From an uncultured Balneolaceae bacterium (lineage in GTDB: Bacteria; Bacteroidota; Rhodothermia; Balneolales; Balneolaceae): a DNA stretch of 64,000 nt. Location: assembly GCA_913057825.1 (NCBI GenBank), contig CAJXOW010000007.1, forward strand, positions 906-64,905. The letters run 5' to 3'. The position numbers and the translations under genes were made by a program. Below, piece by piece: positions 1-64,000 of this stretch. The notes under the pieces are model-generated. The model was not told the origin of the DNA and searched no databases. It saw only the letters and a list, made by a program, of their open reading frames with translations. Numbering within the stretch: the first letter of the stretch is position 1; every line of letters starts with the position of its first letter.

Positions 1-1
1 G

Positions 2-178
2 ATACTGTTTTTCATTTTTACATTACTCTGGGTCGGTTACCTGAATAACCAATACGATCAAAATAACCGTACTCTGAACGTATTCGGTCAACAGTTAACA
101 TTGGGAGAAGAAGAACATGAATCCCACTCAGAATCTGAAGGGCATGAAACAGAGGAAGAATCCCAAGAGAACGAATAA
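2..178 (+). CDS. 3' end of a hypothetical protein (hydrophobic segment, then an acidic E/S/H-rich tail); 5' end lies outside the window
   Basis: Open frame from the window edge to TAA at 176-178. Translation is ILFFIFTLLWVGYLNNQYDQ...EEEHESHSESEGHETEEESQENE. No family recognised. Confidence 0.3.
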   Translation: MLFFIFTLLWVGYLNNQYDQNNRTLNVFGQQLTLGEEEHESHSESEGHETEEESQENE

Positions 179-193
179 ACATACCGGGTCCAG

Positions 194-703
194 ATGAATA
201 AAAATGAACGACTTGTTTTTACGGCCGTTCTTTTTATTATAGCTGCGCTGACTTCGATCGATATATACAACGACTATTTCGAGGGAATGGCTACATGGCA
301 TATATGGATTGAAGCCATCGTAGCTATAATTGCCTTAATTGGTATTTTTTATCTGGTAAGAAGTTATTTCAGATTGCAGCAAAACCTCGAAAAAGAACAA
401 TTGAATTCGAGGGAACACCGGAAAGAGGCCCGAAAATGGAGGAAAGTATCCAAGACCTACCTTGAGGGTTTGAGTGTTGAAATAGATAAGCAATTAGAGC
501 ACTGGTCATTAACCCAAGCTGAAAAAGACGTTGCCTTCCTTTTATTAAAAGGTCTGAGTATCAAGGAAATATCAAATATCAGAAATACAAGTGAAAAAAC
601 GGTCCGCACCCAAACCAGTGCGATATATTCAAAATCCGGACTTTCCGGTCGATCCGAACTCTCTGCCTTTTTCCTTGAAGACTTGCTGCCGCCCAATTGT
701 TAG
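194..703 (+). CDS. Membrane-anchored LuxR/GerE-family HTH transcriptional regulator
   Basis: Two N-terminal hydrophobic helices. The C-terminus LTQAEKDVAFLLLKGLSIKEISNIRNTSEKTVRTQTSAIYSKSGLSGRSELSAFF is a typical GerE/LuxR HTH. Confidence 0.8.
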   Translation: MNKNERLVFTAVLFIIAALTSIDIYNDYFEGMATWHIWIEAIVAIIALIGIFYLVRSYFRLQQNLEKEQLNSREHRKEARKWRKVSKTYLEGLSVEIDKQLEHWSLTQAEKDVAFLLLKGLSIKEISNIRNTSEKTVRTQTSAIYSKSGLSGRSELSAFFLEDLLPPNC

Positions 704-710
704 GTCAGTA

Positions 711-839
711 AAAGGATTAGACCTGTCGGATCCATCGGGACATGACATCGTTCAAACGCTTGTCAACCAATTAAATGCCTCTATGAAAGTAACCGTGGAA
801 GAGGGGATCCTCTTTGAGATAACGATAGGCAAGAAATAG
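711..839 (+). pseudogene. Probable 3' fragment of a sensor histidine kinase (end of the HATPase_c domain)
   Basis: Translation KGLDLSDPSGHDIVQTLVNQLNASMKVTVEEGILFEITIGKK fits the usual kinase C-terminal pattern (G-x-x-IV-x-x-LV-x-QL-x-x-x-x-V-x-x-EEG-x-x-F-x-I-x-I). The upstream part of the same frame is not kinase-like and overlaps the LuxR gene. Confidence 0.3.
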
Positions 840-1529
840 GATTCATTTCTTATAACAATACCCCCGAGAACCGATATCCTGCGTTAAGATAACAATGCTG
901 AATGTTCAAGGGCTCAACTTTCCTGATATAAGTGTATCTTGATCGCTTTCTAACTTGACTTTGCACCGATTTATTTATACCTATTACATAGGAATATTAA
1001 GTAATCAAGTATCAAAATATTTAATATCTCTTATTCTTCTTATTAAGGTTCCAATAAGCGAACCTATTTTTCAATGGATAGAGACAGCAACAAGCGTTCT
1101 TTTTTTTATTTCTTGATGTAACCTACACATAGTTATTCAAACAAGTTAATTTCGTTGTTTGAATAATCTTAAGAGGGGGAAAGACCTGACGGTTAAACGG
1201 TTATCCGGTGTTTAATCCCTTATCGAACATACTCCTTCAGCACAGGGGGCAACTGTGAGAAAACAGATGGGCATTTTCGACGACCCAGCGAAAATGCCTA
1301 AAAATTTTCCTGAAATTCAATGGACCCTTAATGAATGCACCCATTGGAATCACACCAAGGTAATATTAAACGTCCTGTATTCAGCTGAAGTTGGTTTGTC
1401 ACCCTATGGATTGTATGTTTCGTTTAAAACGATTCAATAATTTATTGTGATATGACCAATCCCTTTTACTAAATCAATTAACTCAACTACTTAATTAGTC
1501 TAAATCAACAACTACATAAGAGGAACATT

Positions 1530-4500
1530 ATGCTAAAATCGCTACAAAAGTTTCTACTCGTGGCGGGTACGGTCCTTCTTACGGCCAGCACAAGTTCTGT
1601 GTTCGCACAGCTGCCCCAGGCCGGCGGACCTTACACGCCCGACTCGAATACCGTTATCCTGATGCACTTCGACGGCGCCGATAGTCTTGCTATCGAAGCC
1701 GGTGACAACATTTCTCATCCCCCCACCGCCATTCCGTATTCGGAAGACGGCGGACTTACCCTGCCGGATACCAGTGTCTCGGCAGAATTTGGTGGATCCC
1801 TATACCTGCATAACGATACCTCCGGCAGCAAGGGAGAAGGAGCACTCTATAATTTCCTGGGCATTTCTCACTTTGAAGGTGGCCAGTATCCCGTTCCGCA
1901 TGAGCAAAACGAAAGCGATGGAGTACATTACGAAGCACAATCCATCGAAGGTGACATGACGGTTGAATACTGGTTCAGAATTGAGGAGCCCAATGTTTAC
2001 GGCTATCATACCGTCATCAATAAAGCGGGTAATGAGCACGCTGACTGGAATAACGGCGAAGTTGATCCCTTCCACTGGCAGTTCTGGCATTATAACTATA
2101 ATTTACAACTGCCGAATGACGGAACCTTTCAAGCAGATTGGGCCAACCCCGCTCAGAACTTAATTGAGCTTAGATCTGAAACACCTGTCTGGGAATCTGA
2201 CAAATGGTATCATCACGTGATGATTAAAGATACCAGCGCCCGACAGAAGATTGATCTGGTTCTTGACCGCAACAAAAATTTAATACACTCGGAATTCACG
2301 ACCTTTCCCGCATCGCATACCAAGTCCGACACCATTATTCACAATGACATAATTGTCGGAGCCAATCCGCACTATACGATCGGGGACAACAATTATCCCT
2401 CGGATCCGCTTGGAGATGCCTCTGCAGTGGGGAATCGATTCTATCGTGAATTTTATGGTAACCTGGACGAACTGCGCATAAGCAATACCGCCCGTCACTA
2501 CCAGGATCTCCTGGTCGGTAACCTTTACACGCTTCAGGGCGATGAAGTAGAGAAACCGGAAGTTGTTTCCAACCGGAAAGACAGCCTGCGTTTCGCCCTT
2601 TCCTTTGCAGGCTATGGTAATCCTGACTCCTCGCGAACGGTTACCTTCCATTATAACACGGGCTCGGGTTACCAGGATACCACCCTTAATCAAGTGGGTG
2701 AGCATCGGCATGAAATCATGGTGGAGAATTTTGCCGCCGGTAACACGATTAATTACTACTTTACCGGATCCATTGGAGGTACCCAAGTGGCCTCGTATCC
2801 CGAAGGAGCTTCCGATGGGCTGAATAATCTCAGCTTTTTTGTTGACTTTCCCCCGGAACGCGCTTTAAAACTCAGCTTCGAGGAAGGGGAACAAGCCGGA
2901 GCCATCTACGACAGTTCCGGATATGACCAGGATGTAACCATTGTCGGCGACACCTCCTACAATAACTTTGGATTCGATGGTACCTGGTCATACGAAATCA
3001 ACCAGAACAATCAACTGGCGCTTATTAACACCCCGTCCGTGGCCTCCTATGATATCTCGGTCGATATGTGGTTCCGCGCCAATGAAATGCCGAGCAACCG
3101 GGCGCGACTGATTGCCAAAGAGGGTATGAATGATTCCTCAATGGTCAATTATTCCATTTATTTCGAAGATGGAGCTCTCCGCGGACATGCTTCCGGAGCG
3201 GGAACGGTTGAACTCGATACCTCCATTACTTCAGAAACCTGGTACCGGGTCCTTTACATGATCAACCAAAACGCGCATTCGATCCAGCTATGGAACTCCG
3301 ACGGCGAATTGATCGCCTACGACGTGGAGTCTACCAATGGACAACCGCTGCGTGATGATGGTCCCTTATATATCGGACAGGGTAACTTCTATCCTGACAG
3401 TGCTTTCAACGGACTGGTTGACGGGGTGGAAATTCACACCTATGCCGCAAAAACAGGACCTTTCCTGGTTAAGAACACCACCCAGCTGATCTCCGAATCC
3501 GATACGCTGGCTGAATATCCGGTGGAAGCGGTGGTTCACAACTCCGGTTCCGGACAGATCAATAGCCGTCTACATTATCGAGGCGGATTTGGATGGACGT
3601 TCCAGAATATGAACCTGGAGAATGAAAGTACGGGACTATATACCCACGCGATCACCCAGCAGGACGCACAAACGATCGTGCCCTACTACTTCACCTTCAA
3701 TAATAGTCGATACAGCGAAGAAGTACCGGAAGGAGCCGGTCAAAGCGACGATTCCACCAACTACACGGTTGCTGTTTACGAAACCTATTCCAAGGTGCTG
3801 GATATCGACTTTGAACAAATGGAGAACGGCTTGCCGGTCGACAATTCGACGTACAGCGAATTCAACGACCTGGCATATCGTGTAGAAGGCGGACAGGCGC
3901 CTACTTATATCAATGACGCCGCCCAGGGTAATCGTGCAATGAACATTCAGCGCCAGGACAGCAGCTACCTGACGGTAGACTCGAAATTCCTGAGCACCGA
4001 TGAATTAACAATCTCAATGTGGGTCAAACCCACCGACTTCGATCCGGAATATGTCAGCAACAGTACTTTCTCCTACTGGCAGGCGATTCTGTTCCTGACC
4101 AAGTACAAGCCGAACTCCTGGCAAGTCGACAATATCTACGAGCTCGGATTCAACAACGAGCCCGAAAGCGGCGAACCGAACACCATTCGGGCCCGCGTAG
4201 ATGCTGAAGGGGGCGATACCTATGACGTAATAGACATGGACTCCACCGTAACTACAGGAAACTGGTATCGCATTGTCACGGAATACAACCGAAATGATAC
4301 CACCTTTACCCACCTGTATAACAGCGACGGTGAGCTCATTGAAGAAGTCGGTGCAAACACCGAAGGCTTCGGTCCCATGCTTAAAGCAGAGACCCCACTT
4401 ACAATCGGAGCTTACAACTTCGATGCTGCTTCGATATACGGTGGGAATATGTACTCCGGCTACATCGATGATGTTCAAATCTACAACTATGCGGCCACCA

Positions 4501-5831
4501 CGAAGCCGCCGCAGGTCTCAAATGTAACCAGTGTCGACTCGGCCTTTACCGGCTCGGCCGTCACGATCAATGCCGATGTTCGACGCAACGGCATGGAGGA
4601 GGTCTACCTGGTAACACGAACCGTCAAATCAAGTGGTACGACGGCCTGGGATTCGACCAAGATGGAAGTCAATTATACCGATGTTACCTACAGTGCCGAC
4701 ATTCCTTCGAGAGAACCCGGATCCGTGGTCGAATACTGGATCGGAACCCAGAACGACTTCGGCGTAACTACCACTTCCGAGGCTAAACGGGTACCCTTCT
4801 ATATGGAAGATCAAACCACGGAAACGCTGGTACTCGACTTTGAAAGTGGAAGCGGACAAGTCGTAGATCATTCCGGTTACAACTGGACCATTAAGCGTGC
4901 CGGTAAGCTGGCCAGTTCGCCTACATTCACGCGAGATGCCATTAAAGGTAAGTACGCTCTCGCATTTGAGGCGGCCGATTCCACTTACCTCAAAATTGAC
5001 GCCCCGTATCCGTTCTTGAACCACCAGACATTTACCGTCGACCTGTGGGTCAAGTCGCATACCGAAAACAACACCAATGTTCGATTGCTCGGCAAACCCG
5101 GGACCGATGTCTTCGACCTTTCCTGGTGGCAGCAAAACTTCGAGATGAAGGGCATTGGCGGCGGAAGCTGGACGCTCGGCGGTTTCTTGTCGGACACTTC
5201 CATTAGTGAATTCGGCAACCGGTTCATTGCCAATCACATTGGAGATTCCACGAACTTTGGAAGCGAGCAAGTCAAAACACAGCTCGAAGACAGCACGTGG
5301 TATCATGTCCGATATGTACAGGACATCGAGAATGACAGCGTACATGCTGCGATTACCACAGCCGACGGACAAACCGTGGTTCAAACCTCGATGGAAATTC
5401 CGGGCACCCAGAACATGGCCCCGGTCTTCACCCACGGTGCGCTGCAAATCGGTCACTCCGGTCCTGCAAATGAGCCTTACTTTGACGGCGTGATTGACCA
5501 CGTCACCATTTCACGAACTATTCCGGAAGCTCTTCGAGCTCCGGCCGGACCGGGTCAGGACTTGCCGGACAAATTCAGTCTCGGCGACAACTATCCGAAT
5601 CCGTTCAACCCAACGACCACTATCAATTATGCACTTCCAAAGAGTACCGACGTGACTCTCAAAGTGTATAACTTGTTGGGTCGAGAAGTTGCCACGCTTG
5701 TCAACAGCAAACAAAAAGCAGGGCGTCATCAGCTTAAGTTTGACGCCAGCGACCTGGCAAGCGGTGTCTACTTCTATCGAATCAGCACACCTGAATTCAA
5801 CAAGGTGCGCAAGATGATGCTTATCAAATAA
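1530..5831 (+). CDS. Very large secreted LamG/concanavalin-A-like multi-domain protein with a T9SS C-terminal sorting domain
   Basis: N-terminal signal peptide (LLVAGTVLLTASTSSVFAQ). Repeated LamG-type endings (DELRISNTAR, DGVEIHTYA, IDDVQIYNYA, DGVIDHVTISR). C-terminal tail NYPNPFNPTTTINYALPKSTDVTLKVYNLLGREVATLV...GVYFYRI. Confidence 0.85.
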   Translation: MLKSLQKFLLVAGTVLLTASTSSVFAQLPQAGGPYTPDSNTVILMHFDGADSLAIEAGDNISHPPTAIPYSEDGGLTLPDTSVSAEFGGSLYLHNDTSGSKGEGALYNFLGISHFEGGQYPVPHEQNESDGVHYEAQSIEGDMTVEYWFRIEEPNVYGYHTVINKAGNEHADWNNGEVDPFHWQFWHYNYNLQLPNDGTFQADWANPAQNLIELRSETPVWESDKWYHHVMIKDTSARQKIDLVLDRNKNLIHSEFTTFPASHTKSDTIIHNDIIVGANPHYTIGDNNYPSDPLGDASAVGNRFYREFYGNLDELRISNTARHYQDLLVGNLYTLQGDEVEKPEVVSNRKDSLRFALSFAGYGNPDSSRTVTFHYNTGSGYQDTTLNQVGEHRHEIMVENFAAGNTINYYFTGSIGGTQVASYPEGASDGLNNLSFFVDFPPERALKLSFEEGEQAGAIYDSSGYDQDVTIVGDTSYNNFGFDGTWSYEINQNNQLALINTPSVASYDISVDMWFRANEMPSNRARLIAKEGMNDSSMVNYSIYFEDGALRGHASGAGTVELDTSITSETWYRVLYMINQNAHSIQLWNSDGELIAYDVESTNGQPLRDDGPLYIGQGNFYPDSAFNGLVDGVEIHTYAAKTGPFLVKNTTQLISESDTLAEYPVEAVVHNSGSGQINSRLHYRGGFGWTFQNMNLENESTGLYTHAITQQDAQTIVPYYFTFNNSRYSEEVPEGAGQSDDSTNYTVAVYETYSKVLDIDFEQMENGLPVDNSTYSEFNDLAYRVEGGQAPTYINDAAQGNRAMNIQRQDSSYLTVDSKFLSTDELTISMWVKPTDFDPEYVSNSTFSYWQAILFLTKYKPNSWQVDNIYELGFNNEPESGEPNTIRARVDAEGGDTYDVIDMDSTVTTGNWYRIVTEYNRNDTTFTHLYNSDGELIEEVGANTEGFGPMLKAETPLTIGAYNFDAASIYGGNMYSGYIDDVQIYNYAATTKPPQVSNVTSVDSAFTGSAVTINADVRRNGMEEVYLVTRTVKSSGTTAWDSTKMEVNYTDVTYSADIPSREPGSVVEYWIGTQNDFGVTTTSEAKRVPFYMEDQTTETLVLDFESGSGQVVDHSGYNWTIKRAGKLASSPTFTRDAIKGKYALAFEAADSTYLKIDAPYPFLNHQTFTVDLWVKSHTENNTNVRLLGKPGTDVFDLSWWQQNFEMKGIGGGSWTLGGFLSDTSISEFGNRFIANHIGDSTNFGSEQVKTQLEDSTWYHVRYVQDIENDSVHAAITTADGQTVVQTSMEIPGTQNMAPVFTHGALQIGHSGPANEPYFDGVIDHVTISRTIPEALRAPAGPGQDLPDKFSLGDNYPNPFNPTTTINYALPKSTDVTLKVYNLLGREVATLVNSKQKAGRHQLKFDASDLASGVYFYRISTPEFNKVRKMMLIK

Positions 5832-5863
5832 CCGTAGGGCATCATCTCGATTTGAGTTATTGG

Positions 5864-5900
5864 AAGCTCCTTCTGCCGAGAGGCAGGAGGAGCTTTTTTT
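5864..5900 (+). terminator. Rho-independent terminator of the 1433-aa LamG gene
   Basis: 14-bp stem AAGCTCCTTCTGCC / GGCAGGAGGAGCTT with loop GAGA, followed by a T7 run, about 30 nt after the stop codon. Confidence 0.75.
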
Positions 5901-6044
5901 ATATGGGCTCCAAGCATATGTAAAAGCTGCTCTGCGATCAGCCTTCACAGCTCGAGGCTGGAAGCTTATTCCGGTTGGCCTTTTAAGTTGTGTATATGGA
6001 TGTTTTTGGGAGGGCAAATAGTATTTCTAGGAAGGTTGGAGTAT

Positions 6045-6098
6045 AACCGGAACTTTGAGGCACCGTTTCAGATTGGTGCCTCAAAGTTCCGGTTTTTT
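6045..6098 (+). terminator. Perfect 20-bp hairpin with a T-tract (terminator-like, or an unoccupied palindrome)
   Basis: AACCGGAACTTTGAGGCACC, a 10-nt loop, GGTGCCTCAAAGTTCCGGTT, then TTTT. The T-tract is on the + strand only. Confidence 0.55.
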
Positions 6099-6199
6099 AG
6101 ATTATCAGCTTCACCATTTATGATTAAGATCTCACATATAATACACTCGGCTTATCACCTTAATTGCGTGGAGCCTGGAGCTTGGAGCCCCTTATTCAA

Positions 6200-7621
6200 T
6201 TAAGCATTAGTAAATGAAAGTTCCTCGAGTGTTTTGCCTTTGGTTTCGGCGACGAATGCCTTGACTACAAAGAAGGCGATGAATCCGAAGGCGGAGTAGA
6301 TAAAATAGGAAGCTCCCAGTCCGATACTTTCGAGCATCAAGGGGAAGGTCATCGTAATGGTAAAATTGGACAACCAGTGGATGAGTCCGCAGACAGCCAG
6401 CGCAGCTCCCCGGAATTTGTTCGGAAAAATCTCACCCAGCATGACCCACATAACCGGTCCCCAGGTAAAGGCAAAAAAGGCCACAAACGTATTAGCCAGA
6501 ATAAGGGAAAGTACCGCCTGCGTCTGAGTCAGATCCAGCGCACCCTCCGGCGTCAATCCGGCCGTGGTAAACACGATGGCCAACAATCCCAGCGAAATGG
6601 CAGTTCCCAGCGAACCTATAAGTAAAAGCGGTCGTCGACCGATCCGGTCGATCAAATAGATCGCTACGAAGGTGAACAACAGATTTATGGTCCCGCTCAA
6701 TATATTAGTCAGCAGTGCACTGGCCTCCGCAAACCCGGCTGCCTTCCAGAGTACTGATCCATAGTAGAACACAATATTAATACCGGTGAACTGCTGCAGA
6801 ATGGCCAGACCAATACCCACCCAAACAATGGGATAGAGTTTACCGGTTTTATGACTTATAATATCCCGAAGTCGAGGCTTGCGTTCTTCTTCCAGTGTCT
6901 CCTTGATTTCAGCGATCTTTTCATCGGCCGAGCGACCCGGCGTCAGGCTCTGCAGCACCGACCGGGCTTCGTCCGTTTCGCCCGCGGCAACCAGGTAGCG
7001 GGGAGATTCCGGAATGAAAAACAAAAACAGAAGAAACAAGCCGGCCGGGAGCATCTCCATCCAGAACATCCATTGCCAGGCCTGGAACCCGAACCAGTAG
7101 GCGGCCGAAGCTCCATCGGCATAGGTAGCGATGAAATAATTGCTTATAAACGAAGCCAGCAAACCGATTACAATCATCAACTGCTGCAAGGTCGTTAACT
7201 TGCCGCGAATTTCGTGCGGAGCAATTTCACTGATGTAAGCCGGTGCCAACACACTGGCCGCCCCGACGGCGAGCCCACCGAGAATTCGAAAGACCACAAA
7301 CTCCGGGGAACTACCCGCGATACCCGATCCCCAGGCACTGATCAAAAATGCAATTGCCGTACCGATCAACACTTTTTTACGACCCAGTTTATCTGCCAGG
7401 GTCCCGGCAAAAAAGGCACCGGCTGCACAACCGAGCAGCATCGATGCCACATTGAATCCCGTACCTACTTCGTCGGAATTAAAGGCCAACTGCAGTGCTT
7501 CGACGGTTCCGTTAATTACCCCACTGTCATATCCAAATAGAAACCCCCCTATGGCAGCGACGAATGATAAAAATATCACTCTTTTTGTATTATACTCTGG
7601 ACCCTGACTTGTTGAATTCAT
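6200..7621 (-). CDS. MFS sugar porter family transporter (sugar:H+ symporter)
   Basis: 473 aa with about 12 TM segments. Contains GRKKVL, PESPRYL and ETKGKTLEE signature motifs of the sugar porter family. Confidence 0.85.
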   Translation of the reverse strand: MNSTSQGPEYNTKRVIFLSFVAAIGGFLFGYDSGVINGTVEALQLAFNSDEVGTGFNVASMLLGCAAGAFFAGTLADKLGRKKVLIGTAIAFLISAWGSGIAGSSPEFVVFRILGGLAVGAASVLAPAYISEIAPHEIRGKLTTLQQLMIVIGLLASFISNYFIATYADGASAAYWFGFQAWQWMFWMEMLPAGLFLLFLFFIPESPRYLVAAGETDEARSVLQSLTPGRSADEKIAEIKETLEEERKPRLRDIISHKTGKLYPIVWVGIGLAILQQFTGINIVFYYGSVLWKAAGFAEASALLTNILSGTINLLFTFVAIYLIDRIGRRPLLLIGSLGTAISLGLLAIVFTTAGLTPEGALDLTQTQAVLSLILANTFVAFFAFTWGPVMWVMLGEIFPNKFRGAALAVCGLIHWLSNFTITMTFPLMLESIGLGASYFIYSAFGFIAFFVVKAFVAETKGKTLEELSFTNA

Positions 7622-7834
7622 ATTACTTTGCTTTTATTAAATTTTGTTTCAGCCGGCTTCGTTGTTAAAACTTCATCTTTCAATAAAGAAAATAATTTTT
7701 GAATATAGAAAGGCAACGCACGATATAGTGATATTTTTATTAGAATATCCGGATTTAAATGAACATAACCTCTTATATGCAGGATCAATGGGTTTTTTAT
7801 TTTATATTTAACCGTGTAACCACTGACTAAAAAA

Positions 7835-8161
7835 TTGAACACTATGAACCACGAAGAAATACGTACAGGCAACGAACTCATCAAAGAATTTATGGGAAGC
7901 ACCATTCATATCGAACAAAAGGATGTGAAAGATATCCCCCTGGCTTTCCTGGCCGTTGAAGATTTAAAATTTCATCTATCATGGAAATGGTTGATGCCTG
8001 TGGTTGTCAAGATCGAGGAGGAAATGGACGGCAGCGTATTGATCGAAGGGAATTATTGCCGGATAAAGGTCGATGAAGACACCGTATTTGAAAACGAGTC
8101 CGACACCAAGCTGGAAGCCGTATGGCGTACCCTGGTGGAATTCCTGGAATCCAGATCCTGA
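7835..8161 (+). CDS. Hypothetical protein
   Basis: 108-aa ORF in an otherwise empty spacer. No recognisable motif. Confidence 0.4.
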   Translation: MNTMNHEEIRTGNELIKEFMGSTIHIEQKDVKDIPLAFLAVEDLKFHLSWKWLMPVVVKIEEEMDGSVLIEGNYCRIKVDEDTVFENESDTKLEAVWRTLVEFLESRS

Positions 8162-8207
8162 TTTAATTTCGCATAACCGACACCCCACTAACTAACTTCA
8201 TTAATTA

Positions 8208-9329
8208 ATGCAAAAATTCTCGATCGTCTCTCTACTTCTCATAACAATGTTGCCTTATCTATCGGTAGCAGCAAATGGGTCTCCGGGCCAACCATCACCA
8301 AAAGAGCCGGTTAAAATTGGCATTGCCCGTCTTACTCACGGTCATATTCACGGTTTTTTCTCGCGCTTCGAGGGACGATCGGACCTGGAGCTCGTGGGGA
8401 TCCATGAACCGGATACCGCCCTGGCCCGCCGCATCGCAAAGCGTTATGATCTTGACTCCACCTTGTTCTACACCGACCTGCATCGGATGATCGAGGAGGA
8501 AAACCCGGCGGGCATCGCCATCTTTTCAAATACTTTCGAGCATAAATCACTCGTCGAAACCATTGCGTCGGCCGGCGTAGACATCATGCTTGAAAAACCC
8601 CTGGCGGTTAGCATGGAACATGCCCGAGCCATGCAGAAAGCCGTCCGTGAAAATAACGTTCACCTCATCGTTAATTACGAAACAAGCTGGTATGCCAGCA
8701 ACCGGTTCATTCATCAGCAGGTTGTGGCGCAAAACAAGATTGGGAACATACGCAAGATGGTAGTCCGCTCCGGACACCGCGGACCTAAAGAAATCGGGGT
8801 AACCGATCCCTTCCTTTCCTGGTTAACCGATCCCAAATTGAACGGTGGCGGTGCGCTAACTGATTTTGGCTGCTATGGCGCCAACCTGATGACCTGGTTG
8901 ATGGGCAATCAACGTCCAATAACGGTTACTGCCCTTACCCAGCAGTTAAAGGATGATCCCGTATATGCAAAAGTAGACGATGAAGCGACGATTATCCTGG
9001 AATATCCTCATGCCCAGGGTATCATCCAGGCCTCCTGGAACTGGCCGTATTCAAGAAAGGATATGGAAGTATATGGGACCAACGGGATGATGCTGGCTCC
9101 AGACCACAATAGTGTGGAATTTCGCTATGATGGACAACAACGAATCGCCAAAGAGGTCTCGGTCCAATCCGATCGATTTGACCATTACCTTTCCTATTTC
9201 AGCGCCATTCTGCGGGACAGGGTCGAACCAAAGGGATTATCCTCCCTTGAAAACAATATGATCGTCACCGAGATTCTTGATGCCGCGCGAAAATCCGCAA
9301 GAACCGGCAAGTCCGTATCCCTTGAATAA
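8208..9329 (+). CDS. Secreted Gfo/Idh/MocA-family oxidoreductase
   Basis: Signal peptide, then an N-terminal Rossmann region (VKIGIARLTHGH...) and an EKP motif (DIMLEKPLA) typical of Gfo/Idh/MocA. Confidence 0.75.
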   Translation: MQKFSIVSLLLITMLPYLSVAANGSPGQPSPKEPVKIGIARLTHGHIHGFFSRFEGRSDLELVGIHEPDTALARRIAKRYDLDSTLFYTDLHRMIEEENPAGIAIFSNTFEHKSLVETIASAGVDIMLEKPLAVSMEHARAMQKAVRENNVHLIVNYETSWYASNRFIHQQVVAQNKIGNIRKMVVRSGHRGPKEIGVTDPFLSWLTDPKLNGGGALTDFGCYGANLMTWLMGNQRPITVTALTQQLKDDPVYAKVDDEATIILEYPHAQGIIQASWNWPYSRKDMEVYGTNGMMLAPDHNSVEFRYDGQQRIAKEVSVQSDRFDHYLSYFSAILRDRVEPKGLSSLENNMIVTEILDAARKSARTGKSVSLE

Positions 9330-9689
9330 ACGGAATAGAACCCTGCATCCTGATTGTTTATGTATTCTGATAGATAAATTTGCGTTGGGGATAAACATTG
9401 ATGCCGGGTTCAACGTCGGCGCAGCAAGCGAAAAGATACCCATCGAAACCGCTTGGTCATGGCAACACTCAGTTCTACAAGAAGCACTATCCCGCTATGA
9501 TAGAGAAGAGCCACTGTTAAAACCATTTTAAAAATTAATACTTCCCACATAATACTTTTATTAAATTTTGGAACTTATCAAATATAAATATTATTGAAGC
9601 GAAATGCTCACCATCTATTAAATATTTTCAGCTATCCTATCATGGAATTGACCAAAATTTTAAATTGAGGGGGGCACAGGATATGTTTA

Positions 9690-11276
9690 CTACAATCCGA
9701 TGCTGTGTTTCAAGCCGGCAGCGAGTGACTTCCACCAGTAGTTAAACATAGACCTCTTCCGGTTTCGGCGAACCGAAATTTCTCCTACCCGAAGCGGCTC
9801 CTGATTTTCGGATTTTACCTTCAATGCGTTGGCAAGAAAGGATGCAATGATCTGGTGACCGGTATCGCCGATATCTCCCTTATTAAGTATCTCTATATTT
9901 AAGCCGCTGTAATCCATTTTAACTTTACCTGCCGACTGCTGCGGCCCCAATTCCATATCAAAGTTCAAAGAATTTATTACTCCGCTTTTAACCCGGACCA
10001 ATAAGAGCGGCTCGAGTATCGGATTTAATTTGCTCATCTGTAAACTATCCACCGATCCCCGAAGCCTGTGACGGCCATCTTGATTCATGGGAAACCATGC
10101 ATTTAGTTTCAAACGAGCTGACTGCATGACCCTTGCTTGCAGGTCCAGTTCCACGGTGCTTTGACGCTCTATATTACGGGCTTTGTTGGTAATTCCCTGG
10201 AGGATAGCCGTGATGTCCGAAAAAGTTATCCGGCCGGGATGGGCTATCTCTTCTCTCTGTTCCAGGTAGGAAATGGTACTGCCTTCAATTTGAACTGTAT
10301 CCACTTTCACGAAGGTCGGAAGTTCATTTAAGCTGACATGCGGCAACTGCTTGATCGTCGTGTCCATCGGACGCGCCTTATCGTGAAATACGACCAGGTC
10401 GGCTTTTTCGATCAACAGTTTTCCCATGTCAATTTCCCCCTCGATCATCTGCTTCACATCCAGATCGATCGCCCGTATGCGCGGTATCACCAAATCCACC
10501 CGGTCCGCTTCATGCCCCACCCGTCGTGAAAAGGTATGGCGGGGTAATTGAGGAATCAGCCGGAGCGACCTCGAAGTGCACTCCTTGTTCGAGACATCGC
10601 AACGGGCCTCATCCACCTTTAACACATATAAATCATTCTGAAAATGATACCCCCCCTCTTTGATCTCGATATCGAAATCCCGATAACTGAATGGCATTGT
10701 TTTACCGGGAGCATGCGGTCGCCGGAGTTCCGCCAGGCTCATGTCAATACGGCCTACTTTCAACTGTATATTCCCCGACTTATCCAGCAATTGAATCGTC
10801 CCCCCTCGAATGTTGGCTTCTTGAATGAACCATTGAAAAGAAGTATCCACTTCCGATACAAGCGAGGTATCTTTCTTTAGCTGTTGGAGGTAGTCCCATC
10901 GGACTTTCAGCACGGGTCGTATAACATTCACCCTCCCCACCCGCATTGTCCCCGTCCACCAATAGTCCAACAGATGAATTCCTCCCATTTCCAGTTTATC
11001 TGCTTGAAGATACGCGGATGAAGTATCCGCCGTTAAGCTTTCGACCCGTGGATTTCGGAGCGTAACAGAGCGGTTAAACAAGCTGGTCGATACAGACTCC
11101 ACCGAAAGTCGCATCTTACCCTTCGATTCCTGTCGAACCACTTCCTGAAGGCGGTGCTTGATATACGGATTCAGCGACCAATGGGCATAAATCCAATACA
11201 ACCCGAACAATCCCACTATTCCCAGGACGACCGGGATTACTATGCGCTGCCAATATTCTTTTTTACTCTCCTTCAT
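9690..11276 (-). CDS. Hypothetical membrane-anchored protein (single N-terminal TM, possibly AsmA/DUF748-like)
   Basis: Long ORF. The start was chosen at MKESKKEYWQRIVIPVVLGIVGLFGLYWIY rather than the upstream ATG at 11336. The family assignment is tentative. Confidence 0.55.
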   Translation of the reverse strand: MKESKKEYWQRIVIPVVLGIVGLFGLYWIYAHWSLNPYIKHRLQEVVRQESKGKMRLSVESVSTSLFNRSVTLRNPRVESLTADTSSAYLQADKLEMGGIHLLDYWWTGTMRVGRVNVIRPVLKVRWDYLQQLKKDTSLVSEVDTSFQWFIQEANIRGGTIQLLDKSGNIQLKVGRIDMSLAELRRPHAPGKTMPFSYRDFDIEIKEGGYHFQNDLYVLKVDEARCDVSNKECTSRSLRLIPQLPRHTFSRRVGHEADRVDLVIPRIRAIDLDVKQMIEGEIDMGKLLIEKADLVVFHDKARPMDTTIKQLPHVSLNELPTFVKVDTVQIEGSTISYLEQREEIAHPGRITFSDITAILQGITNKARNIERQSTVELDLQARVMQSARLKLNAWFPMNQDGRHRLRGSVDSLQMSKLNPILEPLLLVRVKSGVINSLNFDMELGPQQSAGKVKMDYSGLNIEILNKGDIGDTGHQIIASFLANALKVKSENQEPLRVGEISVRRNRKRSMFNYWWKSLAAGLKHSIGL

Positions 11277-11680
11277 TTGATCAACCCCATTGGTCGATTT
11301 AGTATTTGCACCATACCGGGCGGCCCAACATACCACCCCGGTATGGTCAAAAGCCTCGATCCTCTTTCATAGCGGAAATTTATTTTCTTAAACCCAATAT
11401 TCTTAAAATGCCTGATATTGATTTAAAAACAAAAGCGATAAACAACAGGGACAACTGCTGGTAAGTGCTGACGTGTTTGCTTGCTTCTAAATAACGGAAC
11501 TTGTATTGTAAATAAGTTGACGAATTGAGTCCTCTCGAGGGGCATCTTCATAGCAAGCATCGCGCGGATCATTATAGGATCCTCCAGGGGAGATCCACTT
11601 GGCATTTAGCCTTTTATCCGATCAACAATATAGTTCAGGCAACATAACAGCCGTTACAAACCACCCAACTTGAAAATGTC

Positions 11681-12916
11681 ATGAGACAAACATCCACTTT
11701 TTCAGTTGTTACTGTTTATATTTCATTTTTATGGGCTTTCACTACTGTTTTTTTCGCTGACGGCGGAGTGCTTCACGCCCAGGACGGCTGAAATGCCCTG
11801 CAAAGTCTGACCCGCATCCATGAAGATGTAGAAAGCAAACGTATTAGCAGCTATAACCGGTCCGGCGCCAACCGTGACCGGGTTGAAGACATTGCTGACG
11901 GTGAAAAACTCACGCTGATGGACGTAGAGGGAACTGGAATTATCAATCATATATGGATTACGATTGCTCCCCCCAACATTGATCGCAACGATATTATCCT
12001 GCGCATGTATTGGGATGGAGAACAAAAACCCAGCGTAGAGTCACCGATCGGTCCTTTTTTCGGTCAGGGGTGGAGCGAGCACTACCCCTTCAAATCGATG
12101 CCGCTGGCCGTGACTCCCCGCGACGGACGGTCGCTGGTAAGTTACTTTCAGATGCCGTTCTCCGAGCGGGCTCGCATCGAAATTGAAAACCAGACCGGTG
12201 AACCGATACGGGCGTTCTATTACTACATAGACTATGAGCAACATGCAGAATTGCCCCAAAACACCGGCCGATTTCACGCCTGGTACAACCGGGAAGTCAC
12301 CACATCGCTCGAAGGGTCAAAGCATGGAATAAAGGACGACTTCGAGGGTCTCTCCCACAACCTGCGCGATGAACAAAACACCACCCCTGAAGAAAATTAC
12401 CTCATTGCTGATATTAAAGGGAAGGGACACTTTGTCGGTGTGAACTACTACGTACAATCCCCCACCCCGGTCTGGTATGGAGAGGGAGACGACATGTTCT
12501 GGATCGACGGCGAAGAGGATCCCTCGCTTTACGGCACCGGTACCGAAGATTATTTCAATACGGCGTGGGTCCCGAAGGACACCTACAAACATCCCTACTT
12601 CGGATACGCACGTCAGCCGCAATCGATCGGCTGGTTGGGACGGGCCCATGCCTACCGGTTTCATATCACCGACCCGGTTTACTTCGACACCTCCCTGCAG
12701 TTTTCGATCGAACACGGTCATAACAACAATCTGAGCCTGGACCTGGCTTCCGTGGCTTACTGGTACCAAAAAGAGCCGCACAAACCTTTTCCATCCCTAC
12801 CTGGTCCGGAAGCGCGAGAATCCCGCCCGCAAATTGGACCGCGCGATATCCATCAATGGCGCATGGAGTGGCTGCAGCAACACGCGGATTCTGCGGATAC
12901 GTGGGGAGCGCCGTAA
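11681..12916 (+). pseudogene. DUF2961 / glycoside hydrolase family 172-like gene interrupted by an in-frame TGA at 11789-11791
   Basis: ATG at 11681 encodes a signal-peptide-like MRQTSTFSVVTVYISFLWAFTTVFFADGGVLHAQDG, then TGA. The same frame continues NALQSLTRIHEDVESKRISSYNRSGANRDRVEDIADGEKLTLMDVEGTGIINHIWITI..., which is DUF2961-like. The first ATG after the stop is at 11918, inside the conserved region. Confidence 0.65.
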
Positions 12917-13025
12917 AATTGAATCGGAATTTTAGAAATTTTTTTCACATCATTAGATAAATGGAATCTCTGAAAAACCCGATCCCGTAAGTCTACATTT
13001 GCCCATTGAATAAAATTTCATCAGT

Positions 13026-14513
13026 ATGAGCGACAAAAACTACTCACGCCGCAAGTTTTTGAAAACCGTTGGATCCGCTACCGCTGCACTCCCATTTTTG
13101 AGTGCTCCCACCTCGTTCGAAAAGAAAGTGGAGCGCGATGAGGAAATGGATCAACATAACGTGATCTTTATTTTGAGTGACGATCACCGGTGGGATTTTA
13201 TGAGTCACATGAACACCCCGAATTTCCTGGAAACTCCCAATATGGACCGGATGATCGAGGGCGGGGTGCATCTGGAAAATGCGTACGTCACGACCTCTTT
13301 GTGCTCTCCCAGCCGGGCCTCGATTCTGACGGGTTTGTATACCCACAATCACGGGGTGGCCGACAACCAGACGCTGGTGCCGGAGGAGTTGACGTTCTTT
13401 CCGGAAATGCTCCGGGAAGCGGGATACGAAACGGCCTTTGTAGGCAAGTGGCACATGGGTCACTCGAGTGCCGAGCCGCGTCGTGGGTTCGATCACTGGG
13501 TGAGTTTTCGGGGGCAAGGTACCTACTTCAATCCCACGCTTAATGTAAACGGCGAACAGGTCCGGAGAAAGGGATATATCACCGATATTCTAACCGATTA
13601 CGCCCTCGAGTGGCTCAACCGGGATCATGATAAACCGTTCTTCCTGTTTCTATCCCACAAGGCGGTACATGCCGGATTTCGACCCGCCCCGCGTCACAAG
13701 GGCAAATACTCCGACGTCCGACTGGATCTGCCTCCGACGTATGCCGACACCGAGGAGAACTACCGCGGAAAACCCGAATGGGTAAAACGGCAACGCAACA
13801 GTTTTCACGGGGTGGACTATACGTTTCACGGAAACCAGTCGTTCGAAGAGGTGTATCGGGGCTACTGTGAGTCGCTGCTGGCCTTGGACGAGGGTATCGG
13901 TGAAGTATTGGACTGGGTAGACGCATCGGATGACGCCGACCAAACCCTGACCATGTATATGGGAGATAACGGGTTCTGCCTCGGGGAACACGGACTCATC
14001 GACAAGCGTCACATGTACGAACCCTCCATTCGCGTCCCCCTGATCGCATACGGGCCCGGCATAATAGAGAAAGGAGTGAAAGTTGATGAGATGGTTCAGA
14101 ACATTGACCTCACTCCCACCATACTCGAGGCGGCAGGACTCAAAGCTCCGGAGGAGATGGATGGGCGTTCCTTTTTCCCCTTGTTGCAGGGTGACTCCAC
14201 TGGCGATTGGCGCAAAGAGATCTTTTACGAATATTTCTGGGAATACGCGTTTCCGCACACCCCGACCGTCTTCGGCGTGAAGACCCAAAAGTATAAATAC
14301 ATGTATTATCACGGCATATGGGATATCAATGAGCTTTATGATATGGAAAATGATCCCCACGAACAGTTTAACCTGATCGACCATCCCGAGATGACGAAGC
14401 TGAAAAGAGATCTCCGGGAACGTGTTTTCGACTGGCTGGAACGCACCGGCGGCATGCAAATTCCGCTGCGACCACCCGGCAACTGGCGAGCAGATCGGTA
14501 TTTGCTGGATTAG
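13026..14513 (+). CDS. Sulfatase (formylglycine-dependent; Tat-type signal)
   Basis: SRRKFLKTVGSATAA twin-arginine leader. Active-site signature CSPSRASILTG. GKWHMG motif. Confidence 0.9.
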   Translation: MSDKNYSRRKFLKTVGSATAALPFLSAPTSFEKKVERDEEMDQHNVIFILSDDHRWDFMSHMNTPNFLETPNMDRMIEGGVHLENAYVTTSLCSPSRASILTGLYTHNHGVADNQTLVPEELTFFPEMLREAGYETAFVGKWHMGHSSAEPRRGFDHWVSFRGQGTYFNPTLNVNGEQVRRKGYITDILTDYALEWLNRDHDKPFFLFLSHKAVHAGFRPAPRHKGKYSDVRLDLPPTYADTEENYRGKPEWVKRQRNSFHGVDYTFHGNQSFEEVYRGYCESLLALDEGIGEVLDWVDASDDADQTLTMYMGDNGFCLGEHGLIDKRHMYEPSIRVPLIAYGPGIIEKGVKVDEMVQNIDLTPTILEAAGLKAPEEMDGRSFFPLLQGDSTGDWRKEIFYEYFWEYAFPHTPTVFGVKTQKYKYMYYHGIWDINELYDMENDPHEQFNLIDHPEMTKLKRDLRERVFDWLERTGGMQIPLRPPGNWRADRYLLD

Positions 14514-14744
14514 TGGGGATGCTGGTCCCGGCCATGATACGCTGGCCCGCTCAAATCAAATCGCACCAGGTTTCTGACGCGATGGTAGCCAGCCCGGATA
14601 TTTACGAAGGGCTCTAATAAATGAAGGTTGCAAACGTTTATCTACTTAACCCGGTTTAACGGGTAATAGTGAGTTTCGGGATTAATATTTCTGCTTTTAT
14701 CGACCCTTTCATCATAAAATTATCACACTCAACTGTTAATATTC

Positions 14745-15737
14745 TTGAAGGCCGAGCACAAGGGCATCATTTTTCACCATGGGCTGCTTTTCATCTTCAC
14801 GTTTTTCTGGGGTGCCAACTTTATCCTGGCCGAAATTGCTCTTCGAGAAATGATGCCGATCTCCTTCAGCGTCTCACGTTTTGCCATGGGAGGCGTAACC
14901 ATGTTGAGTATTCTGTACCTGCAGGGTTATTACGACAGTGTTAAAAACGGAACTCCATTTACCTTCCTGCCCCGTGTAGAAAAACAAGATTGGACTCGTT
15001 TACTCATTATCTCCGTGGCCGGTGCCACGTTGGCTCCCTGGCTGGGCATCGAGGGACTGAAGCTGACCCACGGAGCCCGGGCATCGCTCTGGCTGGCACT
15101 GGGTCCGGCTCTGAGCACCGGGATGGGCTACCTGTTCAGCACCGAGAAAATGGGCAGATATGGATTCATCGGTATCCTCTTGGCCGTTCTGGGCACTCTT
15201 ACGCTTACGTACGACGGACTTCGGATTGGTGAGTCCTACTGGATGGGGGATATATTGCTGTGCCTTGCTCTTTCCATGGCGGTCCTGGAATTGCATCTGA
15301 TCAAACCCCTGGCTTCGAAATACGGAGCCATCAGCATGGTCTCGATGCGTACTCTTCTCGGGGGATCCCTTTATTTACTGATCGCCTCACCCAGTTTAGT
15401 GCAGGAGGCGTGGCTTTCATTCGGATTTTGGACCTGGTTTGCCATACTCGCCGGAGGTGGGATCGGAGTCGGATTCGGCCAATGGATCAAAGTGCGTGCC
15501 TTGCGTTCGCTTGGTCCCACCCAGGTTGTTATTTATGGCAATTTGGTTCCACTAACCGCCATCCTGATTGCCTGGCTTTCTATCGGAGAAAATCCGACCC
15601 ACTACGAACTGGTAGCCGGAGCCTTAATTATTACCGGCGCTATCTTTATTCAAGTTATCGATACGGTTCATGCCGCCTCCACCTCCGAAACCGACCAAGA
15701 ATCACTATCACTTATTTCGGGATCGAGCCGGGAGTAA
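14745..15737 (+). CDS. EamA/DMT-family transporter
   Basis: About 10 TM helices arranged as two EamA-like halves. TTG start as given in the ORF track. Confidence 0.7.
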   Translation: MKAEHKGIIFHHGLLFIFTFFWGANFILAEIALREMMPISFSVSRFAMGGVTMLSILYLQGYYDSVKNGTPFTFLPRVEKQDWTRLLIISVAGATLAPWLGIEGLKLTHGARASLWLALGPALSTGMGYLFSTEKMGRYGFIGILLAVLGTLTLTYDGLRIGESYWMGDILLCLALSMAVLELHLIKPLASKYGAISMVSMRTLLGGSLYLLIASPSLVQEAWLSFGFWTWFAILAGGGIGVGFGQWIKVRALRSLGPTQVVIYGNLVPLTAILIAWLSIGENPTHYELVAGALIITGAIFIQVIDTVHAASTSETDQESLSLISGSSRE

Positions 15738-15811
15738 CATATAGGTCCAAAATTAGGGCTCCACGGGGAAGGTCCTCTCCTTGTCCATCCCGAATTACGG
15801 GAATGGTCAGC

Positions 15812-15874
15812 CTTCTTTTCGTTTAATTTGCACTATTTGTCCTCCCCCCTTCCCCCTCCAAAGCAGGATTTTTT
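15812..15874 (+). repeat. C-run motif element, copy R1 (degenerate 3' hairpin)
   Basis: CTTCTTTTCGTTTAATTTGCACTATTTGTCCTCCCCC is identical over 37 nt to 18681-18717. It is followed by TTCCCCCTCCAAAGCAGGATTTTTT. Confidence 0.7.
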
Positions 15875-15884
15875 AATAACCGAA

Positions 15885-18371
15885 TTAAAATATTTGTCCG
15901 ACGCCAATTCCCACCTGCCAGGAGGGTTCGTCCAGTCGTCGTACTACATCCAACCGGAACCAACCCAGGAAACGATTGATCGATACTCCTACCTCGGTGT
16001 GCCAGCCGTCTGTGGTTCTGAACATATCAGCATTAGATGAAAGCGAGGGGTCCATCCAGGTCCGGGCGGCTCCCCCAAACAGGATCAATCCCCAATCGCG
16101 CTCCGCCAAACCCCGAAGTCCCAATAGTTCAAATGGGACGGTCTGAAAATTGTGCTCGGCAATGACACTAACGTACTGCCGGCCTTCGTAGGGCCGAAAT
16201 GAAATGCTTCGCAGGGTCCCGTTCGGATTCAGCACTCCGAAGCTTGCATCCACCACCCCGTGCGACTGTACCGGTACGGATCCCGCGAAAGTTCCGGCAT
16301 CCACATACCACGTAAGCCGATTGGGCTGCAGCCGGCGTTGAAGAAACGTCGGGAAACTCCAGGTAGCGTCCAGGTCGAATCGAGTGTAGTTGAAATCTCC
16401 TCCCAGCGGCTCACTCGCAATAGTTGTGGACAGTCGAAGTCTGTTCTCCGTTGAGAACCCGAAATCACTCTCCCCGAAATTGCCATATTCAATATAGGCT
16501 TCAGTTGCCGCCAGGCGTCCTTCGTTAATCGTGGGATTAATTCGTTGCCGGTTATTTCGCCCCAGCAGATCGTAGCTGGTAATTCCTACGAGCGACCGGT
16601 GCGCCTCATTGATATAATCCATCCCCACTTTCCAGGTGGTATTTGGCAAATCAAATCCGATCACGCCGCGGAATCCCTCGTCACGGAAATAATCAAAATA
16701 ATCGGGATAGCCGGTCAACGGAAGCACACTGGCGAACATCATTCCGTAGATATCCGAATCATAACGGGTATCGGTTTCGGCATGATAATTGGCTTTGAAT
16801 TCCCAACCCGCTCTTTGATAACGAAGGGCGGCGCGATATCCGGCTTGTTCTGTTCCCCAGCTATATCCACCGGCCACCGTATATTGCCAATGGTCGAACG
16901 GAGATCGCCGAAGGTGTCCACCCAGGTACAACGCATCCACCCGGTTAAATCGAATACGGGGCTCGAAGCCAACCTTGTCAAGTTCAACCCCGTTCAAAAA
17001 GCCTTCTCCCTCTCTACTGTCATTTTCCTCATCATCCTCCATTGCCCAACGAGCCAGGGCTCCTTCCGGCTTAAAGGCTTTCTCGAGCGTATAGGTGCTG
17101 TCGATCGACGCATACGCTCTCTCCTCTTCATCTGTCAGGGGGATGGGTTCGATTTTTTGGGTCCACAACGAATCGCTTGCATAACGGGTGGTATCGTACA
17201 CCCATTTGTTATCACTTTGATAGAGTGAATCCGGCAAGCTGGTATTCAATTCGTAGTCCGTAATGCGGGAAACATGCTTGAAATGGATCCACGGCAATTC
17301 GAGTCCAATCATTTTCAGCTTCACCCCTCCTTCAATTCGCATATCAACCGGCAACCAGACCTGCTCTTCAAACTCGTTAAACTGCTGCCGGTAGCTCAGG
17401 TCGAATCCCCGGATCGGCCGCGGCATATTGACGACATCGTTCGGCTCCAGTTCCACCTTCAACAACGCAAAGGGATCGTCCAACACAAACACCCTCCCCG
17501 TAAACGCCGGTACAAGTCTCCTGCGCGGATGCAGCTTGATCACATAAACGGCCTTTTCATCTATTCTCCGCTGCTCAACCACTTCAAAATCGTAGTACTT
17601 AGTAGCGTCGGGATGCGTCGGTCCGACAGCTCGATAACCCGCTATTTCGATTTCATCGTCATAGAAATTCGGTACATACCGTACCCCGGCGGCGAAATCC
17701 ATCGACGCTATATTCTTCGTTTTATGCTCTGACAGAATAACCTCCCGGTGCCCCTTGCCTTTCTTCCAAAAAATCCGCGAGACAGACTCGTTAATTGACA
17801 CAATCGCGGTATCGTTAGCCAGCGTCTGACGGGAGTAGGCCGTTGCCTTGTAATTTGCTAACTTCCTGCGCATCAACATCTTATAGGTTATAACCTTACG
17901 CATAATATCCTCTCCGGTCAACGGCGTAACCACCACCTCCTCCATTTCCAGCCGGGCGGGTTTCAGACTGATTGTGAGGGGATGGTCCGATGCCGCCCGG
18001 ACGACTTGCTGCCGCGTATGATAGCCGAGGTGGCGGACCATAATAGTGTCCGGCCAATGATCCAATGAAAGAGTGAATTTCCCCTGTGCATTGGTGATGG
18101 TCCCCCGGGTTGTGTTCTTTACCCAAACGTGGGCGGAGGGAAGGGTGGTTTTAGTTTGAGCATCTATCACTTCCCCTTCTACCTGCTGGGCGGAAGCCGG
18201 GAAAACGAACACCAGTTGTATAAAGGCGATCAGCATCCCAACCGCCCCCCACCTTCGGCTCCATCCATTGCCCCAACTTCGTCTTTTTCCAGCTTGCAGT
18301 AGCGGCATTAGCTCTTCATCACTTGCTTCCTCACCATTAACGAGTGTCGCTTTAATCCCATGAACACACAT
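15885..18371 (-). CDS. Carboxypeptidase-regulatory-like domain / DUF5686-type outer-membrane protein
   Basis: N-terminal CarboxypepD_reg-like segment (VEGEVIDAQTKTTLPSAHVWVKNTTRGTITNAQGKFTLS), then a long beta-rich region ending in ...GIGVGQIF. The true start is probably internal (M at 18308 or 18236). Confidence 0.6.
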   Translation of the reverse strand: MCVHGIKATLVNGEEASDEELMPLLQAGKRRSWGNGWSRRWGAVGMLIAFIQLVFVFPASAQQVEGEVIDAQTKTTLPSAHVWVKNTTRGTITNAQGKFTLSLDHWPDTIMVRHLGYHTRQQVVRAASDHPLTISLKPARLEMEEVVVTPLTGEDIMRKVITYKMLMRRKLANYKATAYSRQTLANDTAIVSINESVSRIFWKKGKGHREVILSEHKTKNIASMDFAAGVRYVPNFYDDEIEIAGYRAVGPTHPDATKYYDFEVVEQRRIDEKAVYVIKLHPRRRLVPAFTGRVFVLDDPFALLKVELEPNDVVNMPRPIRGFDLSYRQQFNEFEEQVWLPVDMRIEGGVKLKMIGLELPWIHFKHVSRITDYELNTSLPDSLYQSDNKWVYDTTRYASDSLWTQKIEPIPLTDEEERAYASIDSTYTLEKAFKPEGALARWAMEDDEENDSREGEGFLNGVELDKVGFEPRIRFNRVDALYLGGHLRRSPFDHWQYTVAGGYSWGTEQAGYRAALRYQRAGWEFKANYHAETDTRYDSDIYGMMFASVLPLTGYPDYFDYFRDEGFRGVIGFDLPNTTWKVGMDYINEAHRSLVGITSYDLLGRNNRQRINPTINEGRLAATEAYIEYGNFGESDFGFSTENRLRLSTTIASEPLGGDFNYTRFDLDATWSFPTFLQRRLQPNRLTWYVDAGTFAGSVPVQSHGVVDASFGVLNPNGTLRSISFRPYEGRQYVSVIAEHNFQTVPFELLGLRGLAERDWGLILFGGAARTWMDPSLSSNADMFRTTDGWHTEVGVSINRFLGWFRLDVVRRLDEPSWQVGIGVGQIF

Positions 18372-18680
18372 ATATTTTACATTTTTAATAATTTAATAAT
18401 CAATAATCGAGTGGAATATGCCCGGGCTGTTAGATTTTCGGCTAATAAAAAAGAGGGTTCTTACTCTCTCTATACATACGTCAATAATCGATTAGATGTT
18501 GCGTGTACAGAATTTTTATTTGCCATTAGTAATAGCCCCCTTTCTTATCCTCTACTAATTTAGGAGTCTGTTGAAATTTCACAATTCTACCTCAAAAAAG
18601 CTTACCTCTCCCGACAGTAATCGCTGCCTATCACGAAAACTATTGGTAACAGGCATCCGCGTAATATTGGGATAGATGAT

Positions 18681-18770
18681 CTTCTTTTCGTTTAATTTGC
18701 ACTATTTGTCCTCCCCCTTTTTCCACCTAAATTACTTGGATGGGATCTTTCCTCTCCAAACTCTAGATTC
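18681..18770 (+). repeat. C-run motif element, copy R1b (degenerate)
   Basis: Same 37-nt prefix as 15812-15848, followed by TTTTTCCACCTAAATTACTTGGATGGGATCTTTCCTCTCCAAACTC. Confidence 0.65.
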
Positions 18771-18790
18771 TGGTTGACTCGTGGAGAGCT

Positions 18791-18854
18791 TTGTCCTCCC
18801 CCTGGTTCCGACGATTGTCGGAACCTTCCCCCTCCGAAGGGGGATTTCTTTTAT
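18791..18854 (+). repeat. C-run motif element, copy R2 (complete, with a terminator-like 3' hairpin)
   Basis: TTGTCCTCCCCCTG, then hairpin GGTTCCGAC-GATT-GTCGGAACC, then TTCCCCCTCCGAAGGGGGA, then TTTCTTTTATTT. Confidence 0.7.
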
Positions 18855-19181
18855 TTGGCTTGTACCTATTATATTTACAGGATCAACTCGGTCAAATTAG
18901 TGCATGTTTTGGAGGGATTCTCTTCAAGTTTCCTTTTTTATAATAGATACTGTGAAAATTCGTTAAATTAACTTCGTACCGTAGGCAGATTGGGTTTTCG
19001 ACCCGAGCCGCAAATACAACCTGAAATAGCGTCATATAACTACTTTCAGAATGTGCTACTGATTGTGGTTTCGCATGATTACTTAACAGTTGGATTATCA
19101 ACAGCTTCATAGGAACCCAATAAATTCTGTCCGATTCGATAAGGAACAGGTTAAATTAATTAAAGTAGACTGATACCAGTT

Positions 19182-21068
19182 ATGGACTCTTTGTATCCCA
19201 CATACGATGTCATTGTCGTCGGCGCCGGTCACGCCGGAAGTGAGGCGGCGGGAGCAGCTGCCGGTATGGGAGCCGAAACGCTGCTGATCACCATGAATCT
19301 CGACGCCATCGCCAAGATGTCGTGCAACCCCGCTATCGGGGGGGTAGCCAAGGGACAGCTTGTGAAAGAAATCGATGCCCTCGGCGGACTCATGGGGAAA
19401 GTAGCCGACAAGACCGGCGTTCAGTATCGCATGCTGAACCGCAGTAAGGGGCCTGCCATGTGGAGTCCGCGCTGCCAGAGCGACCGGGCTCTCTATTCCA
19501 AAAAAATGCGGGAGGAGCTTGAAAAGAAAGAGCATTTAACGTTCCGCCAGGATAATGTGATCGACATCCTGACCAACGACAACAATAAAGTCACGGGCGT
19601 TCGAACCCAGACCGGGCAGAATTTCTTTTCCGAGACGGTCATTCTAAACAGCGGTACGTTCGGGAACGGTACGATTCACATCGGCGAGCACCAGTTTGGC
19701 GGCGGCCGATCCGGCGAACGCGCTTCGATCGGCGTTTCAGCGGCGCTTGAAGAGCTCGGATTTGAAGTCGGGCGGCTTAAAACAGGAACGCCGCCCCGTC
19801 TCGACGGTCGGTCGATCGATTACAGCAGCATGGAAATTCAATACGGGGAAGACAACCCGACGTCTTTCTCCTTCATGACCGATTCGCTGCCCGATAAAGA
19901 CGAGCAGCTCACCTGCTGGATTGCCGAAACCGACGAAAACGTACATGACGTGCTGCGATCCGGCTTCGATCGGAGTCCGATGTTCAACGGACGCATTAAA
20001 TCGCCCGGCCCGCGTTACTGTCCCAGCATTGAAGATAAAATCAACCGTTTTGAAGATAAAGACAGTCACCAGCTGTTTGTCGAGCCGGAAGGATGGGATA
20101 CCTACGAAACCTATTTAAACGGCTTTTCCACCTCGCTCCCGGAGGATGTGCAATATAAAGCCCTTCGCACGATTAAAGGCTTTGAAAATGCGGTAATGCT
20201 TCGTCCCGGCTACGCGATTGAATACGATTTCTTCTTCCCGTACCAAATCCATCGCAGCCTGGAGACGAAACGGGTCGACGGACTCTTTTTTGCCGGGCAG
20301 ATTAACGGGACCACCGGTTACGAAGAAGCCGCTTGCCAGGGGCTGATGGCCGGCATTAACGCCGCGCGCAAAGTGCAGGGCGAACGACCGATTGTACTGA
20401 AACGATCCGAAGCCTACATCGGCGTGCTCATTGACGATCTAATCAACAAAGGCACCAAGGAGCCCTACCGCATGTTCACTTCGCGCGCCGAGCATCGTAT
20501 TTTGTTGCGGCAGGATAATGCCGATTTGCGCCTCACCGAAATCGGCCACGATATCGGATTGGCTTCGGACGAGCGATACGAACAGTACAAAAAGAAAAAA
20601 GAGGAGATCGACGAGATGTTCGAGCTGTTTTCGGAATACACGGTCTATCCCGAAAAGATGGATCCCATGCTCGAGGACCAGGGAACCTCCACATTGGATC
20701 AGCCCGTCAAAGCCGATTCCCTGATTCCGCGTCCACAGCTTACCATTTATGATTTGTTGGAGGCGGATCCCGAGCTTAAAGAGAAGGCGCACGCCATCAG
20801 CGAAAACCCGAAAGTTCTGGACCAGATCGAAATCCAAACCAAATACCAGGGATATATCGAAAAAGAGTTCGAGATGGCCCGTGAGATGGAGCGCAAAGAA
20901 AACATGGCCATTCCCCAGGAAATAGACTACCACTCCATCGAGAGCCTGTCTACGGAGGGGCAAAAGAAACTCAACCGTATACGTCCCGAGACGATTGGGC
21001 AAGCCGGCCGCATAAGCGGAGTATCGGCGAGCGACATATCAGTCTTGATGATCTACTTAAAAAATTGA
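19182..21068 (+). CDS. mnmG: tRNA uridine 5-carboxymethylaminomethyl modification enzyme MnmG (GidA)
   Basis: [19 protein letters not shown] motif and full-length GidA-type sequence (628 aa). Confidence 0.95.
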
Positions 21069-21074
21069 CAGCTT

Positions 21075-21731
21075 GTGTCACAACAGATTCACTACCACGA
21101 TGTTTCACGTGAAACATGGGAGCGCCATCAAGCGTTGATTGAGCAAACCCGCTCGTTGCTGGAACAATATCTTGAGCAACTCAGCTGGTGGAACCGAAAG
21201 GTAAATTTGGTCAGTCGAAATGCGGAAACCGGGCTGATCTGGCATCATATTAGCCACTCGCTTCTTCCCCTCCCCCTCGACCTGCTCCCCACTGATGAAG
21301 TAATTTTTGACGCCGGAACCGGCGGCGGACTTCCCGGCATCCCCCTGGCTCTTGCGGCACCTGATCGTCACTTCATACTAAACGACATCAACTTTAAAAA
21401 GATCACGGCGGTCCACCAGATGGCCGAAAAGCTTCAGTTAAAGAACGTACACACTCGCCGCGGCGCATTTAACGAACATCTTCCGGACCAACGCTTTACT
21501 TTTATCTCCAAACACTCCTTTAAGCTGGACCAGGTGCTGGGGATATTGCAGGGGGATCTTCCTTGCTCGCGTATTATTTTATACAAAGGCGGCGACTTCA
21601 TTGAAGAAATTTCCGATCCTCTCTCTTCCCTGAGCATTGATGCCCACCGGCTGGATACCCATCAGGACGATCCTTTTTATGACGATAAATTTATCCTTAA
21701 TATACGTCGTTCGGAATCCACCGAGGCATAA
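21075..21731 (+). CDS. rsmG: 16S rRNA (guanine527-N7)-methyltransferase RsmG (GidB)
   Basis: Lies immediately after mnmG. Contains the NLVS...DAGTGGGLPGIPLA SAM-binding motif. GTG start. Confidence 0.85.
   Translation: MSQQIHYHDVSRETWERHQALIEQTRSLLEQYLEQLSWWNRKVNLVSRNAETGLIWHHISHSLLPLPLDLLPTDEVIFDAGTGGGLPGIPLALAAPDRHFILNDINFKKITAVHQMAEKLQLKNVHTRRGAFNEHLPDQRFTFISKHSFKLDQVLGILQGDLPCSRIILYKGGDFIEEISDPLSSLSIDAHRLDTHQDDPFYDDKFILNIRRSESTEA
21101..21116. promoter_or_regulatory. parS (ParB/Spo0J binding site), perfect consensus palindrome
   Basis: TGTTTCACGTGAAACA, embedded in the 18-bp palindrome ATGTTTCACGTGAAACAT. It lies inside the 5' end of rsmG. Confidence 0.8.
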
Positions 21732-21752
21732 GCTTTTAAATTACTATCACCT

Positions 21753-22694
21753 ATGAAAAGCACGGAACGACGTCTTAAGCTGCTCTTGCTGCTACAATCC
21801 GGCAGCAGCCAACTAAATGCCAATGACATTGCCGAACGATTCAACGTAAGTCGGCGGACCGTTTTTCGGGACCTGCGATTTCTCGAAAATATCGACGTTC
21901 CGGTCACCTGGGATGAAAATCGGGGATACCATATTGTACGCGGCTACAAGATTCCGCCGCTGATGTTCACGCAAAAAGAACTTGCCACGGTCCTGGTGGG
22001 ATTATCGTTTGTAAAATCCCAGGTCGACGGCCATCTGGCCGAAGATGCGCAAGGGGTGGAATTAAAGATCCAGAATGTACTTCCGCCCGATTTGAAAGAA
22101 TTTATGTCCACCCTGGAAGATCGCCTGATGGTTGCTCCCTATATGAATTTTGGCATTGAAAAGAAAAAAGGCGGCAACTGGTACGAAATTAGTCGCGCCA
22201 TCACTCAAAACCGGCGTATCATGTTTCGCTATGAAAGCAGAAAAGACGATATCCTTACGCTGCGCAAGCTGGATCCCTACCTGCTGGTCTTCTTCCAGGA
22301 TCATTGGAATTTGATTGGACACAGTCATAAACGCAAAGAACTCCGCAACTTTCTGCTGGATCGTATCTCCAACGTACGTATCACCGATGAGTCGTTCGAA
22401 CTGTCCGATAATTTTGATCCCCGGAAAATTATTTTTCATCGCAACGAAAATACCCAACCTATCAAAGTTGCCGTCCAGCCGGAGTCGGTCGACCGCTTCA
22501 AAACCTACCTGCCCGCTCCCCTGGAGGAAGAAGCGGAGAACGACGAGGGGCGTCACATCCTTCAATTCCATTTCAACAACCTGGACTATCTCAATCGCTG
22601 GCTTTTGCAGTTTGCCAATAACATTGAAGTGATCGGCCCCAGCTCCTTGCAGAAAAAGCGGGAAAAACTATTAAAGAGGATGCTCAACACGTAG
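21753..22694 (+). CDS. HTH + WYL domain transcriptional regulator (YafY-like)
   Basis: N-terminal HTH_11-type segment (ERRLKLLLLLQSG...NANDIAERFNVSRRTVFRDLRFLE). Central WYL-type region (RRIMFRYESRKDDILTLRKLDPYLLVFFQDHWNLIGH). Confidence 0.8.
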   Translation: MKSTERRLKLLLLLQSGSSQLNANDIAERFNVSRRTVFRDLRFLENIDVPVTWDENRGYHIVRGYKIPPLMFTQKELATVLVGLSFVKSQVDGHLAEDAQGVELKIQNVLPPDLKEFMSTLEDRLMVAPYMNFGIEKKKGGNWYEISRAITQNRRIMFRYESRKDDILTLRKLDPYLLVFFQDHWNLIGHSHKRKELRNFLLDRISNVRITDESFELSDNFDPRKIIFHRNENTQPIKVAVQPESVDRFKTYLPAPLEEEAENDEGRHILQFHFNNLDYLNRWLLQFANNIEVIGPSSLQKKREKLLKRMLNT

Positions 22695-22765
22695 AGACAA
22701 CTACCAAGTGCAATGATTTGTCACGCATCCCCCTTTATCGACTTGTTCGGCCGTTATCTCTCCCA

Positions 22766-22781
22766 CGTTTCACGTGAAACA
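22766..22781. promoter_or_regulatory. parS-like site (one mismatch to consensus)
   Basis: CGTTTCACGTGAAACA. The 19-nt string GTTTCACGTGAAACATGGG is shared with the site at 21102-21120. Confidence 0.7.
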
Positions 22782-22858
22782 TGGGCTGGTTGAATGTTTT
22801 TACAAAGCTAGAGAAAGCGTACGTTAAAATATTGACCACGCCCTTTTTTCAGCTTGCA

Positions 22859-22874
22859 TGTTTCACGTGAAACA
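22859..22874. promoter_or_regulatory. parS, perfect consensus palindrome
   Basis: TGTTTCACGTGAAACA within ATGTTTCACGTGAAACAT. Intergenic. Confidence 0.8.
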
Positions 22875-22993
22875 TATTACAGCAATGATCCCTCATAAAT
22901 TATCTCGACAAGACCTTTATCATTCCCCACGTTCTATCCCCAGGAAGCGATCCTCACTAAATAGATTTCACTTGATGGCAGGGGATTAAATAT

Positions 22994-23026
22994 AAAAAAG
23001 GGACTGTCGCGTGACAGTCCCTTTTT
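22994..23026. terminator. Bidirectional Rho-independent terminator between the WYL regulator gene and gyrA
   Basis: AAAAAA, then GGGACTGTC, GCGT, GACAGTCCC, then TTTTT. The flanking genes are convergent. Confidence 0.8.
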
Positions 23027-23070
23027 CGTTAGTCAATGTTTGAACAGCGAGCGGTCAAGCGCTTTCAGTC

Positions 23071-25593
23071 TTATTCCTCACTGTCGTCCGACTCCTCGTC
23101 ATCATCTTCGCTGGAGTCAATCACCTCGGCATCATCCTCATCTTCCTCGTTGGCGACGCGGGTGACGGCTGCAATGGTTTGGTCGTCACTCAGGTTCATG
23201 ATGCGTACGCCCTGGGTATTTCGCCCCATCGTTCGGATATCACCGCAGTGCATCCGGATAACCTGTCCGCTTTTGGTGATCACCATCAGATCGTCGGTAT
23301 CGGAGACTTCCTTAAGGGAGACGAGTTTTCCGGTTTTCTTGGTGACTTTCAGGGTAATGACGCCTTTTCCGCCGCGGGATTGTTCCCGGTAATCGTCAAT
23401 CAGTGAACGTTTCCCGTATCCATTTTCAGAAATCGCCATGACCGTCGACTCGTGCGTGTTCTTAACCACCACCATATCAACAATCTCATTGTCGTCCTGG
23501 TTGATATCCATTCCTTTAACGCCCGTCGTATTACGTCCCATATCACGGACTTCATCTTCATGGAATCGAATGGCTCGCCCATTGCGATTAGCCAGCATAA
23601 TGGTACTGTCACCGTTGGTAAGATGGGCGGTCAGCAGCTCATCATCTTCCTTAATGTTAATCGCAATAATTCCGTCCTGGCGGGGGCGGGAGTATTCCTC
23701 CAGCAACGTTTTCTTCACGCTGCCATTCCGGGTCGCCATAATGATGTGGTGGTTGTTAATATATTCCTCATCATCCAGGGTTTTGACCGGCACAAAAGTC
23801 TTGATACTGTCGTCCTTTTCAATGTTAATCAGGTTGACAATCGCACGACCCCGGGCCGTTCGTGAAGCTTCCGGAATTTCGTAGACCTTTAGCCAGTAGC
23901 AGATTCCTTTTTCAGTAAAGAAGAGGATATAATTGTGATTGGTAGCCACAAACAAGTGTTCTACATACTCTTCATCCTTTGTCGTGGTCCCTCGCATGCC
24001 CTTGCCGCCGCGTCGTTGTCGCCGGTAACCGCTGACCGGCATGCGTTTAATATAACCTTTATTGGAGATGGTAACGACCACATCTTCATCCGCAATCATG
24101 TCTTCGATGTCAAAATCCTCGGCGTTATGGACGACCTGCGTGCGTCGTTCATCCGAATATCGTTTCTTCAGCGTTTGGAGTTCGTCCTGGATAATCGCTT
24201 TCTGTTCGTCACGATCTCCGAGGATACTGCGGTAGCCCTCTATTTTACCGATTATTTCATTATATTCCTCCTCGATCTTGTTCAACTCCAAGCCGGTCAG
24301 TTTCTGCAGCCGCATATCGAGAATCGCCTTGGCCTGCAGATCGGTAAGGCTGAATTTGCGTCGCAGCTCTCTATTCGCCTCTTTCGGACTGTCCGATGCC
24401 CGTATCGTATCAATGACGTCATCCAGCTGATCGAGCGCAATGGTCAGGCCCTCCAGAATATGGGCACGCGATTCGGCCTGCTCGAGCTCGTAAAGGGTGC
24501 GGCGTATGATGACCTCGATCCGGTGCTCAATGAAGTGATATATTAACTCCTTGAGCGACATGACTTTAGGCCGACCTTTAACAAGCGCGAGACTGATTAC
24601 GCCGAACGTAGTCTGCATCTGGGTGTATTTGTAGAGCTGGTTCAGCACCACGCCGGCATTGGCATTTCGTTTGAGGACGATAACCAGGCGAATGCCTTCA
24701 CGGTCCGATTCGTCCCGAATTTCCCCGATGTCACTTATTTTATCATCTTCGACCAGTTTGGCAATCTTTTGAATCAAGGTCGACTTGTTGACCTGGTAGG
24801 GAATCTCGGTAACCACGATCTGCTCGCGATTGCCCCGCAACTCCTCGGTATTGGCCCGGGCACGAAGCGTAATTTTACCCCGACCGGTCTCGTAAGCCTC
24901 TTTAACGCCCCCGTAGCCATAAATAATCCCTCCGGTGGGAAAGTCAGGCGCCGTAATGTGCTCCATGAGTCCCTTGACCGAAATATCCGGATTCTCCAGA
25001 TAGGCATCGATGCCGTCAATGACTTCGTCAATATTGTGCGGTGCCATGTTCGTGGCCATTCCCACCGCAATACCCGAGGAACCGTTCAACAACAAGTTGG
25101 GCAGCGTCCCCGGTAGAACCGTCGGTTCCGTCAGGGTGTCGTCAAAATTGTATTGGAAATCGACGGTTTCCTTTTTGATATCCGTCAACATCTCCTCGGC
25201 AATACGCTGCATGCGCACCTCGGTATAACGCATAGCCGCCGCCGAATCGCCGTCAATCGACCCGAAATTCCCTTGTCCGTCGACCAGCGGATACCGCAGG
25301 GAAAAATCCTGCACCATGCGAACAATTGTATCATACACCGCGGAGTCGCCGTGTGGGTGATACTTACCGAGCACCTCACCCACAATACGAGCACTCTTCT
25401 TGTAATTGCGATTGTGGGTCATTCCCAACTCGCTCATGCCGTATAGTACCCGTCGGTGGACCGGCTTCAGTCCATCCCTTACGTCCGGCAACGCACGGGA
25501 CACAATCACCGACATCGAATAATCGATATACGAGGACTTCATCTCGTCCTCAATTGCAATCTTTACAATTTTATCTCTGTTATCTCTGGCCAT
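23071..25593 (-). CDS. gyrA: DNA gyrase subunit A
   Basis: Full-length GyrA (840 aa) with the AAMRYTE catalytic-Tyr region, C-terminal beta-pinwheel repeats and an acidic tail. Confidence 0.97.
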
Positions 25594-25651
25594 AGAATAG
25601 ATATAGAATTAGAAAGTGAAAAAAGTTGTATTTGTGAGCCCGGATGTCCTC

Positions 25652-27613
<1,962 letters not shown>

Positions 27614-28159
27614 TTAGTTGGAGATAGTACGTATTCGAGCTTGAAAATAGCTTTTATATCGGCAAAATCAAAGTGAGTGGGGTAATATACCGCCTACCCC
27701 CGTGATCGCGCCTCTAATCGTAAAATATGGAGCCGTTTTTGGACGCATTGATACAAAAAATCTTACTTTATAAGTCAAATAAACTACTGAATTCCAAATA
27801 TTTGCCGATTTTGATATTTTTCAAACTATTATAATCAACCGGTAACGCTTTCAGCGTATTGAAAAATTTAAAATTATGAAAAATGGAAGTGGGAATATAG
27901 TTGTTTGCTGAGACCCGTTATTGATGACGAGTCGGTAATACAGCTGAGGAGTTTGTCTTCGTTGTTGAAGTTACTATTCGTTACTGAGGGCATGGACCAT
28001 CCACAATTTTAAATCTTAAATTTCTCATTATCTGTTGAAAACGGAGAACGGTTACGATCATAATTTAGGGAATAGTTATTGATCTTTTCTGCAGATAATC
28101 TTACCTTACGAAACTGTAAAAATCTACCAAAACTCGAAGGAAACAGTAGGTTGCACGTT

Positions 28160-28405
28160 ATGGCAAAAAAGGATGATATAACCGGCAAAGGAGCTATGAA
28201 CGGTTATCGGGTTTCGCACTCGAATAACCGGACCAAGCACAAATTCCAGCAGAATCTTCAGAAAAAGAAGTTTTATGTTCCTGAAGAAGACCGCTGGATC
28301 ACCCTGAAAGTGTCCGCCAAAACATTGCGGACCATCAACAAGAAGGGAATCTATGCTGTGCTGCAGGAAGCTCGCCGGAAAGGAACTTTGATTAAAGACG
28401 ATTAA
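28160..28405 (+). CDS. rpmB: 50S ribosomal protein L28
   Basis: [63 protein letters not shown]. The ORF-track entry begins upstream, but the ATG at 28160 fits L28 length. Confidence 0.9.
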
Positions 28406-28425
28406 AAAACAAACCCATACTCATT

Positions 28426-28590
28426 ATGGCTAAAGGAGACCGCGTACAAGTCATTTTGGAGTGCACGGAGAAGCCTGGATCTTCCCGGTATGTCACGACG
28501 AAAAATCGTCGCAACACTCCGGAACGTCTTGAGCTGAAGAAGTACAATCCCGTGCTACGCAAACACACGGTTCACAAAGAAATTAAATAA
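28426..28590 (+). CDS. rpmG: 50S ribosomal protein L33
   Basis: 54-aa ORF, too short for the ORF track: [54 protein letters not shown]. Confidence 0.9.
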
Positions 28591-28611
28591 TTAACGGTAT
28601 TTTCATTAATT

Positions 28612-28782
28612 ATGGCTAAGCGACAAGTTTTCGGCGAAGAAGCCGAAAAGAAAAAAGGAACGCATCGCAAGATGGCGAAGGTGATAATCTCCACCAAATC
28701 CAGTCACGGCAAGTATGCCTTCAAGGAGACCATGGTGGATCAGGATCAAGTCAACGAGTTTATTAAGGAGAAAACAGAATAA
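28612..28782 (+). CDS. DUF4295-family small basic protein (conserved partner of rpmB-rpmG in the FCB group)
   Basis: 56-aa ORF MAKRQVFGEEAEKKKGTHRKMAKVIISTKSSHGKYAFKETMVDQDQVNEFIKEKTE. Both position and sequence are typical of DUF4295. Confidence 0.75.
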   Translation: MAKRQVFGEEAEKKKGTHRKMAKVIISTKSSHGKYAFKETMVDQDQVNEFIKEKTE

Positions 28783-28942
28783 ATAGTTTTCTGTTCCCGG
28801 CTTGCCGGCTGGTCTCGACCTGTAAACTTCAGGTAGACCTGCCGAAGTAAATGATTGATAGCGGGAAACTCACTTGACCCTAGTAGCGACGCCTTCCCAT
28901 CCTATTAACTTTCAAGATCTACACAACACCCGGTATATCAGT

Positions 28943-29404
28943 ATGAGCATTCAAGAACAGATACTGTCGGATCTCAAGCAGGCCATGAAGGACAAAGATC
29001 AGGATCGACTTCGGGTTCTGCGATCGCTAAAGGCAAAAATGCTGGAAAAGGAAATCAGTGTTCGTGAAGGGGGCCAGAAAAAGGAACTCTCCGACGAACA
29101 TGCCGTCGAGGTCCTTATGAAAGCAGCCAAGCAGCGGCGAGAATCGATTGAGCAGTACGAAAAAGGATCCCGGGATGATCTCGCCGCACAGGAAAAACAG
29201 GAGTTGGAAGTTATTGAATCCTACCTGCCTGAAATGATGTCGGAGGACGAAATCAGGGAAATTATTCGTGAAAAGATCAAAGAAGTGGGGGCAGAATCGA
29301 TGGCCGACATGGGTCCCGTTATGGGATCGGTCATGCCGGAAGTGAAAGGCAAGGCCGAAGGTTCGGAGGTAAAAAAAGTGGTGCAGGAGGAACTCTCAGG
29401 ATGA
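28943..29404 (+). CDS. GatB/YqeY domain-containing protein
   Basis: MSIQEQILSDLKQAMKDKDQDRLRVLRSLKAKMLEKE...LPEMMSEDEIREII is a typical YqeY sequence. The internal ATG was chosen over the extended ORF. Confidence 0.85.
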   Translation: MSIQEQILSDLKQAMKDKDQDRLRVLRSLKAKMLEKEISVREGGQKKELSDEHAVEVLMKAAKQRRESIEQYEKGSRDDLAAQEKQELEVIESYLPEMMSEDEIREIIREKIKEVGAESMADMGPVMGSVMPEVKGKAEGSEVKKVVQEELSG

Positions 29405-29956
29405 ATGAATAGTCTCGATTACTTACTCATCCTTCCCTTAGTCTACTACGCCTATCGTGGGGTCAAAAACGGGATCATCCACGAGGTGCTGGGCATTGTA
29501 GGACTTATTCTGGCGGTTTTTTTTGCATTTTTCTACATGGACACGCTCGCCGACAGTTTTGCCATCATTTTCAAGCGCGACAGTCCCTATCTTCCCTTTT
29601 TTACGGGGACCCTATTATTTATCGGTGTTTTGATCGGTACGCACATCGTTTCCCGAAGCCTCTGGGGATTATTCAAGTTTCTTAAGCTCAACTTCATCAA
29701 CCGTTTCTTCGGGGCTCTTTTCGGACTTTTGAAAGGAGGCATTCTGATAAGCGCTCTCCTGCTTTTTATGGCGAATATAGATCTGCCCGGCCCGGTGGCA
29801 CGGAATAATTCCCTGTTTTATCCATATTTAATTGACCTTGCCCCCTATACTTACGACCTTATCGCATCGACTTTTCCCGGACTTGATGACTTCCGGGCGA
29901 CCTTGAAACAAAGCATGCAAAACCAGGATTTTTTAAACGAATTCTTTAATAACTAA
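29405..29956 (+). CDS. CvpA-family membrane protein
   Basis: Four TM helices with the N-terminal [25 protein letters not shown] pattern of CvpA. Confidence 0.7.
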
Positions 29957-29975
29957 TCTAGCAGCAGCAATACCT

Positions 29976-31196
29976 ATGGGTTTTCCTTCAGTAGAAGAGC
30001 AAATGGAAGTCATTCGACGCGGAACCGTCGAAATTATTCCGGAAGAAGAGCTGGAAGACAAATTGAAAAAATCGCTCGAAGAGAATCGACCCCTTAAGAT
30101 AAAACTGGGCTGTGATCCCACCCGGCCCGATCTTCACCTGGGTCATTCGGTCATCCTGCGAAAACTTCGTCAATTCCAGGACCTGGGACATGAAGCGATC
30201 TTGATCATCGGAGATTTTACCGGTCTGATCGGCGATCCCAGCGGACAAAACAAAACTCGACCGGCCCTCAGCCCCGAGGAGATTGAAAAAAATGCCAAGA
30301 GTTATTTTGACCAGGCATCGCTGATTCTCGACGAAGAGAAAACCACGATTAAGTACAACTCGGAGTGGCTGGGTAAAATGAATTTTGAGGATGTGATACG
30401 CCTCTCCTCCAAGCTGACCGTTGCACGTATGATCGAGCGTGATGATTTTTCCCGGCGTTTTGAAAATAACGATCCGATCTCTCTGCACGAATTTTTGTAC
30501 CCTCTGGCCCAGGGACAGGATTCGGTCGAACTTGAATCGGACGTAGAACTCGGAGGTACCGATCAGAAATTTAACCTGCTCGTCGGACGTCAACTGCAGA
30601 AAGAACAAGATCAGAATCCCCAGGTCTGTCTCATGATGCCGTTGCTGGTTGGTCCGGACGGCGTCAACAAAATGTCGAAATCCTACGACAACTATATTGG
30701 ATTGACCGAAGAGCCCCGTGAAATGTACGGGAAAATTCTTTCGATTCCCGATGAACTGATCTACCCGTATTTTGAATTGTTAACGGATATTCCCGTCGAG
30801 CAGCTACCCGAGTATAAGCAAAAAGCCGAAGAAGATCCCCGTAATACCAAACACGAGTTGGCATATACGATTACCCGGTTGTATCATAATCAAAACGCCG
30901 CCGATGATGCACGGAAATACATTGAGCAAACGCTGGTCAAGAATGAAGTTCCCGAGGACATTCCCGTGTTAACCTTTGAAGCCGGCAGCGAGCACCGGTT
31001 GCTGGACATTATCAAGGAAACCGGCTTTACCGACAGCAACGCCGAGACGAAGCGCCTGATCCAACAGGGCGGTGTAGCCATTGACGGGGAAAAAATCACC
31101 GACAAAGGCTATTCAATGACCTTCAAGGCGGATACCGACGTCACCCTCAAGGTGGGTAAACGCAATTTTTGTCGACTGACCAGCAACGGCGTTTAA
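29976..31196 (+). CDS. tyrS: Tyrosine--tRNA ligase
   Basis: HIGH-type motif (DLHLGHSV), KMSKS motif and a C-terminal S4 domain. 406 aa. Confidence 0.92.
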
Positions 31197-31412
31197 CCTG
31201 AAATGAGTTAACGCGGCCAACACTTTCCTCAGCCCCCTTCATTGGAAATCCGGTCCAGGAGTTTGTCGGACCTTCACAGCCCCAGTGCGAGAAAAGTCTG
31301 ACAGAATCCCACGCGTAACCCCCTGCCTCCCATGCATTTATTTTATTTGACTCTAAGTCTGTAGTTTCTCTTATTTATTATATACACATTAAATATTTTA
31401 ATGTAGGCATTT

Positions 31413-31859
31413 ATGGGTACTCATTACGAGGGTTCAAAGCAAGATAAGGACACGCTGGATGCGTATATCAAATTAATGCGGGCCTCTGATTCTATTACCG
31501 CTCGTCTGAACAAACACCTTGGAGAGCACGGGCTAACCATCAGTCAATTTGGGGTTATGGAAGCCCTCCACCACCTGGGTCCGCTGAATCAACGCTCCCT
31601 GGGTGAAAAACTGCTTAAAAGCGGGGGTAATATCACAATGGTGATCGACAACCTGGAAAAGCGGGGATGGGTCGAACGAAAACGCAACCCGGAAGATCGA
31701 AGATCGGTTCTCATTCATTTAACCGACGAAGGAGGTTCCTTTATTGAATCGTTCTTTCCGAAACATCTGGAAAAAATAAACCAAGAGTTCGAACCGCTTT
31801 CCACTGAGGAAAAAAAGCAACTCGGGAAGCTGTGCAAGAAGATTGGGAAGAGGGAGTAA
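31413..31859 (+). CDS. MarR-family transcriptional regulator
   Basis: Winged-helix core LTISQFGVMEALHHLGPLNQRSLGEKLLKSGGNITMVIDNLEKRGWVERKRNPEDRR. Confidence 0.85.
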   Translation: MGTHYEGSKQDKDTLDAYIKLMRASDSITARLNKHLGEHGLTISQFGVMEALHHLGPLNQRSLGEKLLKSGGNITMVIDNLEKRGWVERKRNPEDRRSVLIHLTDEGGSFIESFFPKHLEKINQEFEPLSTEEKKQLGKLCKKIGKRE

Positions 31860-31896
31860 CAGGCTGAAAGGCGAATACACAAAGTAGCTTAAACCG

Positions 31897-31955
31897 TCCC
31901 CCTTCGGAGGGGGAGAGTCCATCCCAAAAAATTGGGATGGACAAGGGGGAGGACC
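31897..31955 (-). repeat. C-run motif element, copy R3 (minus orientation)
   Basis: The reverse complement reads GGTCCTCCCCCTTG, then hairpin TCCATCCCA-ATTTTT-TGGGATGGA, then CTCTCCCCCTCCGAAGGGGGA. Confidence 0.7.
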
Positions 31956-32088
31956 GATAGCTCACTAATATAGCGAAGGCAAATACAGAATGGTTGCAAT
32001 TTTACAAGTCTAAAGGATCTGGCCGGTCTGTCCAGACGGGGGATTTGTTAGCTGTTCTGCGTGGAGCTAAGTTCCTGGAACTATTTAC

Positions 32089-32637
32089 TCACTTCTCCGA
32101 CTCATACACCACCATGGGCGGTATATTAAGCCAGACGCGGGAAGTATCCACATTACCGAAGGTCTCCAACAGCGACCGTTTCAAATGTTCTGATGTTTGA
32201 TACGCCAGGAACTTCCCATGATCTTTTAACAATTTGCGGCTTTCACGCAATATCCGCTCTTTGTTTTCCTCTTCCAGGAATGAAAAGGGAATGCCCGATA
32301 CGATATAATCGACCCGTCCATAATATTTATCACTGACGAGCTCGTCCACATTTTCCACGCTCTCCGCATATACTGTAACGCGATCATCGTCTATTTTGCG
32401 TAGTTCCTTGACAAAATTCATGTTGGTTTCAAACATCACCAGTTCCGAATCGGGCGTCATACGATCCAGCATATAGTCGGCATGAACTCCGGTTCCCGGA
32501 CCGTATTCGAATATGATACGGTCCTGGCTGAAATCCATTTTCTTGCATACTTTCTGGACGGTAAATCGACTACTGGGTGCCACTGAAGCCACGTCCTTAT
32601 CCTGGATAAAACTTTTTAAATAGGTAATGACACTCAT
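32089..32637 (-). CDS. Class I SAM-dependent methyltransferase
   Basis: EYGPGTGV SAM-binding motif in a small 182-aa protein. Substrate unknown. Confidence 0.65.
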   Translation of the reverse strand: MSVITYLKSFIQDKDVASVAPSSRFTVQKVCKKMDFSQDRIIFEYGPGTGVHADYMLDRMTPDSELVMFETNMNFVKELRKIDDDRVTVYAESVENVDELVSDKYYGRVDYIVSGIPFSFLEEENKERILRESRKLLKDHGKFLAYQTSEHLKRSLLETFGNVDTSRVWLNIPPMVVYESEK

Positions 32638-32893
32638 GAATCTAAAACGTCCTTAGGTTCAACTTATCAATGATAACGTTTCAAGAAGAAAACCGGCCCG
32701 CATTCTCGTTAACGTGAGAATTGCTTAGCTCTGAGTTCCCAAACAACAATTAATGAATTGTCACGTCGCAGAGTTCCGGAGATTTACTTTAACAACCCCG
32801 CTATCGGTATCATTTCTCATAAACCAATCAACACCGGTTACTGCTACAGGTCTTAGTATTACAAATTACGATCAAATTTCATAATAGTTGATC

Positions 32894-34939
32894 CTACAGT
32901 TCTTCTTTCAATTTTTCAATCTGGTCCCGAATTCGAGCTGCTTCCTCAAACTCCATGTTCTCAGCCGCCTGGTACATGGTCGTTCGCAGGTAATCCAGAA
33001 ATTCTTCCTTGTCGTCAAATGTCACTTCATTCATGGCCGGATTGGGTTTGTACTTGATCCCTTCCTCGGCCACTTTTACCACTTCAAACTCTTCCTCGGG
33101 CTCTTTTCCATCCTCCATATCAAAGGATTCAGACGATATCAAGGTCGGATCTACCAGCGGTTTGAGTTCTTTCTCGATCGTTTTCGGCTCAATTCCGTGT
33201 TCCTCGTTGTATTGTCGTTGAATCTCGCGTCGCCGCTCGGTTTCCTCGATGACCGTTTGTATGCTGTTGGTAACCTTGTCAGCATACAGAATAGCCTTTC
33301 CATTCACGTTACGAGCAGCACGGCCGACAATCTGAAACAGGGAGGTCTCTGAGCGCAAAAATCCTTCCTTGTCAGCGTCCAGGATAGCCACCAGGCTTAT
33401 TTCGGGGATGTCGATTCCCTCACGAAGCAAGTTGATGCCGACCAGCACATCGTAGTCCCCCCGGCGGAACTTATAGATCACCTCTACCCGTTCCAGGGCG
33501 TCAAGTTCGCTGTGCATATAAGCCGCATCGATTCCCAGGTTTTTCAGGTAATCGCTGAGTTCTTCACTCAATCGCTTGGTGAGGGTTATACAGAGGACCC
33601 GCTCTCCTCGCTCTACACGATCGCGAATTTCATCTATAATATCATCGATCTGGTTATCCACCGGACGCACTTCGATCTCGGGTTCCATTAATCCCGTGGG
33701 ACGCACAATCTGTTCGACGACTACCCCCTCGCTTTTTTCCAGTTCATAGTCACTCGGTGTAGCACTGACAAAAATGACCTGGTTGACCATCTCCTCCCAC
33801 TCCTCAAATGTGAGAGGACGATTGTCGAGAGCCGAGGGAAGCCGGAATCCGTGCTTCACCAGGTTGGTTTTTCGAGAACGATCTCCCCCATACATAGCTG
33901 ATATCTGGGGAACCGTCTGGTGACTTTCGTCCACGACCAGCAAATAGTCATCCGGAAAATAATCGATCAGGCAATGGGGGCGCTCGCCAGGTTCACGTCC
34001 GCCAAGATACCTCGAATAGTTTTCAATTCCAGCACAATAGCCGATCTCCTGCATCATCTCAATATCGAACAGGGTACGCTGCTCCAGCCGTTGCGCTTCC
34101 AGGTTTTTGCCCTGCTCCCGCAGCACTTCGGTCCGCCAGTACAACTCCTTCCGAATCTGCTTAATTGCCGACTCCAGGCGCTTTTGGGTAGTCACATAGT
34201 GAGAAGCCGGATAGATATGAAACTCCTGCACCTGCTCGGTAACCTCCCCGGTATCGGGATCGAAAATTTCCAACTGCTCGACTTCATCGCCCCAGAACGA
34301 GATGCGCAACCCGTGATTGGCATAAGCGGGATACAGGTCCACCACATCCCCCCTCACCCGGAACCGTCCACGCGTAAACTCCGCATCGTCCCTTGCATAA
34401 TGCAGGTCTACCAGATCATACAACAATTTATCCCGGGGGATCTCCTCGCCCTGCCGGAGCGTGATAATCAGCTTTTTATATTCAGAGGGGGATCCGATGC
34501 CGTAAATGCAGCTTACCGAAGAAACGATAATCACATCATCACGTCCCGATAAAAGTGAGCTGGTCGCACTCAGCCGCAACCGCTGAATCTCGTCGTTTAT
34601 CGACAGATCCTTTTCAATATATTTATCCTGGGTGGCAATGTAGGCTTCAGGCTGGTAATAATCGTAATAGGAGATAAAAAACTCGACCCGATTTTCAGGA
34701 AAATAGTCGCTCAGTTCCCGATACAGCTGGGCTGCCAGCGTCTTGTTATGGCTCATCACCAGGGTCGGCTTGCGCACCTGCTGAATAACATCCGCTACCG
34801 TCCGGGTTTTCCCCGATCCGGTTATACCGAGCAGTGTCTGGTACCGATCGCCATTTTGTATGCCCCGAACCAATTGCTCAATCGCTTCCGGCTGATCGCC
34901 GGCAGGTTCAAAAGGTGATTGCAAATTAAACTCAGCCAT
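32894..34939 (-). CDS. uvrB: Excinuclease ABC subunit B
   Basis: GITGSGKT Walker A, DESH box, and a C-terminal UVR motif (FEEAARIRDQI). Confidence 0.97.
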   Translation of the reverse strand: MAEFNLQSPFEPAGDQPEAIEQLVRGIQNGDRYQTLLGITGSGKTRTVADVIQQVRKPTLVMSHNKTLAAQLYRELSDYFPENRVEFFISYYDYYQPEAYIATQDKYIEKDLSINDEIQRLRLSATSSLLSGRDDVIIVSSVSCIYGIGSPSEYKKLIITLRQGEEIPRDKLLYDLVDLHYARDDAEFTRGRFRVRGDVVDLYPAYANHGLRISFWGDEVEQLEIFDPDTGEVTEQVQEFHIYPASHYVTTQKRLESAIKQIRKELYWRTEVLREQGKNLEAQRLEQRTLFDIEMMQEIGYCAGIENYSRYLGGREPGERPHCLIDYFPDDYLLVVDESHQTVPQISAMYGGDRSRKTNLVKHGFRLPSALDNRPLTFEEWEEMVNQVIFVSATPSDYELEKSEGVVVEQIVRPTGLMEPEIEVRPVDNQIDDIIDEIRDRVERGERVLCITLTKRLSEELSDYLKNLGIDAAYMHSELDALERVEVIYKFRRGDYDVLVGINLLREGIDIPEISLVAILDADKEGFLRSETSLFQIVGRAARNVNGKAILYADKVTNSIQTVIEETERRREIQRQYNEEHGIEPKTIEKELKPLVDPTLISSESFDMEDGKEPEEEFEVVKVAEEGIKYKPNPAMNEVTFDDKEEFLDYLRTTMYQAAENMEFEEAARIRDQIEKLKEEL

Positions 34940-35308
34940 ACACTCAGATTGTCTGTATTTAGGAGGCAGTAAATTTCATTTCTTGCGCCTGACAGACCCT
35001 AGTAACGCGTTCGAGTTAAAATTATTCGAAAATGTTCTGGACGGGGCTCGAGAAATCGTTCAATTCCTTGTATGTTTAGCGGCCAGGGTGGAAACAGGTC
35101 AGTTTTACTTGAGATTATCTGTTCTTATCCCCTTAAAAAGTATAATTTGTTATTCATTTTTATGTAATTTATTACTTAAGCAGGTGTTGCTTTGGTGTCC
35201 GCTGGTACTGAGTACTTATCCGCCGGAGTATGGCAAATTCAATCGGAATATCGGCTACGCTGTTTAAGGATTCATTTAAATCCCCAATAAAAAGAGTACG
35301 TCCATCAC

Positions 35309-36442
35309 ATGTCAGACGACCAAAAAGAGTTAAAAGGTCCGCGCAAACGCATCGACGAAATCGACGAAAAAATTTTAGATCTCCTCTCTGAGCGCAACCA
35401 GGTCGTTCAAGATGTCATCCAAACCAAGATAGAAAAGCAGCTGCCAATTTTTGTAGCCAAACGGGAAGACGCCAAGACCCGATCCTTTCGTGAGATGGCA
35501 AAGAAGCGCAATCTGGATCCCGACTGGGCCGAGGATTTTTTACGTATGATTATGGGAGCCTCCCGGGCTTCACAGTCCACCAATACTTTCCCGCGCGCCA
35601 CCGATGAAGTCAAGCACATTTGCATCTTCGGCGGTAAGGGAAGCATGGGTCGTTTATATGCCCGCATCGGCCGTCAAACCGGTCATGAGGTGTATACGAT
35701 TGATAAGGACAATTGGGATGAACTGGATGCGTTTGTCGATCAACTTGATCTGGCTATAGTTTCGGTTCCCATCAATGTGACCGGGCAGGTGATCGAACAG
35801 GTAGCGGAAAAAATAAATTCTGACACGATCCTGGCCGACTTCACCAGCCAAAAAACCGATCCCCTGCAAAAGATGCTGGAAGTTCACGACGGACCGGTAT
35901 TGGGGCTGCACCCTATGCACGGTCCCGACGTTCAAAACCTGTCCAAGCAGTTGCTGGTCGTGTGCGAGGGGCGTGATATGGAAAAGTCGAAATGGGTAGT
36001 CGAGCAAGCCCAACTATGGGGCATGCGTATAAAGGAAGCCGATCCCGAAAATCATGATCATGCCATGAACCTGGTCCAGGGCCTTCGCCACTATGTAGCC
36101 CTATTGCATGGCTCCTTCATGAAAGAATATGATTTGAACCCGGACGATATACTGGACTTTTCCAGTCCGATCTACCGGGCCGAACTGATGATGACCGGTC
36201 GGATATTTGCGCAGGATGCCGAGCTTTATGCTGATATCGTGCTTTCCAATGAAGAAAGGCGCCAACTGCTGCTGAAATTCTTTGAACACCATTACAAACT
36301 GGCCGAGCTGGTAAAACGCGGCGACAAAGAAGCCTTTATCAGAGAGTTCGAATCGATCTCCGACTTCTTCGGCGATTTCGCACAACAAGCCCTGGAGGAA
36401 AGTGGATATCTAATTAACCGGCTGGCCGATAGATTTACATAG
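35309..36442 (+). CDS. tyrA: Bifunctional chorismate mutase / prephenate dehydrogenase
   Basis: N-terminal CM_2 segment (LKGPRKRIDEIDEKILDLLSERNQVV), then a Rossmann region (ICIFGGKGSMGR) and a prephenate dehydrogenase body. Confidence 0.8.
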   Translation: MSDDQKELKGPRKRIDEIDEKILDLLSERNQVVQDVIQTKIEKQLPIFVAKREDAKTRSFREMAKKRNLDPDWAEDFLRMIMGASRASQSTNTFPRATDEVKHICIFGGKGSMGRLYARIGRQTGHEVYTIDKDNWDELDAFVDQLDLAIVSVPINVTGQVIEQVAEKINSDTILADFTSQKTDPLQKMLEVHDGPVLGLHPMHGPDVQNLSKQLLVVCEGRDMEKSKWVVEQAQLWGMRIKEADPENHDHAMNLVQGLRHYVALLHGSFMKEYDLNPDDILDFSSPIYRAELMMTGRIFAQDAELYADIVLSNEERRQLLLKFFEHHYKLAELVKRGDKEAFIREFESISDFFGDFAQQALEESGYLINRLADRFT

Positions 36443-36471
36443 CATCAAGGTCGTCATGAACGACCTTGATG
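36443..36471 (+). other. 12-bp hairpin directly abutting the tyrA stop codon
   Basis: CATCAAGGTCGT, CATGA, ACGACCTTGATG. No T-tract follows. Confidence 0.6.
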
Positions 36472-36650
36472 GCTCCATGCTCCAGGCTCCAAGCAACTAC
36501 TGCTTGCAACAGTATAATTAGGAATCAGCACCTAAATATAGTTCAGTCTAATAGTCTTTTTATAAAGACAAGCTCTCGACCATAATATGATTTTTTACTC
36601 GAGTTAACACTTCAGGCGTTGCGTGGAGCTTGGAGCATGGAGCTTGGAGC
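36472..36650. repeat. Heptad-arm palindromic element X1
   Basis: 5' arm GCTCCAT GCTCCAG GCTCCAA GC. 3' arm GC GTGGAGC TTGGAGC ATGGAGC TTGGAGC. 21 of 23 positions pair, around a 126-nt AT-rich interior. The element fills the tyrA/ferritin convergent spacer. Confidence 0.75.
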
Positions 36651-36653
36651 TTT

Positions 36654-37184
36654 TTACTCATTAGCATTCATTTCGTCTCCACCGTCTTCTTCCTCGCCGG
36701 TGCGCTGCGCGAGTTCCTGGTCCAGCATATACAGCCCGCCGCCGTCTCCGTCTATTAATTTGAGCCGGTCCAGTATCTCATTAACGGCATCTTCCTCTTC
36801 GACTTGCTCATCTATAAACCAATTCAATAAGGTCTGCAGCGGATAATCGTTCTCTTCACGTGCCAGGTCGTACATCTCATGAATCCGCTTCGTGATATAC
36901 TGCTCATGTTCGAGGGCCTGCTCAAAAGCGTCAATGGGACTATCGATATCCACGTCCGGTTTTTCCAGTTCCTTGAGCTCCACTTCGCCATCCCGACGGA
37001 TAATGTGATTGTAAAACTTCATTGCATGCTCAATTTCCTCCTCCCACTGCATGCGCATCCAATGGGCCATGCCGGGATAGTTTTCGGTTTCGCACCACCC
37101 TGAAATGGCCAGATAGATATAGGCGGACTGAAACTCGGCTTGAATCTGATCGTTAATAGCGTCTAAAACTTTTTGCTTAATCAT
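36654..37184 (-). CDS. Ferritin (non-heme, Ftn-type)
   Basis: The ferritin-like di-iron ligand pattern (E...ExxH...E...QxxE) is visible. 176 aa with an acidic tail. Confidence 0.85.
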   Translation of the reverse strand: MIKQKVLDAINDQIQAEFQSAYIYLAISGWCETENYPGMAHWMRMQWEEEIEHAMKFYNHIIRRDGEVELKELEKPDVDIDSPIDAFEQALEHEQYITKRIHEMYDLAREENDYPLQTLLNWFIDEQVEEEDAVNEILDRLKLIDGDGGGLYMLDQELAQRTGEEEDGGDEMNANE

Positions 37185-37332
37185 AAAAGGCGTCTCTTGT
37201 TTAAATGATTAAATACGGTTCAATGGGGATTGCCCAATTTAGCCGACACCTCTGGTATTCGGCTATGCTTCTCAGCAAAATTCAACTTACAAAATTTATG
37301 CTTTAAAATGAATGTGAATAAGGGGGCGCCTT

Positions 37333-37474
37333 GCCCGGATGACACCCGCTTCTGTGTAAAATTTTATATGTGTTCCTTTCTTTAATTGGTTTTTTGGACA
37401 GAGAACTTTGACGATATGGAGTAGAAATATTTTTCTAAAGGAAAATTTTACGCAGAAGCGGGTGTCATCCGGGC
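37333..37474. repeat. Family-1 palindromic element, copy A
   Basis: 33-bp arms GCCCGGATGACACCCGCTTCTGTGTAAAATTTT / AAAATTTTACGCAGAAGCGGGTGTCATCCGGGC, with one T:G position. The 76-nt interior aligns to copies B and C. Confidence 0.8.
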
Positions 37475-37690
37475 TGATTACGTTTTTTGCCTGGCGAAGT
37501 GACTAATCATTCAATATCGAAATAAACTAATTTTATGGTCTTCCGGACTTGTGCCTCCGGATTTCATTTCTTGGGAAACGCTCCATTTTCAAATGTTATT
37601 CAAGCGATGCACTTTTCGCTGTCCTTCATTGATCTTTCTGCATACCAATTCACATGGGGAATACTGGCTGAAACGCATAAAGTTATTTGA

Positions 37691-39808
37691 CTAATCCTTG
37701 CCGCTCTGTATCGTCCGTGGTTCATTCCCATGGCCGGAACTGATCAAAAAATGTTTCCACTCTGTAAGCTCTTCCACCATTTGATGATGACGTTCTCTTT
37801 GAGAAGCATATTTAAGCTGACTGATGAGCTGGTTTGCCACAGAATCCTCCCTTAAGTACATTAGTCTTCTTGCTACGCGTGCGAATGTATTGAAATTCAG
37901 CAGGGTAATATCGGACGAGTCGACCCCGGCTGCGTATCGGTCCAACACTTGCCATGTTCCACGATTTATCACACGGTTCAATACTATGGATTTGAGCGGG
38001 CCCGGAATGGTATCAAAACGTTGAGGAGAAGGCGACATTTTACGATATATTATATCGGTCGTGAGCGCCCAGGTAGATGAATCTTTACGTAATGTTTTGG
38101 CTCGCTTATGCAGAGTGTACTCGAGGGCATTCTCGGAAAAGTTGGCATCCGCAATTCGGAGGACAGCCGGGAAGTAACGATTCGCCTTCAGCAGCGTATC
38201 AACTCGTGCGGATGATGTAAGCACTCGTCGGGCGTTTCCCTGTTGCAGCTGGTGATAGGCCCACTCGCTCCACAGGCGCAGGTCGGGACATCGAGGATTG
38301 CAGGCCGACATAATTACATCCCGTGCTTTTGCAGTATCTCCTTCGGCTAACCGGAACCGATAGCGATCCCACGCCTGTTCGGACTTGGTTTGAGTGTGGG
38401 GACAGCGCTTTTCGAACAGGGATGGAATGCTGAATAGTGCAGATCGACGGGCCCGGTCGATCGAATCAACCGGCACCGTTTCCAGATGCCGGTGCCACCC
38501 GGCTACCAGCGAATCGATCGGTTCGGGATAGGAAGCCTGAATATCGGCTGTTCGATAGAACTTTTTCAAATGGTCGATCTCGAAATTACGCAGCAGGTGA
38601 CGAATAAAGGATCCCATAGTTACGTAGTTCACCGTCTGTCGCCCCCCATAAAAGCCGGTAAAGGATAGTGAGTTTTTGATTTGTTCGGCCGGGGGATACG
38701 GTTGTTCGGCGGCCACCAACTGATCGACCGTTGAATAGGAGGACTCGTTTCCGGCAACGGCCACCGCCAATCCTTCCACCATTCCAATGTTCCAGCTAGC
38801 GTTCAGCAAGCGGTTGCCAAACGGCTTGGCCAGCACGTGCACCATTTCGTGTTTCAGGCTTGCCGACAACTGGGGATATGCTATGTGCAGCTGGTCCTGT
38901 TTTAGCCATACCGGCACGTAACTGGTGAACTTAGCCCCGACCAGTCGTTTTTTCTGCCAGGGATGCGCGTAGATATAGCTTTCGATGCCCGGGGCAAATT
39001 GAGAGGCCTCTACCTCCAGGGTGTTCGCAATGTCCCGAAAATAAAACTCGTGTCGAAGTTTGTAATACTCTGCTTGTTGCTGTTCTACAAGAGAGGAGTC
39101 ATAATAAATTTCAAAATGACCGGAGGATTGGTGTCCGCCGAGCTCTTGTTGAATCGCTGCGTTGGGTCGAACCAGCCCCATCTCGGTTAAATTGAAGTAC
39201 CCCAGTATCAATCCCGCAGCCGCCAGCCACGTCAGGTACCGGGCCGAAGCAGAAGTCCCGTAATCCGTGAAAAACCAGAAGAGCATGCCCCACAAGAGGG
39301 TTATCCCCCGAAAATAAACCAACGTGATCTCAAGAGGAAGCACTTCATCGTATATCGGACCCGGCCAGTATCCCCAGATATGGTTGTAGAAAAAGACTTG
39401 AGGAAAGGAATAAAACTCTATGAGAAACTCGCCTATCGCAATTGCCAGTACCACTAAAATAGCCCAAACCCCCGGCATTTTCGTGTTCAACCGCCGAAAC
39501 AAACGCACCAGCGCATAAGCAAGGAAGATGCTGACGGAAGGAACAAACACCCAGAACCCAAGTCCGTCGATGCTGAAACACCCGGCCCATAGATCTTTTA
39601 TCAAAAGTGGAACAGCCGCCAGGTATACGAGGAAAAGCACCCACAGGAGACGCTGAATATCCTTTTGACCGGAAAGGATCGATTTACGTCCATATCCTAT
39701 GGCCACGAAACTTCCCAACAGCCCTGCCAGGAAAGCCGACTCAAAATGCAGGTGCCCCACCAACGGAATCCAGGCGATGGCAACTCCCAGGAGCACGGCG
39801 ATGCCCAT
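37691..39808 (-). CDS. Polytopic membrane protein with a zincin-like HEMVH motif and a helical-repeat C-terminal region
   Basis: Many N-terminal TM helices, then ...SLKHEMVHVLAKPFG... The start was moved to MGIAVLLG (39808) because the upstream extension runs through repeat X2. Confidence 0.6.
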   Translation of the reverse strand: MGIAVLLGVAIAWIPLVGHLHFESAFLAGLLGSFVAIGYGRKSILSGQKDIQRLLWVLFLVYLAAVPLLIKDLWAGCFSIDGLGFWVFVPSVSIFLAYALVRLFRRLNTKMPGVWAILVVLAIAIGEFLIEFYSFPQVFFYNHIWGYWPGPIYDEVLPLEITLVYFRGITLLWGMLFWFFTDYGTSASARYLTWLAAAGLILGYFNLTEMGLVRPNAAIQQELGGHQSSGHFEIYYDSSLVEQQQAEYYKLRHEFYFRDIANTLEVEASQFAPGIESYIYAHPWQKKRLVGAKFTSYVPVWLKQDQLHIAYPQLSASLKHEMVHVLAKPFGNRLLNASWNIGMVEGLAVAVAGNESSYSTVDQLVAAEQPYPPAEQIKNSLSFTGFYGGRQTVNYVTMGSFIRHLLRNFEIDHLKKFYRTADIQASYPEPIDSLVAGWHRHLETVPVDSIDRARRSALFSIPSLFEKRCPHTQTKSEQAWDRYRFRLAEGDTAKARDVIMSACNPRCPDLRLWSEWAYHQLQQGNARRVLTSSARVDTLLKANRYFPAVLRIADANFSENALEYTLHKRAKTLRKDSSTWALTTDIIYRKMSPSPQRFDTIPGPLKSIVLNRVINRGTWQVLDRYAAGVDSSDITLLNFNTFARVARRLMYLREDSVANQLISQLKYASQRERHHQMVEELTEWKHFLISSGHGNEPRTIQSGKD

Positions 39809-39838
39809 TGCTTTATAGTTAAACCAGGGGGCGTTTTT

Positions 39839-40015
39839 GGAATTAGAAATTTTGAATTTTGAATTATGAATTATAGATATGATGAGAAGTATACATAGAT
39901 TCTGGGGCATTCTTCTTATAGATATTGCCTGCAATCAATATAATAACAGATGCGAATACTAACCCCTACTGCAATTTCATGACGTGATCAATTCAAAATT
40001 TGAAATTTCTAATTC
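39839..40015. repeat. Heptad-arm palindromic element X2
   Basis: Arms GGAATTAGAAATTTTGAATTTTGAATT / AATTCAAAATTTGAAATTTCTAATTC. 24 of 26 positions pair. The arms show 7-nt periodicity (GAATTTT units). Interior of about 124 nt. Confidence 0.75.
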
Positions 40016-40057
40016 TCGAGCGGCAGCGAAGGGCAGGGAAAGCGCTCCGGTCGCGAA

Positions 40058-40909
40058 TTACCGCTGGAACATGGTGGTCAGTATAAACCAGATGTTTTCT
40101 TTTCTTTCCATGAGTCGTCGTTTGAAGTAGGGGAACCACATGGTTCCGTAGGGCACGTAGATGCGCGAATTATATCCATCTTCCGTCAGGTCTTCCATCG
40201 TGGTTTGCCGGAGGCCATAGAGCATCTGGAATTCAAAGCGTGACGGTCCGATGTTGTTTCTATCGGTATAGTCGAGCGTCCATTTAATGAGTTCGTCATC
40301 GTGGGTCGCGATGCGGGGATAGCTGGTCTTTTCCAGCAGCACTTCCGCATATTCCTTAAACGCATCGCGTATGGCGTTCATATTCTGCAGGGCGATGCGC
40401 TCGGGCTCGCTGTAAGCTCCTTTACAAAGTCGTACATCAGCCCCCATATCCGCCAGGTCCCGCACATCCTCTTTCGTGCGATGCAAATAGGCTTGCAGGA
40501 CGATTCCCACATGCTTGCCGTACTTCTTATAGGCCTGTTTGAAGATATCGATCGTAGCCTGCGTATAATCCGAGCCCTCCATATCGATACGGACAAAGTT
40601 ATTGGTTTTCTGCGCTTTATCCAGAACTTTGAACAAATTATCCCGGCAAAGTTCATCATCGATATCAAGACCCATCATAGTCAACTTCACCGAAATGGTT
40701 GAATCGAGGCCGGCTTCATCGATCTTATCCAGCAGAATCCGGTAGGTTTCGGCCGACTCCGACGCCATGGATTTATTGTCCACGTTTTCTCCCAGCTTAT
40801 CGAGCGTCACCTGGATATTTTTGTCATTCAACTCTTGTATACGAGGCAGTGCATGGTCAAAATCTTCACCGGCCACAAACTTACGCGCCAGAAAAAACGG
40901 TAGTTTCAT
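40058..40909 (-). CDS. Proline dehydrogenase
   Basis: The 283-aa monofunctional PRODH barrel pattern (FVAGEDFDHAL...VTLDKLGE...VRIDMEGS...IVLQAYL...VRLCKGAY) is recognisable. Confidence 0.85.
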   Translation of the reverse strand: MKLPFFLARKFVAGEDFDHALPRIQELNDKNIQVTLDKLGENVDNKSMASESAETYRILLDKIDEAGLDSTISVKLTMMGLDIDDELCRDNLFKVLDKAQKTNNFVRIDMEGSDYTQATIDIFKQAYKKYGKHVGIVLQAYLHRTKEDVRDLADMGADVRLCKGAYSEPERIALQNMNAIRDAFKEYAEVLLEKTSYPRIATHDDELIKWTLDYTDRNNIGPSRFEFQMLYGLRQTTMEDLTEDGYNSRIYVPYGTMWFPYFKRRLMERKENIWFILTTMFQR

Positions 40910-41045
40910 TCGATCTATCCCTTCCTTGGTATTCAGCGGTTCATTCCACTCTTAAAATATAAAAAATCCACTCCTCCTCCACCCCTTTTGAAACTTGTCC
41001 CAAAATTTTCCGTATAGATTTAATGTGAGCAGCCTTCGTTGTCGG

Positions 41046-41195
41046 CAGGCCGGCTCCTCGTTCTAAAAGTTTTCTCACGAATATCGACAAAATCCGGGTT
41101 AAGCGCCATTAACGAAACGGTAATCACTTATACTCGCGATTTTCAAGAAAACTTTAATACTTCGGATCCGGCCTGCCGACAACGATGATATGCTA
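41046..41195. repeat. Family-2 palindromic element, copy D (most divergent)
   Basis: 18-bp perfect arms TCGTTGTCGGCAGGCCGG / CCGGCCTGCCGACAACGA. Core ends CTCCTCGTTCTAAAAGTTTTCT ... AGAAAACTTTAATACTTCGGATCC resemble those of E, F and G. Confidence 0.7.
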
Positions 41196-41233
41196 TTTAC
41201 ATTAAATCAAGTTCAATTAAACAGGAGTTTGTT

Positions 41234-42190
41234 ATGAGTCGAAGAAGATATTTTATTCAACAATCGGTAATGGTGATGGTCGCGGCGTTGTTGTGGACGA
41301 TGACCGTGTGTGTAAATTCCGTGCGTGCCCAGGCGGATCAACCGGATTCAGACCGACCGGTGTACCGAACGGAATCGTTTTCCATTGACACCCCGGCCGA
41401 GCTGAACGTGCATACCTCAGGCGGATTTATCAATGTGAGCGGCCGGGAAGGATCGGATGTGACGGTTAAAGTATATGTGCAGAAAGACGGCCAATATTTG
41501 TCGACGGATCAGACCGATCTGAAGAATTATGATCTGACGATCGAACACGAAGGATCGAAGATTGACGTCCGTGCCAAAAGCAAGGGGTTCTGGGGAAATA
41601 ACAGCATGTCGGTTTCTTTTGTCGTCACGGTCCCCCGTCAGACGAGCAGCGAGCTGCATACCAGCGGTGGATCAATCACTACTAAAAATCTCGAGGGACA
41701 GCAGCAAGTACGCACGAGCGGCGGACATCTGACCCTCACGGATATTGAAGGCAAGACCGAGGCCCGCACGTCCGGAGGCCATATCAACTTGTCGAACGTC
41801 ACCGGCGACACGGAAGCGCGTACCAGCGGCGGACATATCCAGGTGGACGGCCTCACTGGCAACTCCAGCTTGCGAACGTCGGGCGGTCATATCACGCTCA
41901 ACGACATTGCAGGTACGATCAATGCCAGAACCTCCGGCGGCCATATAAACGCTGCAATAGTGGAAGTCGGCGATCATGTTGACCTGAAAACCAGCGGCGG
42001 CAACGTCCACGTCACTGTTCCCGGCGGTAAAGGCTACGACCTGGACCTGGAAGGCAACATGGTCAGCTCCAAGCTCGAAAACTTCAACGGATCGGTCGAG
42101 CGAGATGAAGTCAAAGGTACGGTCAACGGCGGCGGACCGCGCGTTTATGCCAAAACTTCCGGCGGGATGGTTAAGGTTGACTACAAATAA
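41234..42190 (+). CDS. DUF4097-type beta-strand repeat protein (putative adhesin)
   Basis: Signal peptide plus repeated (A/V)RTSGGHI(N/T/Q)L units, at least 8 copies. Confidence 0.75.
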   Translation: MSRRRYFIQQSVMVMVAALLWTMTVCVNSVRAQADQPDSDRPVYRTESFSIDTPAELNVHTSGGFINVSGREGSDVTVKVYVQKDGQYLSTDQTDLKNYDLTIEHEGSKIDVRAKSKGFWGNNSMSVSFVVTVPRQTSSELHTSGGSITTKNLEGQQQVRTSGGHLTLTDIEGKTEARTSGGHINLSNVTGDTEARTSGGHIQVDGLTGNSSLRTSGGHITLNDIAGTINARTSGGHINAAIVEVGDHVDLKTSGGNVHVTVPGGKGYDLDLEGNMVSSKLENFNGSVERDEVKGTVNGGGPRVYAKTSGGMVKVDYK

Positions 42191-42209
42191 TTCTTCGTTG
42201 CTTTGCCGG

Positions 42210-42361
42210 GTAAGCCCCGGATGACACGCGCTTCGGCGCAAAATTTCATATGTGTTGCTTTGTTTGCCGGTTTTGAAGACTTGAGAACTTTGACGGTATG
42301 AACTCGTATTTAAGACTATAGGGAAAATTTTGCGGCGAAGCACGTGTCATCCGGGGCTTAC
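42210..42361. repeat. Family-1 palindromic element, copy B
   Basis: 38-nt arms GTAAGCCCCGGATGACACGCGCTTCGGCGCAAAATTT... / ...AAAATTTTGCGGCGAAGCACGTGTCATCCGGGGCTTAC with 2 mismatches. The interior is nearly identical to copy C. Confidence 0.8.
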
Positions 42362-42443
42362 AAACAACTTCATACTGACCTTGATACCTCAAATTTATTG
42401 GGGGGGAAAACTAGTTTGGAAGTAGTACCCGGGTCATATGATG

Positions 42444-44795
42444 CTATTTTAGAAGTAACATTTTGTGTGATTTCCTGAAAGACTCAGTTTTGAGCCGGTA
42501 GATATACGTGCCGCTGGTTAATCTCCCGGCATCAAATTTAACTGCATGTCGACCGGCGGATTGACGTTTTTTGACCACTGTAGCTATGTGCTTGCCCAGC
42601 AAGTTGAAGACTTGCAGTGTTACCTCTGTTGCCTCCGGGAGATTATAACGGATCGTAGTCGTCGGATTGAAGGGATTGGGATAAGGCTTATATAACTTAT
42701 ATGATTCCGGAATATCCGTTTTAGAAGTCAAATCCGAGATCGTCCCTACGACGAAACTCAATGTATCGGTAGATGTTTGGAGGGAATCTTTATCGATGGC
42801 CGTCACAGACCAGTAGTATCTGGTGTTATTATCCAACATAATACGAGGAGTAAACGAGGTATCCGTTCCGGTTTCAAACCGGTGTACCCCTTCGGTCAGG
42901 TTTTTATTTTTAGCCAACTTAACGGAATATCTCACGGTATCAACCGGATCTTTGTCGTAGGTTGACTCCCAAATTAGCTTTGCCAGTTGTGAAATCCCCG
43001 TTTCCGCTGAATCCGGTGATATCAAATTGAATGCTTCGGGAGGCGTCGGACCTGTATTGATCCAAAAAGATGCCGTATCTGTAATGGATGTACTCCCATG
43101 TTCATCCATAGCTTCCACATACCAAAAATAACGGGTGTCATCCTTCAACTCACTATCCGGCTGCACCCGATTGGTATCACTCGCCCATACATGAGCATTT
43201 TTAAAAGAAGAATCCGTCGCAACATAAATCCGGTAGCTTAACTCCTCCTGTAAATTCGGATCCTCAGGCTTTTCCCACGTAAATACCGGTTTTCGCTCGG
43301 TTAACTGCTTACCCTGTTCCGGGAATTGGAGCGAAAAGGGTCCCGGTGCAATGTTGTCCGGATCATAGCCGAATTTTTGAAATCCATTTAGATTTCCGGT
43401 CCCGTTCCCATGCTGATCTTCCGCAATTACTCTCCATTGATAATAGGTACTGTTGCTTAGTGACGGGGAAACTTTCATACTTGTACTCTCGCCTGCATCG
43501 TACTCATGGATTATGCCTGTAGAATCCTTTATCTGAAGCTTATAAGTAACCACATCTCCCGCATCCTGGTCGTTCGTTGCCTGCCAGTTGAATGACAGGG
43601 TTTTCTGTTCAAAGACCGATCCATTGTTCGGAGTACCGACTTGAAAGACTTCCGGTTGGCGGTTAGTGCTTTTAAAAGCGTACAAGTGATCTGAAGCCGT
43701 TATATACAAACGGCCTTGCGATCCCATTGCCGGGGTGGTTACCGAACCGTCAATCACCTCGTCCCATTCCAGTGTGCCATCGGTATTAAACACATAGAAA
43801 TTGGCTCGGTCCAGCGGTTGATGAGAACCGAGATAAATGTGCCCTGCTTGTCCCACGGTAACGGAATGTCGATCTCTGTGTTCAACCACTCTTTTCCACT
43901 TTAGATTACCCCCCTTATCCAGCGCAAACAAAGTTTTACCTTCCCCGGATACATATATATTTCCATAGGGACCAACAGTTGGCGACCTGAGTAGGCCGGC
44001 GGGGGTATTTGCTTTAGCTCTGAATTTCCATTTCAGGGTCCCGTTGGGATATAATGCAAAAACCTCGGATCCCGCTCCCACATATACATTTCCGTCTTTA
44101 TCCACTGCCGGAGTGGACAAATACGTATGTTCAATCCGGTACTCCCATTTTAAACTTCCATCCGGGGTAATCGCTCGCACATGAAAATCAACCGACGCGA
44201 CATAGATGGTACCGTCCGGACCTATAGCCGGCGATGCCTTCATACCATACCCATTATCATATTTCCATTTCAGACTTCCGTCGGGTTGAAGGGCATATAG
44301 TGCTTCTCCCGCATTAAAATAGATCGTCCCGTCATCCCCGATTACAGATTTTTCATCCATATTGCCACTCGTTCCAAAGGTCCACTTTATACTGCCATCC
44401 AAATTCAATGCATACAATGAATCATTTTCAGACATCACATAGACCGTTCCATTATTACCCAAAGTGGGAACGGCCCTTCTAAACATGGCATCCGCTTTAA
44501 ATCTCCATTTTTCGGTACCATCGGGATTCACCGCATGCACTACGCTATCCGAACTGAAGTAGACTGTTCCGTCTTGACCTATGGTGGGGGAGGAAGGGAT
44601 GGTCCCGAGAACTTCGAAGTCCCACAGCAACCGGTCGGTTGACGGCCCCACATATTCACTCAATCCCGAATTTTGTGCATCATTGGCAAACGAAGGCCAC
44701 GGACTGTCGGCTAACTGGCCCCGGGTGCGGAAAGGAAATGAAACGCAAATTATTATAAGGACGGCTAAACCAACACTCCTTGAATAATATCGCAT
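42444..44795 (-). CDS. PQQ-like beta-propeller repeat protein with Ig/Fn3-like modules and a T9SS C-terminal sorting domain
   Basis: Repeated DG(T/S)(I/V)Y(F/V)...L(Y/F)A(L/I)...DG(S/T)LKWK(F/Y) blades. C-terminal YPNPFNPTTTIRYNLPEATEVTLQVFNLLGKHIATVV...GTYIYRL. Confidence 0.85.
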   Translation of the reverse strand: MRYYSRSVGLAVLIIICVSFPFRTRGQLADSPWPSFANDAQNSGLSEYVGPSTDRLLWDFEVLGTIPSSPTIGQDGTVYFSSDSVVHAVNPDGTEKWRFKADAMFRRAVPTLGNNGTVYVMSENDSLYALNLDGSIKWTFGTSGNMDEKSVIGDDGTIYFNAGEALYALQPDGSLKWKYDNGYGMKASPAIGPDGTIYVASVDFHVRAITPDGSLKWEYRIEHTYLSTPAVDKDGNVYVGAGSEVFALYPNGTLKWKFRAKANTPAGLLRSPTVGPYGNIYVSGEGKTLFALDKGGNLKWKRVVEHRDRHSVTVGQAGHIYLGSHQPLDRANFYVFNTDGTLEWDEVIDGSVTTPAMGSQGRLYITASDHLYAFKSTNRQPEVFQVGTPNNGSVFEQKTLSFNWQATNDQDAGDVVTYKLQIKDSTGIIHEYDAGESTSMKVSPSLSNSTYYQWRVIAEDQHGNGTGNLNGFQKFGYDPDNIAPGPFSLQFPEQGKQLTERKPVFTWEKPEDPNLQEELSYRIYVATDSSFKNAHVWASDTNRVQPDSELKDDTRYFWYVEAMDEHGSTSITDTASFWINTGPTPPEAFNLISPDSAETGISQLAKLIWESTYDKDPVDTVRYSVKLAKNKNLTEGVHRFETGTDTSFTPRIMLDNNTRYYWSVTAIDKDSLQTSTDTLSFVVGTISDLTSKTDIPESYKLYKPYPNPFNPTTTIRYNLPEATEVTLQVFNLLGKHIATVVKKRQSAGRHAVKFDAGRLTSGTYIYRLKTESFRKSHKMLLLK

Positions 44796-44899
44796 AATAT
44801 CCCTCTTTTTAAGCCTATCTGGAAAAATAAAACTTCATTTCAGTGTAATAACTTATATAGGATACATCTCTTTCTCAATTAGATGGGTCATAATTGATT

Positions 44900-45036
44900 C
44901 CTGATGACACGCGCTTCGGTGCCAAATTTTATACGTGTTGCTTTGTTTGCCGGTTTTGAAGGCCTGAGAACTTTGACGGTGCGAACTCGTATTTAAGACT
45001 ATAGGGAAAATTTTGCGCCGAAGCGCGTGTCGGTTG
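44900..45036. repeat. Family-1 palindromic element, copy C (outer 3' arm partly deleted)
   Basis: Arms GACACGCGCTTCGGTGCCAAATTTT / AAAATTTTGCGCCGAAGCGCGTGTC. Same orientation as copy B. Confidence 0.8.
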
Positions 45037-45224
45037 AAAAGTATGGGTTGCTTTTTTACCTCTCGACAAGGACTGGCTTGAAACCAAGGAGGAACATTAA
45101 GGGATTAACCAAATAATTTGGATACACTCTTTGGAAATCGCGTTCGTTAGTCCTATTCTTTATAGTTTGTTCCGGATCATATTTGTTCGCCGCAATTTGA
45201 ATTTTCAGTTATTGTAAACCGCGT

Positions 45225-48041
45225 ATGTCTCAGTCGAAATCTGCCGCTCATGCCAAGGCCAAGGAAAAAGCCAAAGAGATTGAAGATCGCCCGATCAAGG
45301 TCAAAGGTGCCCGGGTCCACAATCTGAAAAATATTGACGTGGAACTGCCCCGCAACCAGATGACGGTGGTGACGGGCGTGTCGGGATCCGGAAAGACGAG
45401 CCTGGCGTTTGACACGATTTATGCCGAGGGACAGCGTCGCTACGTCGAGAGCCTGTCGAGCTATGCCCGACAGTTTCTTGAGCGAATGGACAAGCCTGAC
45501 GTTGATTTCATGCAGGGCATCTCCCCGGCGATGGCGATTCAGCAGAAGACCACCTCCAACAACCCGCGATCGACGGTGGGGACGACGACGGAGATCTACG
45601 ACTATGTCCGATTGCTCTTTGCGCGGGTCGGCAAGACCATTTCGCCGGTTTCGGGGGAAGAGGTCAAAAAAGACTCGCCCGAAACGATCATCGACGACTT
45701 GATGGAGCAGGAGGAAAAGACCAAGTTCTACGTGCTCTTCCCGATCCCGCATCACGAGGAGCGCGATATGGAGGAAGAGCTGGACGTCCTTAAAGAGAAG
45801 GGATTCACCCGCCTGCTGCAGGTCGAGGATGAAGAAATGGTGGATATCACTCGCGATGAGGTGGATCCCGATAATATCGATCGTGAGAACTGGCGCGTGC
45901 TGGTCGACCGGCTGGCCGTGAAGCACGACGATCAGACCCGCAGCCGGATGACGGAGTCGGTCGAAACGGCGTTTCGCGAGGGACATGATCGCTGCTCTAT
46001 CAAATACCGGGACGGCGAAGAGAAGTATTACAGTCAACGGTTCGAGCGCGACGGTATGGAGTTCATGGAACCCAGCCCGCGGATGTTCTCCTTTAACAAC
46101 CCCTACGGGGCATGCGAGACGTGCGAAGGGTTCGGTCGGGTGACCGGCATCGACGAGAACAAGGTGATTCCCGATCCGCAGCAAACCATTCGCAACGGGG
46201 CCATCGCACCGTTCGACTCCAAGAAGTTCAGCCGACACCTGCGGGACCTGATTAAAGTATCGGCCCGGTATGAATACCCGATTGACACCCCGTACAAACA
46301 GCTGTCTGACGAGTACAAAGAGGTCATCTGGAACGGTAAGGACGAATACGATGGCATCTATCCGTTCTTTAAGAAGATCAAAAGCAAATTTTACAAGGTG
46401 CACATGCGCGTGTTTTACGCGCGGTACCGCGGATACAGTCGCTGTCCCGATTGCGACGGCTACCGGGTGCGACCCGAGGCGTTGAATGTGAAGGTCGGGG
46501 ATGCGCACGTGGGTGAGGTCACCGAAATGTCGATCGGGAAGGCGCGCGAGTTTTTCGAGGAGCTGGAGCTTTCCGAATTCGAGAAGGAAGTGGCCGAGCA
46601 GATATTGTACGAGATCCGCAAGCGGTTGAAATATCTTGACGAAGTGGGACTCGAGTATTTGACCCTCGACCGACAGACGCGGACCCTCAGCGGGGGCGAG
46701 TCGCAGCGGATCAGCCTGGCGAATTCGCTGGGAAGTTCGTTGATCGGGAGTCTGTACGTGCTTGACGAGCCGACGATCGGGCTGCACCCGCGGGATAACG
46801 ACCGGTTAATCAATATTTTGAAGTCGCTCCGCGATATCGGCAACACGATCCTGGTGGTCGAACACGATCCGGAAATGATTCGCCAGGCCGACAACATCCT
46901 GGATCTGGGGCCTTTTGCCGGAGTCCACGGCGGCGAGGTCGTCTTTGAAGGGTCGTACGATGATCTGTTGGAAGCGAACACCCTTACTGGCAAGTACCTG
47001 AGCGGACGCAAGAAAATTCCGGTCCCCGACGAGCGCCGCGACGGCAGTGACAAAAGCATCACCCTTAAAGGCGCCACCGAACACAACCTGAAGCACATCG
47101 ACGTCGAGTTTCCGCTGAACAAGCTGGTGTGCGTGACCGGCGTGAGCGGCTCCGGCAAATCGACCCTGATTCACGATACGCTGTTTGCCGCCATCCAGGA
47201 CGAACTAGGGACCTACAAAGATGAAGTCGGCCGACATAAAGCGATCGAGGGACTGGAGCATATCGATAACGTGGAGATGGTCGATCAGAGCCCGATCGGT
47301 CGGTCGAGTCGCTCGAATCCCGCCACCTACACCAAGGCCTTCGACGGGATCCGGGACCTGTTCGCCAATACGCGTCAATCGAAGATCATGGGATACACGC
47401 CCGGACACTTCTCCTTCAACGTCCCCGGCGGACGATGTGAAACGTGCGAAGGCGAGGGCGTACAGACCATCGAGATGCAGTTTCTGGCCGACATCGAACT
47501 CACCTGCGAGGCCTGCGGCGGGACCCGCTACCGCAAGGAGATTCGGTCCGTCAAATACCGGGGCAAGAGCATCACCGATGTGCTCGACATGACCGTCAGT
47601 GAGGCTATCGAATTTTTTGTCGACGAGAAATCGATCACCAACAAGCTCCAGCCGCTCGAAGACGTGGGACTCGGTTACCTGAAACTCGGTCAGAGCGCCA
47701 CCACGCTGTCCGGCGGCGAGGCCCAGCGCGTGAAGCTTGCCAAGTTCCTGACCAGCACCAGCAGCGATCATACCTTTTACTTCTTCGACGAGCCGACCAC
47801 CGGCCTGCACTTCGAGGATATCAACCGGCTGCTCGCCTCCTTCAAGGAGCTCGTCGACAACGGTCACTCGGTCATCATCATCGAGCACAACCTCGATGTA
47901 ATTAAATCGGCCGACTGGATCATCGACCTGGGACCCGAAGGCGGCTACGGCGGCGGCAAGGTCGTCTGCACCGGCACGCCCGAAGAAGTGGCGCAAAACG
48001 AAGACAGTCACACGGGACGCTACCTGCAGAAAGTGTTATAA
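45225..48041 (+). CDS. uvrA: Excinuclease ABC subunit A
   Basis: Two ABC modules ([14 protein letters not shown] and [14 protein letters not shown]), zinc-finger CxxC pairs and LSGGE signatures. 938 aa. Confidence 0.97.
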
Positions 48042-48076
48042 AGCTTGAAGTAGAGCCTGACTTCAGATTAATTATC

Positions 48077-48334
48077 CTACTTATCATTATGGGGCGGAAT
48101 TTGGCTCGTATGCCAAACTGCTTCGATATAAATAGTTTCTTCTATAAGGCGGTAAGCAATCCTGTAATTACCTACAAGCAACTCCCGGAACGACTCCTCG
48201 CTAAATTCCGTGACCCCCCTTCCCAACCGGGGATTATTTTGCAATATATCTGTCTTACTTATGAGTTCTGAGCTCCATCTTGCAGCAGCTTCCAAATCAT
48301 CCCGGGCTATATAATCAACAAATTCATTGACCAT
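48077..48334 (-). CDS. ParE/RelE-family toxin-like protein, orphan and probably N-terminally decayed
   Basis: ...FVDYIARDDLEAAARWSSELISKTDILQNNPRLGRGVTEFSEESFRELLVGNYRIAYRLIEETIYIEAVWH fits the ParE fold pattern. The same frame upstream reads DIKWSRQAIR (the usual first strand) but has no canonical start codon. There is no room for an antitoxin gene. Confidence 0.55.
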   Translation of the reverse strand: MVNEFVDYIARDDLEAAARWSSELISKTDILQNNPRLGRGVTEFSEESFRELLVGNYRIAYRLIEETIYIEAVWHTSQIPPHNDK

Positions 48335-48421
48335 TCGAATGGCTTGCCGCGACCATTTTGATATCCCCCGTTAAGTTGATAGGTTGAAGTATTAGCTGTT
48401 ATTAAGCCAGAGAAACCAACC

Positions 48422-50593
48422 ATGGCACTTACTGTTCGACATCGTGCTTTCCGATGGTTTTTGTTAACCGGGGCATGGTGCATCTGCCTGCTGTTTGCGG
48501 CTCAACAACTGAACGCCCAGCAACGCATCGGCGGTCCCTACGAGGCCGATTCTTCGACAGTGTTATTGCTGCATTTCAACGGGGATTATCAGAATGAAGT
48601 GGACGCCACAGCCGATCCCCGTCCGCATGGGAATACCTCATTTGAAAAATTAGACAGTGCGGGTGTATTCGGTCAGCAGTTACGACTTGACAATGATTCT
48701 CCTGCCGATAAAAGCCACCTGCAAGTACCCGATACCTCTACATTGGATCTGACGGGTTCGTGGACCATGGAAGCGTGGGTTCTTTTTTTTAGCTTTTGCC
48801 CTACTCAGGATTGCTTACCAAAATACCCTCGAATCTTGTTCAAACCCGGCGACGTCGACACCTCCCGATACTATCTTTCCAATTATTTTATCAATGCTTT
48901 CAGCACAAGAAGGAGTTGGTCTACCGGATATTACAGTCCGTCCGCCGGTACGTGGGTTGAAATCAGATCTCCCTATAACATTCTTGGAATCGGGGAGTGG
49001 TATCATGTCACCTTCATCCGGGATACCTCCAAAAAAATGATCGTCCAGATGATCCATCAAAATGCATCCGACCCCGGACGCCTGCCCGGCTACGAATCGG
49101 ATTCCCTTGAATTGCTGCATCTGGAAGCGTTTGACTATGAGGAGGCGGGACAACTGGGCAGCCCTCAAATCAGCAGCCAGCCCTTGTTTATCGGAGCCAC
49201 CCCTCAAAATGACACCTTATACGGCAACCTGGACGGATGGCTGGACGAGATTCGCATCAGTAATACCGTACGGAATTATCGGGTTCCCCCGTTGATTACA
49301 GGGGTTACGGAGCTGGAAAATCAAACAGCGGATCATGACTATCAGATTGAAGCGACCATCGAAACGATCGGCGATAATACGATAGCAGCAGCCGAGCTGC
49401 ACTACCGGGTGGATGAGGGGGGTTGGCAGACTTTGAGGATGTCCGAGGAAACCGATAACCGGTACACCGCCCGCATCCCCTCCCAGCCGGTCGGCTCCCG
49501 CATGACGTACTGGGTCGAGGCCCGTACCGGCGACGGACAACAAACCCGTCAGCCGTCCACCGCTCCCACCGATTCGGTCTATCAATTTGGCGTGTGGAGC
49601 GACAGCACGCGCGTCCTGCACCTGCCGTTTGACGAAGGCAGCGGAAATCCCGTGGATCAATCGTTTGCGGAATCCGAAATCACTTTTCACAGCAACGCAT
49701 CCGGTCCCACATACGCGGACGGTGACGCCGGAGAAGGCGACCAGGCGATGGTGTTCAACGCAACCAACTCCACCTGGCTGGAGGTTTCGTCACCCTTCCA
49801 CGACCTCACCAACTTCACCCTCGAATTCAAATTCATGGCCCGTGACTCGCTTCCCCTGCAGGACACCCGACTTATAGCCAAAGGGGATCAATCGACCCTC
49901 TATTACAGCAACTACCAGATCTATTTCGACCCGAACGGGGCGGTTCGTCCGGCGATCTATGCCGCGGATAACGGGCTTGATCCCTGCGGAGAATTTACCG
50001 GGGGATGTCTGCTGATGGATGGTACGAATGAACACATCGAAGCAGAAACCTGGTATCGTGTTCAACTGGGTATCCGGGAACCCGAGGGACTGGTGGCCGA
50101 CACCGGCCGCATTTTTGCGCATTTATTGGAGGTTGCTTCGGGAGATACGATTGCCAAACGCGTCCACCCGGTGGATGCCGGTGCCAGACCCAATGCGAAT
50201 TCGCTCATGATCGGAGGAACCGGGGGATCCGAACCTTACTTTAACGGCCTGATCGACGACCTTTCCCTCTACAACTACATACCCTCGAGAATATTCACCG
50301 ACACGCCGGCCCGTACCGACCCGCTGCCCCGACAAATTACCTTATCCCGGAACTATCCCAACCCCTTCAATCCAACCACTACCCTTAGATTCAGTTTGCC
50401 TCGGGCCTCCCATGTTCAACTGACGGTTTATAATTCTATCGGACAAAAGGTATCCACCCTTATACGACGAATGATGCCTGCTGGGAACCATTCTACCACC
50501 TTCAACGCATCTGGTTTGTCTTCCGGCGTCTATATCTATCGGTTGAAGGCAGGGGATCATACTGAGTCCAAAAAAATGCTCTTGTTGCAATAA
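48422..50593 (+). CDS. Secreted LamG-domain protein with a T9SS C-terminal sorting domain (paralog of 1530-5831)
   Basis: The mature N-terminus AQQRIGGPYEADSSTVLLLHFNGDY parallels AQLPQAGGPYTPDSNTVILMHFDGAD in the larger protein. LamG endings DEIRISNTVR and IDDLSLYNY. Tail NYPNPFNPTTTLRFSLPRASHVQLTVYNSIGQKV...GVYIYRL. Confidence 0.85.
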   Translation: MALTVRHRAFRWFLLTGAWCICLLFAAQQLNAQQRIGGPYEADSSTVLLLHFNGDYQNEVDATADPRPHGNTSFEKLDSAGVFGQQLRLDNDSPADKSHLQVPDTSTLDLTGSWTMEAWVLFFSFCPTQDCLPKYPRILFKPGDVDTSRYYLSNYFINAFSTRRSWSTGYYSPSAGTWVEIRSPYNILGIGEWYHVTFIRDTSKKMIVQMIHQNASDPGRLPGYESDSLELLHLEAFDYEEAGQLGSPQISSQPLFIGATPQNDTLYGNLDGWLDEIRISNTVRNYRVPPLITGVTELENQTADHDYQIEATIETIGDNTIAAAELHYRVDEGGWQTLRMSEETDNRYTARIPSQPVGSRMTYWVEARTGDGQQTRQPSTAPTDSVYQFGVWSDSTRVLHLPFDEGSGNPVDQSFAESEITFHSNASGPTYADGDAGEGDQAMVFNATNSTWLEVSSPFHDLTNFTLEFKFMARDSLPLQDTRLIAKGDQSTLYYSNYQIYFDPNGAVRPAIYAADNGLDPCGEFTGGCLLMDGTNEHIEAETWYRVQLGIREPEGLVADTGRIFAHLLEVASGDTIAKRVHPVDAGARPNANSLMIGGTGGSEPYFNGLIDDLSLYNYIPSRIFTDTPARTDPLPRQITLSRNYPNPFNPTTTLRFSLPRASHVQLTVYNSIGQKVSTLIRRMMPAGNHSTTFNASGLSSGVYIYRLKAGDHTESKKMLLLQ

Positions 50594-50837
50594 AAGGTTG
50601 ATTCATCTGCATACATGAACACAAATAGGTCACACCTTTTCCAATAAGTCAGCAAATACTATGGATTCATGGGATATCATGTCCATATGCCCACTTCTCC
50701 TATTTCTTACTAAAAGAGGTCTTTGCTCTCTACCCTGCTTGAAAAAATCCCCTGAATTATCAAAATTATATCTATAGGGTTGCCTGTTAGGCTTGTCGAC
50801 TTACTAATTGATCCAAGATCCGGGAGCGTGACATAAA

Positions 50838-51266
50838 ATGGGAAAGAGTTCAACCTGCATGACCGTAGTTTTATTAATTGGCGCAATTATGCTCGGGCTT
50901 ACCACCTGCAATGGCGTAAGCTGGGCCCAATCTACTCCGGGGATTACATTTGAGACAGTGGAACCGGTATATATACATGCTCAAAGTCACGGTACTCCAT
51001 TGACTACCTACTCCTATAAATCGGTTGGCTACGCCGTACTCTCGCCCGATCAGGTGTTGGAGGCGGCCTGGATTTACGGGGTCAAGCCCGAAAAGGTGGC
51101 TTTTCAAGCGATGTGGTTCTACCGGCGCAACGATCTGCAGAACATAGCAGGCGTGGAATCGGTCCGCGACGCCGTCGAAAAATTAAATCACCTTCAGCTA
51201 CAAGAGGCCAAAACCCGTCACGCCGAACCTATGGAAGGAAGCGGACCCCGCGACTCTGTCAGATAA
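50838..51266 (+). CDS. Hypothetical secreted protein
   Basis: 142 aa with a signal peptide or lipobox-like LGLTTCNG. No family recognised. Confidence 0.45.
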   Translation: MGKSSTCMTVVLLIGAIMLGLTTCNGVSWAQSTPGITFETVEPVYIHAQSHGTPLTTYSYKSVGYAVLSPDQVLEAAWIYGVKPEKVAFQAMWFYRRNDLQNIAGVESVRDAVEKLNHLQLQEAKTRHAEPMEGSGPRDSVR

Positions 51267-51315
51267 CCAGCTTTGGTTTTATTGAAACCGGATGAAATGA
51301 TACTTTTTATCGTTT

Positions 51316-52764
51316 TTACTCGATTCGGTCAAACTCTTCCTTGACTTCTTCGTCGGGTCCCTCGCCCAGCAGGCTCACCAGCAGGATCGCGGCGGTCCCC
51401 AACAGAAAGCCCGGCAGGATTTCGTACACATCGAAGAGTCCGCCGGATAACTGTTTCCAGACGATCACGGTTACGGCCCCGGTCAGTATCCCGGCCATGG
51501 CGGCGTTGCGGGTGATGCGGCGCCAGAACAGGCCGAAGAGCACCACGGGTCCGAAGGAGGCCCCGAAACCGGCCCAGGCGTAGGCGACCAGGTTCAGCAC
51601 CATGCTGTCGGGATCGGCGGCGATGGCAACGGCGATCAGGGCGACCGCAATCACCGACCCGCGTCCGATCCAGACGAGTTCTTTGTCCCCCGCTTCTTCT
51701 CTGAAGAGCGCCTTGTAGAAATCTTCGGCAATCGCGCTCGAGCAGACCAGCAGCTGGGAGTCGACCGTACTCATGATGGCCGACAGTATTCCCGCCAGCA
51801 GCACGCCGGCGACCCATGGATTGAACTGTATCTGGGTAAGCTCGATAAAGACCTTTTCGGCATCCTGCAGCGGGGCGTCGGCAAAAAATCCGATACCCGA
51901 AAATCCGACGAACACCGATCCCAGGATCCCGAAGATCATCCACGTCATGCCGATCAGCCGGGCCTTGGGCACAATTTTCTCCGAGCGGATCGCCATAAAC
52001 CGGGCCAGGATGTGCGGCTGACCGAAGTACCCGAGTCCCCAGGCCGCCAGCGAGATAATGCTAATCACCGACATCCCCGAAAAGATATCGATGTACTCAA
52101 TATCCACTTTGGCCGCCAGTCGAACCGTTTCGTTCCAGCCGCCCAGGTCATAGATCGTCATCACCGGCACGATCAGCAGCGCCATAAACATGAGCACGCC
52201 CTGTACAAAGTCTGTCCAGCTCACCGCCATAAATCCGCCGAGAAACGTGTACGAAACAATCACCAACGCCCCGATAGCCAGCGCCCAGTAGTAATTGAGT
52301 CCGAAGCTGCTTTCAAACAGTTTGGCTCCGCCGACCAGTCCCGACGAGGTGTAGATCGTAAAGAAAACCAAAATCACCACAGCCGAAACCACGCGCAGCA
52401 GCCGAGAAGAGTCGCGAAAACGATATTCAAAGAAATCGGGCAGGGTCAGCGAATCGTTCGCCGCATAGGTATAGGAGCGCAGTCGTCGCGCCACAAACTG
52501 CCAGTTCAGGTAAGCGCCGATCACGAGTCCGATGGCAATCCAACTCTGGCTCATACCCCCGGCATAGAGCGCGCCCGGCAATCCCAGCAGCAGCCACCCG
52601 CTCATATCCGATGCCCCGGCGCTCAGGGCCGCCACGAAGCTGTTCAATTGTCGTCCGCCGAGAATATAATCCGACAGGTTCTCGGTGAGGTGGTAGAAAA
52701 GCATACCCACCCCCAGCATTCCGACAAGATACACCACAAATGTCACCAGCACCGGTACATTCAT
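51316..52764 (-). CDS. putP: Sodium:proline symporter (SSS family)
   Basis: 482 aa with about 13 TM segments. The N-terminus (YILGGRQLNSFVAALSAGASDMSGWLLLGLPG) is typical of PutP. Confidence 0.85.
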   Translation of the reverse strand: MNVPVLVTFVVYLVGMLGVGMLFYHLTENLSDYILGGRQLNSFVAALSAGASDMSGWLLLGLPGALYAGGMSQSWIAIGLVIGAYLNWQFVARRLRSYTYAANDSLTLPDFFEYRFRDSSRLLRVVSAVVILVFFTIYTSSGLVGGAKLFESSFGLNYYWALAIGALVIVSYTFLGGFMAVSWTDFVQGVLMFMALLIVPVMTIYDLGGWNETVRLAAKVDIEYIDIFSGMSVISIISLAAWGLGYFGQPHILARFMAIRSEKIVPKARLIGMTWMIFGILGSVFVGFSGIGFFADAPLQDAEKVFIELTQIQFNPWVAGVLLAGILSAIMSTVDSQLLVCSSAIAEDFYKALFREEAGDKELVWIGRGSVIAVALIAVAIAADPDSMVLNLVAYAWAGFGASFGPVVLFGLFWRRITRNAAMAGILTGAVTVIVWKQLSGGLFDVYEILPGFLLGTAAILLVSLLGEGPDEEVKEEFDRIE

Positions 52765-52924
52765 GACTTCCGCTCCGGTCTTTGTTTAAGATAGGACCAG
52801 ATGCAAAGCGCCAACACAATAATCATCGGTGCCAGCAGCCAAATCCAAGTGGGGAGCGTTAATGAAGTCGGGTGCATTTTATATGGCTTATTGGTTGTTA
52901 TGTTGGTGGTTGCTTTTAAGGAAA

Positions 52925-53079
52925 GCTCGAGGCTGGAGGCTCGAAGCTCGAGGCGGCTTATGGCCTTTAAACTTCATTTGTGGCTGTATATTTATCGAGA
53001 TAACAAGCATTCTAATTTAGCCGTGGCTTACTTTAAAAAATCCAGCCATGCCTCGAGCCTCCAACTTCGAGCCTCGAGC
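52925..53079. repeat. Heptad-arm palindromic element X3
   Basis: 5' arm GCTCGAG GCTGGAG GCTCGAA GCTCGAG GC. 3' arm GC CTCGAGC CTCCAAC TTCGAGC CTCGAGC. The terminal units pair, but the two middle units are in swapped order. Interior of about 95 nt. Confidence 0.7.
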
Positions 53080-53091
53080 ATTGTTAGAAAT

Positions 53092-53334
53092 TTACTTTCT
53101 AACAATCTTCCCTTTCGGTGTTATGGTTTCGCCCGGTCCGGGTTCTTCGGTCGGAAAATCGCCGATGGAGACGTCGGGATCCCGGTCGTGGGGGACGTAG
53201 TGGACGTGAGAGCCGTGGGAGACGGCGGTATAGGGCTTGGGATTGAATACCCCGAGCGCATCCGCCAGGGCCAAACCGGCCAGAATCACGATCCCGACAA
53301 TTACCACATATTTAAGTATATTTTTGCGCGTCAT
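53092..53334 (-). CDS. Small membrane-anchored His-rich protein (hypothetical)
   Basis: 80 aa with one TM segment, then SHGSHVHYVPHDRDPD. Coding status is plausible but unproven. Confidence 0.4.
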   Translation of the reverse strand: MTRKNILKYVVIVGIVILAGLALADALGVFNPKPYTAVSHGSHVHYVPHDRDPDVSIGDFPTEEPGPGETITPKGKIVRK

Positions 53335-53556
53335 ATATGTGCTTATTCATTCTACTTTAAACCGTGGAATAACTTATTCCTGCGATGCTTATGTATTCTT
53401 ATGAAATGATGCTTTAAACTAACGCTTCCTAATGCAATGGAAATAATATGAATGCTCCTGAAACCTTATGAATCCATGCTTTTTTATGATTAATGTATCT
53501 TTACCGGCTTGTTGCCTTTGGTCCCGACGCCTATTGGGACCTGCGTTGCGAGTGGC

Positions 53557-53634
53557 TTGTCCTCCCCCTGTCACCGACCCTTGTCGGAGACTTTCCCCCC
53601 TACCGACAGTGGTCGGCACAGGTCCGAAGGGGGA
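53557..53634 (+). repeat. C-run motif element, copy R4 (expanded, with two internal hairpins)
   Basis: TTGTCCTCCCCCTG, TCACCGAC-CCTT-GTCGGAGA, CTTTCCCCCCTA, CCGAC-AGTG-GTCGG, CACAGGTCCGAAGGGGGA. It ends 10 nt from the GAF gene stop codon. Confidence 0.65.
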
Positions 53635-53644
53635 CTTCCTCGGG

Positions 53645-54127
53645 TCAGAACAAGATGGCCACTTTATCGCAAATTTGCTCACAGAGCCGCTGGTGCTGTT
53701 CAGAGATTGAATTTTTGGTATGGGAGTCGATATCCAGTTCAGCGACAAACCGGCCGTTTTTCATGACCGGAACGACAATTTCTGACTGCACGTGCACGCT
53801 GCAGGATAGATAATTCGTGGCCTGGCTGACGTCCTGGACGACAAACGTCTCCTCGGTCTCGGCCGCTTGTCCGCAGATCCCCGTACCAAACGGAATACGC
53901 GTGTGCTCGGTCGGTTCGCCTACATAGGGCCCTAACACCAACTCCCGCTCCTTTTCTTCATCCCGCAGGTAAAATCCGACCCAGTCGAAGACAGAAACTT
54001 CTGACGAAAGCAGTTCGCAAATCTGCTTTAACATAACCTCCCGCTCGTCCGAGCGACGCATGATGTTATCGACTTCCGTTGTCAATTCATCAACTTGTTC
54101 ATCCGTAAGCGATGTCGTAGCACTCAT
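53645..54127 (-). CDS. GAF domain protein (free methionine-(R)-sulfoxide reductase-like)
   Basis: 160-aa single GAF domain with FDWVGFYL...LGPY.G......IPFG.GICG motifs typical of the YebR/fRMsr family. Confidence 0.7.
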   Translation of the reverse strand: MSATTSLTDEQVDELTTEVDNIMRRSDEREVMLKQICELLSSEVSVFDWVGFYLRDEEKERELVLGPYVGEPTEHTRIPFGTGICGQAAETEETFVVQDVSQATNYLSCSVHVQSEIVVPVMKNGRFVAELDIDSHTKNSISEQHQRLCEQICDKVAILF

Positions 54128-54368
54128 GAATTTTGTTTAATGATTCTTGTTAAACCGATGCTGTATAAATATAACCAACTGTCAATTCTTTTCGGGCACG
54201 ACTGATCATTTCAACCTGATATGTATCCCTTTCAACCGTACTTTCCTTTAATCCAAATTTTATGGAACCGTTAATCTCAAATTACTGTTACCACAAACGA
54301 AGCATCTGTCTCGAGAATGTATAATCTAGGAGTCTTTCACAAATTCACAAATACATACATAATAACTT

Positions 54369-54605
54369 ATGGCAGAACCCAAAATTGCGCAGAAGGGACC
54401 TTTTGTTCTTGAAGTTGAACCCGGCAATCATGCGTGGTGCCAGTGCGGTCGATCCGAAAACCAACCTTATTGCGACGGATCGCACAAGGGCACCGGTATT
54501 AAACCCAAAGTTGTAAAGATCGAAGAAGAGCAAGAAATCGCCTGGTGCGGATGCAAGCAATCGGGCAACAAGCCGTATTGTGACGGTACGCACAACGAGT
54601 TGTAA
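54369..54605 (+). CDS. CDGSH iron-sulfur domain protein (two CDGSH motifs)
   Basis: CQCGRSENQPYCDGSHKG and CGCKQSGNKPYCDGTHNE. Confidence 0.9.
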   Translation: MAEPKIAQKGPFVLEVEPGNHAWCQCGRSENQPYCDGSHKGTGIKPKVVKIEEEQEIAWCGCKQSGNKPYCDGTHNEL

Positions 54606-54733
54606 GATCACAGGTATTTATTTGATCCGAAATACCTATCTCAACTCACCGTGATTTCATATCACCTATATTGAGGGGACCACGGGCTTGTTGACAATGA
54701 AAATCCACAGACGGTCAAGCACCTATCGGGAAC

Positions 54734-54901
54734 CTAGGAGGCTGTCGGACTTTCCGGTTCGCAACGAAAAAAAGTCCGGTTTGAGGTAGATTTGGCCGAT
54801 TTTGACGTAGAATAGCGGGGCTATTTAAGGAAAAATCGGCCCAAAGATACTCAAATCCGGCTTTTTTGCAGTAGAATTGTGAAAGTCCGGCAGCCTCCTA
54901 G
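54734..54901. repeat. Singleton 168-nt rod-like palindromic element H
   Basis: Outer 21-bp arms CTAGGAGGCTGTCGGACTTTC / GAAAGTCCGGCAGCCTCCTAG, with one T:G position. Inner arms AAAAAAGTCCGGTTTGAGGTAGATTTGGCCGATTTT / AAAAATCGGCCCAAAGATACTCAAATCCGGCTTTTTT also pair. Confidence 0.8.
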
Positions 54902-55017
54902 AAGGAATTAATTTAACTTTCCTGTTAATGTTGCTATTTTGCTTTTAAGATCTATCTATATGGGAATCCGTTTTAAACAAATAATGCAGTAGGGGCTGAA
55001 CCAAACTTCAAGCCACG

Positions 55018-56232
55018 TTGGAAGCTACTAAAAGAGATGTCATCCTGGTTGGCGGCGGACATGCCAGCATTCCCTTGATCAAACAAGCCAAAAAGTGGTC
55101 AGAGCAGGGAATCTCTGTCATGTTGATCACGGCCAGCCAATATCTCTACTACTCCGGTATGGTTCCGGAATACCTGGGAGGCGTATACCGGCGCGAACAG
55201 GTGCGAATCGACCTTCAGGCGTTGTGTCTGGCCCATAATATAGAATTTCGCAAAGCGCAAGTAGTTGGCCTCGAACCCGAGCATCGCCGGTTAACTACGG
55301 CGAAAGGCGACCGTTACGTTTGTCGGCTGACCGTCTTCGATATCGGCTCTCGCAACCCAAATCTGCCGGGTATGGAGAATATCAGTCCCACGAAACCGCT
55401 TCACAAGATTGAGCGGCTGGAAAAATTCACGGAAAATCACCTGCTTAACCCGACCGAAAGCAAAAAACAACACCTCGTTATCGTCGGCGGAGGGGCAGCC
55501 GGCGTCGAGATTGCTCTCAATATCAGCGCCCGGGTAAAAGCGTACCAACGACACACTTCGCTCAAACTTACTCTTATCGAAGAGCAGGACCGGCTCCTGT
55601 CCCGCTTCCCCGCCTCGGCCGGCGAGTACGTGAGCGACTGGCTGCAAAAACGCGGCGTAGACGTCCGCATAAAACGCAAAACCACGCGAATTGACAAGGA
55701 TCAACTGGTGTTGGACGACGACCATACGCTGCCCTATGACTTTGGTTTATGGGCCACCGGGCCGACGGGTCAGCCCATCTTTGCTGAAGCCGGATTGGAG
55801 TGCGACCAGAAACAATTTTTATGGATTGAGGATACCCTTCGTCACGCTGAATACCCCTGGTTATTCGCCGCCGGCGATTGCGTTCGCATCCGTCAACTGC
55901 CCGATCTGGAAAAGCTGGGGATTCATGCCGTCAAGCAGGGAGCACAACTTCTGCATAATGTAGACGCAGCCGTACAACAGATGGTGGAGGGCAACCACCC
56001 CAAGGACGCTGAATTGGAGTCCTTTAAACCTTATCCTGTCGCCCCCGTCATCATTTCGACCGGCGGCAAAAAAGCAATCTGGATCACCTCTCGCACCTGG
56101 TTCTCCGGCAAAAGCTTCCTGCGACTTAAACACTGGCTTGACGCCCGGTGGATTGAGGATTACCAATACCCCATCGATCAAAAGATTGCGCTTTCTGAAA
56201 AACTGCACACCCGTTATGCTTTAAAGCAATAA
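55018..56232 (+). CDS. FAD-dependent pyridine nucleotide-disulfide oxidoreductase
   Basis: VILVGGGHAS and LVIVGGGAAGVE dinucleotide-binding motifs, plus the AAGDC motif. TTG start. Confidence 0.75.
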   Translation: MEATKRDVILVGGGHASIPLIKQAKKWSEQGISVMLITASQYLYYSGMVPEYLGGVYRREQVRIDLQALCLAHNIEFRKAQVVGLEPEHRRLTTAKGDRYVCRLTVFDIGSRNPNLPGMENISPTKPLHKIERLEKFTENHLLNPTESKKQHLVIVGGGAAGVEIALNISARVKAYQRHTSLKLTLIEEQDRLLSRFPASAGEYVSDWLQKRGVDVRIKRKTTRIDKDQLVLDDDHTLPYDFGLWATGPTGQPIFAEAGLECDQKQFLWIEDTLRHAEYPWLFAAGDCVRIRQLPDLEKLGIHAVKQGAQLLHNVDAAVQQMVEGNHPKDAELESFKPYPVAPVIISTGGKKAIWITSRTWFSGKSFLRLKHWLDARWIEDYQYPIDQKIALSEKLHTRYALKQ

Positions 56233-56395
56233 CATTGTGATAAAAGCGGGCGGCGGTTCCTTGCTCGAAAACTTTTCTTCGTATTGTGCTTTTTAACAAT
56301 AGTTCGAAATCTTATTAATCCTTATCATCCAATCCTGCTCTTGAACCAGAAAACTTTAATGCTTCGGAACCGCCGCCCGCTTTTATCACAATGTT
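56231..56395. repeat. Family-2 palindromic element, copy E
   Basis: Perfect 30-bp arms AACATTGTGATAAAAGCGGGCGGCGGTTCC / GGAACCGCCGCCCGCTTTTATCACAATGTT. The 5' arm starts inside the upstream stop codon. Conserved core ends TTGCTCGAAAACTTTTCTTCG ... CCAGAAAACTTTAATGCTTC. Confidence 0.85.
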
Positions 56396-56491
56396 ACCCA
56401 TTTTAGGGTTGGGTATTCCATTTATTAGCATTATTATTGGCGTTTCAGCCGTAATAGTTTAACATGGAACTAAAAGCAGAACCGACCCGCG

Positions 56492-57883
56492 ATGCATTCT
56501 GCGCTTAAAGTCATTGAAAAATCGTTAGCTGCCTTTGCCGACTGGATCTGGGGCGCCCCTTTGCTGATCGTTCTTTTGGGCGGGGGGATATTTTTCATTC
56601 TCTATTCACGCTTTCTGCCCTTCCGGTATTTTCGTCATGCGATCAACATTTTACTCGGCAAATACGATGATCCCGACGATCCCGGAGATATTAACCACTT
56701 TCAGGCGCTATCGAGCGCCCTTGCCGCAACGGTCGGTATGGGAAATATCAGCGGTACCGCCATCGCCATATTTATGGGCGGACCCGGTGCGCTATTTTGG
56801 ATGTGGGTCAGTGCCACCGTCGGTATAGCGACCAAGTTTTTTACCTGTACGCTGGCCGTCTTATACCGGGGAAAAGATTCACAGGGAAAACTCCAGGGCG
56901 GTCCGATGTACGTCATCCGCGAGGGACTGGGAAAGGCCTGGAAGCCGCTGGCCGTTCTTTTTGCCCTGGCCGGGCTCATTGGTCCGCTGCCGATCTTTCA
57001 GGCCAATCAGCTTACCCAGATACTACGGGATGTAATCTATATTCCATACGGCATGGCGACGGCCCAGGCACACTTTACGGTCGACTTTATTACAGGGGTG
57101 GTGCTTGCCGGATTGGTTTCGATCGTCATTTTCGGCGGTATTAAACGCATTGGCCGCGTTGCCTCCCGCATGGTACCCTTTATGGTAGTCTTATATGTAG
57201 GACTGGTGCTCGTTATCTTGGCCATGAATATTGAAGAAATCCCCTATTACCTCGGATTGATTGTAACCGATGCCTTTACCGGAAAAGCTGCAGCCGGCGG
57301 GGTGGTCGGATCCGTAATCGTCACCGGTATCCGACGCGGGGCCTTTTCGAACGAGGCGGGTATCGGGACCGAAGCGCTCGCTCACGGAGCCGCCAAAACC
57401 AAAGAGCCGGTCCGCGAGGGATTGGTAGCCATGCTGGGTCCGGCCATCGATACCCTGATCGTCTGCACCATGACTGCGCTGGCCATTCTTGTAACCGGCG
57501 TGTGGAAAACCAGCGAAGCAAATGGAGTAACCCTGACGCTTGATGCCTTCAATGCGGCCTTTGCGGGAGCGGGATCCCTGCTGCTCGGCATATGCGTGCT
57601 TATTTTCAGTCTGAGTTCGATGTTAACCTACTCCTATTACGGCTACAAATGCCTGGGATATTTGATCGGGGCCGAGCGACAGGGACTCTATAACTATTTG
57701 TACGTGATCACCATCGTATTCGGCAGTGTGGCTTCCCTGAAGGCGGTATTCAGCCTGATTGACGGCATGTTTGCCCTCATGGCCATCCCCACCATGGTTT
57801 CCTCGGTCCTGCTGGCTCCCAAAGTCATGGAGGCCGCCCGCGACTACTTCTCCCGCATTCACACGTTTGACATGCAGGATTGA
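56492..57883 (+). CDS. Alanine/glycine:cation symporter (AGCS family)
   Basis: 463 aa. FQALSSALAATVGMGNISGTAIAI and GAFSNEAGIGTEA motifs are typical of AGCS. Confidence 0.85.
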   Translation: MHSALKVIEKSLAAFADWIWGAPLLIVLLGGGIFFILYSRFLPFRYFRHAINILLGKYDDPDDPGDINHFQALSSALAATVGMGNISGTAIAIFMGGPGALFWMWVSATVGIATKFFTCTLAVLYRGKDSQGKLQGGPMYVIREGLGKAWKPLAVLFALAGLIGPLPIFQANQLTQILRDVIYIPYGMATAQAHFTVDFITGVVLAGLVSIVIFGGIKRIGRVASRMVPFMVVLYVGLVLVILAMNIEEIPYYLGLIVTDAFTGKAAAGGVVGSVIVTGIRRGAFSNEAGIGTEALAHGAAKTKEPVREGLVAMLGPAIDTLIVCTMTALAILVTGVWKTSEANGVTLTLDAFNAAFAGAGSLLLGICVLIFSLSSMLTYSYYGYKCLGYLIGAERQGLYNYLYVITIVFGSVASLKAVFSLIDGMFALMAIPTMVSSVLLAPKVMEAARDYFSRIHTFDMQD

Positions 57884-57924
57884 GTCAGGAGATAAATAGT
57901 TTATAGTCGAGAAGAGGCCGCAAA

Positions 57925-58072
57925 TGACCAATCGGGCGGCAGTTCCTTGCTCGGAAACTTTTCTTTGTATTGCAGCTTCTAATAAAGTTCGTGAGCAGAT
58001 TACCAAAAATCCATTATCTTTGCTTTTGAACCAGAAAATTTTAATGCTTCGGAACCGCCGCCCGATTGGTCA
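57925..58072. repeat. Family-2 palindromic element, copy F
   Basis: 22-nt arms TGACCAATCGGGCGGCAGTTCC / GGAACCGCCGCCCGATTGGTCA with one A:C position. The core aligns with copy E over its whole length. Confidence 0.85.
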
Positions 58073-58103
58073 GGAAGCTTGCCTCCTACAGACATAAATC
58101 AAT

Positions 58104-59153
58104 ATGGTTGATTCGACTTCTCTTATCGATTCGGTTTCATCTCCACGAATCTCTGTGGTGATGCCGGCATACAACGCCGAGGACACCATCGAAGAGGCCA
58201 TTGAAAGTATTCTTAACCAGGAAGCATCCGACTTTGAGCTGCTGGTCATTGATGACGGCTCCACCGACGCAACCCCGGAACTGATTCAAATATGGGAGCA
58301 ACAAGACGCCCGTCTCATCTATCACCGGCAACCCCACAAAGGCATCACCTCCGCCCTGAACCTCGGACTACGAGAAGCCCGCGGACGGTATATCGCCCGC
58401 ATGGATGCCGACGATATATCGTTCCCAAATCGATTGCAACTTCAATCTGACTATCTGGACCGAAATAACGGTGTTGGAGTTATCAGCGGAAAAGTTAGAT
58501 TCAAGGGATTGGAAGAAGACTATAACGGATATGCACGATACGTGGAGTGGGTCAACAGCCTGGATTCAGAAAACGATATATCGTTGAACAGATTCATCGA
58601 ATCGCCCATCCCCCATCCTTCTGTCATGTTTCGACGATGGATCGTAGAAACGCTGGGCGGGTATCGTGACGGTGATTTTCCCGAGGATTACGAGTTATGG
58701 CTGCGCTGGATGAACGCCGGAATTAGATTTCACAAATTGGACCAGGTCATTCTACAATGGCACGATCATCCCGCACGACTATCGCGGAATCATCCCCGGT
58801 ATCACCGGATGGCATTTCACCGGATCAAGGCCTATTATCTATCCCGATGGCTGGAACTTTACAACCCTTTTCATCCCGAGGTGGTTATCTGGGGTTCGGC
58901 CCGTTCCAACCGAAAACGGGCAAAGTTGCTGGAGCGTCACGGTATTCGCATTACGGCGTTTGTAGACGTGAACCCCAATAAATTCGGACAAAAAATTCAC
59001 GGCATCCCGGTATGGTCGCCCGACGAGCTGCCGGAAGCAGGATCCTGTTTTGTAATTCCTTTCGTGGCTACACGCGGAGCTAATTCGGACATAGCTGACG
59101 TCCTGGAAGCCAAACACTACCGGGAAGGAATTGATTACTTGTTCGGAGCCTGA
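58104..59153 (+). CDS. Family 2 glycosyltransferase with a C-terminal extension
   Basis: ISVVMPAYNAEDTIEEAIESILNQEASDFELLVIDDGSTD and RMDADD motifs. Confidence 0.8.
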   Translation: MVDSTSLIDSVSSPRISVVMPAYNAEDTIEEAIESILNQEASDFELLVIDDGSTDATPELIQIWEQQDARLIYHRQPHKGITSALNLGLREARGRYIARMDADDISFPNRLQLQSDYLDRNNGVGVISGKVRFKGLEEDYNGYARYVEWVNSLDSENDISLNRFIESPIPHPSVMFRRWIVETLGGYRDGDFPEDYELWLRWMNAGIRFHKLDQVILQWHDHPARLSRNHPRYHRMAFHRIKAYYLSRWLELYNPFHPEVVIWGSARSNRKRAKLLERHGIRITAFVDVNPNKFGQKIHGIPVWSPDELPEAGSCFVIPFVATRGANSDIADVLEAKHYREGIDYLFGA

Positions 59154-59253
59154 CTTTGATGATTTAATAGATTCGCATAATGAAAGAGGTATTAGTATAG
59201 TTGTATGTATGCCATACGTAAAACGGTCTCAACCTGGAATATGAAAAAGAAAG

Positions 59254-60402
59254 TTGACAGGCGCTGGAATCTTTCGGTATCAACAATATGTCGAACAACG
59301 CAGAAACCTAAATCACACGACATTTCAACAATCAACTCCCGTGTCCTATAACATACCGGCCAATACAGACCAAAACCAATTTACCGATCCGGACGAATCA
59401 CGCGAGCAACTACGAAAACGCGTCAGTAAACATCCGGAACTTGAATATCAACCCCTGGGACTGAGCGAAGAGGGTCGCCCGCTCTATGCCGTAGAATTCG
59501 GAGAAGGCCCGCTACGGGTAAGTTTGCTGGCCGGGGCTCATTCGGATGAACCGGTGGGTCCTGAAACCTTGCGGCTTTTTATCAACACCCTCATGGCCGA
59601 ATCCGGCCAAAAATCAATCAAAAAGTTAAAAGAAACGTTCACCTTTCACATTATTCCTCATATCAATCCTGACGGAGAGGCTGTCAACTGGCAGTGGATC
59701 CGGAAGTGGCCCGACATGGATTCCTACCTCCAGCATGCATTTCGCGAGCAGCCCGGCCGCGACCTGGAGTTCGGCTATCCGAATATGCGCGTGGAGAACC
59801 GGCTGGTATCGAGTTACCTGAGATCACAGGGGACCTTCGACCTTCACATGAGTTTGCACGGGATGGCATTTTCGGAGGGACTGATGCTGCTGATTGAACG
59901 ACACTGGATTGACCAAACCGAGTCGCTGCGAAATCATTTTAAAGCACTTGCCGACCAAAATGGTCTGCCGTTGCACGATCATGACCGCGGCGGAGAAAAG
60001 GGTTTTAAGTATATAGCCCCCGGTTTCAGCACAACTCCCGAGGGAAGAGCCATGCGGCAGCATTTTGAAAACAAGGGGGATACGGAAACCGCCCAAAAAT
60101 TCCACCTCAGCTCCATGGAATACGTCCGATCGCTCGGAGGCAGCCCGCTATGTCTGGTTACCGAACTTCCCCTGTTTCTGGTGGCATTTAAAGAAGAACC
60201 CGAAAAGACCGAACCGGATCAGCCGGAAGCTTATCTCTCCTTGAAAGAAAAAATTCCCTTACTGCGCAAACGTCGTTCGCAAGGCGAATCTTTCGATGAT
60301 TTACTGGCCCCCTATAAATTCACTTCCCTGCCCTTGTCAACCGCCCTGTCCATACAATTTCGAACGATCGAAGCGGCCCTGGAGTTGATAGAAGAAGCTT
60401 GA
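59254..60402 (+). CDS. M14-family zinc carboxypeptidase-like protein
   Basis: HSDEPVG (HxxE zinc site), PHINPDGE and SLHGM motifs. TTG start, because there is no in-frame ATG nearby. Confidence 0.7.
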   Translation: MTGAGIFRYQQYVEQRRNLNHTTFQQSTPVSYNIPANTDQNQFTDPDESREQLRKRVSKHPELEYQPLGLSEEGRPLYAVEFGEGPLRVSLLAGAHSDEPVGPETLRLFINTLMAESGQKSIKKLKETFTFHIIPHINPDGEAVNWQWIRKWPDMDSYLQHAFREQPGRDLEFGYPNMRVENRLVSSYLRSQGTFDLHMSLHGMAFSEGLMLLIERHWIDQTESLRNHFKALADQNGLPLHDHDRGGEKGFKYIAPGFSTTPEGRAMRQHFENKGDTETAQKFHLSSMEYVRSLGGSPLCLVTELPLFLVAFKEEPEKTEPDQPEAYLSLKEKIPLLRKRRSQGESFDDLLAPYKFTSLPLSTALSIQFRTIEAALELIEEA

Positions 60403-60410
60403 GAAACACC

Positions 60411-60585
60411 ATTTAAGAGGTCTTTGGCCCACCGGACGGCCGGTTCCTTGCTCGGAAACTTTTCTTCGACAATTAGCAAGGAACGGGTGGTTGTCATATA
60501 TACGATCATAGTTTTTACAGGCTTATACCCAGAAAATTTTAATGCTTCGTAACCGGCCGTCCGGTGGGCCAAAAACCTCTTAAAT
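60411..60585. repeat. Family-2 palindromic element, copy G
   Basis: 35-nt arms ATTTAAGAGGTCTTTGGCCCACCGGACGGCCGGTT / AACCGGCCGTCCGGTGGGCCAAAAACCTCTTAAAT with one mismatch. Core ends CCTTGCTCGGAAACTTTTCTTCG ... CCAGAAAATTTTAATGCTTCG. It fills the M14/merR-like convergent spacer to within 1-9 nt of both stop codons. Confidence 0.85.
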
Positions 60586-60586
60586 T

Positions 60587-61507
60587 TTACCTCTCTTGCT
60601 TGTGCCGACCAAGCATCGCCTGGTTCATTGCCTCGTATCCTTCATGGATAACCAGGTTATCCGGAATCGAGGCGTCAAGTCCCTCTTTAAAAGCATCTGC
60701 ATATCCACTGGGGAGGGCAAAGTCGAATGAGATATCCGGAAACTTGTGGACAACTTCAGGCAGCATCTGAACATGAAAATCCATGTTGCCGGTATAGGTC
60801 AGGTACCCTGCCGCTGATTTCGGGTGACGTTTTTCAAGATAATCCTCCAGGTCGGGATACGGTACACTCGCTCCCAGAAAGACCGGATTCTCATCTTCCT
60901 CCAGCAAGAGATACTGAAGCATCAATATAGAAATGTCGTGGAGTTCCTGGTCCGGCAGAAAGAGGGTAGTCTCGGGTTTCTGATCGTTTGAATCGGCCAG
61001 GTCGATGGTGACCATCAACTTTCGACGGATAAAATTAGAAAGGAGGTGTTCGTGGACCGAATGTACCGTGCCGATCTCCCAGAGGGTTCCAAGAGTACTG
61101 AGTAAAGGCAGGAATAAATCTTTTAAGGTCAACCGAAATCCAAACCGCTCCAACGCCTTGTGGTAGATCTTTCGCAATTTGGCAGCCTCCAGATCCAGAA
61201 TCTGATTCAACGCATCGTCATATAACTGCTTTAAATACGCCTCATCATGCTGCTGAATCAACGATTCCAGCCGATCATCCAGTTCGCCTGCATCCATCTC
61301 CAGGACCGTGGAAATGCGGTATCCCTGATCCAGCATCTTCGCAACTTTCATCATATACCGCAGTGTCGACGCATCAAATTGATGCTCCTTTCCTTCGGTC
61401 CGCAGCGGCTCCAGAATACCATATCGCTTTTTCCATATACGCAAGCGATTGGTCTGGATTCCCGTAATCTGGGCGATGTCATTCAACGTAAAGGTTTGTT
61501 TAATCAT
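60587..61507 (-). CDS. MerR-family regulator with a B12-binding-like C-terminal domain (CarH/LitR-type candidate)
   Basis: N-terminal MerR HTH (FTLNDIAQITGIQTNRLRIWKKRYGILEPLRTEGKEHQF). C-terminal Rossmann-like module with the E-L-H-D-I segment where the cobalamin His-loop is expected. It is embedded in the crt cluster. Confidence 0.65.
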   Translation of the reverse strand: MIKQTFTLNDIAQITGIQTNRLRIWKKRYGILEPLRTEGKEHQFDASTLRYMMKVAKMLDQGYRISTVLEMDAGELDDRLESLIQQHDEAYLKQLYDDALNQILDLEAAKLRKIYHKALERFGFRLTLKDLFLPLLSTLGTLWEIGTVHSVHEHLLSNFIRRKLMVTIDLADSNDQKPETTLFLPDQELHDISILMLQYLLLEEDENPVFLGASVPYPDLEDYLEKRHPKSAAGYLTYTGNMDFHVQMLPEVVHKFPDISFDFALPSGYADAFKEGLDASIPDNLVIHEGYEAMNQAMLGRHKQER

Positions 61508-62189
61508 CTGTTTGGTCCTGTCTTTGCCACCGTTCGTAAATTATGACAATAGGCATTAGCAAAAGAAACGTATAGAACAGGTCTTCCACCGGTATAGAAT
61601 ACAGGCGGAATCCGAGGTTCTCCTGGTCGTTATAGAGTACAATCGGTTTTGCCGTTAAAAACCCGTTAACAATAAAAAAAGGTATTAACGTAAACAAGTA
61701 AGCGACCCAGAAACGAACCATATACGCAGGCCTCCATACATTAATCAACAGAAACAAGATGGATGAAAGCCCCAGTACCACCGATGTATAAGCCTTTTCG
61801 TGAAATATAAAGGCAGCAAACAAACATCCGGTGCCCATCAATGCGTGAAACCAGTAGAGCCCCGCCCCCCGTCGCCAGGCTCTTTCTTCTCCCCGCACGT
61901 ATCGCACCCACTCATATATATACATACAGGCATAGGGAATACATACAAAAAACAGCCATTCGGCCAGCGGAAGCCCCATGATGGTCACCCGACCACTGTA
62001 ACGCTCGTTAAAATGCCATACCCCGTTTTCCGCAAATCGGATATCCCACAAAATAAAAGGGACCAACACCAGGAATATGGCTGCAAACAACGGCTTCCAG
62101 CGGCGATAAAACTGAACACGGCGTTCAAAACTGCCCAGCAGGGGAATCAGAATCACCAACAAGTCCACCCACAGATACAGTGATTGCAT
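61500..62189 (-). CDS. Lycopene cyclase domain protein (fused CrtYc/CrtYd type)
   Basis: 229-aa polytopic protein with two repeated halves, lying between crtZ and the regulator. It overlaps both neighbours (8 nt and 1 nt). Confidence 0.7.
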   Translation of the reverse strand: MQSLYLWVDLLVILIPLLGSFERRVQFYRRWKPLFAAIFLVLVPFILWDIRFAENGVWHFNERYSGRVTIMGLPLAEWLFFVCIPYACMYIYEWVRYVRGEERAWRRGAGLYWFHALMGTGCLFAAFIFHEKAYTSVVLGLSSILFLLINVWRPAYMVRFWVAYLFTLIPFFIVNGFLTAKPIVLYNDQENLGFRLYSIPVEDLFYTFLLLMPIVIIYERWQRQDQTDD

Positions 62190-62659
62190 TACTTTCGCTT
62201 CCTGCCTTTCCGTTGTTTAGCCATTTCCCAATACCTGGAAGGCACCCACAAGAATCCATATGCCTCCCCGGGGATACGCTCAAGATGCTTGTGATGCATT
62301 TTGTGCGCCAGTCGAACCGCTCGAAGATAGGTGTTGTCAAATCGGTCCAACAAGCGAATACGACGGTGGACATACACGTCGTGCACCAGAAAATAGGCAA
62401 TACCATAGACTAAAATCCCGATCCCGATGCTCAACAAATACATATTCTCATGCATGGTTCCCTCGTAGATTAACCATATCGAGGGTACGGCAAAAATAAG
62501 GGCAAACACATCGTTAAGCTCCCATGTATGTTCGTGGGGCTTATGGTGATCCTCGTGCAGTTTCCATAACCAACCGTGCATGACGTACTTGTGGGTAAAC
62601 CACGCCATAAACTCCATAAACAAGAATGCTGCCAACCCTGTGGCTATATATGCTACCAT
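62189..62659 (-). CDS. crtZ: Beta-carotene hydroxylase
   Basis: 156 aa with histidine boxes HKYVMH, HEDHH, HDVYVH and HKMHH of the fatty-acid hydroxylase/CrtZ family. Confidence 0.85.
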   Translation of the reverse strand: MVAYIATGLAAFLFMEFMAWFTHKYVMHGWLWKLHEDHHKPHEHTWELNDVFALIFAVPSIWLIYEGTMHENMYLLSIGIGILVYGIAYFLVHDVYVHRRIRLLDRFDNTYLRAVRLAHKMHHKHLERIPGEAYGFLWVPSRYWEMAKQRKGRKRK

Positions 62660-62769
62660 GATTTGATCACATTTTGTAACGTTAAATATTTTTATATTGT
62701 TACATAATAATTATTATTTTAAATAACATCCATTGTTCGTAATATGAATATACTACATATAGTTACAAT

Positions 62770-64000
62770 ATGAAATCAAAGCTTGCCGTCATAGGGGCCG
62801 GGTTTTCCGGGTTAACCGCCGCTGTCGCATCTGCAAAGGCGGGGTATGAAGTGGACGTATATGAAAAAAACGCCACGCCCGGGGGACGTGCGCGCCAATT
62901 CAGCCGTGACGGGTTTCATTTTGACATGGGCCCCAGCTGGTATTGGATGCCGGACGTTATCGATGCCGAGTTCAAACGTTATGGTTATACGGCAACTGAT
63001 TTCTTTGACCTGCAGCGATTGGATCCCTCCTATACGGTTTTCTGGTCGGAGGATGAACCTTTGCAGGTCCCGGCCGACGTAGACCGGCTCACACCCTGGC
63101 TTGAGCAACGTGAAGAAGGTGCCGGACAAAAATTGCAGGATTTTTTGGAGGAGGCCCGGAAGAAATACCATCTCGGGATGTTCGACCTGGCTCAACAGCG
63201 AAAACCCAAGCTGAGAAATTTCGCGCGACCTCATATGATCAAGTCGGTGGCCACGCTCAATCTTTTTAAATCGATGCAGCGCCATATTGACCGATACTTC
63301 ACAGATCCGCAAATCCGACTACTCCTTAGCTTTCCCATATTGTTTCTAGGCGGGTCACCCCGGCAAATGCCGGCTCTCTACAGTCTCATGAATTACGCCG
63401 ACATGAAGCTCGGAACGTGGTATCCCCCCGGAGGAATATATGAACTCGTCAAAGCCTGGCATCAGCTTGCGGAAGAGTTGGACGTGGAATTTCATTTTAA
63501 CACGGAGATCGAGGAAATAAAAGTGCACTCAAACCGGGTCACCGGACTCCGGAGCGGCGACCAGTCTTTCGACGCTGATTCGCTTATTGCCACCGGCGAT
63601 TATCATCATGTCGAACAAAATCTGCTGCCGAAAAACCATCGGATATACAGCGAAAGCTACTGGAATTCCCGGACGATGTCGCCCTCGTGCCTGATCTACT
63701 ACCTCGGTCTCGATCGCAAGCTGCCGGGTCTTACGCATCACAACCTGTTTTTTGACGAAGATCTCGATCAGCATTCCGATGCCCTGTACAAGAACCCGAA
63801 ATGGCCGGAACGTCCCCTGTTTTACGCCTGCTGTCCCTCAAAAACCGACTCGACGGTAGCTCCGGAGGGCATGGAAAACCTTTTTCTGCTGATGCCCGTT
63901 GCCCCCGGACTAGACGATACTGAAAACATCAAGAGTTATTATTTCAAGCTCCTGGAAAAACGCATCGAACGACATACCGGGATTCGTCTTTCCGATTACC
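62770..64000 (+). CDS. crtI: Phytoene desaturase (partial; runs off the window)
   Basis: MKSKLAVIGAGFSGLTAAVASAKAGYEVDVYEKNATPGGRARQFSRDGFHFDMGPSWYWMPDV... The frame stays open to the window end, so the ORF track (which needs a stop codon) does not list it. Confidence 0.85.
   Translation, partial: MKSKLAVIGAGFSGLTAAVASAKAGYEVDVYEKNATPGGRARQFSRDGFHFDMGPSWYWMPDVIDAEFKRYGYTATDFFDLQRLDPSYTVFWSEDEPLQVPADVDRLTPWLEQREEGAGQKLQDFLEEARKKYHLGMFDLAQQRKPKLRNFARPHMIKSVATLNLFKSMQRHIDRYFTDPQIRLLLSFPILFLGGSPRQMPALYSLMNYADMKLGTWYPPGGIYELVKAWHQLAEELDVEFHFNTEIEEIKVHSNRVTGLRSGDQSFDADSLIATGDYHHVEQNLLPKNHRIYSESYWNSRTMSPSCLIYYLGLDRKLPGLTHHNLFFDEDLDQHSDALYKNPKWPERPLFYACCPSKTDSTVAPEGMENLFLLMPVAPGLDDTENIKSYYFKLLEKRIERHTGIRLSDY

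What the first reader, a model, noticed from the sequence alone, without database searches (positions are those of the whole stretch)
36472..53079. Palindromic elements whose inverted arms are built from tandem 7-nt units of unrelated sequence
Three spacers carry 155-179 nt elements with 23-30 nt inverted arms and a 95-126 nt AT-rich interior. Each arm is a run of 3-4 heptamers:
- X1 (36472-36650): GCTCCAT/GCTCCAG/GCTCCAA opposite GTGGAGC/TTGGAGC/ATGGAGC/TTGGAGC.
- X2 (39839-40015): GAATTAG/AAATTTT/GAATTTT/GAATT opposite its complement.
- X3 (52925-53079): GCTCGAG/GCTGGAG/GCTCGAA/GCTCGAG opposite CTCGAGC/CTCCAAC/TTCGAGC/CTCGAGC, with the two middle units in swapped order.

The heptamer sequences differ between loci, but the 7-nt periodicity, the inverted layout and the spacing are shared. 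I cannot align the interiors to one another. I do not recognise this architecture as any described repeat class. Iteron-like protein binding arrays in inverted pairs, or slippage-generated arms kept complementary by intrastrand repair, are both possibilities.
Basis: seen in the sequence. Interest (0 to 1): 0.68.

Follow-up and report, generated by a model that had tools for sequence, protein, structure and literature searches.

The report
Heptamer-armed hairpin repeats between genes

Summary
X1, X2 and X3 are exactly where and as described. They are not isolated. This Balneolaceae genome (3.68 Mb) holds 439 period-7 arrays, against 7 or fewer for any other period from 4 to 12. The arrays fall into seven word families and form at least 131 pairs. 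Pairs are almost always convergent (131 vs 4) and of one family (123 vs 8). Arms have 4-5 units, interiors a median of 106 nt, and elements sit about 20-30 nt past stop codons.

The "kept complementary" idea fails. Arms of one element match no better than arms of different elements, unit order within arrays is random, and mismatches show no G-U bias.

Arms and interiors assort independently, and orthologous spacers in a congener carry different elements.

The genome's only PF05635 (23S-rRNA-IVS protein) gene lies between inverted GATTTAA heptamer arrays. In related genomes 20 of 32 PF05635 genes are spanned by inverted repeats, against 0 of 150 control windows, and 19 of those 20 have 7- or 8-nt periodic arms.

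Best reading: these are gene-less derivatives of IVS-type hairpin cassettes. The closest published precedent is the inverted GGGAATC heptamer pairs of Xanthomonas. How they spread and what they do remain inferred.

The parts
36443..36471 (+). Short perfect hairpin (CATCAAGGTCGTC-ATG-AACGACCTTGATG) directly after the tyrA stop codon (36440-36442). X1 starts at its 3' edge.
   Evidence: tyrA identified
36472..36494 (.). X1 5' arm: GCTCCAT GCTCCAG GCTCCAA GC (GCTCCAN family). The inverted repeat extends inward to 36502.
36503..36612 (.). X1 interior, 110 nt. It is unique in the genome and folds no better than shuffles (z -0.6 and -0.2). It keeps weak remnants of the TATA-core left half (GCTTG..CAGTATAAT).
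36613..36650 (.). X1 3' arm: heptamers GTGGAGC TTGGAGC ATGGAGC TTGGAGC at 36623-36650. It ends 3 nt before the ferritin stop codon (36654-36656, minus strand).
39840..39874 (.). X2 5' arm: GAATTAG AAATTTT GAATTTT GAATTAT GAATTAT (GAATTTT family).
39875..39989 (.). X2 interior. On the minus strand the element lies between the proline dehydrogenase stop (40058) and the start of the next gene (about 39808).
39990..40015 (.). X2 3' arm: AATTCAAAATTTGAAATTTCTAATTC, 92% complementary to the 5' arm.
52925..52954 (.). X3 5' arm: GCTCGAG GCTGGAG GCTCGAA GCTCGAG GC (GCTSGAR family).
52955..53049 (.). X3 interior, 95 nt, upstream of putP (minus strand). It folds no better than shuffles.
53050..53079 (.). 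X3 3' arm: GC CTCGAGC CTCCAAC TTCGAGC CTCGAGC. The middle units are swapped relative to the 5' arm.
53080..53106 (.). Small hairpin (ATTGTTAGAAA-TTTAC-TTTCTAACAAT) abutting X3. It repeats the arrangement seen at X1, with an ordinary hairpin next to the element.
5950..6188 (.). Fourth heptamer-armed element in the window, with mixed arms. The left arm is GCTCGAG GCTGGAA GC followed by a TATA-core left half (TTATTCCGG..GTGTATATGG). The right arm is GCG TGGAGCC TGGAGCT TGGAGC. A perfect 20-bp hairpin is nested in the interior at 6045-6094.

Best explanation
X1-X3 are gene-less, miniature members of a class of hairpin (foldback) DNA cassettes. The terminal inverted repeats of this class are blocks of 4-5 degenerate 7-nt words.

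Full-length members carry a small PF05635 gene in the loop. PF05635 is the '23S rRNA intervening-sequence protein' (S23p), an Avd-like four-helix bundle. This genome keeps one such full copy and at least 131 gene-less ones in seven word families.

The elements lodge just past stop codons and beside ordinary terminator hairpins, and they are replaced or lost at the same spacers over evolutionary time.

Shown:
- the architecture, its numbers and its rules;
- independence of the two arms;
- modular assortment of arms and interiors;
- turnover between congeners;
- the physical association of PF05635 genes with 7/8-nt periodic inverted arms.

Inferred:
- each arm is a row of binding sites read word by word, with two degenerate positions per word, by a trans-acting protein, PF05635 being the candidate;
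- the gene-less copies derive from, or are maintained by, such cassettes;
- in read-through RNA the 25-35-bp stems would be RNase III substrates, as in rRNA intervening sequences.
For: Genome-wide rules:
- There are 439 period-7 arrays against 7 or fewer for other periods.
- Neighbouring arrays are convergent 131 to 4 and of the same family 123 to 8. The median interior is 106 nt, IQR 89-128.
- 90% of arms have 3-6 units, with a peak at 4-5.
- Elements are enriched between convergent genes and depleted between divergent ones (chi-square p = 1e-4). They lie a median of 16-30 nt from the neighbouring genes.

Word-level constraint without arm-to-arm copying:
- About five of the seven positions in each word are near-invariant; the rest vary freely.
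- There is a position-specific unit preference. For example, the innermost GCTCCAC occurs in 40 of 64 arrays.

Modularity:
- The same 58-nt core (GTATTCSAGC..TGTATATACA..GCTSGAATAC) occurs with GCTCCAN, GCTSGAR or GGTGAAR arms.
- Core identity is the same within and between arm families (0.69 vs 0.68).

Turnover:
- X1 is absent from the tyrA-ferritin spacer of the congener G001.
- Other orthologous spacers hold elements of different families in the two species. In one, a single arm and the flanking terminators are conserved while the interior is replaced.

PF05635 link, tested here:
- The only PF05635 gene of the genome (C21:17027-17335; Pfam E = 4.9e-21; PDB 2RLD E = 5.6e-23) lies between inverted GATTTAA arrays 496 nt apart with 96% complementary arms. 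The cassette starts at the upstream gene's stop codon.
- About 25 nt beyond one arm is shared with five gene-less GATTTAA elements.
- The two PF05635 genes of G001 each have heptamer arrays beside them. One is spanned by an inverted GCCGGAA-type pair. The other has a GCTSGAR array on one side only. Both word types also occur as arms of its gene-less elements.
- 20 of 32 PF05635 loci in Balneolales relatives have a spanning inverted repeat with arms of 19-32 nt (one of 71 nt), against 0 of 150 control windows. 19 of those 20 arms are 7- or 8-nt periodic.

Literature:
- Xanthomonas has 70-75 convergent inverted pairs of 4-unit GGGAATC arrays next to upstream ORF ends (PMC4692102).
- The Coxiella IVS has a 28-bp terminal stem, tandem GACAGAT heptamers and an S23p ORF, and is excised by RNase III (PMC4990558).
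Against: - Six of the seven arm families in this genome have no cognate PF05635 gene in the assembly.
- PF05635 copy number does not track array number: 1 gene for 439 arrays here, against 19 genes in a relative with far fewer of the array types counted.
- No interior shows a remnant of a PF05635 ORF; the best tblastn E-value is 0.013 over 33 x 118 comparisons.
- 82 of 118 interiors are unique sequence, so descent from a common cassette is not demonstrated for X1-X3 themselves.
- No transposase, nuclease or recombinase partner was found. Y1/RAYT and GxxExxY are absent.
- There are no target-site duplications.
- No mobility event was observed directly.
- 12 of 32 PF05635 loci lack a clear spanning repeat.
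Confidence: 0.5

Rival explanations
1. In-situ growth without mobility. Ordinary hairpins at gene ends, such as terminator stems, expand on both arms by 7-nt replication slippage. On this view heptamers are simply the favoured slippage unit, and the 'families' are convergent outcomes.
For: - In Rhodohalobacter sp. 8-1 the array (TCGTGAG)n begins inside the tyrA stop codon and is built from the gene's own last bases.
- The same tyrA 3' spacer carries heptamer hairpins with related words but different unit numbers and loops (6 to about 200 nt) in several Rhodohalobacter-related genomes.
- Mrazek et al. 2007, as summarised in PMC4679880, found heptamers to be the commonest long simple repeat in bacteria and proposed polymerase slippage.
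Against: - Identical neighbouring units are not enriched over shuffled order, and arrays are more heterogeneous than the family pool.
- Arm length peaks at 4-5 units instead of decaying from the minimum.
- Seven discrete word families are each used at 17-126 arrays.
- The same words flank PF05635 genes.
- Orthologous spacers carry unrelated elements, both arms and interior, in congeners.
Confidence: 0.15
2. RNA-level function selected in mRNAs. On this view the arms pair in read-through transcripts to form 3'-end stabilisers, terminators or RNase III processing sites, and that pairing is what selection maintains.
For: - The position just downstream of stop codons resembles that of REP elements.
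- Stems of 25-35 bp are RNase III-sized.
- Intervening sequences with the same layout are cut by RNase III (PMC4990558).
Against: - There are no compensatory changes between arms.
- Transition mismatches show no G-U over A-C bias on the sense strand (38 vs 41).
- Ordinary terminator-like hairpins often lie between the stop codon and the element, so much transcription may end before it.
- There is no U-tract and no terminator-scan signal.
- Interiors are unstructured.
Confidence: 0.12
3. Host DNA-level sites. On this view the arms are iteron-like arrays bound by a chromosomal protein (nucleoid protein, gyrase or regulator) and kept for genome organisation, not as selfish DNA.
For: - Word positions are constrained while the arms are independent, as expected for sites read separately.
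- Orientation and length rules are strict.
- REP/BIME elements in enterobacteria bind gyrase and IHF (established knowledge).
Against: - Seven unrelated words would need several specificities.
- The families are species-specific: RATTWAT occurs 148 times here and 0 times in the congener and 29 other relatives.
- Elements are absent or replaced at orthologous spacers.
- Both points argue against a conserved host function.
Confidence: 0.1
4. Conventional MITEs. On this view the elements are deletion derivatives of DDE-transposase insertion sequences whose terminal inverted repeats happen to be heptad-structured.
For: - Size is 113-335 nt, with a median of 179.
- They have terminal inverted repeats, are intergenic, occur in many copies and show presence/absence between species.
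Against: - There are no target-site duplications.
- Most interiors are unrelated.
- No longer element with the same ends encloses a transposase. The only gene found enclosed by a matched pair of arrays less than 500 nt apart is PF05635.
- Arms and cores assort independently.
Confidence: 0.06

Closest known systems
Inverted pairs of GGGAATC heptamer arrays in Xanthomonas campestris and X. axonopodis (Rehm et al. 2015, PMC4692102)
   Same: - Tandem 7-nt units with two degenerate positions.
- Mostly 4 units (28 nt) per arm.
- Two arrays in convergent orientation on opposite strands (70-75 pairs per genome).
- About 90% are intergenic.
- They lie much closer to the upstream ORF end (about 28 nt) than to the next gene, and are rare between divergent genes.
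- The repeat type is usually preserved between species while lengths differ.
   Different: - Xanthomonas has one G-rich word that can form G-quadruplexes; here there are seven unrelated words, none with G-runs.
- The tabulated Xanthomonas arms are 21-67 nt apart, against a median of 106 nt here.
- That paper does not link the repeats to any gene and offers no origin.
23S rRNA intervening sequences with an S23p / PF05635 ORF (Coxiella burnetii, Leptospira; PMC4990558)
   Same: - Terminal inverted repeats form a stem of about 28 bp.
- Tandem heptamers (GACAGAT x2-3, variable between strains) occur inside the element.
- A PF05635 four-helix-bundle ORF sits in the loop.
- The one full-length cassette in this genome and 20 of 32 in relatives have this layout.
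   Different: - X1-X3 carry no ORF and lie in protein-gene spacers, not in rRNA helix 25 or 45.
- The assembly has no 23S gene to inspect.
- RNase III excision is untested here.
STRR heptanucleotide repeats of heterocystous cyanobacteria, and TAACTGA repeats of Beggiatoaceae, cyanobacteria and Bacteroidetes (PMC4679880)
   Same: Abundant intergenic tandem heptamers, a sporadic lineage-specific distribution and several word families per genome.
   Different: - Those are described mainly as direct arrays.
- The TAACTGA repeats sit upstream of start codons, and only one inverted set was reported among 170 in 'Maribeggiatoa'.
- Here the inverted pair is the rule.
REP / BIME / REPIN elements with RAYT transposases (PMC3116915)
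   Same: - Hundreds of short palindromic intergenic repeats lie after gene ends.
- The doublet-in-inverted-orientation unit is about 100-180 nt.
- They are depleted between divergent genes.
   Different: - No Y1/RAYT gene is present in this genome or its congener.
- The arms are heptad arrays, not a single conserved palindrome.
- The interiors are unrelated.
Eukaryotic Foldback (FB) transposons (from general knowledge)
   Same: Long inverted arms are built from short tandem subrepeats, the middle is variable or absent, and many copies are non-coding.
   Different: FB elements are on a kilobase scale, are eukaryotic and produce target-site duplications. This is a resemblance of layout only.

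Membership tests
Inverted heptamer-array pairs (Xanthomonas type, PMC4692102) | Arms are tandem 7-nt units with a conserved core and degenerate positions | tested here: met
   Examples are GCT[CG]GA[AG], GCTCCAN and ATT[AT]AT[GA].
Inverted heptamer-array pairs (Xanthomonas type, PMC4692102) | Two arrays in convergent orientation on opposite strands, about 4 units each | tested here: met
   131 convergent vs 4 divergent pairs; the mode is 4-5 units.
Inverted heptamer-array pairs (Xanthomonas type, PMC4692102) | Intergenic, close to the end of the upstream ORF, rare between divergent genes | tested here: met
   358 of 439 arrays are intergenic. Elements lie a median of 16-30 nt from the neighbouring genes, and 12% are in divergent spacers against 17% background.
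Inverted heptamer-array pairs (Xanthomonas type, PMC4692102) | G-rich word able to form a G-quadruplex; arms 21-67 nt apart | tested here: not met
   No word has G-runs. The median interior is 106 nt and none is shorter than 20 nt.
IVS-type PF05635 hairpin cassette | Terminal inverted repeats forming a stem of about 25-30 bp that contains tandem heptamers | tested here: met
   for X1-X3; for the full cassette.
IVS-type PF05635 hairpin cassette | PF05635 (S23p) ORF in the loop | tested here: not met
   X1-X3 interiors are 95-124 nt with no ORF and no PF05635 remnant. The feature is met only by the single full copy at G000:C21:16960-17513.
IVS-type PF05635 hairpin cassette | Inserted in 23S rRNA helix 25 or 45 and excised from the transcript by RNase III | not testable with these tools
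   The assembly has no 23S rRNA gene. X1-X3 themselves lie between protein genes.
REPIN / REP with RAYT | A cognate Y1 (RAYT) transposase gene in the genome | tested here: not met
   PF01797 gives 0 matches in G000 and G001, while 15 of 31 relatives have it.
MITE of a DDE transposon | Target-site duplications flanking the terminal inverted repeats | tested here: not met
   Direct repeats at the flanks equal the cross-paired null (mean 3.42 vs 3.33; 12% vs 10% reach 5 nt or more).
MITE of a DDE transposon | Copies share an internal sequence and an autonomous parent with a transposase | tested here: not met
   82 of 118 interiors are unique. No transposase is enclosed by matching arrays.
Slippage microsatellite (LSSR / STRR) | Runs of identical neighbouring units, with length set by slippage | tested here: not met
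   The rate of identical neighbours equals the within-array shuffle and is below the family pool. Length peaks at 4-5 units.
Intrinsic terminator | Short-loop GC-rich hairpin followed by a U-tract | tested here: not met
   Loops are 95-124 nt. The terminator scan is not above shuffles and does not call X1-X3 as terminators.
Invertible promoter (inverton) | Inverted repeats flank a promoter upstream of a regulated gene, and both orientations occur in the population | tested here: inconclusive
   31% of elements lie between convergent genes, where no promoter is needed. The promoter scan is not above shuffles. Orientation polymorphism could not be tested.

The most novel reading that the evidence does not exclude
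Heptamer-armed hairpins may form one pan-bacterial class of exchangeable cassettes that settle at gene 3' ends and, in rRNA, appear as 'intervening sequences'. The cargo would be the pentameric Avd-like PF05635 protein, reading the 4-5 heptad words of each arm, perhaps one word per subunit. It would thereby promote copying, exchange or protection of the cassette. Gene-less miniatures such as X1-X3 would be serviced in trans. If so, this would explain the decades-old excess of heptanucleotide repeats in cyanobacteria (STRR), Xanthomonas and many other bacteria, and would give PF05635 a function outside diversity-generating retroelements.
Probability: 0.3. Interest if true: 0.85.

Novelty: new variant of a known kind. 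Interest (0 to 1): 0.6.

Why it matters
Heptanucleotide repeats are the commonest long simple repeats in bacteria and have had no accepted explanation since the 1990 STRR reports.

This genome is an unusually clean natural experiment. Seven unrelated words follow one architecture. This shows that the 7-nt period, the arm length of 4-5 units and the convergent orientation are the conserved features, not the sequence.

The statistics here rule out two easy explanations, recent slippage and selection for arm pairing.

The data independently tie the architecture to PF05635 genes in a new phylum. That gives a concrete, testable candidate partner and connects three literatures that have not been joined: Xanthomonas heptamer pairs, rRNA intervening sequences and Avd-like proteins.

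In practical terms, these elements occupy about 5% of the non-ORF DNA, and all palindromic families together about 15%. They break assemblies and inflate spurious ORF calls, as with the TTG-start ORF that runs into X2.

Tried and rejected
- Rfam search of the whole window at a permissive threshold: nothing on X1-X3. No tRNAs were found.
- Structured RNA in the interiors: rejected, because folding energies equal shuffles.
- Arm-to-arm copying or compensatory evolution: rejected.
- Recent slippage signature: rejected.
- Target-site duplications: none.
- RAYT/Y1 transposase: absent. GxxExxY nuclease: absent from G000 and G001. In relatives, its loci showed at most a weak spanning repeat with no clear periodicity.
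- Autonomous element with the same ends: the only gene enclosed by a matched pair of arrays less than 500 nt apart is PF05635. The other long-range pairs enclose ordinary genes.
- PF05635 remnants inside gene-less interiors: none significant. A tblastn hit on contig C34 came from an unrelated neighbouring ORF in one query locus, not from PF05635.
- Promoter and terminator scan of 36000-54000: not above shuffles.
- 23S rRNA IVS in this genome: not testable, because the assembly has no 23S gene.
- Strain polymorphism of X1: the one metagenome contig found is 100% identical, so it is uninformative.
- The built-in reversed-pattern control is invalid for that query, because the reversed pattern is a rotation of the same tandem repeat. 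Only the exact-match counts and the inverted pairing were used.
- The Elhai et al. 2008 paper on small dispersed repeats could not be read.

Full report
**1. The observation**

The three elements are exactly as described.
- X1 spans 36472-36650. It has three GCTCCAN units on the left and four NTGGAGC units on the right.
- X2 spans 39840-40015. Its arms are built from GAATTTT-type units and are 92% complementary, 124 nt apart.
- X3 spans 52925-53079. It has four GCT[CG]GA[AG] units per arm, 95 nt apart, and the two middle units are swapped between arms.

The repeat finder and Tandem Repeats Finder recover the arms and the period of 7 independently. X1 is 100% identical in a marine-metagenome contig; whether that assembly is independent of this genome was not established.

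**2. Context**

The window is C7:906-64905 of a 3.68-Mb, 138-contig genome with 47% GC. Relatives found through the tyrA protein are all Balneolaceae, and most are MAGs from saline habitats.
- X1 lies between convergent tyrA and ferritin. It starts right after a small perfect hairpin that follows the tyrA stop, and ends 3 nt before the ferritin stop.
- X2 lies between a proline dehydrogenase gene and the next gene on the same strand.
- X3 lies upstream of putP and abuts another small hairpin.

**3. It is a genome-wide system**

My scan of the whole genome gave the following.
- There are 474 inverted repeats with arms of at least 18 nt and loops of 30-260 nt, against 6 in a shuffled control. 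Loop length peaks sharply at 100-120 nt.
- 121 of them have period-7 arms. One has period 8, one has period 11, and none has any other period.
- Counted directly, period-7 arrays number 174 (strict) to 439 (relaxed), against 7 or fewer for any period from 4 to 12.
- The arrays fall into seven word families:

| Family | Arrays |
|---|---|
| RATTWAT | 126 |
| GCTSGAR | 104 |
| GCTCCAN | 78 |
| GAATTTT | 31 |
| GGTGAAR | 25 |
| GATTTAA | 22 |
| GCTSAAA | 17 |

- Arrays within 400 nt of each other are convergent in 131 cases and divergent in 4. They are of the same family in 123 convergent pairs and of different families in 8.
- Interiors have a median of 106 nt (IQR 89-128), and none is shorter than 20 nt.
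- Ninety of the 141 'unpaired' arrays still have partner units on the expected side.
- Arms have 3-6 units in 90% of cases, with a peak at 4-5.
- Strictly detected heptamer pairs take 0.66% of the genome and 4.7% of non-ORF DNA. All palindromic families together take 15% of non-ORF DNA.
- Elements are enriched between convergent genes (31% vs 17% background) and depleted between divergent ones (p = 1e-4). They lie a median of 16-30 nt from the neighbouring genes.

**4. What the arms are not**

*Not kept complementary.* Arms of one element are no better matched than arms from different elements of the same family: 0.921 vs 0.904, 0.932 vs 0.927, 0.888 vs 0.880. Left and right arm lengths are uncoupled once family is fixed (p = 0.58).

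*Not recent slippage products.* Neighbouring units are identical no more often than after shuffling units within arrays. They are identical less often than random draws from the family pool. The length distribution peaks at 4-5 units instead of decaying from the minimum.

*Not selected for RNA pairing.* In same-strand gene contexts, transition mismatches give G-U on the sense strand 38 times and A-C 41 times.

*Interiors are not structured RNAs.* Their folding z-scores run from -0.6 to +0.9. They have the GC content of ordinary spacers (38.6% vs 39.7%).

*No target-site duplications.* Flanking direct repeats equal the null.

*What is constrained is the word.* About five of seven positions are near-invariant and the rest are free, as in GCT-S-GA-R, ATT-W-AT-R and GCTCCA-N. 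There is also some position-specific preference; for example, the innermost unit is GCTCCAC in 40 of 64 GCTCCAN arrays.

**5. Modularity and turnover**

A 58-nt palindromic core, GTATTCSAGC..TGTATATACA..GCTSGAATAC, occurs in 19 strictly scored copies. It carries GCTCCAN, GCTSGAR or GGTGAAR arms, and looser matching also shows one copy with mixed arms. Core similarity does not follow arm family (0.69 within vs 0.68 between).

Many longer GC-type interiors keep only one half of this core. X1 and X3 show weak remnants of it.

The GAATTTT family has a genuinely homologous, oriented interior of 120-128 nt. RATTWAT interiors share nothing detectable. Overall, 82 of 118 interiors are unique in the genome.

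Among 30 relatives:
- The GCTSSAN pattern is abundant only here (304 hits) and in the congener G001 (30 hits).
- RATTWAT is confined to this genome (148 hits vs 0 in nearly all others).
- G001 lacks X1 at the tyrA-ferritin spacer.

For 15 G001 elements I examined the orthologous G000 spacer.
- In several cases both species carry a palindromic element there, but of different families.
- In one case the right arm and both flanking terminators are about 90% conserved while the left arm and interior are replaced.
- In one case the whole element is orthologous, with about 75% identical interior (L120).

These spacers therefore look like hot spots with element turnover.

**6. Wider family**

In a 530-kb sample of 80 other Balneolaceae genomes, period 7 is not generally enriched. 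The tyrA 3' spacer of Rhodohalobacter-related genomes is an exception. It carries heptamer hairpins with other words (TGAGTNN, GTGAAAA), some with short loops. One is a nested double set whose outer array starts inside the tyrA stop codon. TGAGTNN arrays, often in close inverted pairs, are spread over the Rhodohalobacter and Gracilimonas genomes searched. The built-in control of that search is invalid, as noted under Tried and rejected.

**7. Literature**

- Rehm et al. 2015 (PMC4692102) tabulated 183-186 GGGAATC-type arrays in two Xanthomonas genomes. Most have four units. 70-75 form convergent inverted pairs; the pairs in the part of their table I read are 21-67 nt apart. About 90% are intergenic, about 28 nt from the upstream ORF. 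This is the same architecture with one word and shorter interiors, and the authors did not explain it.
- MacGregor 2015 (PMC4679880) reviews heptamer repeats and the slippage proposal of Mrazek et al..
- The Coxiella IVS paper (PMC4990558) describes a 428-nt element with a 28-bp terminal stem, strain-variable tandem GACAGAT heptamers and an S23p ORF. RNase III excises it.
- PF05635 is regarded as Avd-like (PMC10053308).
- A full-text search for PF05635, S23p and related terms returned no paper whose title or abstract ties PF05635 to genome-wide heptamer hairpins.

**8. The PF05635 link**

Earlier notes of this scan from other phyla claimed that full-length copies of such hairpins carry a PF05635 gene. 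I treated this as a lead and tested it here.
- The genome has exactly one PF05635 gene, at C21:17027-17335 (genome search E = 1.4e-20; Pfam E = 4.9e-21; PDB 2RLD E = 5.6e-23).
- I had already flagged this 126-codon ORF, before seeing the lead, as the only gene enclosed by a matched pair of heptamer arrays less than 500 nt apart.
- It sits between inverted GATTTAA arrays whose 25-nt arms are 96% complementary and 496 nt apart. The cassette begins at the stop codon of the upstream gene.
- About 25 nt beyond one arm is shared at 75-77% identity with five gene-less GATTTAA elements.
- The two PF05635 genes of G001 each have heptamer arrays beside them. One is spanned by an inverted GCCGGAA-type pair; the other has a GCTSGAR array on one side only. 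Both word types also occur as arms of its gene-less elements.
- Across 32 PF05635 loci from 16 related genomes, 20 have a spanning inverted repeat with arms of 19-32 nt (one of 71 nt) and spans of 406-690 nt. None of 150 control windows has one. Nineteen of the 20 arms are periodic, 10 with period 7 and 9 with period 8.
- GxxExxY genes, a second cargo proposed by those notes, are absent from this genome and its congener. In relatives they showed at most one weak, non-periodic association.

**9. Interpretation**

*Shown.* There is a strict, word-independent architecture. The two arms are independent. Arms and interiors assort modularly. Elements turn over at gene-end spacers. PF05635 genes are strongly associated with 7/8-nt periodic inverted arms in this order.

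*Inferred.*
- X1-X3 are gene-less derivatives of, or companions to, such cassettes.
- Each arm is a row of 4-5 protein-binding words. The pentameric, basic, Avd-like PF05635 protein is the obvious candidate reader.
- Read-through RNA would be cut in the stems by RNase III, as in rRNA intervening sequences.

*Against.*
- Six word families have no cognate gene in this assembly.
- No interior shows an ORF remnant.
- No enzyme for mobility is known.
- No mobility event was seen.

I put about 0.5 on this reading. The rivals are in-situ slippage growth, RNA-level function, a host DNA-binding role and conventional MITEs. They are listed with their tests.

**10. Verdict**

The elements are a new, multi-word, long-interior variant of a known but unexplained kind, and I score interest as moderate to high.

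Noticed in passing
window 18793-18847 (-) and 31894-31954 (+): Two matches to the Rfam whalefall-1 RNA motif (43.8 bits, above the gathering score of 37, and 32.3 bits). Placing this orphan motif in a Balneolaceae genome may help to assign it a host lineage.
   Followed up: no
window 37333-37474, 42210-42361, 44906-45031: Three copies of another palindromic family. The arms are GACAC(G/C)CGCTTC..AAAATTTT and the conserved 76-78-nt interior contains GAGAACTTTGACGG.
   Followed up: partly
window 41036-41185, 56230-56396, 57925-58072, 60395-60601: Members of the most abundant palindromic families of the genome (116 and 59 copies). The conserved inner ends are TTGCTCGGAAACTTTTCTTCG / CCAGAAAATTTTAATGCTTCGGAACC. 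The GC-rich arms are (A)AACCGGGCGGCGGTTCC, and their outer parts are copy-specific yet complementary, up to 42 nt perfect elsewhere in the genome.
   Followed up: partly
window 54734-54901: A 168-nt near-perfect rod-like palindrome, CTAGGAGGCTGTCGGACTTTC..GAAAGTCCGGCAGCCTCCTAG. It belongs to an 11-copy family (cluster 6).
   Followed up: partly
window 5950-6188: A composite heptamer element with arms of two different families, GCTSGAR on the left and GCTCCAN on the right. It has a half TATA-core and a perfect 20-bp hairpin (6045-6094) nested in its roughly 200-nt interior.
   Followed up: yes
window 22767-22873: An inverted pair of GTTTCACGTGAAAC (parS-like palindromes) 73 nt apart.
   Followed up: no
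L064:4114-4374 (Rhodohalobacter sp. 8-1, downstream of tyrA): A nested double heptamer hairpin. The outer (TCGTGAG)n array starts inside the tyrA stop codon. The inner (GTGAAAA)n arms are about 85 nt apart.
   Followed up: partly
L140, L144, L147, L150, L155, L157, L158, L162, L167 (PF05635 loci of related Balneolales): About half of the PF05635 cassettes in relatives have 8-nt periodic arms, such as (GTAGGATG)n and GTTTAGGN. This genome has almost no period-8 arrays (2).
   Followed up: partly
whole genome G000: The assembly contains no 23S rRNA gene, although completeness is estimated at 100%. rRNA intervening sequences therefore cannot be examined.
   Followed up: no
window 37691-39934 (-): The mechanical ORF list extends this gene with a TTG start into X2. 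The real start is probably the ATG near 39808. Heptamer elements can inflate ORF calls in this way.
   Followed up: partly

Follow-up and report, generated by a model that had tools for sequence, protein, structure and literature searches.

A dispersed MITE-like hairpin repeat of an uncultured Balneolaceae bacterium whose arms may be copied from one another by snap-back DNA synthesis

The bacterial MITEs Correia/NEMIS (Neisseria), ERIC/IRU (enterobacteria) and RUP (Streptococcus) fold into long hairpins, are frequently located in 3' untranslated regions, where their effects depend on orientation, and vary in presence between close relatives. REPINs are inverted REP doublets mobilised by RAYT transposases. 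Some insertion sequences target hairpins or REPs: IS1397/ISKpn1 enter the loops of palindromic units, and members of IS110/IS1111 enter REP. The attC sites of integrons carry the R''/R' consensus RYYYAAC...GTTRRRY. Snap-back or template-switch synthesis is the mechanism behind quasipalindrome mutations.

Here we describe a repeat family found in a window of 64,000 nucleotides, the whole stretch of DNA analysed, from an uncultured Balneolaceae bacterium. Our preferred reading, to which we give a probability of about 0.45, is that the repeat is a non-coding, non-autonomous, MITE-like mobile element in which hairpin-templated (snap-back, template-switch) synthesis both creates and maintains the complementarity of the arms, which would make the repeat an unusual variant of the bacterial miniature mobile elements and not a structured RNA. 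The copies and related features in the window are as follows.

41036..41185, + strand: element D, a member of a diverged 'D-like' subfamily (model score 79.7 bits)
41036-41057 / 41164-41185, + strand: arms of D, 22 nt with 1 mismatch
41052-41169, + strand: core of D, GGCTCC...GGATCC
41017-41033 / 41192-41208 (41017..41208), + strand: imperfect outer inverted repeat around D, 17 nt, 82% complementary
54145..54162, + strand: solitary sequence TCTTGTTAAACCGATGCT resembling a long-form left arm (uncertain; by-eye alignment, ~13/18 positions)
56230..56396, + strand: element E (model score 117.5 bits)
56230-56260 / 56366-56396, + strand: arms of E, 31/31 complementary
56255-56371, + strand: core of E, GGTTCC...GGAACC
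57925..58072, + strand: element F (model score 119.7 bits)
57925-57946 / 58051-58072, + strand: arms of F, 22 nt with 1 mismatch
57941-58056, + strand: core of F
60411..60585, + strand: element G, a 'long form' copy (model score 125.1 bits)
60411-60447 / 60549-60585, + strand: arms of G, 37 nt with 2 mismatches
60442-60554, + strand: core of G

An earlier note on this DNA had described four elements of one architecture; all four are present on the + strand, with D, which the note placed at 41046-41195, shifted by 10 nt. The sequence of D is identical in metagenome contig L113, and its outer repeat is set off from the inner arms by asymmetric gaps of 2 nt and 6 nt. The left arm of E begins at the T of the upstream gene's TAA stop codon; the position of this stop is ancestral, the 404-residue proteins being colinear with the orthologue on L001. 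G occupies the whole spacer of two convergent genes, lying 8 nt past one stop codon and 1 nt short of the other.

D, E, F and G are members of a single repeat family; the 281 kb analysed of the genome that contains the window yielded 46 distinct copies, bearing out the family described in the earlier note. The core motif is present on 38 metagenome contigs, two of which are 100% identical to the window and thus come from the same genome. The 3' core 24-mer AGAAAAYTTTAATRCTTCGKAWCC has four matches in the window and none in 100 shuffles, and we estimate the density of the repeat in this genome at ~60 copies per Mb. The family had no match among 185,579 species-representative reference genomes, in the plasmid search or in Rfam, and no partner insertion sequence was found for it.

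The conserved unit, ~127-131 nt in length, has the order GGGCGGCGG-GGTTCC...GGAACC-CCGCCGCCC, in which GGGCGGCGG and CCGCCGCCC form a G+C clamp, the hexamers pair and the interior is mostly exactly 101 nt. Inward of the hexamers come an 8x8 internal loop, which is asymmetric, and a short A/T stem; the ~60 nt in the centre vary in sequence but hardly in length. The pairing proposed earlier from the four copies holds on the 43 copies examined, with GGTTCC opposite GGAACC, TTTTCT opposite AGAAAA, and two direct GCT(T)CGG motifs facing each other in the internal loop. The description of the elements as rod-like applies to the outer ~33 nt on each side and fails for the central ~60 nt, which has neither conserved sequence nor consensus structure. 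The boundary of the unit is given by copies L081 and L085, which are identical in core and clamp and have unrelated arms outside GGGCGGCGG.

Beyond the unit the arms stay Watson-Crick complementary for another 5-27 nt, and the junction between arm and clamp is seamlessly complementary in the 43 copies. In most copies the distal arms are complementary within the copy and unrelated between copies, as had been claimed; the exception among the four is G, whose arm is a long form common to about a third of copies. The arms contribute 940 pairs, comprising 910 Watson-Crick pairs, 7 G-T, 9 A-C and 14 transversion mismatches. Up to a distance of 17 nt from GGTTCC, no fewer than 84% of copies show Watson-Crick pairing, and from position 9 outward each position shows three or four pair types, mostly all four. 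Of the cells in the clamp and core stems, 96.7% are paired; 73 show a change on both sides and only 5 on a single side. Shuffles gave 12.7 both-side changes, and none of 500 reached the observed number. Private substitutions and differences in clamp length are mirrored across both arms. Compensation so nearly confined to Watson-Crick pairs (73 against 5 cells, and 7 G-T in the arms) points to copying at the level of DNA and not to selection on RNA.

The ancestral full-length form carries an additional ~23-nt terminal inverted repeat, ATTTAAGAGGTCTTTGAAAAACC. This long-form arm is common to ~14-16 copies, including G, is always attached to a core and was never found empty, whereas ~25 of 43 copies have arms without similarity to it. 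The long-form arm is also present on a diverged homologue in a sister species (L001, ~6245-6425), whose arms have decayed, so that homogenisation is not universal. It is found, too, on an element of another family at L091(-) 2347-2490. Private differences mirrored in the same way occur in the Family 1 elements of the window, and in a third family (GGAGC-type) unique perfect hairpins abut 8 of 12 element ends. In long-form copies the flanks past the tip are also inverted (for example ATTTA...TAAAT), but this extension amounts to 3-7 nt only, indicating that snap-back extension is no open-ended ratchet. Direct target duplications are absent from all copies. In L092 and L100 the long form persists on the right but the left side is truncated, and these two copies look like uncorrected intermediates. 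The site of the solitary TCTTGTTAAACCGATGCT corresponds to the complete homologous element of the sister species, and TCTTGTTAAACCGATGCT may be either a remnant or native sequence.

The element is mobile, being absent from the sister species at each of the five orthologous sites compared; mobility was part of one of the earlier note's two explanations. No hairpin-only site, which that note had proposed to look for, was seen at these five positions, where the spacers have diverged. The only relative is ~80% identical in DNA, and no empty site close enough to show exactly one native arm was found. At the best-aligned site (L096 copy b against L124) both arms are absent. E, F and G have no detectable remnant at the corresponding sister-species sites, although the adjacent spacer is still ~85% alignable. 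E is younger than the species split, so its unrelated arms cannot be the outcome of slow drift. The sister-species counterpart of the E site contains a small hairpin-like sequence, AAAAACC...GGGCTTTTAT, with a base similar to the inner arm of E, but the likeness is not significant.

The family, its mobility, the boundary of the unit, the ancestral long form and the compensation confined to Watson-Crick pairs are observed; the snap-back step itself, and its timing at integration or afterwards, we infer from these patterns. During replication or integration, a strand already holding both halves of the clamp would fold back on itself, and DNA synthesis would copy the first arm and adjoining unique DNA onto the opposite side. 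Such snap-back or template-switch copying would yield perfectly complementary arms and would pass on to one arm whatever private substitutions, indels or one-sided truncations the other had acquired. Because synthesis would start at the clamp and run outwards, the asymmetric internal loop would be left untouched. Template switching has been reported to make the arms of inverted repeats homogeneous and to extend them (PMC8794818, PMC8604942, PMC13100816, PMC7202029). Loss of the long-form outer arm needs an extra step under this model, either one-sided deletion or truncated insertion. By itself the model does not explain why left arms so often start near stop codons or why they favour purines (R>Y 18:7) and A (A>T 16:6). 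The terminator-like arms of L111, the decayed arms of the L001 homologue and the lack of an empty site with exactly one native arm count against it.

Several of these points would be expected if a ~127-nt unit entered pre-existing hairpins, mostly intrinsic terminators just past stop codons, and replaced their loop and upper stem, so that copy-specific arms were native terminator stems; the route could be microhomology-guided template switching between G+C-rich stems. Of 17 copies adjoining a co-oriented gene end, 10 have a left arm whose start lies no more than 12 nt from the stop codon of the upstream ORF or reaches as far as 8 nt inside it, and the arms are polarised as in terminators, with A enriched on the left and T on the right (16:6). 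The arms of L111 form a 15-bp G+C stem flanked by AAAATAA and TTATTTT, with the look of a textbook terminator; the AAAATAA consists of the last codon and the stop codon native to a T9SS-type tail. Native perfect hairpins of 9-20 bp occur at gene ends in this genome, and the different arms on the identical cores of L081 and L085 and the hairpin-like sequence at the sister-species E site fit as well. Yet all 26 native hairpins have loops of 3-12 nt, and none of the 43 copies retains a loop remnant. The majority of unique arms either are rich in A+T or lack a following T run, a third of arms came with the element by descent, and a second explanation would be needed for the mirrored private changes in the long form. 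No hairpin-only site was seen at any of the five positions, and neither arm at the L096 copy b site. We rate this route as less probable than snap-back synthesis, yet as a serious alternative to it. In the form put forward by the earlier note, insertion into the apical loop of a palindrome, it is not supported, given the seamless junctions, a shared arm that never occurs without its core and the five orthologous positions without a hairpin-only site. The unoccupied example cited there, at 6045-6094, is an ordinary hairpin or terminator (20-bp stem, 10-nt loop, then a T run) between convergent ORFs and is unrelated to any arm. Distinctly less probable is movement of the element in single-stranded form after imprecise cutting at the 5' side, where fill-in synthesis of the recessed 3' end with the 5' arm as template (panhandle repair) would turn donor flank into a new perfect arm travelling to the new site. 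This would account for perfect arms in even the youngest copies (L085), for mirrored private changes, including a variant common to L098a and L095b despite different cores, for the absence of both L096 copy b arms from the sister-species site, and for the lack of direct duplication. However, unique arms replace the long-form arm and are not added to it, so each would need a 'naked' parent, and such copies are almost never seen. Moreover, unique arms match no other copy's flank in 281 kb, and those of E and L111 contain a native stop codon at its ancestral or canonical position.

The two remaining explanations are very improbable. If the repeat were an ordinary MITE whose terminal repeat is fixed, the 'unrelated' arms would be old, drifted long-form repeats with pairing restored by selection or occasional conversion, and cores would be kept alike through gene conversion between copies. 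The long form is indeed common to both species, the arms of L087a, L096b and L097a are recognisably diverged long forms with mirrored changes, the A run beside the clamp is kept in most copies, and arms and cores occur in mosaic combinations. Against this, ~25 of 43 copies have arms unlike the long form, those with the highest model scores carry unique arms, and the clean absence of E, F and G beside alignable spacer leaves too little time for >50% arm drift. The earlier judgement that neither a classical MITE nor a terminator fits cleanly is upheld. Slightly less probable still is a structured RNA family, or 3' UTR elements acting at the RNA level, with the closing stem kept by selection on folding, which the earlier note had offered as one of its two explanations. 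Covariation far above controls, folding energy z-scores of -4 to -7, the conserved asymmetric internal loop with its near-fixed interior length, and a modest co-orientation bias with the upstream gene (17 copies against 4) are all in keeping with it. But G-U pairs are almost absent, with no G-U bias among mismatches, the centre is unconserved, stems reach 42 perfect base pairs, the estimated density is tens of copies per Mb, presence differs between species and Rfam holds no match. Promoter-like and terminator-like signals at the elements are not above chance, and copies between tandem genes show no significant orientation bias (11:7). Under the preferred reading of snap-back synthesis, the elements may secondarily serve the upstream gene as 3'-end hairpins.

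Like Correia/NEMIS, ERIC/IRU and RUP, the Balneolaceae repeat is 100-200 bp long and non-coding, folds into hairpins, is dispersed in tens to hundreds of intergenic copies and has terminal inverted repeats, here in the ancestral form. It differs in that more than half of its copies lack the family terminal repeat and have unique, perfectly complementary arms instead, in the mirroring of private changes in both arms, and in having no visible direct target-site duplication or identified partner insertion sequence. With REPINs it shares a hairpin shape, non-autonomy, intergenic abundance, the absence of target duplication and maintained symmetry of the two halves, but REPIN arms (the REPs) are conserved and the spacer variable, the reverse of the conserved core and varying distal arms of this repeat. 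As in integron attC sites, structure is conserved over sequence, with a basal stem, an unpaired central spacer, a mismatched second stem and a variable terminal structure, directly 3' of ORFs. Unlike attC, the repeat lacks the R''/R' consensus, its order being GGTTCC...GGAACC, and its copies are dispersed in both orientations among syntenic housekeeping genes that are element-free in the sister species. Palindrome halves flank the inserted element as they do with IS1397/ISKpn1 and IS110/IS1111, but those target repeats and leave loop or target nucleotides at the junctions, in contrast to the unique arms and seamless junctions seen here. In quasipalindrome and template-switch mutagenesis (PMC7202029, PMC8794818, PMC8604942, PMC13100816), imperfect inverted repeats likewise become perfect in a single multi-nucleotide step, apparent compensatory changes arise without G-U intermediates, and arms can lengthen. 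That mutational process is known from individual loci, whereas in this genome it would operate systematically across an entire repeat family and apparently across further families as well.

Rereading of all four regions bore out the shared architecture that an earlier note had described for elements D, E, F and G of family 2, with common 5' and 3' ends and inverted-repeat arms. Read directly, their 5' end is GGTTCC-TTGCTCGG-AAACTTTTCT and their 3' end is AGAAAAYTTTAATGCTTCGGAACC, and a 24-mer across the 3' end has four matches in the window compared with 0 in 100 shuffles. Element D lies ten bases further left than first reported, at 41036-41185, and has a further imperfect outer inverted repeat outside its arms.

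Family-2 elements of the window, with arms as found by an inverted-repeat search
41036-41185, + strand, element D, arms of 22 nt with one mismatch
56230-56396, + strand, element E, arms complementary at 31/31 positions
57925-58072, + strand, element F, arms of 22 nt with one mismatch
60411-60585, + strand, element G, arms of 37 nt with two mismatches

The neighbours of D-G are ordinary chromosomal genes (proline dehydrogenase, DUF4097, pyridine-nucleotide oxidoreductase, Na/alanine symporter, glycosyltransferase, M14 peptidase and a MerR/B12 regulator). A Pfam scan of the eight adjoining proteins detected no transposase, and promoter-like and terminator-like matches at D-G were not above chance. 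Around G, at 60395-60410 and 60586-60601, the sequences AAGCTTGAGA and TCTCTTGCTT are complementary at 8 of 10 positions in register and, lying beyond the G arms, span the stop-codon regions of both convergent genes.

Judged by the symporter between E and F, the window comes from Balneolaceae. Its closest match is the genome of a sister species, the uncultured MAG GCA_964421495.1 (contigs L001, L119 and L124), with 91% protein and ~80% DNA identity; a search for near-identical strains by means of the flanking proteins gave no match between 100% and about 90% identity. The exact core motif had 0 matches in a search of one genome per GTDB species, and the family is therefore lineage-restricted. 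The motif was found on 38 metagenome contigs, and as two of these match parts of the window at 100% identity, the 38 contigs are fragments of the window's own genome. The species is present in the samples JGI 3300026966 and 3300027007, ENA ERZ508515/ORDC01 and SRR6201724. With a looser end motif and a covariance model trained on 43 copies, 46 distinct copies were identified in 281 kb. They are scattered over more than 35 contigs in both orientations. The density in the window (four copies per 64 kb) and the presence of a second copy on 11 contigs suggest ~60 copies per Mb, a closed genome being expected to carry on the order of 200, and the elements account for roughly 1% of the genome. Rfam 15 gave no match at gathering scores, the best sub-threshold hit being CsrB (18.4 bits, with 71 required), and neither Rfam at permissive thresholds nor a plasmid database gave a match to the element. 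The family breaks metagenome assemblies: contigs L095, L099 and L104 end inside the repeat, and three low-coverage contigs (L105, L115 and L122) connect left and right flanks that belong to different copies and are assembly chimeras. An apparent between-sample difference at the second of two copies on contig L096 (copy b) was discarded because the sole variant contig was an assembly chimera.

Across copies the element is 125-186 nt long, with an interior from GGTTCC to GGAACC of 101 nt in most copies and 101-106 nt in the rest. Over the ~25 nt at each end of the core, conservation is 90% or higher; in the middle, ~60 nt vary in sequence from one subfamily to another and keep nearly the same length. 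The consensus fold consists of the outer rod only, namely a G+C-rich clamp, the GGTTCC/GGAACC pairing, an 8x8 internal loop and an A/T stem interrupted by a single C-T mismatch. The internal loop with two direct GCT(T)CGG motifs, described previously, is recovered as this 8x8 loop, and the term "rod-like" is apt for ~33 nt per side but not for the whole element. Copies on contigs L081 and L085 are identical in core and clamp and unrelated outside GGGCGGCGG, so the conserved unit ends there, at a length of about 127-131 nt.

The outer arms are of two classes. About one third of copies, G included, carry ATTTAAGAGGTCTTTGAAAAACC beside the clamp (the long form); the GGGCGGCGG... clamp is present in most copies and the long-form tip in about 14-16. 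Within 281 kb the long-form arm was never found without the core, and it also bounds both a diverged homologue with a different clamp in the sister species (L001 ~6245-6425) and a member of another family (L091(-) 2347-2490). From these three observations ATTTAAGAGGTCTTTGAAAAACC is the ancestral terminal repeat, and the first of them led to the rejection, within the 281 kb, of the long-form arm as an independent palindrome family offering possible empty targets. The sister-species homologue, a copy present where the window has none, has the outer arm TCCTTGAAAAACCGG, as in the long form, and the clamp GTGAGAACGG; the orthologous position in the window (54145-54162) has only an 18-nt left-arm-like sequence, which is either a solo remnant or native sequence. 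Arms without detectable similarity to the long form, each unique within the sample, are found in about 25 of 43 copies. The claim that distal arms are unrelated between copies thus holds for these, D, E and F among them, but not for G, which shares the long form. Many unique-arm copies retain only an A run beside the clamp, and in the copies on L092 and L100 the right arm is still of the long form and the left is truncated.

Of the cells in the clamp and core stems, 96.7% are paired. Two-sided changes affect 73 cells and one-sided changes only five; shuffling gave 12.7 two-sided cells (0 of 500) and slid controls 3-10. Up to 17 nt from GGTTCC, each position is Watson-Crick paired in at least 84% of copies, with three to four pair types at each position from position 9 outward (mostly all four), and arm pairing falls to background by about 32 nt from GGTTCC. 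The arms contain 910 Watson-Crick pairs, 7 G-T pairs, 9 A-C pairs and 14 transversion mismatches. Clamp-length variants (GGGCGG, GGGCGGCGG and GGGCGGGCGG) are mirrored on both sides of a copy, as are private substitutions in long-form arms. Selection for RNA pairing would tolerate G-U pairs and pass via them. The near absence of G-T pairs and the mirrored changes therefore argue against such selection, and the arm pattern is the expected product of copying one DNA arm from the other. As in quasipalindrome template switching, Watson-Crick pairing is restored over multiple nucleotides without single-step (G-U) intermediates. The covariation anticipated for a structured RNA is strong, but its two-sided Watson-Crick changes with near-absent G-U speak against that idea. 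Overwhelming "covariation" in a repeat family can thus reflect DNA copying rather than selection on RNA structure; in practice, a near lack of G-U pairs distinguishes the former from the latter.

At all five sister-species sites compared (E, F and G in L001, and two L096 sites in L124) the element is absent, and the genes around copies keep synteny in the sister species without it. Insertion into the loops of pre-existing palindromes, the other explanation put forward earlier, is opposed by arm-to-clamp complementarity that is continuous in all copies, with no break between unique arm and clamp, whereas each of the 26 perfect hairpins native to these 281 kb has a loop of 3-12 nt. The supposed empty site at 6045-6094 (a 20 bp stem, 10-nt loop and T run between convergent ORFs) is one of these native hairpins, an ordinary-looking bidirectional terminator. 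A second ordinary-looking bidirectional terminator, AAAAAGGGACTGTC-gcgt-GACAGTCCCTTTTT, lies at 22995-23026. At the best-aligned site, that of L096 copy b, whose arms are a diverged long form, the sister flank aligns from 4 nt past the arm and has neither hairpin nor single arm. Traces of E, F and G in the L001 spacers were not significant by nhmmer or shuffled local alignments; at the E site L001 has a small hairpin-like AAAAACC...GGGCTTTTAT whose base resembles the E inner arm, again not significantly. The sister-species site for the L085 copy was rejected as an empty site, since synteny breaks exactly at the gene end and no site is readable. Sister synteny is broken exactly at two element positions (L085 versus L119, and the G site versus L001 13139-13405), and the repeats may therefore mediate rearrangements.

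The main rival to arm copying at the element itself is a modified form of hairpin capture, in which the top of a terminator is replaced through template switching at G+C microhomology. The left arm starts -8 to +12 nt from the stop codon in 10 of 17 copies beside a co-oriented gene end, the E arm begins on the ancestral stop codon, and the arm of the L111 copy includes the end of a canonical T9SS tail, from its last codon through the stop codon. The L111 arms resemble a textbook terminator stem with a T run, and left arms are rich in A and purines. It is for this stop-codon placement, the L111 copy and the left-arm composition that modified capture is retained, but the arm-clamp junctions are seamless, in contrast to the looped native hairpins whose tops would be replaced. 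No unique arm matches the flank of another copy in 281 kb, which makes a donor flank an unlikely source of the unique arms. The spacer just downstream of E is still about 85% alignable with the sister species, where E is absent; this timing rules out the E arms as a slowly drifted fixed terminal repeat of the long form, and they were written at or after insertion.

Several other repeats occur in the same genome.

Other repeats, in window coordinates unless a contig is named
37333-37474, 42210-42361 and 44906-45031, family 1, palindromic, ~130 nt, arms CCGGATGACACGCGCTTCGGCGCAAAATTT
36443-36643 and 52922-53106, L090 7421-7672, L099 2698-2905, L107 2983-3157 and L095 5960-6017, GGAGC-type family, arms of GCTCCA/TGGAGC-like hexamer runs
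18793-18847, - strand, whalefall-1 RNA motif (Rfam RF01762), 43.8 bits, hairpin GGTTCCGAC-GATT-GTCGGAACC
54734-54901, nested palindromic element, outer arms CTAGGAGGCTGTCGGACTTTC, inner arms AAAAAAGTCCGGTTTGAGG...
39840-40015, long inverted repeat, A+T-rich arms GAATTAGAAATTTTGAATTTTGAATT, 92%, 124 nt apart
22767-22873, long inverted repeat, perfect 17-nt arms GTTTCACGTGAAACATG, 73 nt apart

In family 1, which is the same size as family 2 and gives weak matches (19-25 bits) to the family-2 covariance model, substitutions private to one copy appear mirrored in both of its arms, as does a one-base indel. Unique perfect hairpins with 11-14-bp stems and 3-6-nt loops abut 8 of 12 GGAGC-type ends at 0 nt, with a different hairpin on either side of the L090 element; elsewhere they occur only about once per 10 kb. 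A diverged second copy of the whalefall-1-type hairpin, its stem bases changed, lies at 53550-53598, and a 51-nt block upstream of whalefall-1 is repeated 2.9 kb away (15812-15862 and 18681-18731). In L001, the stop codon at the site orthologous to F is followed immediately by AGTTCCGAC...33 nt...GTCGGAACT. The nested palindromic element recurs at L087 ~4535-4578, L090 ~4736-4903 and L094 ~4259-4347, and on L094 a family-2 copy immediately adjoins it.

We propose that the family-2 element is a MITE-like mobile repeat in which the 15-bp G+C clamp and GGTTCC/GGAACC would form a very stable intrastrand hairpin. In a nascent or transferred strand that contains both halves, the 3' end would anneal to the first arm and use it as template; the first arm and the unique DNA beside it would thus be copied as an exact complement before synthesis switched back to the original template. 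Such fold-back would explain why the arms are seamless and Watson-Crick-only, why substitutions and indels are mirrored, how one-sided truncations could be repaired into new unique arms and why direct target duplications are missing; the asymmetric internal loop would be preserved because it lies inside the priming stem. Template switching of this type is described as perfecting and extending inverted repeats (PMC7202029, PMC8794818, PMC8604942, PMC13100816). We infer the fold-back step with a nearest relative of only ~80% DNA identity. The arm-copying process seems general in this genome, given the mirrored differences in family 1 and the hairpins at 8 of 12 GGAGC-type ends. A bolder reading, to which we give a probability of roughly one in five, is that integration or upkeep writes an inverted copy of adjoining unique DNA rather than a direct duplication: a hairpin-shaped mobile element would spread or mature by snap-back synthesis, without a classical transposase signature, within a genome-wide tendency to build perfect hairpins at repeat borders (family 1 and GGAGC-type ends). 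The origin of long perfect hairpins has so far been studied mainly by reporter assays and phylogenetic reconstruction; if the arms are made by fold-back synthesis, the family offers a natural record, replicated many times over, of the origin and growth of long perfect hairpins in a bacterial genome.

Under stricter ORF calls the orientation relative to upstream genes was 11:7 in tandem contexts, and copies no more than 45 nt from an ORF's stop codon were co-oriented in 17 cases and anti-oriented in four. A strong co-orientation with genes, obtained with loose ORF calls, weakened under these calls, and the bias is only modest. Orientation had no link to GC skew, taken as a replication proxy (22:17), and several contigs hold two copies in opposite orientation. 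With roughly 1% of the genome occupied and frequent placement directly after stop codons, the elements may shape transcript 3' ends in Balneolaceae.

Among known systems, intrinsic terminators have loops of 3-10 nt, whereas the "loop" here is 101-106 nt, and T-rich sequence follows the clamp in some copies only. On this loop and the terminator scan of D-G, we agree with the earlier judgement that a terminator would be a poor fit. The layout resembles integron attC sites, but the R''/R' pair RYYYAAC...GTTRRRY is absent; the base is instead GGTTCC...GGAACC, with GTT on the left, AAC on the right and misfitting flanking bases. A co-oriented cassette array beside an integrase was not seen, the copies being dispersed and their neighbours syntenic without the element. 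MITEs are closer, since the elements are small, non-coding and present in many dispersed copies, with presence and absence at orthologous sites in both directions between the window species and its sister. Their terminal repeat is constant only in part, the clamp being shared by most copies and the distal arms departing from the long form in about 25 of 43, and unlike MITEs they are without direct repeats at the outer boundaries, where the flanks beyond the long-form tip are inverted and a palindromic TA is possible. The objection raised before to a classical MITE, a terminal repeat kept constant between copies, thus holds in part, and the missing direct target duplication is a second departure. 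In 281 kb no left and right ends of the family lie more than 140 nt apart, as they would in an autonomous insertion sequence; a related one would be bounded by AGAGGTCTTTGAAAAACC. In REPINs two inverted conserved REPs form the arms, whereas here the interior is conserved and the distal arms vary. These differences apart, hairpin-forming bacterial MITEs and REPINs are the systems that the family most resembles in the way it works.
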